From assembly GCA_051294905.1 (NCBI GenBank), contig CM119372.1, forward strand, positions 27,716,001-27,780,000: DNA of 64,000 bases, given 5' to 3'. Of the stretch, positions 1-64,000 are shown in pieces. The translations under genes were made by a program, and so were the position numbers. The stretch is from Botryllus schlosseri (taxonomy: Eukaryota). The notes beneath the pieces were generated by a model. That model was not told the origin of the DNA. It searched no databases and was given only the letters and a program-made list of their open reading frames with translations. The stretch's first letter is position 1. Each line of letters starts with the position of its first letter.

Positions 1-162
1 AGCGAAAATTCGTGGTTCGATCGAAAGTGACGACCTTTTTTTAGTCAACTTTTTAGTCAACAGCAAAAATACTGAAATCGGCTGTTTCCAGTCTTGCTCA
101 ACTAACTTTTCTGATTTGGTAAAAGTGTCCTCCTTTTCCGATTCTAAAATTTGGTAACCCTA
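1..162. mobile_element. Right end of a TAGGGTTACCA-type hAT MITE (truncated by window start)
   Basis: Ends in ...TTGGTAACCCTA, the same terminus type as the element at 37415-38524. Confidence 0.5.
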
Positions 163-680
163 GCTAAGAGATGTGTCCAAAATAGGAAGATCAAAGTATC
201 GAGATGCGGACTTTGCACATTAATGTCTTGAACTAAAGCCTATCGATATGGTGAATATTTTGCCGCACTTCACGAGATTTCCATAAGCAGTTTGCGGTTG
301 TTCTAACTGGCAACGGGATATGATTCCCAGGCGGGCAGAGTCATTTATGGTACTGTATACAAATAACGTATATTTTGCATTTCATTTTAAATGCATTTTA
401 CTAGGTTCAGTTCTGATACAAGGAAAGGCCAGAACGCAGTCCTCGTTATTATAGTTGTGAATAGCTCCACCCATCACGTGGGAAAGTCATTCTATGTCAC
501 TGGACAATTGGTGTTCATTTGGTTTGTATTTTAAATATATTCCACTGCGTCAATAGCGAGATCTAATGCAAATTCTACCTCCGTAGTATTGTGATGGTTA
601 TCTCCGTCAATCACGTGTGGGACTGGGGTTCGGTACCCGACAGGGAGAGTCATTTCCGCACAATATGTATATTCCTATAC

Positions 681-946
681 GTTGTTGTTTTTGTTGTATT
701 CAAGGTATTTGTCGACTACTATGGTCATTTACGGCAGGCCAATTTTCTTCATTATTATTCCGTAGCTGCCGACTTGTAGCACGGCTAAAATGTAGGCTTT
801 TTATATGACACCGCTTACACGAATCAAATGATGAGAAGGAGCCTAGATAAACCCCCAACATTTAAGTAGGGATTCTGGAGTGTCGGACTCGAACCCGCAA
901 CCCAATGATGTTGGAGCTCTGGATTATACCACTACGCTATCTCGCC
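681..946 (-). mobile_element. tRNA-derived SINE (family A)
   Basis: Minus strand reads GGCGAGATAGCGTAGTGG (A box) ... GGTTCGAGTCC (B box). Body is colinear with the copy at 15028-15305 and ends in a CAA-rich tail. Confidence 0.85.
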
Positions 947-1321
947 TCTATAATCGTATATGTACAATATTTTTGTGTTACCAATTCTTAATGAGGTAGT
1001 AAGCCTCGAAACTTCTAGTAGGCCTGTCAGCAACCCGAGTTTTGACAAGCCCTGGCCTGGCCTTCTTTACTTCTTTAAAATTCGCTAATACTTGTATCAA
1101 TGCTATTATTCTTACCTTGCCCTTGAACGCGGAAATGAATTCCGCAAAAGAAGAGTAAGGCAGCCAGTGACGTCATCAGGACACTATCCTGCAACTTTCT
1201 GGTTATATCCGCGGCGATTCGGAACAGCAAAAATACAAGACTAGTAAGATCAGCGTTATGCACTTTCAATGCCGAGTTCTTAGAGTATAGTAGTTGAATG
1301 TTAACGAATTATAATGGACAA

Positions 1322-3319
1322 CACTGGTCAACACAGTTTTTGTTGACTTTGATCAGGCAATTGATTATGACTAACTTTTGGGCGCTGAAATCAAAAATGA
1401 CTTGCGTTTTTCTCTATCACGTCAAGTTTTTGGGTTAGGCACCCCCACATTGCCTCAAAACCCACATAATAGCATTACTTTTATTATTCTGTGTTTATTG
1501 TATAGAACGTTTCAACAACTACAACCAGTCGAAAGTAAATCATGAGACTTCAACTAAACATTTGCATTGCTTTATTGGGCTGATACTGATATTGCTTCTA
1601 AAGGACAAATAAAGTGCGAGTTTCAGGGTCCAAATTCACGCTAATAACCCATAATTCTGTAGGTTGTCTATAGTTTGATACTCGAGCAATAGTCAGCTAA
1701 CATATATGAGCTCCAATCTACTCTGGTATCTTATCCCCATCATCTTCAGATGTTGGGGGACATTTTCTCCTTGGCCTTCTTTGACTATGTCAAGGTTTCC
1801 AGAGAAATTATTGAGATATTTTAGTTTTTTTTTAATGTCTGCTGTCCGACATAAACATATGGCAGATGCACACGTGTATCAGGGTTGCATGTGCTGTGCA
1901 TCCTTATTGTCTGAAAATCCAAGAAAACACAATATTTCAAAGCTGACACATACGATCCAATAGTGCTCGTGATATTGCAACAACTCTATGTTTCTGTATT
2001 GTTCTCAATGTTTCTGTATTATTCACGAAGACTAACTGAGTGTGCAATTGTTACTGCACCTAAGACGTTGCCATTTTGGAGAATGCCACACTTTAGGATC
2101 CTTTTTGAGCTACCTATAAACATTTGTCATTCACTTGAGTTCTTAGTGGGAATTCCAAACTCCTCTAGTAATCCATGGTGACAGTATCATGCCAATAGCA
2201 GTATCACCGCAATACAAAAAGCTACCGAAAGTAGGCCGACGAAGAAAAGGCTGATTCTCCTGATCGAAAGTGAGATACCTTCCCTACCTTGCCAAGTATT
2301 CTTTTCTCACTCTGTCAGGATGTTAAAAGTTCCGAAAATTTCTATTCCAAGTCCCAAAGCCTATGTCAGATCAATAACTTGTGTTGATGGACTACTCTAC
2401 ATTCTGAATCATCTGTTTTGACGAGTCATGTTTTTAGTTACCGTCCTTATTTGCAATCCGTTATTCTCCACGACAACTCTTAATTGCTCTTGTTTGATTT
2501 GATGGTTGGTTAATTTAATTGTTGCGCCGTCCGTTCTCGTTTACCTTTATATTTCACTGTTGCTGTTGTTTCATTCTCTATTTCGACTGCTATCGGACGA
2601 GCAAGCAATCTTGCGAATCTCGCCATTTAACGTATCTATATTCTGAACAAGCTATTCCGCATTCTGCGTTTTGGACTGCTTGTATTTGGGAACAGAAGAG
2701 ATTTGAGATACGCAACGCTTGCTTAGTATTCGTTGCCAGATTTAGTGTGCAGCAGACAGGATCCCGACACCTGATAAAGCGCCACTCATTGACTTTAGTG
2801 CCGCGTCGGAACAATTTTAAAATCTCTACATCATTGGGCCCACTATCCCTAAGATCTTCATCTTGATCCAAATTATCGAGCATATAGCAATCACACTGGA
2901 TAAGCTGAATAGGGCATTGGACCTATAGCTGATAGTAAATGTAATGTTTATTTTTCTTGCCATATCCTGCAATTTGCATCAAATATATGTGTAAAATATT
3001 CTCGGATGGTTGCATCCTCTAATCAAAAATGGGAGAAAGCATCGGCCTAGATCGATACCACTACCTTTATTCTTAATTAATCAATTGAACCCTTGGCTAG
3101 ATAACTTATTATATGGTAAAAGTGTGGATTTTATAAGGATGGAAAAGTAATAAAGCTAAATTCGTGAAAATTTGCATATTTTAAGCATATGTCGTTGAGC
3201 AAAAACTTGACGTGATAGAAGAGAAACAGTGGCATTTCTGAAATTAGCACGCCCAAATTAGCCCAAATCAAGTGCAAAATCGAAATCAACAATTTTTTGT
3301 TCAAAATTGTTGCCCAGTG
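1322..3319 (-). mobile_element. Decayed Chapaev3-type (CMC) DNA transposon
   Basis: TIRs CACTGGTCAACA / TGTTGCCCAGTG, inverted subterminal block (CTATCACGTCAAGTTTTTG), 3-bp flanks CAA/TAA, and internal transposase remnants. Confidence 0.8.
1680..2210 (-). pseudogene. Chapaev3-like transposase remnants
   Basis: Hand translation with stops and frameshifts gives QMFIGSSKRILKCGILQNGN..IAHSVSLRE, LQYHEHYWIVCV and FPENLDIVKEGQGENVPQHLKMMGIRYQ. These match recalled Chapaev3 motifs WRLFIDSSKxSLKxVLLHNGN and FPENLGAVSDEQGERFHQD. Confidence 0.75.
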
Positions 3320-4094
3320 TAATACATTGCCATCGTTTTTCGTGGTGAGGTAGCGGGAGTTGAACGGTCCTTATCTGAAACGCCAAGGCAAGCGTAAGGC
3401 AGACTTATTACTTTTATTATGAGACTTCCATGTGATATGTAACTCTCCTTGTGTAGCACTAATAAGCACTGTATTTCAGACACCAATAGTTCCAAGGCAG
3501 ATGACACATTTGGTTCTCTTTTTGAACTCGGAAGCAAACAGTACTCATATTTTTTATTAAAGTAACCTGCTGCAGGTTTGTCTCTATCTCGCTTTTCATG
3601 GATATTATAATAACCAATCGAAACTTAATGAAGTGTCGGAGGATATATGCGTGTTGCTGTTGCAGAGCAATGTACAGTAGGCCTATAGATTTACTAATAC
3701 TGGTTACTAGCCACCCAATTAAAAAACGTCACAAGACGTTGTTGTTGGCGACTCGACAGTGTTTGCGTCTGACTCGTTATTGCATCAAGCCAATAGCCAT
3801 TTGTTGCGATCATCCACGTAGTTAGCCACCGAGAGGTCATTCGTGAGGCCATATTATGGTATGGAAACTGATAATGATGTCCGCATAAGATAATATAATT
3901 GTGATCTTGTTCACTGTTGTGTAACTAAAATTATACCCTCAGCATGGACATTATCGCATGTTATTTCCGAATTCTCAAGCCGGCGGACGCTGACGAGCCG
4001 CGAGTTAGTGACCGCTGTCTTATACGAAGATATCAGCTTAACGGGGATATGTAGGCCTATTTACGTCAACATTGATGCTGAAGAATTTACAGCT

Positions 4095-4460
4095 TTGTGA
4101 CGTCACATAAGTGGAAAATTGCCAATTGAGAATATAGGGTTAATATGACTCCTTTGACGAATAGGGCTGCCGATCCCTGTCGTAAACGGACCAGAAATAT
4201 GTTTGACCATATCTACGTCATGATGTAGCATTTTTACGGTCGACGTTCATCATCGTGCTGGCTGCATATTCATTAACGCGTATTGACAGAATTATGGCAT
4301 AATTATATACCACTTTAAAAAATATTTTTTCGTCTTTCAATACAACATCGTACTGCAATAGATCATTTATTAGAACTGGAAGACTTTTCGGGTGCCTCTT
4401 TTCAAGTGTTATCGGCCCACTAAATTTTTTTAAACACTGTTCGTTTTAAATGCAACCCTA
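4095..4460. mobile_element. Partial copy of TAGGGTTACATTT MITE family
   Basis: Colinear with 21880-22193 and ends in TTTTAAATGCAACCCTA. Confidence 0.6.
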
Positions 4461-4699
4461 GGTACAGCGAACTATGACGTTGCATGGTTGCCTGCGCGAT
4501 AGCAACTTTGATTTTGCAACTTTACAAATTATACAAACTTTAAAACTTATCGCGATCGACTGATTATAGATTCGACCGATGAATACCCCGAAAAAATGCA
4601 ACCATAGGCAAGGTGAATTATGACATTGCACGGTTGCCGGCGAACCCTCATCTATATGATCCGCTTAGCGATCACTAAATATCATTTCTACCCGTAACG

Positions 4700-4792
4700 A
4701 GTACAAAACAAAAATACTGGTTGTCAAAGACTTTAATGCCACCCATAAAGAGTACAAAAGAAAAACACTGGTTGTCAAAGACTTTAATGCCA
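4700..4792 (+). repeat. ~50-bp tandem duplication, possibly in a LINE endonuclease fragment
   Basis: GAGTACAAAA..AAAA.ACTGGTTGTCAAAGACTTTAATGCCA occurs twice. It translates LVVKDFNA(NH), resembling the APE GDFNAHH motif. Confidence 0.5.
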
Positions 4793-6069
4793 ATCACACC
4801 GCTTACAAAAAGGGGGAGAATCCATCGACAGCACGATTAGCGAAAATACTCTAGTAATTGTGGTTTGGACTCTTTCGAATACATCTTTGGATATCGCTCA
4901 TAGAGTCACCACCGCAGTAACCTGGCACTTCAGGTAAAGTAATCATTGTGTCGTACTAAGTAGTTTAGACGTGAAATTAGAATTACGAGCTAATGGATAA
5001 AATCCTAAATCGAATTTCCAGAGGTCGGATTCAACAAATTTGCTGCAACGGCAGATGAAATTACAACTATAAATGCAAGTGATTTAACACGAAACAAATG
5101 CACCAAACTGATTGCACGCCAGTATTGCAGTCCATTACCCTTTAGCATCTGCAACCTGTATTCATGGTAATGTACCTCTACCCTGGTAGAATGAGGATTG
5201 CACTGTCGGTGCACCGCTAATCTTAAATTGAAACTAACTTTCTCCCACTTGGATGATTTACTTTAGATGCCTTAACCTCCAAATTGAAGACGAACAATGC
5301 TTGGTGGAGTATTTGAGTAAATTCGAAAAGTCTCCGACGCATTCAACCAACCTATCAACATAAAATCTCTCACATTGGTCGATTGTATCATATGCGTTAT
5401 TGTAATTGACTCCATGCCGTAAATAGAATTAAAGTTATTGGTCACGGGTACATAAACATGGTTGTAATGTATACAGTGTGCATCATTTAAAGCACGAAAG
5501 TATGCTCTCCCAGGCGTGCAAAAGTGTATCGGGGTAAATGAAAACAATATCTCTGCAACGAAATGCTGTGGACGGCCCAGAATGCTCTGATGTGCAAAAA
5601 TCCAAGTATACCTAATCCGAAAAACACTACTGTCATTATGTATATGGGCTCAGTCAGTCGCTTGCAATCCTGTTGCTGTTGCAGCGATCAAACCAGAAAC
5701 CAGTGCTTTCACGTTGCGTATTCGAATATTCGAAATCGTAATGGCAATATTCGCCGTTGCGGGGTCGAGCTTGAAGGAGTTAAAATCAAACCTATTGATT
5801 CGATTGAATATTATATAGTAAGCGCCTGTTGTGCACAGACATGGGTGCCGCAGTTTACAACGGCAAAGCAGTTTCACCAACAGGCGCTTACCTTGGCTAG
5901 ACATTCCGCGCGTACCGTTTATTAATTGCGGGTATGCGGTATACATCTATTTTCGTCAATAATACACACTGGCACGGCAATACTTTGGTTTGAAAAAATA
6001 TTACTATGTAATATATATTTTGCAAAACGTGCTGGTTTTTATCTCAGAAAGTTTACGACCTCTAAGATG

Positions 6070-7333
6070 CAGAGGTGGTCAAAGTAGTCAAGAAATCTAC
6101 TCAAGTAGAAGTAGCGACGAAGAAATCTACTCAAGTAAGAGTAGAAGTAATTCTTTCATAAGCAACCTAAAACTGCTTGAAGTAGAAGTAGAATTGACTG
6201 ACTTTAAATCTACTCAAGTAAGTAAGTAGTTTTGTGAACGATCGTAATTCGTTCGCATGGACTGTCAAAAGCTGCAAATTGATATGCGGAAGGTGCAGTG
6301 TAAAGAGCTTGATTCATATTGATGCATCACAGGAGGTGTCAATTTTTAACAGAATAAGCAGTCGTCAATATCATGGGATGTCAATGATAGCATTGATGTG
6401 GAATGCGGTATTAATTCTTTGTTTACTCAAACACCCCGTTTTAGAGAATATTATGGCATGGCGCCCTCCCCAATATTATAAAGCCCCTAGTTTAGTCGAA
6501 GAGCAATACGGAGAAGTTGTGTCGGATACGGCTTTAACACTTTGCACCATTAGTATACGTTAATTAAAAATATGGCGGATCGTAAAAATGCCATATAGTG
6601 TATAGCTTCATATTCGGAAAACTGCACTTGCTTTAATACATCAGCATGTATGTTTTCCAGATAAAAGATCTGACACTATGATTAGAACTCAACGTATAAT
6701 GGTCGAAGTTGAAAGAACAATATAAATACTACTTCTAAAAAGCAGAAATATGATCCATGTATTTTGTACAGAAAGTTTCAACTGTGATCTGCTAAAACTG
6801 GTCTAAGGTAAAAAAAGTCAAAGTGAACTTGTCCAGATTTGGACACGTCATGGGCTGTTAGGTATAAAAGGTTATTGCCAGATTGCGAGACGATAGTTTC
6901 AAACGTTATGGGGGGCCATACTTACTGTGTTGAAATATTTGGTACAGGTGACAATGAGGCGTGAACGGAACCACGCAACCCCGTATCTAAATTATATTCA
7001 GCAATACTTTCGTAAAAACGTATCTGTCACACCATATCTACTGCACGCGAAGAGCAACGAAAATTCTGGGTATTACATGACATTTATGAACATTAAATGT
7101 TGGTGCCACGTGAAAACAGTCCCGAAATTCGTTAGGCTACCTTTCTTATTGGGAGATTAAACTACTACTACTTGACAAGCTGAAAATAGCGAAAATTAAG
7201 TAAGTAGTCCATAAAATATTACAAAGTAGAAGAAGTAGCGAAAATCATATCTACTTGAGAACGTAGCAGAAGTAGAGAAAAACTACTTGAGTACTTCGAA
7301 AAAGTAGAAGTACTTCGTTACTGACCACCTCTG
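6070..7333. mobile_element. Non-autonomous hAT-type element (CAGAGGTGGTCA TIR)
   Basis: 12-bp TIRs, perfect 8-bp TSD CTAAGATG (6062-6069, 7334-7341), AAGTAG-rich subterminal repeats. Confidence 0.9.
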
Positions 7334-7748
7334 CTAAGATGGACTTCACAAATTTAAACAGGAGAATCAACTCAATTAGAGATGTTGGTTTCGACAAACG
7401 GCGCGCTGAGTAAACAATCTCATCTGTTATCTCCCGAATATACCGAGAAAATATATGTTCTATGCATCCTTCTAAAAAAATATTATTTTTTAATCTCAAG
7501 TAGTGTGGTTTGAAACGTTTATGGCACCCAATAAAATAATGCCACGTCATCCTAATTGCTATGCCCATTTCCGCGCCCATTGCCCCATCTACATTTTCGT
7601 GTATCGTATTAAAAACAACCTATGCCGGATTTCAACTTTAGTTGTATGACTCAAATTTCACGATGCTTACCACCCAGTCAACAAAATTGGATGTGATCAC
7701 CCTGCGTGTTATACGCATTCGATGTCGCATATTCATTAACCCTTTCCT

Positions 7749-9696
7749 CAGTGGCGGCTCGTCCTATAGGGCAACTGGGGCATTGCCCCACCTAAAATTC
7801 TGTTCAATAACAATTCTTCACCATTTATAGACGCACACCTATCTATATAAACCGAAATCACAGCGAAAATCGTATACTTCTTGTCCTTTCGCTTGTAAAT
7901 GCCCATATATAGCGAAGTCTCTACAAAAATCGAATTCTCTTCTGCGTTTTCGCTTTGCGAATGCCTAGCCGGGGCTTGCCCCGGTAGCGCTCATAACAAG
8001 CTTTAACTGTCTATTCTCTCAAAGCCGCGCACAATAAAGAAACGGTGATTTACTCTCTCCTATTCATAAAATTGCCGAGCAACCGGGGCACGATAGCTCT
8101 GTGCCGTTAAGGTGTGATGTAACAATCGTATCTATAGCTGAACTCTGTTACCGTCATATGCGTTTAGTCGACCTTTGCTGGTATAGGTCGATTTTAATGG
8201 GGTTTCACACCATGAAAACTCTTGAAACTTGTTATGTCATGTCGTGATGGTGTTATTTAACACTGCCCCAAGTTTCAGGGTTTCTACTTAAAGTTTAGGG
8301 TAGTAATTCCGTTTCTGAAGTTGAGTGTGTGCTGATCCGTCATGTATCGCAAACAGATTTTACTCAAAAGCCGGTATTGGTATCCGTTGGTTTTGACGAT
8401 GTTCAATACTGAGATCGGTTATGACATTTGGCACGGTAAGTCTTAATGTTAGTATCGAACGCTGTACCAAGTTTTAAGTTTGTCACTGAACTGTGTTAGT
8501 GGTAATTTCGTTTCGTAATTCGAGTGAGAGCTGACTCGTCATTTATCGCTAACAGATTATACGCAAAGCCGGTATTGGTCTCTATTGATTTTAACGATGC
8601 TCCTTACCTAGATCCGTCATAAGCTTTTGTAAGGTATGTCTTGATTTTAGTATCGAACGCTGTGCCAAGTCTCAAGGTTGACACTCAATGATTAGGGCAG
8701 TAATTTCGTTATCAAGGTCGAGTATGGTAAAGATGTGCTCCGATCTGACACTTTAGCCTACAACACATTGCGGATTTCACGCAAAAGCCGGTGTATCTGC
8801 GGTAACGTTAACTGAGATGATGATATCTTTCTCAGTTTGCATTCAAATATTTACTTTGATATTATATTCTCCAATGTCAATTTCACCGTGAAATTGTGGC
8901 CTTCAAGCCATTTGCTTACAACCCCCTGTCAAGCGCAATAGGTACCGTATTTCGTTTTCGATGGCGGCTAACAGCTGATCACTTGATCAGCCTATTCCTC
9001 AGTAAAATTTACGCAAAATTCGGTGTTGGTCTGTTCGCATTAATTTTGACAGTGTACCGTACCGAAAAGGGCCATGAGGCCACTTCTCGATAATGTCATG
9101 TAACAGTGTACCAAGTTCAAGGCTTTCATCCACGTATTTATTCGGTAATATATTTTCCAAAGGCGATTTCGCAGCAGACCTATAAGACAGTAATAAAAAC
9201 GTATGTGTCGTGTTACAGTCTCCAGTTTCAAGGCCAAAATCTCTTATGCTGTACCGACTACCGAGACCAAATTTCCGAGGCTGCTATTCTTAGTTCTTTA
9301 GAATGATGTTTTGGATTCAATAGGACAGGCCCAATCTATGAGATAACAATCGCGTATCTGTCCGAATTCGTTGACCTTTCCAACTAGGCTTACGCTATCT
9401 CTCGAGTTATAGTCATTTCCATTTCTGCAGATAATTAGTCAGGTCTAATGCGAACATGAGCCGTGTTGAATCTTTGTTCCGTACGCCGTTTACGCAGTTA
9501 CCACACTTCAAGTCAGAGCTCACCAGCGGACCTCTCGTGGCACATACGTTAAAATCACTGTTGCCGGGAAATTCATGTTACCGTACCATCATTAAGTTAC
9601 TTGTTTACGTTGGAAAACGCCATTGTGACGTCATCTTGATAAAAAGTCGCTTGCAGCCCTTGCCCCACCACCCGATATTGTCACGAGCCGCCACTG
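7749..9696 (+). mobile_element. Non-autonomous internal-deletion relative of the hAT element at 45503-50081
   Basis: TIR CAGTGGCGGCTCGT, perfect 8-bp TSD CCTTTCCT. Colinear with both ends of the long copy and keeps the first transposase codons (MSRVESLFRTPFTQLP vs MNPVESLLRTPFSQLP). Confidence 0.95.
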
Positions 9697-9919
9697 CCTT
9701 TCCTTACTGCAGCTTACAACCGCTATTAACCCTGTCGTCACTTGAAGCATTGTTGATGTCTGGCAGATATACTAACCTTCCATCAAGTCATCACAATTTG
9801 GACAATACTTTTTCATTGCCAATGTTAGTCTTGTTGAAATTCATCACGAGCAACAAAGCATACAAAGTACAGTAAAAATTGAGAAAGCCAGCTATAGGAA
9901 ATACCGAAAACGAAACATA

Positions 9920-10335
9920 AATTCCATACCAGTTCCTAATCAGTTGAAAAGTTGCAAAAGAATTCATCGTGTATATATATAACACAGTTCAAATAAAGAC
10001 TTCCTGTCTTATGAGTTCCAAAAAATGAAACATTGACTTAATACAAGCTTCTCTAATCAGTCGAAAATATCGCACAATAGTGCGAATAGAGACAGTACAG
10101 AACACTCAAAATTGATTTAATATCAACTCCTAATCAGCTGTACGTTGCACATGATCACGGACCATAGTAAAAACAGTTCGAATAACTAATTCGACTCTAA
10201 TGGAGTACATAACACGATAAATTGATTTAATGTAAGCTCCGAACCAGTTGAAAAAGTCGCACAGAGCGCAAAAACATACTTCGGACATTGATCTAATACC
10301 AGCTTATAATCAGTTGATAAGTTACACAAGTTAAA
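9920..10335. repeat. Degenerate minisatellite
   Basis: About five recurrences of ATTGA(T/C)TTAATA..A(G/A)CT.CTAATCAGTTGAAAA-like units. Confidence 0.55.
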
Positions 10336-10556
10336 CAATTATACCTAAAATTAAACATCTGATAATATAACATTCATGCCAAGTTCAACTATATACAGGC
10401 ATACCTTAAGATTTGGTGCGTGGAAATTAACCATACACCACACAGTCAGCTGACATTTGAGCATGAGACACTTACGAGTGTATATGTGACTTCGTCACCT
10501 GGAAAGCAGCTCTAGCTTCAATGCACATGTGAAAGTTTTGCACTCTACGGTTTCAC

Positions 10557-10890
10557 CATAGTGTCCTATATGGTGTCGACACAGGCAAATCTCACGCCTC
10601 AGTGAAATTGTATAACGTCACAATTTCCGATTGGCTACAGGCAATTTGACGGCCATTTTTGACCAGCTTGCCGAGCATTAAATTTGGTAAAACAGGTATC
10701 AATCGAAAGCTGGCTCTGCACTGATTACGAAAAGATATATTTTATTCCGCTCGTGGCCCTGAAACTCCCAAAATCAGCCTTGAATTTTTCATTGTTATGG
10801 AGATTGGCATTGGAACGCAACAATGCTATCTGGCGAAACGAGAGAGTAACTCAAGAGAAAAAGAACCGGATCGTCGCCACCTCTGGTCTA
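10557..10890. mobile_element. Left arm of CATAGTGTC foldback element
   Basis: Matches the arms of the element at 40342-42147. Confidence 0.75.
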
Positions 10891-10892
10891 TA

Positions 10893-11013
10893 AGCAAAGC
10901 TTTGCTAGTGTGACGTCATATTGACAGACAGTGGGCTCATAACTCATTTTAAAATCCACTAGTGGGTGCTAAATAGTGTCCGGAATTCGGGTCACAGAAA
11001 TATGGTAACCCTA
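10893..11013. mobile_element. Solo right end of TAGGGTTGCCA hAT family
   Basis: Matches 38405-38524 and ends ATGGTAACCCTA. Confidence 0.75.
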
Positions 11014-11827
11014 ATGTAGAACTACTTTGATCTGCTCTAAAATTTTGTGACGAATGACGAGTGTGAAATCCGCATGCTGGAGGGCCACTGGAACAAACTC
11101 AAGAAGAAGCGCCTGTCCACGAGTCTTAACAGGCATATATCCATGTAATAGAATAGGCTACTTGAGAAGTCCAGGCATTGTAACTCAGAGATTCGGTTTG
11201 GCCACGTGGATAGAGACCATAGACGGGATCTGACATACATCAAAAAGATGATTAGCTCAGTTGTGTATAAACTGAATAGTTGTTATTGTCACCTGCTTCT
11301 TTAATGATATATCCCACTCGTGTGCAGTGTTTGCTTTAACGAAATCTTCCGCATATTGCTCTCCTTTATTATTATCCAATTCATCATACATATCGGTTAC
11401 CCACCACCACTAAACTACACGCACCAAGATAAAATAATGATATGAATAGGGCTACTACTAAATCTCCTGAAAAATAATTTTCGCACTGCCAAAAATCGCA
11501 AGTTATCGGATCCTTCATACGTCAGATCTGTTAAGCATTCTCGCTCAATTATTCTGAATATTCCGAGGCGAAGTAATAAGTTACAGTTTGCGGCTGAGCA
11601 GCTGAAATCCGAATCGTCGTGCAAACCGTAAACAAACTAATTATTGCCAACGATGACTGCTGTTATCGACAATAACATTTGATTACCAAGCTTGGAAAAC
11701 ATTTCGCTAACAGACTCTTCTTCCTCTTGAGTAGGTCTTGAGCCGAAAAATGTTCAACGATGAACGTAATTCATATTCGATCATCATACAATCGCAAGAT
11801 AGGCTACTTCACCGGTATGGCTTGAAT

Positions 11828-11948
11828 CAGACTTGGACAACTAGATAATTCTAGTTGGCTAATTTCAATAAATTAGATCGAAATGCCGGTAATCTAATTC
11901 TAATCTAATTTGGTAAAGCTGATCATTTTCTAGTTGTCCAAGTCTGCC
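11828..11948. mobile_element. Mini-MITE (CAGACTTGGACAACTAGA TIR)
   Basis: 18-bp inverted repeats flanked by direct repeat GCTTGAAT. The same terminus starts a longer AATTAG-rich element at ~31870. Confidence 0.7.
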
Positions 11949-12945
11949 GCTTGAATCAAATCAGACTTACGTTTGAAACAGTAAACAATATCCGATGGGC
12001 AATGACATCACAATTACTCCGCGATCAAGTGCCAACAAACCTGACAAAGTGAGACCTTAGAGAAAACAAGGTGAAGTCACGTGATATTTGACGAAATTTG
12101 TTTGCTTGATAAAGCCATCACCAATCTGTCCGGTCGCAATCGATCTTTCGAATTCGAGAGCAAGCAGGCTTTGTACATCAGAGGTGCCGCCTCACTATAG
12201 TGAGGACACGGCTGCGGCCCCCTCTCTCCTTCACTGTTTGCGGCTAGTTCAGCATTAAATAAACACACTTTTGTTGAGAATATCAATGCCGACCGACTGC
12301 CACTTTTAAATTCCGCGAATGTACCCAATAATTGAGATCATAAGAGATTTGCGATATATGCCGCATCATTCAAATAGCGCAGTATGTATATCAGAAATTT
12401 CACGACGCTTACCACTATACTATCGAAAAGATTTGGCGTACTTGGCTGTTTTGAGAATATCAATGCCGACCAATTACCGTACTAGACGTCAGAACGTAAA
12501 CATTCAATTATGATACACTCTAAGTTTGGAAGTGTTGCTCAACCCGGAAAATTGAACACGAAACGTGATCCAAAGATTGAACGCCTAGAAGTGCTTAAAT
12601 TAAAACTTTTTACCTAAAAAGTGTTCAGTCTCAAATTGGCTGGTTGACTAGTCATCGGAACCCAGGGCTCAAAATAAACTCAGATTTTATTTATTCATTA
12701 ATAAATGACGCCTATAATACCCAAACTGGGTGATCAAATACGTACAAACATTCAAATTTACGATAGCTGCTGTGACAGGGTTTCATAAATTCAAATCAGC
12801 AGTTGAAATCGTTTCCGGAATAGTCCATGAAATCACGAACATCACAAATGATTAAGAGCAAACTCACTACAAATATCATGCATGCAACTCGCTCAATCTG
12901 GAAAATGAATACATTGGGATAGTGATAACAAAATATCATTTAGTA

Positions 12946-13783
12946 CAGCGGCGGGCAACATACGGCCCGCGGACAGTTTTTCGTCTTACATGATATTGTG
13001 CCCCGCGGCTTCAGTCTGCCGAGATCCTCCACGACTTGGTTACTACGTCAAATTTTAGTGACTGTGTGTTATTATATACGTGCATGCGCACATTGCGCAG
13101 CGTTGTGAGAGTGGAGCTTACGCGTAAGTTCGTCTAAGCGAGAAGACTTGCATTATCGGCATTTGCGATGCACTCAACCCTAATGTCGTCTGTGGTAATC
13201 ATGATTTTGGTCGACTACAATGGTCAATTACACCAGGCTGATATGTCTTATTTTTGATTCCGTAACCGCCGACTTGTAGCACGGCACACTTCTAGGCTTT
13301 TGTAAGGCCCCCTTTATGCCAGGGGTCGCCAACTCAAAACGGGTGGCAGGCCACTTTTCAAATTTCGTAGAGGACGCCGGGTACATGAATTCAATATCGA
13401 GATTAATGAGGCCACACAGTTGAACAACGGCGCTATCTCGTTACCTATTCAATCCTAATGAATCGATATCTTTGGTAAATTAGGGTTACCGGGCTTATGG
13501 AACGCCTTAAAATCTTAATTAGGGATTGCACCGTGTGTTGATTGATCAGGAAGAAGCAGACATGGCGGCGTCTGTATGACAATGTTATTCTCAAATTCGC
13601 CATTATCGGCGAGAAATGGCTTTGAAGTGACATTTCTGTCGTTAAAATACATTCAATAAATACGATTTATTCCTTGTATATGTGGATAAATGGGCGAATA
13701 ATGTATCGATTCAGCAATCCGGCCCGCCAAGCATTCAATTTTCCTATATCTGGCTCGCCGACTGGAGAAGTTGCCCGCCCCTG
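12946..13783 (+). mobile_element. hAT (Charlie/Buster-type) MITE, CAGGGGCGGGCAAC family
   Basis: TIRs, perfect TSD ATTTAGTA, highly similar to 55992-56847. Confidence 0.95.
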
Positions 13784-14203
13784 ATTTAGTATCTTAAACT
13801 TTCGTGACAGGGGCATGGAATCAAATTAATTGGTTAAGTTCGGTAGCGGAAAACATGATCAACACAAATCTTTACAACCTATATAAAACTGATCAAATTC
13901 TGGTTTGTAAATTTCTAATTTTATTATAAACAAACAAACACTGAATGTATCAGTATCACTACCACGATAACCAACCATAAGTATTTTTTTTACTTCTAAT
14001 GAAATTAGGCCTGCTAACCAGGCATCAAAAATATTCTAGTGCTTGCATTACAAGTATTTATATCAGGTTAATGCCAATCACTTTTGTTTAAACAACAAAG
14101 GAATCGCTTCTTTGAGTCCATACAAATTTTGAAGATTTATAGAAAATATTTTGTTATTATTTACCAGTCAGCTGCAAAATATTAAATCTGGAAGTCGTTA
14201 GGG

Positions 14204-14487
14204 CAGTGGTTCTCAAACATTTTTGGACATGCCCCCCTCACGATAGCAAACAATTCCACACACCCTTTATCGCCGTATCATAAAATTAAAAAAAGCAACC
14301 AGACCGCTAGAAATCCAACGGATAGTTGGATGGCAGTTACGGTAATGGTTGTTGATGAGATAGTATTCAAATACTAAATTCTGACCATACACAGAGAAAT
14401 AACTACAAGCTGCCATGTGCAAAAAGGATTTTAGTTGACTGCGGCTTCACGCCCCTTCAAATGCTTTCTCCTGTTTGAGAACCACTC
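14204..14487. mobile_element. hAT (Charlie/Buster-type) MITE
   Basis: CAGTGGTTCTCAAAC TIRs, TSD CGTTAGGG/CTTTAGGG. Confidence 0.8.
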
Positions 14488-15027
14488 CTTTAGGGTATGA
14501 CAATCCAATGCATAGCAGCTCAAAACGTCAACAATGTTTTTGAATACTCCATTTCCACTGAAGCATTTTTATATTCTTGCCATCAGCTCCAATGCAGGCT
14601 CGGTGAATCTCTGATTCGTGGCGTGCGATGGTGTTTGCTTCTTTTTACTGGTCGACTCCAAGTTGCGCTCGTTGAAAATGTGATGAAATTCCGAAGTTTT
14701 GAATATGTCAATGAAAATTCTAAATTTTATGCAGAAATAAATATAAATATTTTAGACATGTAGGTTACAGAAGCGCAGGAAAGGCGCTATCACTGAGCAG
14801 GACTAAAATTAGCAAAACGACTAATAAAAATATCTTCTATCAGGTCAGCGTTTTTTTCAATTCGGCCATTTTGACATTTACATTGACATTCAGACGCACA
14901 GGCAGCAGTGAGAATGCAGAACTGTAACTCGGAATTAAATTTATAGCAGAACGTTGCAGGTTTTTGTAAATTTGTATGGTCCACAAAACAGAAAGATTAC
15001 GGTACCTGTCTCAATAAGACATGCGCT

Positions 15028-15305
15028 GGCGAGATAGCGCAGTGGTATAATATGCGGCTGCAACACCAATGGGTGCGGGTTCGAGTCCGACCGAGGTCGA
15101 CTTCCGAATTTCGATACCTAAGTGTTGGAGGTTTACCTAGGCTCCTCCTCGCCACCTCATCCGCATCAGCGGGTGTCTTACAAAAGTCTAGAGGTGGGCC
15201 GTGCTATAAGTCGGCAGTTACGGAAAATCAGAAGAATATCGGCCTGGTGTAAATGACCACAGTAGTCGAAAAACACGATGAATACCCCAAAGCAAACAAA
15301 CAAAC
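15028..15305 (+). mobile_element. Full-length tRNA-derived SINE (family A)
   Basis: A box TAGCGCAGTGG, B box GGTTCGAGTCC, (CAAA)n tail, perfect 12-bp TSD AAGACATGCGCT. Confidence 0.92.
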
Positions 15306-15753
15306 AAGACATGCGCTTGGGTCTTGGATTATATTCGTTTGTCTCTTAATTTGGCTTGGAGAAGAAGACAGTTGACTTCATCAACCTCGTTTTGCTGAAA
15401 ATATAATTGATTGCAAACAAGATCCGACAATAAATATAGTAGACTCGTTGTTCCTATGGGTTCAGATTTTCATTATAATAATTGACATACGATAGGCTTA
15501 ACATGTAACTTTGATTCTAAGATTTTATAGCTGCTTTGAATTGAGACGAGAAAATATATCAGACAGAGGACACATTGATTGTCTTTAGTACAAAAACTTT
15601 GTGACATCTTATCGAAGGTATTGAATACTTCTCCTTCATTGCAGTAATTGTAACTGTTGTCAATCTTTCAAAATCCTTCCTTCCTGATTAAATTTAATTA
15701 ACGCAATTGATTGAAATAAGCAGGTTATGGGAAATTATCTCAATTTGATGTTC

Positions 15754-17812
15754 ACCTAGTCCTAGTATAGTTCAGTAAGCAATAGTTTGAATACAAGTTA
15801 CACCAGCTCTTTATATTCAACTACACCTCTGTTCAATGTACAGAGATCAAGCCTTTCTTCAGCCCATATCGCATATATAGATAGTTTTTGAGAAAATTAG
15901 GACTGCAAAAACCAGCACATTACATAATCAATGGTGATTTGTGAAATGAATAAATATACTTACATAATCACATGTTTCCATGGGTTCTTGAGTCAAAAGT
16001 ATGTATAGCAAAAGATGACTGCACCGGCACAAAATCCGTTCAGATGACTCCTCACGTCACTATCAACATTGTCTGTTAGCGCAGGCACGGTAGATCCAGG
16101 GTCTCTTTTCGAAGAGTCGACATCAGTTGGATGAATTTGAGGATCAATTCAAGACTGTTGAAAAGAAAATACTTGTTCAACAATTTGTAATACAAGGGAG
16201 GTATTCAATATTCGAACAGCTTCTTTGAGGTACAAAACTTGAATATAAAATTGAATAGTAGGCCTATATGTATATTGAAATGAGCCCGAATATTTGCGGC
16301 TGAGACTCGTCAGGGGTAATTGTCAGCAACTAGTAGAGAATTCAAAAGAACGTTGTATATCAACAATCGTATCACAAAATATGACGTCACCAGCATTCAG
16401 TATTCACGCAGATATCAGACTGGATACAATTGTATGTGACAAAAGAGTGTCTTTCAAGAACAATTAATTAATGTAATGGAAAGTTGCATGTGACCTTATC
16501 ACCAATTTTACTCCAGCACGGGTAGCATACTTTCCTAGATTGGTAATCATTTTAGTGAAATTTTATCAGCAAACATTCATAAAAATAACCGAATGCAGTA
16601 GAATCAAATTCATTATCTAAGGATACACCAGTTTACCTACGAAACACTTCGATGCTTACCAGTATTTAAAACACCAAATGCATTTCAAAAAGGTGCCAAT
16701 TGCAATACATACTACCTGCACATTAAGGCATTTTTCATATTCTTTCCATCAGCCGCAACCCAGGCTTGACGAGTCCCTGATTCGTGGCGTGCCATGGCGG
16801 CTCCATCTTTTTACTGGTCAAATCCAAATGCTGCTCCTAGAAAATACGATAAATACCAAAGGAAAATTGTACATTTTATGCAGAAGTAAATATAAATATT
16901 TCACACAGGTAGGTTACAGAAGCGCGGAAGAGGTGCTCAGCCCCCAGGTTGAGAACCACTGACCTAGCCCATTATATTTCAGTAAGCAATAGTTGAAGTA
17001 CAAGTTACACGAGCTCATTACGTTCAACTACATTTCTGTTCAATGTTCAGTGTACACTGTACAGTGTACACAGATGAAGCCTCTTCCAGCTCATATCGAA
17101 TAGTCCGTAGGCTACTCTGCGAGATAGTTCGTGAGAAAAGTAGGACTGCAAAAACCAGCAAACTACATAATCAATGGTGATATATAAAATGAATAAATAG
17201 GCTTACATAATCACATGTATCCACCCATGGGTTCTTGAGACAAAGGTCTATATCGCATAAGATGACTGTGCCGGCACAAAACCCGTTACTAACGACTCCT
17301 GACGTCACTGTCAACATTGTCTGATAGCGCAGGCATGGCAGACCCAGGGGGCTCTTTTCAAGTAGTCGACATCAGCTGGACGAATTTGAGGATCAATCCA
17401 AGACTATTGAAGAAAATATATTTGTTTCAAAAATTTGCAATACAAATGAACTACTCAGTAATCACACAGATATCATACTGGATACAGTTGTTGTTTTCTG
17501 CAATAAGTTGTGCGTGACAGAAGGGAGTCTTCAATAGAATAATTAGGTAATGGAATGGAAAGTTGCACATGACGTTACCACCAATTTTACTCTGGCACCG
17601 GTAGTATACTTCCTGGATTGTTAACAATTTTAGTGAAATTTTATCAGCAAACATTCATAAAAATCTTCATCACGAAGATAACCGAATGCTAAAGAATCAA
17701 ATTAATTATCTAAGGATACACCAGTTCACTTACAAAACACCCTGATGCTTACCAGTATTTTATACAGCAAATGCATTTCAAAAAGGTGCCAATTGCAATA
17801 CATACTACCTGC
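15754..17812. repeat. Diverged tandem segmental duplication (15754-16720 vs 16962-17812, also 14560-14785 vs 16722-16935)
   Basis: Long colinear similarity between the segments, seen by direct reading. Confidence 0.85.
16214..16394 (-). mobile_element. Solo Penelope pseudo-LTR fragment with mutated hammerhead
   Basis: Matches 60320-60494, flanked by ATTCAATATTC/ATTCAGTATTC, and absent from the paralogous duplicate at ~17450. Confidence 0.85.
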
Positions 17813-17933
17813 AAAATAGAGTTTAGTTCAGTTACCGTATCATAATAAACTCAGGAAAGTCAAATTTGGGGACTGGGCAAAACAAATACTACCCCTTGTG
17901 ATCCATGGTTTGTTGAAAAGATTGTGCTATTAT

Positions 17934-18774
17934 TAGGGCGATTTTTTGGACATAAAAAGGAAAGATTTTGACCAAAATATCCAAATTCACACGTATTTTG
18001 ACGATAAACTTAATTTTGACCGCATGTACTTCAATTAGATGTTTCTCACATAATGTTAGACTTGTACTACCGGTACTTATCTTTATTTCTGGCTGGAGCT
18101 GTCTGTTCTTCCGAAGTAGTTTGACCTGAAAAAAATCTTTTGGTATGAAAACTGACAAATTTTTACATGACAAACCTTATTTTATCGAAATCTGGACCCG
18201 TGAAGAATTCCAGTTTTAGTTACATCTCGTATTATGGTAGAAATAATTAAAACTTAGTTGTAGTACAACGAAAGATACTTTCCTACATTTGCGGGTATAA
18301 AGTGTCTGTCCTTACTAAGTAGGATGGAGAAAGAACGTTCACCAGCAGCAGTTGTTGGTCGGCAACACTGAAGTCGTGCGTACACTGCAGGTGACACACC
18401 GTGTTGCTTCATTATGACAAAGTTGTCTACATCGCAATTTCTCATCATACGGTTTCTAATAGAAGAGCCAATGCCCACGCAGTCTTGCTTCAGTTAGGAT
18501 ACTGCAGTAGGCTACGTTGAGCATTTGTTTCATTTGACAGTTTATGATTCACAATGAGCAGACGATGGTCCGTCTACAACGGTAGGACTATAAAGTAAGC
18601 TACAAGATGTAAATTGTTAAATGATAAGTTCACCGACAGTGCAATCATCTATGATACAAACAAAATGCAAGTTGTCAAAAAAAATTTGACTTTGTAACAA
18701 TTTTGGCAATTTTTGACCTAACGGTACAATTTTGACAAAATTTTCTATTTTGACATGTCAAAAAAATCGCCTTA
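17934..18774 (-). mobile_element. Deleted hAT element with C-terminal dimerisation-domain remnant
   Basis: Imperfect TIR TAGGGCGATTTTTT.GACA. ORF 18254-18478 ends PTTAAGERSFSILLSKDRHFIPANVGKYLSLYYN (hATC ERSFS motif). No TSD recognisable. Confidence 0.7.
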
Positions 18775-19121
18775 GTTAACACCTTACCACTTGGAATAAA
18801 CAGTACAGTGTAAAATGTGTTGCAGTTGAAAAACCATCAAAATCGTTGCATGACTGTCATACCGGTATTCAATTGCTGACATTGCAGTACTTGTCCACAA
18901 CGGACCACAATATCGCCTACATAGGGATATTTCAGTGTGGATTAGGGTTGGTTCAGATATCAATAATTTTCACTATCCGGATAACAGATATATCCGTATA
19001 TTTGAAATTTATCTAACTGGTTAACCGGATAATAACTGCTAAGTGAGACAATCGATTTCCCGAGGTGTGCATGAAAAACTGTTCGCAAAATCATTACTGT
19101 TATTGTAGAGTAGACCTATAC

Positions 19122-20089
19122 GTAGGGGAGATGTGGTACCGATGGATCACTGGGACCGAAAATACTTGAAAAATTCTCCATGATAATTCCATGATTACAC
19201 TCCGTGAATTTGTGTACAATTACATGCTGGCAGAATCTTTCCTCACATGCAAAAAAAATTGACCTGCGTGAGTTATGGAGTCTGTGACTAATGATTTACG
19301 TTTTAGGGGGTGTAAAGTAAATTTGGATCGACATTTGCATTTTTCTATATCACCTTTCAGACTAACAAACCCGCCATAATTTTTGATGTGAAGTATAGGG
19401 CTTGTATCAGGGTATATAATGGCACATATGTTTTGAATCAATACCATCCTCGAGTGGACTATTTTCAATTCAATTACAATATTTATGGGGTGGGGGTCCT
19501 ATGGCACCATAACCAAATCAAGCAAAATAGATGGCCCAACTAATGACTTAACAACAGAAACTCGCCTACATATATATAGGCTGTAAATCATAGTTACCTG
19601 CGGTGTTTTATCGCTATTACGAGGTATTGAAAGTCAAAATGTCGATTTGCGGGTAATATGTATGTGGCATTGATTTTGTGAGTATGGGCGTAAATCAAAG
19701 CGTGATTTTCTGCCAACATTTTGAGTTGATATAATCTATTTTATTCTTGAAGGTGGCGACGAAACATTCTTCATTGGCTTGCTGTGGCTTAGCTTATAGT
19801 ACACAACAAAACAAGTTAACAAATTTGAGTTTTTGAGCGTATGTCTCCTAGGTCCCATGGTCGTGTGCCTTTGGACCCACCGGGTGGGGACCGATGACAC
19901 GTTCGAGCAACAAATTTTAAACGTTTATAAATATTTTTTGAAAAGGCGGATATTCATGTAAATGTCCGCGATAGGTAGAGCATGTATCGAAGTGTTGAAA
20001 CAGCAAAAGATCTGCTATTCGAGGCTGAAGATTTGAGGGCCAGAGATGATTTTGCAATTTTTGATCCATCGGTACCACATCTCCCCTAC
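19122..20089. mobile_element. MITE with perfect 28-bp TIR
   Basis: GTAGGGGAGATGTGGTACCGATGGATCA and its exact reverse complement at 20062-20089. Superfamily uncertain. Confidence 0.85.
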
Positions 20090-21435
20090 ACGCGCAGTAC
20101 GAGCGAATACGAGAAAAACCACGCAAATTTAGTGTTCACTGCTTTTGCAACGCCATCCTTATAAAGCACAGTGTATCAATTGTGGCATCCTGTAGCCGGG
20201 ACCGGAATTTTCTAACAGAGAGTCCACATACATTGAATGCTTATTCAGCTACCACAGAAGTGGGATGAATAGTAAAGCAGCGCTTCGTAGAGAGTCTAAA
20301 GGTTGGCAGGTCGTTTCCCGGAAACTTTAAAACTTTATATTCCTTTTGACCATTCTTCTGTTTAGGTTTGGAGTACTAGTAGGACGAGTAGCTGATACTG
20401 AAATTGATGCCGACCTGATACCTCGCTCTAATTCCTCCGTGAGAAAGTCACGTGATCAGGCACGCAGCCAGCCGAAAATTAAGGGAGGAGGTGTTTGAAA
20501 TTAAATGAGGGGGTTTCGATTTTTTTTCGAAAAAAGTATCATCGGAAATCAATTACGCTTGCACGCACGCACCGCACATGTTTGCGAACATTCGATGTCA
20601 TTCAGTTTCGCGATGTCATTCTCACAATCGCTAATCAGAATACACTTAACGGCATATTGTCCCAAAGCCATCGAGGGATAGGAGCCAACGCATGCTAGGC
20701 CCGAGACGCGATGGCAGGGCCAGCGATGATATCTTCCGTAGGCCTATTGCAGATGCGATTGTGTAGGTCAGCGATAATATCGTGAGTATCAAGCCAATTC
20801 AGATGCGATTGTGCACTGTGCAGGCCAGCGATGGAATAGTGTGCACACTGCACAGTGCACAGGGCCTATTGTAGATTGGTCCTGTAGAATTTGGTCTAAA
20901 AATGGCTTAACCTAGAAAAAATTATTATAAAGACGTATTATATACTGTTGGAAAGATAATTTTACTAGCTTTTCAATGATAGGTTTTGTCACTTTTTCTA
21001 CTTTGGGGAGAAAAAGTTATGACCAAAAACGTGCCAAGGGGTAAAAATTGAAATTAGGGAAAAATTATTATAAAAATATGAACAAACTGCTAGAAACTAA
21101 TGAATTTTCAACAGAAAAGCAGGATATAGATGTAAAAGGAATATATGAAAATAAAATAGAATTATAAATGTGTTTCAGGGAGTAAGAGTGAGCAAGACAG
21201 GGGGATGTGGAGGAGGGGGGCGCAAGTAGAGCTGTTGTCCGTTATAACTTCATTATGTTATTGTTTACTTAGTATGGTCTGTTTCATTTACCTTGCTTGT
21301 TTTTTTAGATAGTGCTTAGTCAAAAAAGAAACAGCAGTTTGTGTTAAGTGTAGAAAAGGCTATCGTACTGTAGATTCACTCTGTCATTCAGGAGCTCATT
21401 TCTGCGAGAGTGATAGTACCACACACCCTTTAGAC

Positions 21436-22193
21436 TAGGGTTACATTTAGAACAAAAATCAACTAAAAACAAACACGTTTAAAACAAGGCCCTAATTTAA
21501 GACATGTTTTTCAAGATAGCGTAATGGTTAAGCGTCCGGCTTCTTGATCGGTAGGTCGTGGGTTCGATTCCCGGCCGGGTCAGACCAAAGACCTGATTAG
21601 TAACACTGGTATCCATGGCTTCCCTGCTTGGCGCTCATGCATTACTGGGATAGCATGGAGGGGTGGTGCATGACCTAGAAAGTCGTAAAGGCTATATCTG
21701 CACTTCCTTGTCCAGCGGCATATGCACATCATGCACTCATGGTATGCATATGCGCAGATCGTGTGTATGTATATCATGAGTCGGTGTATATGCCGCAAAA
21801 AACATCAAGGACAAAAATAAACTACGTCCTTTCCTTTCCTTTTCATTGTTTTCAAGTCATGGCGTCACGAATATTCAATTGTGACGTCATAATTGATTGA
21901 AATTGACCATTGAAAATATAGGGTAAATATAGCCCCTTTGACAAAATATCTGTACTACAACTGTTGAACCGACTATTTTTGAGGGTTCCAACCATCCCAT
22001 AACGATATACGTCGGCTAAATTGGGTGGTAATTGTCCGTGTGATCATACAACATGTTTTTGGAAAGTATTTACACAATTATGGCATAATTTTATAACTTG
22101 AAAACAATACAATTTTGTTTTTTAATAAGGCTTTCGTTTAAAATATGTTTTAAAAAGTGTTTCAAAACACCGTTCGCTTTAAATGCAACCCTA
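21436..22193. mobile_element. hAT-type MITE (TAGGGTTACATTT family) containing a SINE
   Basis: TIRs, TSD CTTTAGAC/CTTTGGAC, inverted copy at 44148-44723. Confidence 0.85.
21516..21843 (+). mobile_element. tRNA-derived SINE (family B) with Meta-like central domain
   Basis: A box TAGCGTAATGG, B box GGTTCGATTCC, then GGGTCAGACCAAAGAC...TGGTATCCATGGCTTCCCTGCTTGGCGCTCATGCATTA. (CCTTT)n tail, flanked by TTTTCAAG repeats, absent from the host MITE copy at 44148. Confidence 0.85.
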
Positions 22194-23574
22194 CTTTGGA
22201 CATTATAATTGGTCTTGCTTTGAAACTGAATTGTGAAACGCTGATCACAACTTTTCAGAAAAATTAAGAAAATGGCCATAAGACGTACATCCACACATCA
22301 TGCCGTAATTTATTGAGAAATCATGCGAGATCAAAGAAACATTTGTGGAGGCTTTATCGAAAATTCGTATTTCTTCACTGGCAAATAAATTTTTTCTGAG
22401 AAATGTTATTTAACCTGTGGGGTTCAGATTGCCACGATAGAATAATTAGACACGAGCAATCTTGGCAGCTATGGACAATTAAATAGGCTTATATTTATTT
22501 CGAAGTTCCCGGTCGACATAAGGGCAATCCTTTTCGGCTAATGTTTTCTCGCAGGCGATCTATTGGCACACTTTTCAGAGTACCATATTGGCAAATACTT
22601 CATAGGTTTTCGAGCATCGCGGCGTGGTAATGGTCGACGCCGAAATGCCTATTTTTATTTTCTATAAATCATGCTTTTTTCGTGGGGGAAGGGTACTCAT
22701 AATCAAAAATTTGACAACATGAAATCGTGCCCAGCGCGAAAAAAAAATGCAAAGAGTTGCATAAATTGTCGATGAGTGATGTATAAATAATTTATGTTCA
22801 TTCACCGACATAATTTCGGGACCTCCAATTGGACGATTTGGGGCGCGGCAATTACGGTCCTGGTAAGAGGTCGAAGTCCGGTCGCTGTTTTCTGGTTTAG
22901 ATTTTACTATTGGAAATATTTTGCGCTTCAACCGCATATATATATATTAATTGTATGTGGTATATCCGGGGTCAAATCAATGTTGTTATAACAGCCATCG
23001 GGGAAGGGTTCATACCATGTGCTTCGAACCAGATGTACGCAATCCGAATTCCCATCTGTGATTGGCAATACGGGAAATTAATTGCATTGGGTTTTGTTTT
23101 AGTGCTTTGTGTGACTGGTAAATCAACTGGGAATGTCATGGAGATATCTGCCCACATTGAATTTGGTACTGCACCCAGTTATTGATTTTAACACGAATGT
23201 ATTCCAAACAAAGCTCCACTCCGCGACGATGTTGGCTGCATATGATTTCATAAATGTAGTAGCCTTAACAGCCCCTAAAGCGCGGTAACTGAACATATTT
23301 TCGAATACTCTACCAATGGGTATTGTGTCATTATAAACATTTTACGTTACCCGAGAAGATACATGTTGTGATGTCGTATGTAGCCACCTCCGACTAACTG
23401 TCGAAAGTATGCAACCACCCTCCCCCGACCAAATATACTTAGATATTTCTGCCACTTGAAGTAGTTTTCACGTGTCTTAAAAATTACTACTTATACTATT
23501 AATCGAGTAGGAAATATAGGGAGTTACTTGTGCTACTTGAGTAGCAACACCAATCACATCTACAAACTATAGTT

Positions 23575-24403
23575 CAGTGGTTCTCAACCGCTGGTCCGCG
23601 GACCCCAGAGATCCGTGAAGCATTTTTAGGGGGTCCACGAAGCGAAGCGAATTTACAAAATAGTTGATAACCTAATTTATATTTTTCAAATTAGGAAAAT
23701 CCCGAGGCAGTTTTGCTTCATTGCAGTAGAACTCACATCAACAAGATGGCAGTCTGAGATTGAATATCCTGCTGTGTGGACTCGTTTTAGTTGCTAAATT
23801 GCCAATAGCCCACTGATACAAATATTTGGCTGTATAGAGGTGTTTTGCTGGGCATTGTGTAAAAAATAAATGGTTTGATACGTAAAGTCAATCACGGAGA
23901 CTTCGTCCTGTGATATAGGCCTACATAACTATTTCCCTAATAACATCAAGATGAGCTGCTAGATATGAATTAACAGGCTTGACGTTATATGTTCAATAAA
24001 AAAAATTGTTTGTCAATTTTGGTGTCATCATTGTTCCGATCATACCCAAATGTGTCGTCGGAAGCGTTATGCCTTATTACATTCACCACCACCTTTCTTT
24101 GTTCAAATGGATTTTCAGCACTCGTTGATATGAAATCGAAGGCGCAGATTTTAAAGACACGACCACGTATTTCAAAAAATGCAGTTGAATAATTAGTTTT
24201 GAAATAGTAAAAGTCAACCCAATTTCTACATAAATTTAATGCTGCTATTTTCAAGTAAAGTAATTTTGTTACTGTTTATCACTAGCTTACAGTTATCATT
24301 TGCACAAGACAGATGACGATTGTACGATATTTGAGCTAAATTTGAACTACAACTCCGGGGGTCCAAAAGGGGTCCGCGAATACAAAAAGGTTGAGAACCA
24401 CTG
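23575..24403 (+). mobile_element. Charlie/Buster-type hAT deletion derivative
   Basis: CAGTGGTTCTCAACC TIRs, TSD CTATAGTT/CTCAAGTT. ORF 23989-24192 YPNVSSEALCLITFTTTFLCSNGFSALVDMKSK resembles the ZBED8/SCAND3-type PFxTTYLCExGFS tail. Confidence 0.85.
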
Positions 24404-26020
24404 CTCAAGTTCATAGTAAAACTATTACGGCAAATCAGAAACCACCAAAAATGTAAAGCTTTTTTTAGATAGAACTGGCGTTTAATATTGCAAAACACAA
24501 ACAAAAAGCCTCGATACCATTTAAAAACATTTCTGCCTCTGTTCAAGTATGGTAATTGGTATTTGTGGACCAGTGTAAATGTACGGGTCGAAAAGAGCTT
24601 CTGATTGGACGATGATAGAGCATCACTTTATTCAAGTTCACCGAAAAACTCACTCATTATGTATTAGGCTACAACAACCCAGGTTTCATGATAGATGATT
24701 TCAATAACAATATTTGATCTGTTGCTATTTTATGCTAACCGTGATGTCACTAACGAAAGCTGAAATTTGATTAATTTATGAAAATGAGAAAAAATTATAC
24801 GGAAAAATTCTGACGTGACGGAGAAATTATTAGCACAGAATCGGATTCAGCAACCATAAATTAGCCTAAATCAATCATTAAAATTTTAAATGCTAATTTT
24901 TTTCGAAATTCGTAAACCAGTTTTATCTCCGTCTCGGTCAACTTTTGCCCCCTAAACTTATGATAAATACATCTTAATAATGTTATGTTTCATTATTTTT
25001 GCTGTTCGATTGTTAGTTTGCTTTACTGAGAGTGATATTCCAATTTATGGTGTTGTATTCTGTTACGAAGGTATCGTGTTTTAGCTTATAATTGTATTTT
25101 AATGTCAGGCAAAATAATGCTTTACCCCCTGGCACGTTTTTGGTCATAACTTTTTTTCCCCAAGGTAAAAAAAATGACAAAACCCATCATTGAAAAGCTG
25201 ATAAAATTATCTTTCCAACGGTATATAATACGTCTTTATAAGAATTTTTTCTAGGTTGGCCGAAAATTCTACAGGACTAGATGCGATTCTTCAATCCAGC
25301 GAAACTATAGGCTAGTTGAAGACGCGATAAATCAGTCTAGAGACGATAGCCGAGCGCGCGGCAATGAATGACCTAGTTTAACCATCTTCTCAGCAGATCG
25401 CGTCGCGTTACATTGTGCAACAATTGGCAACACGCTTCTGGCTAACTGGCCGCGCGCAACACTGAATACGGCTTATTGAAGCTTACTAAAAAGTGTAAAC
25501 GCATTAGCAACGATACTCATTTATCCGGTTAACCGGCAGACTAATATCCGAATATCAGATATTAAAAATACCTGCGGTTAACTGGTTAACCGGTTAACCG
25601 TTATCCGGATAATCCACCCCTAATGTGGATAGAGAGAACATCCCATTATCCATTAAAAAAGTTAGGTCGATAGAAGCTTCCCATCAGTACCGTAGTACTG
25701 GACCTGGTGGCAGCCTGGTAGGCTATATTATCAGATCAGACGAATCATATGCTACAAAACATCTAAATAACATTCATATGAATAAGGGATATCAGTAGCC
25801 TACTAAAACATCTAAAACAAACGACCTTACTGCAATGGCAAAACGAGCTCATATTATGACTATTCTCACATTACATATATTGAATAACATTTACCGCATT
25901 TCCATACCTTACAGTACATGGATGTTATGATCCTTTACGCCATCAGGTAGCAGAAACTGCTTCAATATATCCATTCCGCCAAGTCTTTTCGTGTACCCTA
26001 CCCTCTTCCTGAAGCGTGAC

Positions 26021-27224
<1,204 letters not shown>

Positions 27225-27506
27225 AGCATGACGAACCACCAATTCAAATTTAAAAATGAAATCGAGCGCGCTCTACCGTAACCAAGGTGGCGACCCCTCT
27301 GCGTCACAGGAAAATATGTATATTTCATTGAAATATGACCCTTAAACTTAGTGGCTTGGTCAGTTGAATAATATTATTTAACATATACCATGATTTTATG
27401 CGATCCCAGAACGTTCTGATAGTTTATGAATGCGAAATTGATGATAAGTTACCAAGTATAAATTTTCTTGAAAGTAAGCCGCAGTGGCGAAGTGTTACAT
27501 ATAAAC

Positions 27507-28517
27507 CAGGGGCGGGCAACTTCTCCAGTCGGCGGGCCGGATTGCTGAATCGATACATTCATTATCCACATATACAATGAATAAATCGTATTTAATCAAT
27601 GTATATAAACGACAGCAATGTCACTTCAAAGCCATTTCTCGCTGATAATGACGAAGGCTATGTGTATTTGAGAACAGCATTGTCATACAGGCGCCTCCAT
27701 GTCTGCTTATCGCTGATCAATTAACACACAGTGCAATCCTTAATCAAGATTTCCATGCGCTCGATAAGCCCGCTACCCCAAATTTACCGGTTGAGTACAG
27801 CGCAAATGCCGATAATGCAAGACTTCTCGCTTCGCGAAACTTACGCGTGGCTCTACTCTCGTACGCTGCGCACACACGTATATAATTACAAATTACATAC
27901 AGTCAGGAACGTAACAGCACTTCGTCAGCCACTCTCCCGAAAACGTTGATATTGATATGGACATTTAAACATATATTTTATAGTTGTATATATATATCGA
28001 AGTTTACGGTCAGCGTAAGGGCAGACCTTTTCGGCCAAGGTCTTCTCGCTTCTGCTCGGTCTGGCACACTTTTCGGAGTCGCATGTCGCAGCGCCAGCAT
28101 GGCCTATAACTTCATATGTCTTGGTGCGTCGTGTAATGGCCAGCGCCAAAGTCTCCATTTCTATAAATCATGCGAATTTTTTTCGGCGAAGGGTACCCAA
28201 TAATGAAGGTAATTGCCAACATTAAATCGTGCGCAGCGCGAAAAATTTTTAAAGAAATACTTCATAATTCGTTTAAATTAGCGAAATATTTTTGGCCCGC
28301 TTCGAGCTCGGCTCCCTCCAATTCGGGGGTTTGGGGTGCGTCAGTTACGGTCTTGCATACAGTCACTAAAATTTGACGTTCAAGCAAGAAGTGGAGAATC
28401 TCGGCAGACTGGGGCCACCGGCCACATCATCATGTAAGACGGGAAACTGTCCGCGGGCCGGACAAAATCCCGTCGCGGGCCGGATCCGGCCCGCGGGCCG
28501 TATGTTGCCCGTCCCTG
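27507..28517 (-). mobile_element. hAT MITE, CAGGGGCGGGCAAC family (variant)
   Basis: TIRs, perfect TSD ATATAAAC, inverted relative to 12946 and 55992. Carries a segment (~28000-28360) similar to 22500-22865. Confidence 0.9.
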
Positions 28518-28877
28518 ATATAAACGGAGAAATACGCCGAATCGTTGCGACGATAACGGCCCAATGCGTTTATATGCCCAGAAAGTGTGTCTGTACGCAG
28601 AATAAAGTGTTATGAAGTGTTCATTACGACCTTGCGGATTTAGAGTGTAGTGTTTATTGATTTTTCTAATCAACAAAAAAATCATCATCGTCGTCGCTGG
28701 GGATCTTATGGGATCTCTGATGAGGTGCCGCGAAACTTGTGTTGGTGATGGCACCTTTTTAGACCCCACTCGCCGATCTCTGATGAGATGTCTGGTAGGT
28801 ATAGGGATCTCTGATGAGGTGACATCTCGCTGATGACTGGCTGTCGAATTGCTGATTGGATACGCGCGCTTTCTTGT

Positions 28878-29000
28878 CTGTTGTTGTTTGTGGTATTCAT
28901 GGGGATTTACTACTGCAATGCCGACTTGGAGCACGGTCCACTTTCAGACTTTTTTAAAACACCGCCTAAACAGATTGGATGGCGAAGAGCCTAGATAAGT
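28878..29000 (-). mobile_element. 3' fragment of SINE family A
   Basis: GCCGACTTGGAGCACGG...CACCGC...GAGCCTAGATAA matches 767-850. Confidence 0.7.
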
Positions 29001-29489
29001 GTGATCACCTGTTAGATGCAGAACCTTAACTGCCGTGCCCCAACCCCCCAATTGGTGCATCGTGCTCGAAGAGGAGCCCATGTTATCTCATGAATCAACA
29101 TAAATTATGTAGTATCGATCAATGTTTTGGTTTTAAGGGGTACCAATCACTCCAATAAGCCTTTCGGTGTCGGCCATTACCGCACCACGACATACGAAGA
29201 CATAATATAAAGTTTCTGCCGACATGCGACTCCGCGAAATGTACTGCCACTTTTCATTGACTATACAGGCGCATCTATGGCTGTCTCCAAATATTGATGT
29301 CACCAAAACTTCATAGTAGTATGCAGGGCTTTGGAGCAGTCGTAAATTTGTATTGCTCCAGCTCCGACTCCGGAGCTTTCTTCTATCATACATTAGATCC
29401 GACTCCAGCTCCGGAGCCGTATTATTACCACTGCTCCGTCTCCAGCTCCGGCTCCGGCTCTGAAAACTATCGAAGGCTACTGTCTATAT

Positions 29490-30180
29490 CAGGGGTTGGA
29501 AACCCGCGGCCTGCGTGCCATATGTGGCCCGCGATAAGGTTGTGAGTAGCCCGCGAGCTAATTTCCAATTATATTATCGAAATTCTGTTTATCGAAGTTA
29601 AATTGCTCAGATTGTGAACTTGCAAGGTAAACCAAAAATTTGATTAGTCTGGCCGCGACACTTGGGATGTTGATGACTAAAATATAAGTTCCGACGCATT
29701 AGCAGATCCGGGGTCTAGTCACATTTTAGTAAATCGTGGTACATTACAATAAACTAAAAAAGTAGTAAAGTTTTTCTTCACGCTTCGCGTATTTGATTGT
29801 CACACGATTTCTTCCTTTGTAGCCTAACCCCACCTAAAAATGGAAAAACGCCTGATTTAGCCGATTGAGTCTAACTATATTCGCAATTACGAGAGATAAT
29901 CTTTTCGCGTTTGCGCTCGCAGAAAGATCGTCGACGATGAAATGGAGGCTCAAAATTATTGTCGTATATTAGCGGAAATCTTCGATATCGATATGTCCAG
30001 ATGTCGTTTGTTCTGTCCTTGCAAACTGAGCCCAGCGGACGGTATACAGTCGACCCGCAATATACCCAAGTAATATTAATATTAACTTTGAAAATTTTAC
30101 GCGCTTGGCGCGGCTAGTGGGCAGCGCACTCGTTCATCAATTTCATGTGGCCCTTTAGCCGAAAAGGTTGGTCACCCCTG
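29490..30180 (+). mobile_element. Nested Charlie/Buster-type MITE
   Basis: CAGGGG termini, perfect TSD GTCTATAT. The same insertion is present at 40881-41560. Confidence 0.9.
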
Positions 30181-32134
30181 GTCTATATAGATTACTAAGT
30201 TACCCGTAGGTTAGTTATCTATAGTAATCTATAGTCTGTCAGCCGTCAGTAACATCGGATGCAGCAACGAAGACATAGGTGCCGCCGTGCCGGCTTGTGA
30301 CGTCATATGGAATACTTGTCAATTGTCGATAACATCATAGTTGCACTAGAACGCACTTTACTCGGTGCATTGCTGTGTAGTGTACAGCATTAAAATTCTG
30401 ATGCGGCGTTTTAATAATGGCACTGTGATCGTTAACATTGATCCATACAGCTCAATTCAATCTTTAAATGTGCGATTATGATTCAACTGTAACTGTAGTA
30501 AGAGCAATATTGGCGGATAACACGACGTGATCAATAGAAATTCGATTTGTACCAAATGGCCAATTGTTTGACGTTCGATATTGGAGCACTCGTTACCAGT
30601 GAATCCGGTGTCGATCAAGTTTATCGGAATATGCTATTTTCCCGTTGAAACGAATTTAATTAAACACTGTGCCATGCACATTCCGCCATGCCCATAACGA
30701 ATTAAACTATGCAGTATGCACATTGCACATTTACAAGTCACAGTGCGCGACAATCCGGGAATCCTAGAGTATCAAGCAGACATTAAGAATGAACGAAACA
30801 GATGATGACAAATTGGTAATCGCGTATCGAATCAGTAATTTGTCTCCAACATAAAATACATGGGGTCGTGACTCCTGACATCGTATTGAGTAACTCGCAC
30901 CGCGACAATTGTTTGCTGAGTGTAACGTCGTTTTGGGCTACTCTTCCGCCATCCCCAATTTACGCTAGGAAATCCTTACTGGAGTGAATGACGATCATGC
31001 GCAGTAATGAATTCCAATCAGCATGAATGATTGCATACTCAATAACACTGTCCAATTTCGCGGCCCGATTAAAGAATTAACACGAAAGAACGAGTATTTG
31101 CTCATCCGATTCATACACTCTTAACGAAAAGAGTGGTTATACACACCCCAAAAGGTGGTACACGAAAACAGAACTTACGTAACCCTGCCGGTGTGAATGA
31201 CCAGAATCCACCCCATTCCTTGCGGTGTATATCGGATATCTCACCCTAGCCATTAGAATTGATTGGGGCGGAATTTCAATATATACACCCCACTTGAAAT
31301 CCTGCATCTTCTTCCAAATGGCACGCTATTGCAAATAAACTTTCTTGATTGCATATATTCGATATCAATTGAACCATAATAACATAAAATGGAAACATAT
31401 TTCGTGAAATAACAAAAACAGAGATCCCAGCGACGGAGAAAAAAATTCACTGAAAATACTGCTCGAAGAACATTGCCCATGTAGTATTGGGATGTCGCCT
31501 CCTCCAGGTTTCCGAAAAACACTCTTGTACGGCGAAGGCTGAGTCATTATCTTCAGCAAGATCTTGTGGCATCATCCTGAAATCGAAATGCATATTCACA
31601 ACCCAAATAACAGGCAGATATGCTAACATGCATAACTTAATGAAAGACCACAAAAATAGAAGCCATTACAAAGTATATATATTTTCACGAAGTACTTACA
31701 AAAAATCAGATGTTACACTTGCTAAGGAATTGCAGCACAGACTGTGGTCCGATAGGGTGAACTTACCGCTATAGGAAACATGTTCACACACGATCACTGT
31801 ATGTGTGGGCAATTAGGCATCGACAAAATGGAAATTGATGGATAGTTTTCATGCAAACCGCATGTAACAGGCAGACTTGGACAACTAGAAAACGTTCCCT
31901 TTTTCCAAATTGGATTGGAATTATATTACAACTACAAGTTTTTTTTTCGAATTAGAGTAGAATTAAAATTTGAGCTACACAGTTGGAAATTAGATTAAAA
32001 TTATAATTCTACCTAACAGTTTTTTTCAAATTAGATTAGAATTACTGAAATCGCCAAAAGTTGAATCAAATTCCGTTATCATCAAATCATAGTTCATCTT
32101 ATGAGCATGAGAACAGCAAATTTCTACTGTACAG

Positions 32135-32795
32135 TAGGGGTGTTCAAAAATGACTTTTTCTTTCAAATCTACCGGCTACTCGATAAAATTGTTAGGTTAC
32201 CTAATTGAAGCCTGCACACCAAATTTGGTTTGAATCCAACCAGTAGCCGCATTGCTACAGGAGAAGAAAGTTTTTTATTTATTATATGAAAATGAACGAA
32301 AAAAGATTTAAAATTTTCTGTTCACCGCATTAAATTGTTAGGTTGTCTATAGCAACAATCCTCAACCGATTTGGCTCAATTCCAACCAGTGGAAGCAGAG
32401 TTATTGCCGTCACAAAATTTTGGATTTGAATAAAATAGTATTTACGGTGAACGATTCTTTAATCATTTATGACTGTTGTGCCCACCGTAAATACTATTTT
32501 ATTCAAATCCAAATTTTTTGAAATCAATAACTCCGCTTCGGTTGGTTTGATTTGAGGCAAATTTGGTGGGAATCGTTTCTATAGACAACCTTACAATTTC
32601 ATGGGTGAACAGAAAATTTTGAATTTTTTTACTAATTTTTAAATAATAAATAAAATAACTTTCTTCTCCTGTAGCAATGTGGCTACTGGTTGGAATTGAA
32701 CCAAATTTGGTGTTTAGGCTTCAATTCCGTAATCCAACAATTTTACCAAGTAGCCAGAAGAATTTGAGAATAAAGATTCATTTTTAACACCCCTG
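32135..32795. mobile_element. Foldback MITE with ~300-bp imperfect inverted arms
   Basis: (T/C)AGGGGTGTT termini, arms run almost to the centre (~32465), TSD CTGTACAG/CTGCACAG. Confidence 0.9.
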
Positions 32796-33642
32796 CTGCA
32801 CAGCAAGCTTGGCTTGTTTCGCACTAGACAGTTCTTCTGCAACGTACCCAGGAAATCCGGGCATTAGATTAGACTTAAAAATAGACCATAGAAAGATTTC
32901 ATATATTCGATTAGAATTGGAATTAGAGCATAGAAACGTTTCACAAATTAGAATAGCTTCAATTAGGTTAATTAGACAACTAGAATACTAGCAACACCGC
33001 CTATATCAGAAATAACTGAATATTTTTTTGAAGATTCTTGCTGTTAGTAGTGTCATATGCCATTAGTAATTTTATATTAGTCGCGAAGATTCATATCGCA
33101 ATTTTCAAGGTAGAATCCTCTGAAAATCTGCGTACCATACTTGACTATTTTTCCAACATTTCGTATTCTACTTCCACTTGGCGTAGTTTTGAATTGTATT
33201 GGGAACTGTTGCATCTACTTGTAATCGAGTATAAATTGACGGGGTATTTCTACATAGACTTGAGTAGCAACGCTAGTAACTTTGACCATCTCTGCTTTGG
33301 TTTACTTCATATATGCGACTACGAAAGTTGACATCAGGTGTCGTTAACAAAGTTGTCATACCTGCTGGCTTGATAACGAGTCTTTCAGTTGTCGCAGCAT
33401 ACTCCTAAACTCGGTTAGTTCCAGTGATATAATCTTGCTCTTGGAGCATGCAGTCTTTAAGCAGCATCCTAAAATTTAAAAAATAATTAGAGAAAGAGAT
33501 GCATGGACTTGATTTAAATTTGACTACTTGGTATTAATCCAAAACACGAAACGTTTTCTAGTTGGGCAATATTGACTTTCAGAATGGATTCAAAGCGACC
33601 GCAGATACAGGTCTGATTAGGAAACCTTGACTTGCCTTAGCC

Positions 33643-33994
33643 CAGTGGTTCCCAACCTTTTTCGACCCATCGCCCCCTTTTCAAGGTCAACACCGATCAT
33701 CGCCCCCAAAATTTTGTGTACCGAAAATTGGGCATACAAACTGTAATCACCGGCGGGTTGACTAAAATAAAAAGGTCAAATTTTCGGCTCGATGTCTAAT
33801 TTAACTAAATTTCCGTGGGTTGACTAAAAAAAAAAGGTCAGCCGTTTTGACGCGTCATCGCCCCCCTATCGCCCCTTCCTATTTTCGCCCCCCGTCGCCC
33901 CCTCTGTCCATTTTCGCCCCCTTCGTCATTTTCGCTCCCCTAGACCGCCAAATCGCCCCCTGGGGGGCGATATCGCCCACGTTGGGAACCACTG
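33643..33994. mobile_element. Charlie/Buster-type MITE with TCGCCCC repeats
   Basis: CAGTGGTTCCCAAC TIRs, perfect TSD CCTTAGCC. Confidence 0.95.
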
Positions 33995-36900
33995 CCTTAG
34001 CCTATACATGGAAATTTGCAAATTAGCTGAATGATAATGATTACCTTGGAATATAAGCTGTTTGATAACGATCCTTTAGGATTTGGTTGAAATTCCATGA
34101 TATTAGCTTGTATAGCAGCATCCTAAAATTGAAAAAATAACCATGAGGCATACGGTAAACGTTTAGTTGACAATTTGGATTGGATTCGAAAGGCCCACGA
34201 CATCCGAAATGTGTACTGATGTTGTAGCCTTGACTTGCTTTATGCTTGTAAATAAGCGAGTTAAAGTACAATTTTGTAACTATCCTACGCATAGTATATT
34301 ACTCAAACTCACCAACAACATATTTGATTTCACATTCACAGAGTAAGAGTCTGCTACTAATAGCAATCAGTCCTTGAATCTAACAAAAAGCAGATTTGTG
34401 CATATGCACAGATCGTGTGTATGTCATATCATGAGTCAAGAAGTGCATATATTATGATTTGTTTATATTGATCGAAAGGATAGTTTGATAAACTTTGGCA
34501 AGGCTATGTTTGCCTCTTCATATTGGTCAAAACATTGAAGACCCAGCTAATCCGTGCATTGTTGCCCACCGAGTTAACCGCAGCAGTGCGCATTGCTACT
34601 CAAGCAATAGATGTCAATTTCTACTCAATGACAAGCATATAGAACTGGCTATGTCAAATCCATGTCAAGCTGCTTCAAATTAAAATAAATATATGAACAG
34701 AACTCAGAGAAGTAGTTTCAAAAGAAGTAGTCTGGTTGATGGGTCACATACTCTTAACAGATAGTCTGAGTTGGCCACTGCAAAATATGTTCAATGAGGT
34801 AAGCCTGTTCCTAGTCAAGTCTCTCATATTCATAGTGATAGCAATATAGCATCGTCATATTTTCACCCATGTCATAATATCATTAACATTTACTGGCCCC
34901 TATTTACGGGGATCGAAAGCTTTCATCAAATGTCCATTGCTCACCTCAGATACCATTGCTTCATATGCTTCAGCCCTTTGCTGTTTGTATGTTACACTTG
35001 TTTTCTCATGAGGAGAAATCGATAATTTCATTCTTCAAGAGCCCAAATTTGCGATCTTTGCCCATGCAAGTCTGAAGTAGAATAGATAATATGTTTACCT
35101 TCCTACCATAACATAACATAATATATAATGTGTATATAGCTCAGTGATAATGACAGGGTGATAGGCCTATAAACTTAGCTCTGCATAGTCAGTGGTAGGC
35201 TACCCTTTACACTTAAACAGGTCGTGATGTGCTTTGGTAATCAATATAACGACAATCGAGTCGATTTTTTTCTCAATGCACTTACAAACGATGTCGCACA
35301 AACCCAAATTACCGTAGTTTATAATGATAGCTAATGCTGGACCTGTCAACAGTATCTCCATTAGAGACATTGAGCTACTGTGTCTTGGAGATTGGTATCG
35401 GTACTGGTGATACAACAATTTATGTGAATTCAATGTATCGTCACTACCGGTACGTTTAAAATTCCAACTTGCTACATATAATTCTGTTCAGTACAGCTGC
35501 GACACTGAGTAACAGGAATCGGATCTGTACTGGAAACGCAACGGAACAATTGTTCTATACTACAATAGTACAGATACGAAATGTAACTCACCATCCAGAT
35601 ATTTTCAATCTCGAAAGAGGCTTTCTTCACAGATTCACGACGACTAATACGGTCAGTCGATAGCCAGTCTGGTCTCTTAAGCGCGGAAATACGGTATATA
35701 ACGAAACATTTTACATAGCTGTAGCCAAACATAGCAGCAGCTGTTCTGGTGACGACGGTTTGTATATTCCATTATGATGTGACAATTGACTCACTGATGT
35801 AATAACTATATTGAAGTTAAGGATCTCCGGAATATTTGTATGTATACTATAATTGATTTATCGGAAATATGGATTTGATAGCTGTGAAGCTGCAGATTGC
35901 ATCATAATAAGCTTCAAAAAGTCTTGCAGTACTAGATTTATCTTCATAGATCGAACCATTGATACGATGCGAAAGCTGTATGCTAATTGTCGGTTAGGCT
36001 TAGTGTGCAATTCATAAAGCTACCAAATAGTGAATAACACATCAATATAGATATGAAAATAACCAGGAAACTTTGCCCAATTTAGTCCCTCTTTCGCCCA
36101 ATTCAATGATTGTTCCGTGACGTAACCTGGTGTTCCATTCTAATTTGAATTCTTGCTACGCCCATATTGCGTACTGCTCATATACGTTTGTGGCTGAAAT
36201 TTAACTCCTTCTAGTATTCCCAGCTCTAAATACCCTTAACCTGCATTATATTGTGGTTATACACTAATGCTGTGCGGAATAGGCCCGATATATTTTGTAC
36301 ATAAAGGCTACGTACAAAGTACAATTGTGCATTTGACGTGACATGAAAGAAATTATAAACCAGTATCGTGACAACTTCATAATGTGTCGTATTTTTGCGA
36401 CACACTTGAGATACATCGGTCACACTATAGTAGACAGGGTGAAATTTCAGCCAAAGTAAGAGTACCGCAGTGCACGATAAATGTGAATTACAATATGATA
36501 TTGCAGACTTAGCTATTATTCATTCATGTCAATGTAGCACACGAATGTTATACAACGAATTCTTATTTGTCACTGAAGCTGAAACTATATGCGTAGGCGA
36601 ATTTACTTGATCGAACCGGGTTAAATCCATAAAAACTGAACAATGGAACATTGCCGAAGCCTACCCAAGAAGCCTTAAAGACATGGACAACAATAAAGTG
36701 GGCGAAAACACGCATTATCGGTGGATAATTCAACCCCAAAGAGAATATGTCCGACACGACCTACAGTTAGACACAGCAGAGAAGTTCTCAAGTGCCCATA
36801 CAATGATCAGTATACAGTGATTCGACTGAATTTTTAACAAGAATGCAGACTTGCCGCACCCCTGCCTGCTTAGCCAGGCATCTGACCGACACAGACTTAA

Positions 36901-37414
36901 AACTTCAACAGTCAAGTTTTGTGGAAGCGGCTAGCGCGGATTGAATCCCAAACTTCATATTTGTCTGACAAAAGGTGTAATCTTTAACAATTCACCCCAA
37001 ATGCCAATGCTTTGGGTGTATATCTTATGGTATATGTGTGTAGGGGTGTGTTCGGCTCATTTCCACCAATAGCTTAGGTGTAAATGACAAATTCAGTACC
37101 CAATAGGTGTGATGACCCAAAACACACCCTACGCTAGGGTGTGAATTGCGAAAACACACCATTTTCGTTTACAGTGTAGCAACGATGAGATGGCATTTCT
37201 CGGCTCGTGCTCGTCATATCGACATGTGCAACGAAATTATGTTTTTATCCTCTCTCCCATTTCGCGTAATACATCGTGATCATTATTTTCGAACCGTACA
37301 ATTGGCCAACGAGGTTATGTTGATGATGAAATTACGGGTATGCCGAATACCCCCAATATTCGCATACCGCGAGGTTTGGCACTCATGCATGATAATTGAA
37401 CATTGATCATATGA

Positions 37415-38524
37415 TAGGGTTGCCATACGTCCGGAATTTCCCGGACATGTCCGGAATTTCATTGAAAAATCCGCGTCCGGGAGGAATTTCTAAAATATGC
37501 CAAAATGTCCGGAATTTTGAAGGCTTGAAACAGGCTCAAAAGTTTTCCGTAAATGAACATAAACAATATTATTTTTAAGCAGATTTATGCTATTCAAAAC
37601 TCTTCTTCGCGCCGCGCGCGAGTTAATGCAACGTATAATGATATTAGTATGGGCACCAGGCACCACCCTCGTCAAAAAATCCAATCAAAATAAATACATA
37701 TAACCATCCTTTACTGAAATAAATCTGACTGTTATCGCAATTATAAGGTAACGGTTTCGGCCGATTGGATGCTTCAGTCACAGACAGTGGTTCCAAATCT
37801 TGGGGTCGTTTGCCTTTTATATGATCGCGATCGCGATGACTTTGGACGTAATCAGCTTCCTGGGCCGTAAGTAAGTTTGTGCAGGATGATATTTTTTTTA
37901 GTAATCAGCTAATCAAGTTTTGAGCACTGAATATTTTCAAGTTGGAAATGAGGTCGCGACCATGAAAGGTTGGAAATCACCGGATATGAAACCTCCTGGT
38001 GCATTTTACAGTAGCCTAATATATGGAAAAATCAATATTATTGACAGAATTCTTACATAAAATTTAACAGCCAAAAGCATATAGTAAGTGCAAAACAAGT
38101 TACATCGACTACCCTATGTTGGGCCCAAGATCAGTGCTCTTTTGGTCGGAAGGGGGCAGAAAAAATGTTGTTTCGGACCTGATTAAAATACATAACCAGA
38201 TAGCCGCACCGAACTAACAGTATAGCAGGGCTGTCAAACACAATCCTGACAGGCCAGACACGGCCCGCCAGACGATTTCATCCGGCCAGTGGAGGAATCT
38301 ATTGCAGACCCTAGCAAGTAGCGATCACCAGAGCTCACATTCCAGATGGCCCAATTCATAACCTATGTTCCACTCCATTCCTGTATAGTGTATCACAGTC
38401 GATGGGCAATGCTTTGCTAGTGTGACGTCATATTGACGGACAATATGTTACACCTCATTTTGAAATCCGCTAGTGGGTGCTAAAGAGTGTCCGGAATTTG
38501 CTTCACAAAATTATGGTAACCCTA
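37415..38524. mobile_element. hAT-type element (TAGGGTTGCCATA, TCCGG subterminal repeats)
   Basis: TIRs, TSD TCATATGA/TCATATAA. Contains a further CAGTGGTT MITE at ~37786-37982. Confidence 0.85.
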
Positions 38525-39029
38525 TCATATAACTGCTCTGCTGTTAAATCCCCAGAAACATGGTTAGACGGAAAAGTTAGCGCCAAAGAAGAAAAAATTC
38601 TTAATTTCGGGAAGACCTGCTGTTGAATTACGTGAAATCAGCAGATATGGTTGCTGCATATGTAATAGCATCTTATGAAATACGTCGGAGCCGGAGCTAC
38701 CCCTCGAATAACTGGCTCCAGCTCCGGCTCCGGCTGAATTTTATGTAGAGCTCCGGATCCGGCTCCTGCTCCAGATCCGGTAAAAAGGCACGGCTCCGGG
38801 GCTCCGGCTCCGGCTCCAAAGCCCTGGTAGTATGTCCAATCGCCAATATCATTCACTGTATGCTATCATGAATTCGGGAAAATATTCACGCTGGGCGCGA
38901 CTGTAACGGACAACTGTAACGCACTGAAAACATAAAAACAGCGCAAACGAGAAGTGTTTCAAACGTTAGTCGCGAAAAAGCTTCTGATGGTGGGTCGTGC
39001 AATGAAATTCCTAGGAATCACCTCCTAGG

Positions 39030-39245
39030 AATAGTGCACTGAACGCTCTCTCATTTGAAGTTTCATACTGGTGACGACATATCTTGTGATACGATTGTTG
39101 ATATACAATGTTCTTTCTTATTCTCTACTAGTTGCTGACGATTACCCCTGACGAGTATCAGCCGAAAATATTCGGGTTCATTTCAATATGAATATACTAT
39201 CAATTGTATATCTACTGAAGTTCTGTACCTCAAAGAAGCTCTTCA
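39030..39245 (+). mobile_element. Solo Penelope pseudo-LTR fragment
   Basis: Colinear with 61666-61848 and with the reverse complement of 60319-60530. Confidence 0.85.
39144..39177 (+). ncRNA. Minimal type I hammerhead ribozyme
   Basis: ACCC-CTGACGA-G..C-GAAA-ATAT-TC-GGGT. Core is intact, stem I is ACCC/GGGT, and stem III is the palindrome AATATT. Confidence 0.75.
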
Positions 39246-40715
39246 GAGATATTTATGTGGGACGAGGTCGAATGCCTTTTGTTGGTCAAAGCTCGCGATG
39301 ACAAGTGCCGATTCTTTGTCTATAGATAACTAACCTACGGATAGATGCGCAACACGTGATTCACGGTCGAGTGATGCGACAACGGCAGATTTGTTGTCGC
39401 TTCATAGCATGAAACAGCAACGTAATTGCTACTCCCAAGATGACGACCCGAGCGCTCAAATTAAATAAAGTTGATCTTATTTGAAAGCTACATTCGAGCT
39501 GATTCAGAATATATACCTTAAACTTTCATCAAGGCAATGGAACCACCCCGAAATAGACTTCAAAGTCTGAAAATCGGCATTGTTCTATACCAAAGGTCTG
39601 AAACTCAATGTGCTCGCGGGCCAATTTCCTACTTTTTGATGGCGCCGCGGGCCGCATCACAGATAATAAGGGAATTCAGTGTATTTCCAAGTAGGCATTA
39701 TTTGACGGGACTTTGCAGACTGGAATTCCACACACATCGTGAAAATGTGATTTACTATTGTGGATTCACGCCTGGCACGAAAAAATCACATTTTAATATA
39801 TTCGAATAAAATTGTTGCTGTACTTGGCATAGTTGCTGTATATTTAGTTACACCAAAACACAGTACGAATTCATGAGGACATCGTACAAGCTGTCGCATT
39901 AAAATTTTGCAGCTAGCGGACATTTGACGTGTCACAATTATAGGTAGACTATTTGATAATATTACAAAGATTGATCTGATATCAGAGCATTGGAGCAGTA
40001 CAACCTATACAATCCGAATTTCGGGCATGCATACTCCTGATAACTATAGATAGGGTATTGATCAATTCATTACAAAAGTCATATTAAATCAGCGTTATAT
40101 TTACCTTGGAAAATTGGAACATATCTATAACAACTTGAATATGATGACTACTGTGGCATAGCATTAGAAATGTCAAATCGCCGATGAATTCATTGTCATT
40201 GGCGTCACAATTTTCAGTCACGAATCATCAACGGGTCATGTTTTACCATCATAAACAAGTAGTGTGACGTAATAGTTGCTCTTCCACTGCGTAGTAACTT
40301 TTGAAAGTCATGTAATAGTGAAGTTAGATGAGTAGTTTCAGCATAGTGTCATTTTTGACCGGCTTGCCGAGCATTAAATTAGGTAAAACGGGTATCAATC
40401 GAAAGCTGGCTCTGCACTGATTACGAAAATATAAATTTTATTCCGCTCGTGGCCCTGGAACTCCCACAATCAGCCTCGAATTTTTCATTGTTATGGAGAT
40501 TGTCATTGGGACGCAACAATACTGTCTGACGAAACGAGAGAGTAGCTCAAGAGAAAAGAGCCAGACAGCATTGTTCAGCATTGTTGCGTCCCAATGCCAA
40601 TCTCGATAACAATGAAAAATTCGAGGCTGATTGTGGGAGTTCCAGGGCCACGAGCGGAATAAAATTTATATTTTCGTAATCAGTGCAGAGCCAGCTTTCG
40701 ATTGATACCCGTTTT

Positions 40716-42008
40716 CAGGGCTTTGGAGCAGCCGTAAATTTAAACTGCTCCGGCTCCGGCTCCGGAGCTCTCTTCTATCATACATTACCTCCGGCTCCAG
40801 CTCCGGAACAGCATTATTACCACTGCTCCAGCTCCAGCTCCGGCTCCGGCTCTGAAATTATCGAATGGGCCTGTCTATATCAGGGGTGGCCAACCCGTGG
40901 GCCAAATATGGCCAGCGAGAGGGTTTTGCGTGACCCGCGAGCTAATTTCATATTATATTATCGAAAATGAATTGCTCAGTTTGTGAACTTGCAATGCCAA
41001 CCAAAAATTACAATTCTGGCTGCGACACTTGGGATGTTGATGACTAAAATATCAGTTCCGACGCATTGGCAGATCCAGGGTCGAGTCACATTTTCAGTAA
41101 ATCGTCGTACATTACAATAAACTAAAATAGTAGCGAAATTTTTCTTCACGCTTCGCGTGTTTAATTGTCACACGATTTCTTGCTTGGTAGCCTACCCCCT
41201 ACTGAAAGTGAAAATAACGCATCAATACCCGATTGAGTCTAACTGTATTCGCAATTACGGGAGAAAGTCTTTTCGCGTTTGCGCTCGCATAAAGATCGTC
41301 GACGGTGAAATGTAGGCAAAAATTATTGTCGCATATTATCGGAGACCTTCGATATCGATGTGGCCAGACGCCGAATAGTCGTGTCCTTGCAAACTGAGCC
41401 TATCGGGCGGTATACAATAGACCCGCCATACTCATACAAGTCATAATATTATTGACCTGGTTTATTTATAAACTTTTTACCCGCTTGGCGTGACTAGTGG
41501 ACCGTGCACTCGTTCGTCAATTGCATGTGCCCCTTAAGCCGAAAAGCTTGGCCATTCCTGGTCTATATAGATTACTAATCTACCCATAGGTTAGTTATCT
41601 ATAGTGATCTATAGTCTGTCAGCCGTCAGTAACATCCGATGTAGCAACGAAGACATATGGGTACTGCCGTGCTGGCTTGTGACGTCATACTGAATACTTG
41701 TCAATCGTCGACAACATCATACAGTAGTTGCACTAGAACGCACTTTACTCTATGCCATTGCTGTGCACAGCATTAAAATTCAGGCCTGCTGTTCAATTAT
41801 GATAAATCAGCAGATGTGGTTGTTGCATATATAATAGCATCTTATGAAATAGGTCGGAGCCGGAGCTACTCCTCAAATAACGGGCTCCAGCTCCGGCTGT
41901 GGCTCCGGCTGAATTTTATTTGGAGCTCCGGCTCCGGCTCCAGCTCCGGTGAAAATGCACGGCTCCGGGGCTCCGGCTCCGCGCTCCGGCTCCGGCTCCA
42001 AAGCCCTG
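40716..42008 (+). mobile_element. Compact CAGGGCTTTGGAGC element
   Basis: TIRs, (GCTCCG)n subterminal repeats, flanks CCGTTTT/CTGTTTT. Confidence 0.9.
40881..41560 (+). mobile_element. Nested Charlie/Buster-type MITE
   Basis: Perfect TSD GTCTATAT, paralog of 29490-30180. Confidence 0.9.
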
Positions 42009-44147
42009 CTGTTTTACCAAATTTAATGCTCGGCAAGCCGGTCAAAAATGACCGTCAAATTGCCTGTAGCCAAATGGAAATTGTGACGTGATACAATTTC
42101 ACTGAGGCGTGAGATTTTCCAGTGTCGACACCATATAGGACACTATGGTTTCAGGCTTATGGAGTAGTTTTGGAGTGAATTTCCGGTTCTCAAATAAAAA
42201 AATATATTTGGCGGTTGAATATTGACGAATACTTTGAACTTCAAAATGCCATCGCGGGCCGCACAAAACGGTCTCGCTGGCCGCGTGTTTGAGACCTCTG
42301 TTCTAAACAATCGCAACGGCGCAGCACAATGACCATACCAACGGTACTTGCGTGGTTACGATTGTTTAGAGCAATGCCGATTTTCGTGCTTTGAAGGCTA
42401 TTTCGGGTTGGTTGCATTGCCTTGACGAGAGTTTAATGTATATTATCAGAATCAGCGCGACTGTAGCTTTCAAATAAGATCAACTTTATTCAATTTGAGC
42501 ACTCGGATCGTCATCTATGGGATTAGCAATTTCGTTGCCGTTTCGTGCTATGAAGCGACAACAAATCTGCGGACCGTGAATCACGTGTTGCGCATCTATC
42601 CGTAGGTTAGTTATCTATAGTTTGTCGTTGCTATAGCTCAGTGGTCGGGAACCTTTTTTGTCCGAAGAGCCATATTGACCCTATTTTTTCCATCTCAACT
42701 CCGAAAGAGCCATACCTTTAAATCAACTGTTACGTCACAATAGGAAATTCATGACGTCATGGTAGCACTAACTCGAACTCACTACATGGGATTCCTCGTG
42801 TGCGCCACATTTTTTTCTGTAAAAACTGGCATTCATTGTTCGAAAATAAAGCTCGAAACGAGAGGTAAGACGCAGATGGGCCAGGCCTCACCAATGATAA
42901 CGCAATTCATCGTAAGTAGCTTAGAATTTATTAAAACTAATATTAATGTGACTGTCACACTTATCCGAAAATCTAAATACTTAATGACTTCTCAATTCTC
43001 AAAGTATATTCGGCGGTAACATATCGTTGCGCTACACGCATATATTTTATCCCCGGTACTACACAGAACAGGAAGAACGTGGAACGTGGCTTTGTCTGTA
43101 ATTTGAGTTTGTAATTGTGAATGTCACATCCACAACAGTTCATTTCACGCCGTAGATCAGGAAGACAGTGTGAATTTGAAAAATTCGTTTTGAAATGAGC
43201 GTCGCCATGTCTGCCATGCAAACATGGGGTGATTACTTTATGAATGTAATCGATTGCGATGACGATTACTTCGGTATCACGCGATTACGATTACGATTAC
43301 GATTACAGCAAAATCTGGAGGTAGTCGATTACGATTACGATTACATTTGAAAAGTAATCACGATTACTCACGATTACATTTACTTTTTCTATTTATTTTT
43401 GAAGACATATTGGACGACAATATTACTGGCGATGAAAAGGCCTCATGAGAGAACAACTTCGTTCTTAAATGTGACATCATTCGCTTGTTACGTCACGATA
43501 TACCATTACATAACTTTATAGATGACGATTTCTCAGACCCAACGATTTGCACTCTGAAAAGGGCCATAACTGCCGCACACCAAACCCCCTTATTCGGTAG
43601 GGGGCGAGCTCAAAAAGGGCCAAATTATTTCGTAAATTAAAATAAGTTATAGAGTGTTTTTGAATGATTAATTTAACTTGAAAATTTTCCTCACCCTTCG
43701 CGATTTCATGTCGCTAGATATATTGATTTTAATGTGCATACCCCTCCCCATCAAGAAAATAATATGCATAATTTGTAGAAATCGACATTTCGGTACCGAC
43801 CACTACCGCGCCACGACACCAAGACATACACAGACGTATGACGAACATGTGCTACCAAAGAAAGATCTTGGCCGAAACGTCCATGTATATGTGTCCACTG
43901 TCCAGTGTCGACTGTCCATTGTCCATAGCTGCGCTGAATGGGCGTGACGAATAGTCCTATCCTAACATAAGCCCCGTAGTACAATGCCACCCGGTGTACC
44001 CATAGAGGAAAATGATACATCCCGTGAATAAAAGACAATTTGTGCATGCGTCTCACGAAATGTTTTTCGTTCAGTTTAGTCTGCAACGTTTGTTCGACTC
44101 CAATATCTTTTGACTTGGCGGTAGATCGCCAGTTAACAACATGCGAC

Positions 44148-44723
44148 TAGGGTTACATTTAAAACAAACGGTGTTTTAAAACAGTTTGTTTAAAACATGT
44201 TTTAAACAATATTTTAAACAAATGCCTTTTAAAAAAAACTGTTTTTTTAAACGTTGTCTAATTATACCGTAAGTGTGTAAATCGGCCTACGTCGGAAAGA
44301 CTATGTAGTATGAGCCCACGGACGATTTGCACCCATAATAGTCTATGTATACGATGTGGGATGGCTGGAACCCTCAAAATCGTCGTCGGTGCAACAGTTT
44401 TAGCATGTAGATATTGATCATTGGTACGGAATGGGTGTTATGATGATGATGACCGCCGATCGTAAAAATGCAGCATAACGGTGAAGACCTGGTTAAATAT
44501 ATTTTTAGTTTGTTTATGACAGTGGTCAGAAGCCGTTTTTGTCGAAAGAGCCATGTTCATCCTATATTTTCAATTGCCAACGTCAATCCACCGCGACGTC
44601 ACAATTAAATATTAGTAACGTCATGGCAAAAACAAAAACAAAAAAACAATAAAAACATGTTTAAAACATGGGTCTTGTTTTAAACGTTTGTTTAAATTGA
44701 TTTTTGTTTTAAATGCAACCGTA
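44148..44723. mobile_element. hAT-type MITE (TAGGGTTACATTT family)
   Basis: TIRs, TSD CATGCGAC/CATGCAAC. Confidence 0.85.
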
Positions 44724-45502
44724 CATGCAACAAAGTAATAATATCAACGGGCCCGTCCGAAGATGTCATAATTGTTGATTACACACCGAATGCATATTGA
44801 CTCAATCGTGTCTTTCAGTTGTTGTGACAAGGTCGATCGTAAAAGAGAGGTATGGGGGGGGGATCGCCCCCAGACATTTGATTGATCATCCCCAGACGTT
44901 TGATCGATCACCCTACGGGGGCTGCTGTTTCGGTCCTGATTCTAGCTACCACGCACGCTAATATGGTGTATAAGCGAATTACTATGACGGCAGATTCAAA
45001 TGTTGAGTAAAGACAGGGCATACGATAACTTATCGTAACCCCGCTAAAGAATTGCGAAATACCGATTGGTGCCTGTTTCAAGTAGGGGCATATTAGAATA
45101 AATAAGATAAAGTGAACATAAAATTCGGCAATATTGCATAATATTTCTCGCAGTTGAACGATGAATTGCCTACAATCCATTTAACACATATATTGCGAAC
45201 TGCCTTTTTACTCGCAACAGCAAAGAACAACTCGGTCATGATTTATATCAGCAGTCGTTGATTTGTAACGATTTGATGTAGAAATCGTAATATTTGAAGA
45301 GTACAAAATTTCATATCTTTGTCGAGTGAACGCAGTCATAGGCCTATACTCAACGGTAAAACTGCATAATCAAACATAGAAACGTTACTTTTTAAAACTA
45401 GGCAGAGTGGCGGTTATTATTATGCTGTTAGATGGTGATGTCTGGAGTTTATTATTAACCTGATATACGGCATGCCGACGATTCTTAGAATCACATGACT
45501 AC

Positions 45503-48500
45503 CAGTGGCGGCTCGTGACAATATCGGGTGGTGGCGCAAGGGCCGCAAGCGACTTGTTATCAATATGACGTCACAGTAGCGTTTTTCAACGTTCATGATG
45601 GTCACATGAATTTCCCGTAAATAATGATTTTTAACGTAGGTGCCGCGAGAGGTTTGCCGGTGGCGTGACTTGAAGTGCGGTAACAAATGTTTTATTCATT
45701 GTTTTTTATTCAAATGATTATTTTACAAAATGTACGCGAACTAAGAATCGTTCCCATGCCACGAATCAATCATCAGGGTATCCTTAGTTGCATGCGTTAT
45801 GATTTCGTGGTAGAGATTACGCAAGCGCCGAGTAAGACTATACCAAAAAATACACAGACCAACTACCTACAAAGAGCATTCGCATGACACCTTGTGGTGT
45901 TTTAATCGTTCCATGCTCAGCAATTCTGTAAAGTGCTGCAGCGCCACCGACCCGATTTGTATATGGTAGGATTCTCGTCCCGAAAGCGAGTCAAATCGAT
46001 TTGCCCTCGTTTTTCTAAGCCCGTCCGAAAGTGTTTGGTACACGATCCTGATGCGTTACGACCAGGGGATAGGCAATCAAAGCGGTGGCACCCATAAACG
46101 TAAAACATTATAAAAAGCCAGCTGTTATCCATGGAAGATTAATTACGAGTCTGCCTGCCATCATTCAAGCAGGAATCCAAGCATTGTGTTAAATTGAAAT
46201 GCGAGCACATATCGCATTAAACAATTTCATGAATAAATTATTTCATCTTGATGAATTTTTTACTTTTTTTCCATAGCCATAAAAAAATATATCGGTAAAT
46301 TAACTGTCAGTGTGCCTCGAGTAATAAGGATGAAAACCGCTCACTTTTCCTTAGCCATAGACATGGTTGAGTTAGCTGGGCTCACTTGATTGAAATTATT
46401 CGGAAAGAACATGATGTGTACAGTCGTCCGCCCACCAGCATTAATTTATGTCTTGTATAAGTATTGTGCGCGACGTGATTTCTTATTAGCAAAATGTTCA
46501 ATAACGAGTTTATTGAAATCTGGAATTCCCAGAACCACGTCGTTGTGAATCGAGAGAACAGCCAACGCATTAAGCCTATCTTGGCCCATCCTGTTTCTGA
46601 GAAAGGTCTTGATACGTTTCAATGTGCTGAAACTGCGCTCGGATTCCGCGGATGAAATCGGGGTGGTCAAAATGATATTCAGAAAGCTAGTTACTGTAGC
46701 AAAGTTGATCGAAAGCGAATTTTCAACTAGGAATTTTGAAAGTTCACTAGTGGTTTTAACTTCCGAAAAGGATGTATTAGAATACAAACAAGTCAACTCG
46801 CTCTCCAACCGAGCAATGTCGATCATCGGGTAATAAAGAGGCACGCTGCGCAGTGGTCCAGAAGGAAAATGAATTTTGTAGGCAGGGAAATTTCTCGGAT
46901 TTAACAGGGCGAAAGTAACCAACTGGTCACTATTCAGACGATGTTGGATTTGGGACATCAGTATATCGCAACATTCGTAAGCCGCAACAAGCAGGTTTTG
47001 CACACTTATCCCACGACGTAAAAGTGCTGTGTCACCAGCGAAGTGTACTCTCCCGAATATGCAAAATTGCCTCACAAAAGTGTGCAATACACATTTGCGC
47101 AGTAGTACCATCGGCCATACGCGACTGAAAAGTGCTGTACAGTGTATCGACGTGCATGAAGATGTCACAAAAAAGCTTCAAAAAGAACAAAAATTCTTCG
47201 TCTTCCAGGAGTCGTTTAAGCCCCGCCGCTTCACGTATGGAAGTATCATCCCAGACAGGAGAGCTCTCAATCACTGAGAAGCATTCCAGAAGCTCCACCC
47301 TACTATCTGACACTCGTTGCACAACTCTGGATTGGAAGTTCCACCGTGTTGATACGCATCTAGGTAACCGGTGCTTGCATATGTCGCGCAATAAATCAGA
47401 TCGCTTTGGCGAAACAGAGAAAAAGGAGGAGAACCCAGAAAGATTTGCAAAGAATATCTTGACAGAAGATATTCCTAAGCACATTTTTTTCACTACAAGA
47501 TTGAGCTGATGCGCGTAGCAATGCAAAAAATGCGCATGCGGGTAAACTTCTTTCATTAAAACTTGTACGCTATGTCGCGATCCGCTCATGACTGCTGCGC
47601 CGTCGTAGGTTTGCGCAATAAGTTTCGACTCAACTGAATAGGGCTGTAATGTTTTTTTTAATACGTAAGAAATTCCGACAGCAGTGCGATCGTCAACAGC
47701 CACAAAGCTGTGGAATCGTTCGACTGGCATACCAAATTTCGTGAACCGAAAAATCACGACTAGTTGTGACAAACACGTAATGTCAGTTGTTTCGTCAAAC
47801 TGAATAGATAGAAATTCAGCGTCAACAATCTCGGTAAACAAATGCTGTAGATAGATGTGATATATCGAATCAAGCACGTCATTTTGAATAGTCTTTGAGG
47901 TACCCTTAGCTACTGTCGCGGTGTCGAGATGTTCGCGCAAAATGCTATCCATGGAAGCCGTGTATTTAATTAGATCCAAAAATACCCCCCTATTGAGAGA
48001 GCATTCCTTCTCATCGTGGCCTCGAAGGGGCAATTCATGAACTCCAATAAATTTAATGGCATCAATCACCCGAGAGAGAACATGCCTATTCTTATCTACA
48101 AGCTCATCGTTCTTGCAGACTGATACGCGATAACTTTCATTGAGCTGCGACATTACATTTACTCTGCCAAGCAATTTATATTTAACTGCACTAGCCATGT
48201 GCACTTGGGATTTTTGGTGCGCTTTCACACGCTCTGACAAATGCTTCAGATCGCGATAACCAATTTTGTTCCAACAAGAGCCACTGCTTCCGGTACCGGC
48301 ACTGTCGAATAAAAGACAGTAAAAGCAAAACAAGGCGTTTTTATCCTCGCTATAAGTAAGCCATTCATTTTTATCGAAATGCGCTGAAGAAAAGGCACGA
48401 GTGCGTTTTCCTCCGGCGTACGATTGGACCAATGGGCAATTTCTAGGCTGATACGGACCTAGTCGCTTTACCTCTAATTTTTGCTCTAAAGGCAGCTGGC

Positions 48501-50081
48501 TAAACGGCGTACGGAGCAAAGATTCAACAGGATTCATGTTCGCACTTGACCTGACTACTTATCTGCAGAAATGGAAATGACTATAAATCGAGAGATTGCG
48601 TATACCTTACTGGAAAGGTCAACGAGTTCGGACACATACGCAATTGTTATCTCATAGATTGGACAAGGAAATGTCATATTGAATCCAAAACATCATTCTG
48701 AAGAACTACGGATAGCATCCTCGGAAATTCGGTCCCGGTACAGCTTGGGAGATTTTGACCTTGAGGCTGGAGATTGTCACACGACACATACGGCTTACGG
48801 TCTATAGTGTCTACTGTCTATATGTCTGCTGCAAAATCGCCTTCGGAAAATATATTACCGAATAAATACGTGGATGAAAGCCGAAAACTTGGTACACTGT
48901 TACATGAAATCATCGAGAAGTAGCCTCATGACCGTTTTCGGTATGGTACACTGTCAAAATTAATACGAATTGATCAACGCCGAATTTTGCGTAAAATTTA
49001 CTGAGGAATAGGCTGATCAAGCGATAAGCTGTTAGCCGCCATCGAAAACGAAACAGCTATCGCGCTTGACAGGGGTTGTAATTGTGAGCAAATGGCTCGA
49101 AGGCCACCATTCCACGGTGAAATTGACATTGGAGAATATAAAATAAAACTAAATATTTGAATGCAAACCGAGGATGTTAGTAAACTGTTTCATGATATCA
49201 TCATCTCATCACCTATCTCAGTATGGAACACAGATACACCGGCTTTTGCGTGAAATCCGCAATGCGTTACGTAGGCTAAGTGTCAGATCAGCGCACATCT
49301 CTACCATACTCGAACTTGATAACGAAATTGCTGCCCTAATCATTGAGTGCCAACCTTGAGACTTGGCACAGCGTTCGATACTAAAATCAAGACATACCAT
49401 GTAAAAGCTCATGACGGATCTAGCTAAGGAGCATCGTTAAAATTAATGGAGACCAATACCGGCTTTGCGTGAAATATGTTTGCGATACATGACGGATCAG
49501 CACACACTCGACTTTGGAAACGGAATTACTACCCTAAACTTTGAGTAGAAACCCTGAAACTTAGGACAGTGTTAAATACCACCATCACGACATGACATAC
49601 CAAGTTTCAAGAATTATCATGGTGTGAAACACCATCAAAATCGACCTATACCAGCAAAGGTCGACTCAACGCATATCACGGTATCCGAGTTCAGATATAG
49701 ATACGATTGTTACATCACACCTTAGGGGCGACAGGCATATATGCCCCGGTTGCTCGGCCATTTTACGAATAGGAGAGAGTATATCACCGTTTCTTAATTG
49801 TGCGCGGCTTTGAGAGAATAGATAGTGAAAGCTTGTTATGAGCGCTACCGGGGCAAGCCCCGGCTAGGCATTCACAAAGCGAAAACACAGAAGAGAATTC
49901 GATTTTCGCAGAGACTTCGCTATGTATGGGCATTTGCAAGCGAAAGCACCAGAAGAACGCGGGTTTCGCTGTGATCTCGGTATATATTGAGCGCTGTGCG
50001 TCTATAAATGGTTAAATTGTTATTGAACAGAATTTTAGGTGGGGCAATGCCCCAGTTGCCCAATAGGACGAGCCGCCACTG
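45503..50081 (-). mobile_element. Near-complete autonomous-type hAT transposon
   Basis: Perfect 14-bp TIR CAGTGGCGGCTCGT, perfect 8-bp TSD ATGACTAC, internal transposase. Confidence 0.97.
46446..48537 (-). pseudogene. hAT transposase (ZMYM1-like: TTF zinc finger, DUF4371-type core, hATC dimerisation domain) with one frameshift near 47030-47060
   Basis: ORF 47032-48537 has WLTYSEDKNALFCFYCLLF, LPLRGHDE, DETTD, QTYDGAAVMSG, HCYAHQLNL and TRWN. Overlapping ORF 46446-47168 has SAESERSFSTLKRIKTFLRNRMGQDRLNALAVLSIH. Confidence 0.93.
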
Positions 50082-50509
50082 ATGACTACATACATATACA
50101 TCGAACATTGATTTGCTATGTGTGGATAATTCGTTACGTAATCATCGACGAGCAAAGCTAATGCTTGTGACGTGATAATGAGCAGCGGCACTTGAGAAGC
50201 CGACATCTCCTACCAATAACATGGTATAATATCGCACTCTTCCTTGTTCACTGTTCAGTTTCAGTCAATAGTCATTCTACAAATAAAAAGTAATCGTTCT
50301 TTCACCAAGAAATCGATTAGTTATGTGAAATAATCGATTACGATTACGATTACTTCGGATTTTTTTCGAATGTCATCGATTGCGATTACGATTACTTGGA
50401 AATGCTGTAATCGTCGTAATCGATTACTAATCACGATTACCCCATGTCTGCTGCCATGTTCTTTGATTCAACGTATCGCACAATTCAAGATTTCGATTCA
50501 GATACATAG

Positions 50510-50695
50510 CCAGGAGGTTTGAGGCACCAGTCATTTCAATGGCGTGGGTTCGAGCCCATCGCTGCCGTCACACCAGGATACAGAGCCTGTACTCCCTGCT
50601 GCACCACGAAACGATGTCGACACACGATAAACGTTTAGTACTGAAGAGACATCCTAACAGCACGAGCAGTCGTTATATAAGGCAACTAAATAAAC
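50510..50695 (+). mobile_element. tRNA-Leu-derived SINE fragment or tRNA pseudogene
   Basis: GGCACCAGTCATTTCAATGGCGTGGGTTCGAGCCCATCGCTGCC resembles the 3' half of tRNA-Leu (long variable arm, T arm). The 5' half is missing and the downstream boundary is approximate. Confidence 0.6.
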
Positions 50696-51149
50696 GGCGC
50701 AATCAGAGACCTATTCAATAGCCTGCCAATTACTAGGAGCCTAGGTTCGGCTCCAATATAACACAAACAATACTGGCGCATAGAATTCGTGAGTGATATT
50801 GGTCGCCGGCGAGAAAGTAACTTAAATTTGATTATTTTGAAGAGAGGGGGTCCGAGCCCCTAAACCTGAAGAAGACATTGTCTTTACTTCTCAAATACAT
50901 GTTAATACTTAATACTGCCACGAGAATAATTATTTAGGCCTTGATGAAAATTTACCAACAAGTCGCTGCAATATTGATCAATTTTGTGCAAAAATAAATA
51001 TTTGGCAAAGAGCCATATCTTATACCCAAAAGAGTCATATATGGCTCGCGAGCCATAGGTTCCCGACCACTGCTATAGCTGATCGCTGCTTCAATGTTAC
51101 GTAATACGTCCATAATTTGTCTGAACTCTATCGCGCATTTTTGTGTGGT

Positions 51150-54100
51150 GGAGATAAAATCACATAGTCTTTTCGAATTCTATTTGCCAGTATTTTTGTT
51201 TGTAGTTTGTAGTCAGAGTGGGCTAGGGATATTGGCCGCCAGTTTTTAAGGTCTTCAGCATCCACCTTCTTGAAAATCATAGTAACTTTCGACTCGTTCC
51301 ATGATGTTGCGGTGCTTCTAAAGAGAAGAGCGTTGTTGTATACTTGGAGAAGGTTGTGCTTGAGCATTTGGATGAAGGTCTTATAGAATTCGATCGAGAT
51401 TCCGTCCGGGCCAGGTGATCGGTTATTTTCCTGTGTTTTTAAGGCGGTTTGTAGTTCTAATCCAGTTATTGGGGTGTCTTGAAGTATGTTGTTTTCAAAT
51501 GTTACGCTTTTTGTCGTGTGTTCAATTAAATTCCGTTGTAAGTCTTGATCTCCGGTTTGTTCATCACTTCAAAGGTTTTTATAAAAGTCGTGTATTATGT
51601 TTATGATTTCTTCCCTGTCTTCCGTTATATCTCCGGATCTACCTTTCAAGCGTGTGATCGTTTTCCTTGGCTTCTTTGCTTTCAGTTGTTCGTAGAACTG
51701 ATGGGTAGGTTTTTCTACCTTCTCAAGTTGCTCTCTATATTGGAATTTCATGGTTGCATCGAGCCGTTTTTTCTCTATTTCCTTGAGCTCTTGAATAGTT
51801 TTGTATCTTTATTCAGGAGTTATAAAAGGTGCTTGTAGTTTGCTGTCAAGAATTTTTTGTAATTGGTTTCGCTTTCGTTTTTTTTCGATACCATAGGAAA
51901 TAGATTGTTTTTTTTATTTCATTTTATTGTTAAGCTCGTCCCACCACTTGGCAACGGTTGCGTAGTTTGTTTTCTCCATGTCAAATTCGTTGTATGCGTT
52001 TTCTATTAATATTCTGTATTTGCAGTTTTCATGATGAGATACATTGTTTCTCCAAGTTCCTCTTCCCCAGCTCTGCGACGGTTTGGGTTTATTTTGATTT
52101 TCGCATAGGTCTATAGGTTGGGGTTTGATATGCAATTAATCTTGTATTCCGCCAGCGTCGCCATCGTTGCAAGCAAGGCTTTTCGATACATAGATTCCAT
52201 CTATGCGTCGTGAGTTGAAGTTATTTGTGTTGGAGAAAGTCATTGTGTATGGTCTCTGCCATCTATGGATGTCCAAGACTGAGATTTGTTTTTCACGAAG
52301 CTCTTCCAAATCTTTCCGCTGCCTTCTTCATCCGGAAAAGAGTTTGTTTCTCACTGTCAATTTTGTCGGTGACCACACTGTAAAAAATCTGGTAGATTTA
52401 CTGGGAAATCTCTGTAAATTTTACCACGAATAACCGGTCGCAGCCAATTACTGTGCGTAGCTTGTCATTTTACATTTTGATATGTAATATTACCTTAATA
52501 TAGCTGTAAAGTAAGTTACCAGATTTTCTTCGCAAAATTACTGACAGTTACTCGTTACTGCAGTTTACCGGGCTATTGGCAATATTGATTAGCTTCAAAA
52601 TCGCTGCAGCCAATGTATACGTAGAACTGAATGTTACTGATATATCATTCTAGAGGTGATTTGACCTGATTGAACCTCGTTTGCGAGACTGGGGTCTGTC
52701 ACACCGAAATTGTTGGCCCTAGTATCAATTTAAGCTTAGTAGGGTACAAGAAATAACTGACAATCGTAGCTAATGTGGTACACCGTAGCCATATTATATT
52801 ATAAGGCAATGGCTGTACGGCCAGTCTCGCTGGTTACATTCGTTGTCACGGATAAGGCTGATAAGTTAGAAAATTAGTTCAGGATGTATAGTATAATATT
52901 GCTCGGGGAAACTAGAAATATCAGCACCGCATGCTCAGCTGACCATTTGTTAATGGCGGACAAGGCGACTGTAATAGGTTACATTAGGTGACTGCTTTTT
53001 CTGAGATTCGTAGTAAACAACCAACGCACAACTGTGACATCACAAGCAGCGTCTGGTTAGGTAAGTACAGTAATAGTGAACAACACGTGGAATATATATC
53101 AATTTATGCGAAATTAGATGAAAAAAGGGACTATATGCAATGATAAATGTTTCTGTATGGAAAAAACGACCCAGATCAAACATTGTAACGTGGCCAGTAA
53201 ATATTATTGGTGTCATGTGTCAGCGGATGAATACCATTTATTTCGAAATCGTTCGAGTGTCGTCTGGCCAGTGGCCATTAGTGAGATTTGAGCAAAGGGT
53301 GGAGCGAAGCTTGTTGTGCTTGAAGAAAGTGGACACGATCGTTGAAGATTCCTAGGAATGCTGAATGGAATACGCATCTTAAAAGGTAATACAGTACTAC
53401 ATAGTATTTGTTACCGTGAATATCTGACTCTGCACACCAGCCCTCGATGACTTGGATTTCATGATTGATATATTTCATTCGCCGCATTCTCTGTTCTATT
53501 TTGGGATATTTGTCGACTTATATAGTGACCACATACTCGGCTGCGGAGGAGTTGTAACTGTTGGCTTGGTAATGTCATATTCGGGCCATAGCATAGATAT
53601 GTTTTCATCCACTGCTGGAATTGTTTGCCACATATGCCACCTTAAATTAGGAACCTTTTGCTTCAATACAGAGATAAAGTCATGAATCTCTGCTATGCCA
53701 TGTATAAGGCGGAGCCGTCATCACACAATGTGCCAGTACCGGTACTTCAAAACATGTTATATTTTTGTTAGCCTATTTGTCTTAGTCTTTATAATGTCAT
53801 GTCCACTGTCCAGGTTAGGAACTTTGCTTTATATAGCGACTTACGCATGAATTCTTTTTAGTGGAACTGCAAGATACTACTTACACAGAAGGAATGAGAA
53901 CGAGAAAAAGAAACAATTGGAAGTTTGGCCGGTGGTGGAATTAATTCACGTTTTCTTGAGACCACTCGTGTTACTGCATGTCTCCTAAAGAAGAATTAGA
54001 CCTCCAGCAGCAATATTTTTCCATCGATAACCACTTCATCGTGATATCATGAATGAATATACAGTTTGTTCCAATGTCGTTTTGGGGATGTGAAGAAAAT

Positions 54101-55010
54101 GTTGCGATATTTTTGCATCGGGTTGCTTTGCGATAGGTATGGATGTACGTGAATTTACAAGCGGTATGTAATCCTGATTTACAGGGACAGCATGTAGGTA
54201 GGTAGGCGGTAAAATGACAGTCTCGATCGCAAATGTACAGGAGAACATGTAGATTAGATATACCGGAGGTGACTGTAACATTACAGTCTGCCGTGTAAAG
54301 TGAGATTACCGGACGAGTGTAACTTCAATTTACATTGACTAACGGTAATGTTAGATTACCACGAAATGTCTGGCTACCGTGCTTCCAAACATTTCGCGGT
54401 AAATCGAGGTTTTTATTTTTTACAGTGCATATCTCCTGCTATTATGATGTTGCCGCTTTCCGTTCCTATTTGGGGGTTGGAAATTCGTTTTTCAGAGTTG
54501 AACAGTCGACGCATCGGTGTCCAGGTTCTCTAAATTCTATGCATACTGTGACACTAAGGCAGTTTCGTGCTATGTCCCTTTTCAGACAGTGATTTCACTC
54601 CGGGGAGACCTTAAAGGAGAGGCCACGAAGGTGTAGAAAGGGAGGGAGTTTTCCTTGTTGATAGTTATTGATAAGAACTCGTCTGTAGCCATTTTGAACT
54701 CTAGTTCCTCTGTGCAATATACGAATTATTTTTAACATTTTTCAGCATCCAAGTTTCTCCAGCTCCTGCTTGATTTCTGCATCAGTTGTCTCAGTTGGCA
54801 CCGCACGGATATTTATAATTTTTAACGGCTCTTGCGCATTTCCAATGAGTATTCGTCCGTTTTCTGTTGGTATTCCATTTCTTGTTTGTTGTATAATTCC
54901 TTCTTTTAGCCTATTTGTTGAGTCACTGGTGATTCGTAAATTGTTATGTTGTAAGTTGTTGCGCCGATTTGGTATATTGATTCAATGTTGTCTTTTAATT
55001 CTTTTATCCC
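51150..55010 (-). mobile_element. Decayed Tx1/L1-like LINE (ORF1, endonuclease, start of RT), interrupted at 52376-54427
   Basis: Fragments IINIRAVPTETTDAEIKQELEKLG (ORF1-like), NIIIAGD and RRIDGIYVS (APE), GRGTWRNN, WWDELNNKMK, EKPTHQFY, PGPDGISIEFYK, WRPISLAHSDYKLQTKILANRI. Confidence 0.85.
52376..54427. mobile_element. CACTG-terminated (EnSpm/CMC-like) non-autonomous element
   Basis: Perfect 13-bp TIR CACTGTAAAAAAT, 2-bp TSD CA, TTAC/GTAA subterminal repeats. Removing it rejoins the LINE endonuclease frame (IIAGD-MVTDKID). Confidence 0.88.
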
Positions 55011-55991
55011 TTCAAAGTTCCAGATGGCATTGTATATTACTCCTATATTTGTCTCTTCTTGTGTGTTTGCGTCAAGTGACCTCGCTCGGTCCTTGTGAGT
55101 GTATTGGCCATGTCCTGCCTACGGAGTATGAGTCCGAGAAGCTTACAGTCATCGTTGAGAAGGAGTTCTTGTCGTCCTCTATTATTTATTTTGAGTTCGT
55201 AGTCCAGACCAGTGGTTCTCAACCTTTTTCGGTGAAATTTCAAAAAATATTCAGCGGACTGGTGAACTTTCAAAAATCGAAATCAACTCAGAACGTGAAG
55301 TATACAACTGTTTTATGCAAGTATATGATGCTAGAGAGTGACATTTTAGGGGTTTGATCGTGAATAAAGATGATCATGATGGCAACCATCTCAATATACC
55401 GTAGTTGGTCTGCTGAGTCGAGGTAAAATTGCCCATGCAGCCAAACTAAATGACCTAGTGCCGGGAGTCGTATATAGTCTTTCGCTTCAAAGGTCATAGA
55501 TTTAACCGACCGCGTTAACTCGAAAATTAATATTCTTTTCGACAATATCGAGAGAACAAGCGCTTCGGAGTCGAACCAAACACCTTGTCGTGCTACCTTG
55601 CTCATTGCCCACTACCACCAGCCGTACGTTACTGGCTATACTATGAATTGGGAATGGTGAGAACGCGAGGTTCACGTTCGCGTTCTGTGGGCGACGTTCA
55701 CAAACGAATCTTCGTAGGTTCTGGGCTGTGAACCTTTTTCATATATTACAATTTTTCATATCATAACATCATTGGTTGAAATTCTTTGCTTTTCAACTTC
55801 GGGCCACTATGCATGTAGGTGGTCAGCGAATCATCCTTCTTATTCCACCAATCAATGAAGGTGATATGAAGAATACATCTCTGTCTACTGTAAAAAATCT
55901 AACAGGCGTATGGGATCGATCATTATTTTACATGTTTATTGTATCATAAAAACCAAATCCGTGTGACCGGGGTGTTGGCTACTGTATAACG

Positions 55992-56847
55992 CAGGGGCGG
56001 GCAACATACGGCCCGCGGGCCGGATCCGGCCGGCGGACAGTTTTTCGTCTTACATGATATTATGCCCCGCGGCTTCAGTCTGCCGAGATCCCCCAGTACT
56101 TGGTTTCTACGTCAAATTTTAGTGACTGTATGTTAATATATACGTGTATGCGCACATTGCGCAGCGTTGCGATAGTGGAGCTTACGCGTAAGTTCGTCTA
56201 AGCGAGAAGACTTGCATTATCGGCATTTGCGATGCACTCAACCCTAATGTCGTCTGTGGTAATCATGATTTTTGTCGACTACAATGGTCAATTACACCAG
56301 GCTGATATGTCTTATTTTTGATTCCGTAACCGCCGACTTGTAGCACGGCACACTTCTATGCTTTTGTAAGGCCCCCTTTATGCCAGCGGTCGCCAACTCA
56401 AAATGGGTCGCAGGTCACTTTTCAAATTTCGTAGAGGACGCCGGGTACATGAATTCAATATCGAGATTAATGAGGCCACACAGTTGAACAACGGCGCTAT
56501 CTCGTTACCTAGTCAATCCTAATGAATTGATATCTTTGGTAAAGTAGGCTTACCGGGCTTATGGAACGCCTTAAAATCTTAATTAGGGATTGCACCGTGT
56601 GTTGATTGATCAGGAAGAAGCAGACATGGCGGCGTCTGTATGACAATGTTATTCTCAAATTCGCCATTATCGGCGAGAAATGGCTTTGAAGTGACATTGC
56701 TGTCGTTAAAATACATTCATTAAATACGATTTATTCCTTGTATTTGTGGATAAATGGGCGAATAATGTATCGATTCAGCAATCCGGCCCGCCAAGCACTC
56801 AATTTTCCTATATCCGGCCCGCCGACTGGAGAAGTTGCCCGCCCCTG
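55992..56847 (+). mobile_element. hAT MITE, CAGGGGCGGGCAAC family
   Basis: Perfect TIRs and TSD GTATAACG. Confidence 0.95.
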
Positions 56848-57355
56848 GTATAACGTGTTAACGGAGTAATATCGGATGCAAGTATACATTCCCGTTTTAC
56901 ACTTAGCTCAATATCAATATATCAATAGTCAGACGTGCCAGACATTGTCCGGTCTGGCACAGATCGTTTAGGCGTAAGATTGTATTCCCTTGCAAGACCT
57001 CGTCGAAATTGTTGACAAAGCGACGGAAGATATTGATTTTATGGGATTTATATCAGTTGATTGCTCCAGATGATACATTCGGTGACTTTTAAAATGTTAG
57101 CATGTACTTCAGCATTGTGGCATAATGTGGCCTCAGTCATCGCTGTACATTAATCTATCACTTCACTGAAATATTTGTAAGGTTGGAATTTGCCATTTGA
57201 CGTCCCGTAACGCCATAGGTACACGATCGCGTTCACACAAAACTTTTAAAAAAGATACACGTTCACACGAACCTGAACCTATTAGAGGTTCATACGATCC
57301 CTACCATGAATACAATGCGCCGCACGAAAAAACTGACTACAGCTATACCTGGCCA

Positions 57356-59719
57356 CATAGGCGCCGAGTTACGGGGTGGCGGGGTGGCGCAGCCACCCCA
57401 TGACATAATTATGGGGTGGCGGCCACCCCATACAAAAACGCCCGCCGTCTGTGCTGTTAATTATCGAGTCTGTGATTATCGCGTAACTGCCAACTATTTA
57501 CTATTAACCGATACGCGCGCGACTAATTGTATACGCAGCTTAAACTAGTCCCTAAAGCGCCCCAATAAATTGTAATCGGTGATTAGTAATCATACAATCG
57601 AAGCGACCTCGTTTACGACGTCGATTTCGACACGCGTGCTCTGAGAAACAACAGCTTTCTCTACCGGACGAGCGAGTTCACGTTCTACTTCTCTCAATTA
57701 AATTGTATTTGCACGCATATTCGTTTACAAAATAATTCTTGAGTTAGTTTCGTGATAGTCTTTTTAATTGGATCGCGAAATAGGACAGTGTGTTTGTGTA
57801 TTCCTCCGAATTGAAAGTCATTCCTGCGCCAAGTTCCCATATTCAATTGCAAACAATTGTCGCGATGTCAGACTCAGCACTCCGTTGTGCCATACGCAAG
57901 TTGAGGAATTACTGATTAGATGCGCGCTTTCTCGTTTGCTATCATCTCTAGGCTACTAATTGTTGTCTACTCTATACACTCGTATTCCCTCGAAGACACT
58001 TATCAGTGTTTGATTGTTATTAATACTGCGCATTGTGCAGTGCACGACATTGAATTATGTTGTCAAATATTGATGCAACAAGAGATTCTCGGTGGCGGAT
58101 ATTCTGAATTTATTCGATTAGTTTGAGCGGGAACCTTCTAAGTTCCAATAAACTTCATTGCTGGACGGACTCTATCGGGCACAACCGTGTCGCGGATCGA
58201 ATTTCAAACCATCGGGATTTGTATTTCTATTGATAAGGTTGCGGCATGCGCCCATAATGCTCTTGCTGCAACCTGCAATAACACCCGGATAATTAAAATC
58301 GCACCATTTCACGATCAAAATCGATTGGCTGATCGGGACTTGCGTAGCCTGTAGGTTCCGGGCTGATATTAACCAGAACGTTGTCGGTATTAAAACCCTA
58401 GGTGCGTAGCCTGTGATTTTCTCATTTAAAACTAGAAATTCAGTCCTTTTGAAATGCCAATTCGCTAATTCGTATTATCGATACTGCGTACTGAAAATTA
58501 GCGAGAATCATTTGTATGCGAAATGGGTCATCGATGTCTCATTGGCACCATCGGCGGTGGTATGATTTAGCGCCTCCGCATGCAGTCCTACTACCGTCTG
58601 CAGAATCAATTTCGCCAAACAGTAACAATCTCTGAGTGCAATATTGTTTGTGTTTATGTATCTTTTTGATTTAAACTTATGCCCGTGTCAGAACAAATTG
58701 TGCTCGTTGCCATTTCCGAATCTGGGTATTTAGGTATGACTAGCGCACCCTGTAATTGTAATTATTGCAGGTTTGCGGCATGTCGGCAATTTCGTTATCA
58801 GCGCAACCGTGCCGGCCGATTGTACAGTCGGATAAAATTGATCACTACTATGTATTTCGCACAGCGTACCGATACTGATTTCAGCAAACTAACGATCCTT
58901 ATTAGATGTACAAATTCAACCTCATCGCTAGAACCGTAGATTTCATCGCGCGCTCTGAGAAACACCATCTCCTATCGTGATTTGACGACCAAATATTCGT
59001 TCACCTTCTACAAAGTAAAGTGCATTATTTGCATCGATGAGGGCCGCAAGCCGCGTTTAAAATATTTTGTGTACCATTTTTGTAATAAATATTCTCGTAG
59101 CGCAAAGTTAAACACTTGAACAGTGTTTTATTGTGTATGCCTGCTAGTTGGAATTTATTCCAGTGCCCAAAATATTAATCCAATTATGCTTTGTGAACGT
59201 AAATCGGGAAATGCAGCAATGCAGTCAAAATCGATGTTTTAATCAGCAACCGATTGTCGTGATGTGAGCTATACTCAATACTAAGTATAAACCCACTGCG
59301 TTGACGGTAAGGGATAATTACTGATTGGCCGCGCGCGTTTGTAATCATCATTCTTGCTTGTCTTTCGTGTTCCAGAATTGTTGTGCCGTATTACTGCTCA
59401 GTCCAGCGACGAATGCCGAGTGCGCGGCAATCCATGACCTACTTTCGCAATCATCTCAGCGGGAGATCGCGTCGCGTTACACTGCGCGATGCGATATGCA
59501 TGCACATTGCACAATGCACAATTGCACATGCACAGAATAATCTCGCTAATTGGCCCCGCGTGACACTGATAACACGGCTTGTTGAATTGCAACTGAATAT
59601 TAGCGTCAGAATGGTCATTTCATAAGGAAGGGGTTTTGCGTTTCAAAAGGTGGGGTTTCGACACCCCCTGGCTACGCGCCTGCCGCCACCCCATGCAAAA
59701 ATAAAAGTCGGCGCCTATG
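57356..59719. mobile_element. Non-autonomous hAT-type element (CATAGGCGCCGA TIR)
   Basis: 12-bp TIR, GGGGTGGC subterminal repeats, perfect TSD CCTGGCCA. Confidence 0.92.
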
Positions 59720-60913
59720 CCTGGCCATCCACAAAATCGGGGCCGATCGTCAGCCTAATTGCTCAAAAACGGTAGTCTTGCGCCCCACAAAGCGATATAC
59801 CAAACTTTTAGCAGGGGAGCATCGCCCCAAGACCCCACAGTTGGTTGTTTCCGCCAGAACTTGCGAACACATTCAATCTACTGAGTATAGGCAGATCGTT
59901 TTCTATAGGTAATTCATGACTGAATCGGTCAATAAAATTGTTAATTGCATATATATTGATGTAAATTTGTATACTATCAGATATCAGATTTTCCGCTAGA
60001 GTTGATTGGGTTGATTGGACAATTTAGGGCACGCAAGAAATAATAATTAAACATATTCGGGTAGGCCTGTTGGAATAATAACTTCATTGCATGTCAATAT
60101 TTCGTCACCTACTGTCTGTTATATTGTGACTAGATATTGAAATCACCCAAGCGTAGTAACCTAAAGAACGCACACTATTCCAAATTGGTATTTCTTCACC
60201 GGCAAATAATTTTACTCTGGCCTTTGTCATTTGTGCTGCAGGGCACAGATTGCCAGGACAGTGAGAGTAGGTGCCAACCATTATGGGGCCTATGGACAAT
60301 TATACATATATATATATTTGAAGAGCTTCTTGGAGGTACAGAACTTCAATATACAATTAAATAGTATATTCATATTGAAATGAACCCGAATATTTTCGGC
60401 TGACACTCGTCTGGGGTAATCGTCAGCAACTAGTAGAGAATTGGAAAGAACATTGTATATCAACAATCGTATCACAAAATATGACGTCACCAGCATGAAA
60501 TTTCGAATGAGAGAGCGTTCAATGTACTATTTTTAGGTGATACACGAACTCCTTTTGTTGACAGAGTTTTGGTTGGTGTATTTTGATAAAAGTTGATTCC
60601 AAGGCACACAAATGGAATTGTGAACGGCCTCAACCTACGATTCGAAATCGGTCGTCTCGATAATTATTCGCACAAATCGGATTACCCAACAGATATTTGC
60701 CGATGGCAGAATTAATGACTTTTGATCGATCAGCATCAATCTTAAGTGGATGAGTTAAGGGTGAGCTTTTCACATCGCGTGACGCACGTGTTCTGATAAA
60801 TCTGGGGACATGTTGGTTGATGCGGTCCTGCAGACGTCTTGACGTTCTTCCCACGTAGCCACAATCACAGTGGCACCTATATTCGTACACTACATTACTT
60901 TGTTGAAGTGTGA

Positions 60914-61678
60914 GTGTGCCTATGCCTGTGCCTATGCCTATGCCTATGCCTCGTGCATAGAGCGTTGATGATATGTTCGGGTAACAAACTGAGTTTAGAA
61001 CTTGACTACATCCGAAAAATCTTACTTGATAACGGTTACCCCGAACACGTCATCAGCCACGGCATGGAGAGGAAATTAACGCAATTCAACGCAGAAAAAC
61101 GAACAGAGCCCACCGCACGAACAATAAAAGATGTTTATATCCATCTACCTTGGATTGGGCCCATTTCCACCCGCTTTGAAAAACAATTGATTTCTGCTGT
61201 CGGTAAATGTTACGATACAGTCAAAACCAATGTGATTTTTACAACAACACAATTGCTCCCTTCAACACGCAAAGACGTGCTTCCTGCACTTCAACAAAGT
61301 AATGTAGTGTACGAATATAGGTTCCACTGTGATTGTGGCTACGTGGGAAGAACGTCAAGACGTCTGCAGGACCGCATAAACCAACATGTCCCCAGATTTA
61401 TCAGAACACGTGCGCCACGCGATGTGAAAAGCTCACCCTTAACTCATCCACTTAAGATTGATGCTGATCGATCAAAGGCCATTAATTCTGCCATCGGCAA
61501 ACATCTGTTGGATAATCCGATTTGTGCGAATAATTATCGAGACGACCGATTTCGAATCGTAGGTCGAGGCCGTTCACAATTCCATTTGTGTGCCTTGAAA
61601 TCAACTTTTATCAAAATACACCAACCAAAACTCTGTCAACAAAAGGAGTTCGTGTATCACCTAAAAATAGTACATTGA
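60914..61678 (+). CDS. Penelope-like RT C-terminal region plus GIY-YIG endonuclease (5'-truncated, homology starts ~60947)
   Basis: LVHRALMICS, ELDYIRKILLDNGYP, LPWIG, NVVYEYRFHCDCGYVGRTSRRLQDRINQH, SAIGKHL, HQPKLCQQ. Confidence 0.88.
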   Translation: MCLCLCLCLCLCLVHRALMICSGNKLSLELDYIRKILLDNGYPEHVISHGMERKLTQFNAEKRTEPTARTIKDVYIHLPWIGPISTRFEKQLISAVGKCYDTVKTNVIFTTTQLLPSTRKDVLPALQQSNVVYEYRFHCDCGYVGRTSRRLQDRINQHVPRFIRTRAPRDVKSSPLTHPLKIDADRSKAINSAIGKHLLDNPICANNYRDDRFRIVGRGRSQFHLCALKSTFIKIHQPKLCQQKEFVYHLKIVH

Positions 61679-61779
61679 ACGCTCTCTCATTCGAAATTTC
61701 ATGCTGGTGACGTCATATTTTGTGATACGATTGTTGATATACAATGTTCTTTCCAATTCTCTACTAGTTGCTGACGACT

Positions 61780-61813
61780 ACCCCTGACGAGTGTCAGCCG
61801 AAAATATTCGGGT
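61780..61813 (+). ncRNA. Minimal type I hammerhead ribozyme
   Basis: ACCC-CTGACGA-GTGTCAGCC-GAAA-ATAT-TC-GGGT, predicted cleavage after C61809. Confidence 0.78.
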
Positions 61814-62440
61814 TCATTTCAATATGAATATACTATTTAATTGTATATATATATATATATCGAGGCTATCGGTCAATACAGGGCAGTATTTTTCGGTCAA
61901 GGTTATCCCACCGGCGAGTTTATCGCACATTTTCCGGATTCCTATGTTAGCCTGAACTTCATTATGCAATGGTGCGTCCCTTCACAGAAGGAAATAATCG
62001 AAAACGAATGATCGCGCAAACTGCGCGGATTAGTGAGTAAGCTCGTATTAGTCCTTGCCGCTCATATTTCGTGAAATGGCACGGGTTGAACTTCAAGTCA
62101 AATCGAACATGCTCCCGGGCCTAAAATCTTACTTCACGACGATCTGAATGAGTTCAAAATTTGATATTTATTTTATTTTATCAATGGACAAGCCTTCAAC
62201 ATAATGCATCTTGAAATTTTGTTATTAAATTGCTAAATACCTCGCGGACCGGCTGGAAAGGCGTCGCGGACCGGCGGTTGAGAACCACCGGTCTAGACTA
62301 CATTTAGTCCATGTACGGTAAGACATTTTGTAATTCTTACTGCAATTGTCATTTATAGCCGGTCCTCTTCACGGTTCCCTGTTAGTCTTTCGACTCGGGT
62401 GGTTTTCGGGGATATTCTCTCCGACAGGCCCCTCTCTTAA

Positions 62441-62660
62441 GGCCCATTCGCACATGCACGGTTCCCGGCCACGATTTTTGCCGTGCGGTTTTCTATCGTA
62501 CGGTTAACAGGCCGTCTTGCCATGGGAATGTTCGTTCACACATGCACGATTCGTTCACGGCGGTCGTGGCTACGGCTATCGTACGGTCAATTTCTCCGTT
62601 ATTTTGCTGCCGTACGGAAAGTTGGATCAAACAAACTTTCCGTGGCTGTCGTTGCCGCCG
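62441..62660. mobile_element. Left end of a PIF/Harbinger-like element
   Basis: TAA followed by GGCCCATTCGCACATGCACGG with CACGG/CCGTG repeats. No matching right end found. Confidence 0.4.
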
Positions 62661-63384
62661 TGAGCTCAGTCGAAAGTGTGCTCCTATGGATTTAGCAGCT
62701 TGTCGAGATGAATGTATTGAATAATTATCATGCATGCCGGTATGATGGTACTGCTATGCAGTAGTAATCAGTCGTTTTGTTATGTATGCTCGCCTGTTGT
62801 GGTCATTCTATATTACTATGCGGATGTTATATGGGCTCCTCATCGCCGACCTCACTGCAACTTAAAAAGCCCAGTCGCAGAGGGCCGAGCTGTAGCCTAA
62901 GTCGGCAGCAAAAGAGACGATTATGAAGCGCGCGTGACAGAGTGCCTGAGAGAGTGCAAGAACATTAACGACACGAAGAAATAAATTCATTGTACTGTAC
63001 AAATTGTAATGCCGTGGAGCACAAAGTCATAAACAGGCTATAAGCACCACTGCACACATTATTGGGCACTGTGCACATTCTTCGGAAGGCCTTGAATGCA
63101 CCACTGGACTAAAATTACATTGTGAATCACAGCATAATTTCTGTAATTTCGATTCTTCATCTTCAATCATCTCTACCTCTGCTCTGTAACCCTTGCCAAT
63201 TCTTCATCTGCTGCAATTCTGTAATCTGACTTCTCCATGTATTCCATAGGAATAACAATTTGAATGTATTACTGAAATTTTAAAAATTTACTCCAATCTC
63301 GCCATTTTCCTGTGGGGGCAGGTTGCTTCCCGGATTATGTGTGTATTTACCAGTTTTACTGTGAATAAAGAATATAATAATGCA

Positions 63385-64000
63385 CCAATGCACCACATGC
63401 ATCACCCAAAATCTGATACACAAAGACTGTACAGTGTACATCCCCAGAAAAAAGGTGGTCGAGGACTACAATAAATTGAACAAACTTTCAAAACAGAAAT
63501 CATTGGCTTGTCACAGTACGTCAACAACAGCGATAACATTTATTGCAAACTCATTGCACAGGAAGACAAACAGCGCAAAACAAAGTCTCTGAGCTATCGT
63601 CACGACAAGCACGTCAGAGAAGTCAACATGGAAACAGCTAACCTGTACGCTGCTGAAAACACTATTGCCAAACCCACAACAATAGCAAAAGCAGCACGAG
63701 TTCGATACAAAAATGCAACGCTCAAAATAAGAGAAACGATATGGGAGTCAATGCCTCTTCATGGACAGTACAAAAAGTTAACTTCACAGTCCCATGTAGA
63801 CGAGCTTTCATGGACCTGGTTATCCAGCTCTGGTCTGAAACCGGCAAGCGAAGGATTTATTTTCGCAGCACAAGACCAATCGCTTCCTACAAAATACTAT
63901 CGCAAAAGAATTCTGAAGCAAAACACAGACGGCAAATGCAGAATGTGCCACAACCAAAATGAAACTGTGGCCCATCTCATGTCCGGCTGTGGTGCACTTG
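63385..64000 (+). mobile_element. R4/Dong-like non-LTR retrotransposon fragment (post-RT region to CCHC zinc knuckle), runs off the window
   Basis: HHPKSDTQRLY/IPRK.GGRGL, then from 63742 WESMPLHGQY...WLSSSGLKPASEGFIFAAQDQSLPTKYY...CRMCHNQNETVAHLMSGC. Confidence 0.85.

Follow-up and report, generated by a model that had tools for sequence, protein, structure and literature searches.

The DNA analysed here, referred to as the window, is a 64-kb stretch of the Botryllus schlosseri genome (contig CM119372.1, positions 27,716,001 to 27,780,000) in which short arrays of TGNNCA hexamers, usually separated by one base, occur (Table 1). All seven arrays listed in an earlier note are present, including the one at 59501 with its irregular last spacers, and three same-NN dimers absent from that list were found at 20810, 50245 and 53265. 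Across the whole window, 15 pairs of the form TG(NN)CA-x-TG(NN)CA with identical NN lie at 10 sites, and at each of them the target fits nTGNNCAn, i.e. the nTnnnnAn form. A comparison with a Markov background, proposed in the earlier note, was run within the window with 200 simulations per order; the expected means were 0.10, 0.07 and 0.20 pairs for orders 1, 3 and 5, with a maximum of 2. The excess is limited to TG..CA among 16 XY-NN-rc(XY) motifs, the other 15 giving 0-2 pairs each at equal spacing. The spacer is C or G in 10 of the 15 pairs and, as had been reported, differs between the units of an array.

Table 1. Arrays, related duplications and the filled site in the window. Lower-case letters are flanking bases; "rule" refers to the complement rule described in the text.
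Positions	Strand	Feature	Remark
9252..9264		g-TACCGA-C-TACCGA-g	Looser nTnnnnAn site; rule kept; 7-nt insertion relative to the paralog near 48770, at a T-ACCG-A target
12171..12200	+	TTGTACAT then CAGAGGTGCC	Possible lone element end; nTGNNCAn site
17044..17070		Array that gained three units; spacers G, C, G; flanked by A and C	Paralog comparison
20810..20822		Dimer t-TGTGCA-C-TGTGCA-g	Spacer complements the right flank
20842..20861		Trimer g-TGCACA-C-TGCACA-G-TGCACA-g	Can be produced by the rule
30708..30729		Overlapping dimers c-TATGCA-G-TATGCA-c (off-consensus) and a-TGCACA-T-TGCACA-t	Rule kept in both
32127..32134	+	Left 8-bp TSD CTGTACAG	nTGNNCAn
32135..32795		Filled site: 661-bp fold-back MITE, ends TAGGGGTGTT / CAGGGGTGTT	Non-coding
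32796..32803	+	Right 8-bp TSD CTGCACAG	7/8 identical to left TSD
43892..43925		Five TGTCCA units, one of them mutated; spacers C, G, C, T	Final T violates the rule; located within nested hAT-type MITEs
48808..48820		g-TGTCTA-C-TGTCTA-t	Off-consensus hexamer, duplicated whole; rule kept
50245..50257		Dimer t-TGTTCA-C-TGTTCA-g	Rule kept
53265..53277		Dimer c-TGGCCA-G-TGGCCA-t	Within CACTG element; rule kept
53800..53812		Dimer a-TGTCCA-C-TGTCCA-g	Within CACTG element; rule kept
59501..59534		TGCACA x5, spacers T, A, AT, none	Entire array derivable by the rule (derivation made by hand)
63428..63440		Dimer c-TGTACA-G-TGTACA-t	+7 nt within the RLY-IPRKK coding motif

Inserted units and a filled target site

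The claim that the arrays at 17044 and 63428 are insertions was borne out. The former carries 21 nt more than its paralog at 15830-15842, and the latter adds its 7 nt between the codons for RLY and IPRKK. The earlier note places this RLYIPR motif in an R4-like LINE; the label was not confirmed, as a Pfam search of two ORFs near 63428 returned no match.

One nTGNNCAn site in the window is occupied by a MITE, which is present in a single copy and is 82% self-complementary. Its ends read YAGGGGTGTT and match each other at 9 of the first 10 bases; short TIRs beginning with YAG are a hAT feature. The duplication reads C-TG(T/C)ACA-G, with one base differing between the copies, and can alternatively be parsed as a 6-bp TSD with G...C ends. 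We regard this MITE as a candidate member of the family that made the scars, although only one of the 8-bp TSDs counted in the window (14 in all) fits nTGNNCAn, with p~0.07 for one such match arising by chance. A transposase with YAGGGGTG ends, a partner for the possible element end at 12171..12200 and a match to the MITE end in viral contigs were looked for and not found. The long hAT element of the window (45503-50081; TSD ATGACTAC) has ends that differ from those of the MITE, and a relative of it lies at 7749 (TSD CCTTTCCT). The hAT gene of the window lies in an element whose ends are not those of the MITE; in a homolog search its protein fell among DUF4371/hAT-dimerisation proteins, and no tie to the scars emerged.

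TSDs of the pattern nnnTAnnn are commoner (8 of 14, the filled site itself included), and their sites yield only 2 complement-only scar candidates against 0.56 expected. Since these commoner elements leave few scars, element number does not explain the TG..CA excess. A search for TIRs flanked by identical TGNNCA pairs found no clean 6-bp-TSD element; it missed the filled site, with its 7/8 duplication, because an exact hexamer match was required.

Spacer bases and their neighbours

When the spacer of each TG..CA pair was compared with the neighbouring bases, it was the complement of a neighbour only in 10 of the 15 pairs, the same base only in 1, both in 3 and neither in 1. Complement-only thus accounts for 10 of 11 informative cases (p=0.006; the events are not fully independent), and for 5/5 isolated dimers with informative flanks (p=0.03). 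Under this complement rule 8 of the 10 arrays are derivable, compared with 3.7 expected (p=0.003-0.005). The rule was devised after viewing the window, and these statistics are not out-of-sample. A/T spacers adjoin A/T neighbours in four cases (30717; 59501-59515), and the only in-array TG..CA pair with a 2-base spacer, at 59515, carries exactly h'a', the complements of the right and left flanking bases. The history of the 17044 array under the rule was worked out by hand. Two pairs, at 17037 and 43913, violate the rule; the A at 17043 that breaks it belongs to a TGTTCA-A ahead of the 17044 array that is common to both paralogous copies. Five isolated dimers have C/G on one side and A/T on the other; in all of them the spacer is the complement of the C/G base, a preference that the simple hairpin model does not predict.

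Similar arrays were found in metagenome contigs. One locus (L220) has one unit more than four homologous loci, and the spacer of this +7 variant is the complement of the flank. Among 41 exact C,G trimers in low-coding metagenome sequence, A/T at both flanks, which the rule forbids, occurs in 3 compared with 13.7 expected. In trimers with non-palindromic NN the flank complements the spacer next to it in 19/46 cases (p=0.0016), those with NN=TA show no enrichment of the complement (5/36 flanks), and all 82 flanks together give p=0.05. Filled sites in the metagenome, after removal of 13 satellite loci and of GC-rich loci, comprised MITEs resembling hATs; a full nTGNNCAn TSD was present at none of them.

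Probable hairpin excision and the alternatives

The 7-base arrays are most likely scars of a cut-and-paste transposon that visited one target word repeatedly. Spacers that depend on the flanks in this way are what hAT excision from an 8-bp duplication a-TGNNCA-h is known to leave, and the arrays probably represent excision footprints, stacked one upon another, of a hAT family of the Ac/Hermes type that targets nTGNNCAn. Insertion would duplicate all 8 bp, as seen at the filled site, where a=C and h=G. Excision, by established hAT chemistry, would strip the last flank base from one strand and close the flank into a hairpin, whose opening would add a base complementary to the one at the border (left, h'; right, a'), matching the spacers observed. 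If the hairpins were opened a few bases beyond the tip, the overhangs, CA-h'-TG at both ends, could anneal except at the middle base. Because the target starts with TG and finishes with CA, such annealing would favour the product a-TGNNCA-x-TGNNCA-h, with x=h' or a' (+7), whereas retention of both bases (h'a') or of neither would be less frequent. Hairpin closure and repair in this manner also account for the last spacers at 59501, where AT represents two complementary bases retained and the zero spacer the loss of both. As the scar contains two intact targets, the site could be hit again and grow by 7 bp with each cycle. Such a process is expected to keep NN constant, to hold C/G arrays at C/G and A/T arrays at A/T, and to make adjacent spacers tend to alternate. 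On this reckoning, about 19 insertion/excision cycles are recorded at the 10 sites of the 64-kb window, compared with one filled site.

The earlier note had inferred repeated insertion and excision at TGNNCA, and this part stands. Its two parsings of the product do not, since both let the element set the spacer independently of the flanks, and the observed spacer tracks the flanks as their complement (10 versus 1). The first, in which a mariner-like staggered cut leaves one terminal base behind beside a 6-bp TSD, could draw on whole duplication of off-consensus hexamers (4 versus 0.85 expected), on the alternative TGYACA + G...C parse of the filled site and on the prevalence of C/G spacers. 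We nevertheless consider it quite improbable: besides the isolated dimers, A/T spacers stand beside A/T neighbours, the additional unit at L220 carries the complement of the flank, the filled site has an 8-bp TSD with hAT-type ends, and two element families, one G...C- and one A...T-ended, would be required. Still less credible is a donor of the CACTA type with CACTG...CAGTG ends, which would leave a 2-bp TSD plus CANTG from those ends. An element of this kind with a 2-bp TSD is indeed present at 52376-54427, and NN-CANTG-NN shows a mild excess outside TG..CA (32 versus 20+/-5, paralogous copies counted), but the element sits at AC-CA-TA, not TG-NN-CA, one-mismatch products number 1 versus 0.65, that one within an array, and neither the A/T spacers nor the complement rule would be explained. 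Retained element ends are not known as a normal feature of CACTA footprints.

Ordinary slippage of heptamer microsatellites with later substitutions is a reading to which we give hardly any weight, and it is already largely refuted. TGNNCAx heptamer repeats do arise readily elsewhere: a four-unit array scan of viral contigs, used as a control, returned slippage repeats only, at 157 loci. Slippage copies the spacer, however, and in the viral constant-spacer heptamer arrays adjacent spacers differ in 20/423 cases and NN in 212/558, the opposite of the window; only 11/196 of them are reachable by the rule, and the flank equals the spacer in 192/196. The C,G trimer pattern had 0 matches in viral contigs. 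Restriction of the enrichment to one of 16 motifs also speaks against slippage, although it may contribute to long arrays, and in the metagenome trimers with NN=TA the flank equals the adjacent spacer in 21/36 cases. A further alternative, improbable but the least so of the four, retains the hairpin chemistry and assigns it to another enzyme, either a non-hAT superfamily with 8-bp TSDs or a transposase or domesticated nuclease that cuts TGNNCA without lasting insertion. It would fit the great surplus of scarred over filled sites (10 versus 1) and the search for a cognate transposase, which found none; moreover, the complement rule probes the hairpin and not the superfamily. Against it, the sole filled nTGNNCAn site bears hAT-type ends, and a 6-bp duplication arising without an insertion step would require a more complex route.

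Known systems and wider meaning

The hairpin-excision chemistry itself is already known and is textbook hAT. Published work describes hAT excision as leaving blunt ends or 1-nt 5' overhangs via flank hairpins (PMC8151067) and Ds footprints as centred on the complement of the element-adjacent base, with frequent microhomology, 8-bp TSDs and two major footprints that differ by one base at the joint (PMC5873905). Those Ac/Ds footprints are described as single experimental events from one donor site with varied products, whereas the scars of the window arose naturally, strongly favour a single +7 product at one target word and form stacks of as many as 5 units. Hermes/Ac-type elements share the flank hairpin chemistry and an 8-bp target whose second base is T and whose seventh is A (nTnnnnAn; PMC10368747, PMC8721813), which Hermes prefers and duplicates as an 8-bp TSD (PMC10368747); the target deduced for the window is stricter, with G at 3 and C at 6. 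TcBuster/Buster-type elements also combine an 8-bp TSD with hairpin and end-joining footprints that add complementary bases, but at nnnTAnnn (PMC3499496); MITEs of that type are common in the window with few comparable scars. Sleeping Beauty and other Tc1-mariner elements leave a small scar of fixed length that restores the target, yet their added bases come from the element ends (CAG) without a hairpin (PMC8151067), unlike the flank-dependent spacer of the window. At the beta-amylase site, one position was reused by several Stowaway insertions and excisions; these are mariner-type, with independent footprints across lineages and no growing 7-bp stack (PMC1925063). Our literature search, made without most subscription papers, supplements and Repbase, returned no account of these arrays or of serial self-renewing stacks.

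More tentatively, and at somewhat less than even chances, we suggest that the footprint is self-renewing, in that the TG...CA arms steer repair to a product that doubles the target. Such footprints would create hotspots, keep a log in their spacers, be widespread in eukaryote-like DNA, act as an unrecognised source of 7-bp frameshifts and seed TGNNCAx satellites. If this is true, the spacer order is a readable record of successive transposon visits, and, with scars so far outnumbering filled sites, it may even be that most visits leave no lasting insertion. DNA-transposon excision in the wild is usually invisible, which makes its rates and the reuse of targets difficult to quantify. Scars that follow a checkable spacer rule can be counted in any assembly as a census of past hAT excisions, and they put the hairpin model to the test on germline events in nature. 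The same mechanism accounts for one class of frame-disrupting 7-bp insertions.

The arrays were also compared with contigs of four runs covering 42650-60250. No 7-nt indel at an array was seen among the 12 of 260 indels listed, and no loose end at an array among the 24 of about 15,000 listed. One contig (X1, record 6) spans the 53265 dimer with 6 gaps in all. Another (X16, record 13) covers the 53800 dimer with 304 letters for 311 window bases, i.e. 7 gaps, known as an unplaced total, and a third (X18, record 26) has an unplaced total of 16; the totals of the latter two are compatible with fewer array units.

TGNNCA arrays in the window

The window consists of eukaryotic DNA dense in repeats, including many nested hAT-type MITEs. 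All seven TGNNCA arrays claimed by the earlier note are present. Same-NN pairs of the form TG(NN)CA-x-TG(NN)CA, in which x is the spacer, were found 15 times, while 200 Markov simulations per order (orders 1, 3 and 5) averaged 0.10, 0.07 and 0.20 and never exceeded 2; 15 other motifs of equal symmetry yielded 0-2 pairs each. The 15 pairs group into 10 sites, three of which (20810, 50245 and 53265) extend the earlier list. Two arrays had been read as insertions, and this was confirmed for both: the 17044 array adds 21 nt relative to the paralog at 15830-15842, and the dimer at 63428 adds 7 nt between RLY and IPRKK. Paralog comparison revealed another 7-nt insertion at 9252 (g-TACCGA-C-TACCGA-g), which occupies a looser T....A site and fits the complement rule described below.

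Spacer composition and probable hAT excision

The excess of arrays, three insertions, a complement rule for the spacer and a single filled site are established here, and the arrays are quite probably stacked excision footprints of a hAT family targeting nTGNNCAn. According to the cited studies, hAT excision produces flank hairpins and is either blunt or leaves a 1-nt 5' overhang (PMC8151067), the footprints are centred on the base complementary to the one at the element border, with frequent microhomology (PMC5873905; PMC3499496), and Hermes prefers nTnnnnAn targets (PMC10368747; PMC8721813). If an 8-bp duplication a-TGNNCA-h (a and h, outer flank bases) were hairpin-closed on each flank at excision, a-TGNNCA-x-TGNNCA-h would result, with x being the complement of h (h') or of a (a'); alternative repair could keep both bases (h'a') or neither. 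The TG...CA arms may allow opened hairpins to pair as CA-x-TG, promoting the +7 product, and this product would carry two targets and thus permit reuse of the site. Site reuse is on record for a Stowaway element (PMC1925063). The excision chemistry is already known; neither natural stacks of hAT footprints nor an nTGnnCAn target turned up in the literature searched, which leaves most subscription papers and Repbase outside.

The complement rule was devised post hoc, from the window plus metagenome contexts. The spacer is complement-only in 10 of the 15 pairs, same-only in 1, both in 3 and neither in 1; the complement is present in 10/11 one-way-informative pairs (p=0.006, the rule having been made after viewing the same window), and the five informative isolated dimers give p=0.03 for it. 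Successive rule steps can reach 8/10 arrays versus 3.7 expected (p=0.003-0.005). Failures occur at 17037, whose spacer is common to the paralog, and at the final spacer in the 43892 array, an old and mutated one. At 59501 the irregular array end turns regular when AT is read as h'a' (a=A, h=T) and the empty spacer as the both-lost product. In mixed-flank dimers the C/G flank sets the spacer in 5/5, which counts as a misfit. A 3-base-spacer variant outside the simple rule, TGCGCA-CAT-TGCGCA, is found at 13085 and 56149 in two copies of one MITE and is longer than the paralog near 27880.

Slippage, element-derived spacers and arrays in other organisms

Slippage could also be invoked to explain heptamer repeats. 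In a control set from a four-unit scan of viral contigs (at least 157 loci; 135 distinct arrays used), adjacent spacers are unlike in 20/423 pairs and NN in 212/558 among the matches listed. The window arrays are the opposite, with nearly constant NN and varying spacers; they are very unlikely to be slippage products, and the earlier argument from changing spacers is borne out. The pattern TGYMCA-C-TGYMCA-G-TGYMCA occurs at no fewer than 117 metagenome contig loci and had no match in viral contigs. These loci share nothing with the window past the array and therefore belong to other organisms. Among the matches listed, all three NN are alike in 68/109 distinct contexts versus 1 in 16 expected, and the coding share of 41 loci of at least 1 kb is <30% in 26 and at least 60% in 11. 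With 13 satellite loci, any extended array and every locus >50% coding set aside, 41 exact trimers were left, of which 3 have the rule-forbidden A/T at both flanks (13.7 expected). For non-palindromic NN, 19/46 flanks are complementary to the spacer beside them (p=0.0016). For NN=TA, 5/36 flanks are complementary to it and 21/36 carry the same base, a pattern that fits a preferred C-TGTACA-G start site and also slippage; pooling all 82 flanks gives p=0.05 for the complement. In one repeat family, locus L220 exceeds L210, L253, L256 and L262 by one unit, whose spacer is complementary to the flank and does not repeat a neighbouring one.

The earlier note had proposed repeated insertion and excision at TGNNCA, leaving either a 6-bp TSD plus 1 nt or a 2-bp TSD plus CANTG. 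The footprint reading is retained, but both parsings make the spacer part of the element and are considered unlikely; 'CANTG' would instead be an annealed overhang derived from the flank. The suggested CACTG...CAGTG source at TG-NN-CA is not supported, as the sole such element with a 2-bp duplication (52376-54427) sits at AC-CA-TA; two dimers are located inside it and not at its ends. The 2-bp reading is very unlikely: one-mismatch-site products number 1 versus 0.65 expected, that one within an array. Whole duplication of one-mismatch hexamers was seen 4 times versus 0.85 expected, and NN-CANTG-NN outside TG..CA contexts is mildly elevated (32 versus 20±5). The 52376-54427 element has deep coverage in 4/4 runs compared and is thus probably multi-copy.

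Several metagenome loci (L158, L179, L206, L224, L242, L258, L263, L175) are long degenerate TGNNCAx heptamer satellites with mixed spacers, possibly outgrowths of footprint arrays. Array edges of L250, L203, L255, L274, L217 and L267 carry shortened units (e.g. TGNNC-TGNNCA, TGNNCA-GNNCA), as expected from loss of one further base at the joint. At L163, L168 and L200/L221, hAT-like MITEs have 8-bp duplications with a half site only (nTG, one end).

Filled site, candidate movers and other repeats

Elements and duplications in the window and at metagenome loci
Feature	Position or locus	Description
Fold-back MITE, 661 bp (filled site)	32135-32795	ends TAGGGGTGTT and CAGGGGTGTT; flanks CTGTACAG and CTGCACAG
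Possible second element end	12179	preceded by TTGTACAT; no partner end found
Long hAT element	45503-50081	DUF4371 and hAT dimerisation domains; duplication ATGACTAC; ends differ from filled-site MITE
Non-coding element, 2 kb	52376-54427	CACTGTAAAAAA ends; 2-bp CA duplication
Element, 2.4 kb	57356-59719	CATAGGCGCCGA ends; exact 8-bp duplication CCTGGCCA; 59501 array inside
Inverted arms	60349-61848	562 bp, 98% complementary; 376-bp core; AT-rich runs either side
Half-site duplications	L163, L168, L200/L221	e.g. GTGCAGTG, CTGTCTGC, GTGCATTG

The search for filled sites covered 8-bp duplications with one mismatch permitted. The fold-back MITE alone among 14 tallied duplications matches nTGNNCAn, and one or more matches would arise by chance with a probability of about 0.07; since its outer bases are complementary, the site is also readable as 6 bp plus G...C ends. 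No cognate transposase for the scars was found, and the long hAT element is not established as the mover. Its transposase frame is split and its gene region matches run contigs at ~99%; at 4.6 kb, it forms the innermost of three levels in a nest at 42639-51072, within a second MITE (43219-50450) that lies in a MITE with an 8-bp TSD. Scars exceed filled sites by ~10:1 in the window, and the commoner nnnTAnnn elements give 2 scar candidates versus 0.56 expected; both are misfits for the excision model. None of the run-contig differences listed is an allele difference at an array.

Other short repeats recur window-wide, namely TAG[GC]CTA (n=21), TAGGCCTA (n=7) and TAC[AT]GTA (n=15), for example at 16259, 17108, 25308 and 33998, and AGGCTAC is one of the most strongly enriched 7-mers. 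These repeats probably represent more footprint classes, at TA sites. Near 16259, GGCCTA adds 6 nt versus the paralog at 60314-60496, and TACAG forms a 5-nt insertion within 40716-41781.
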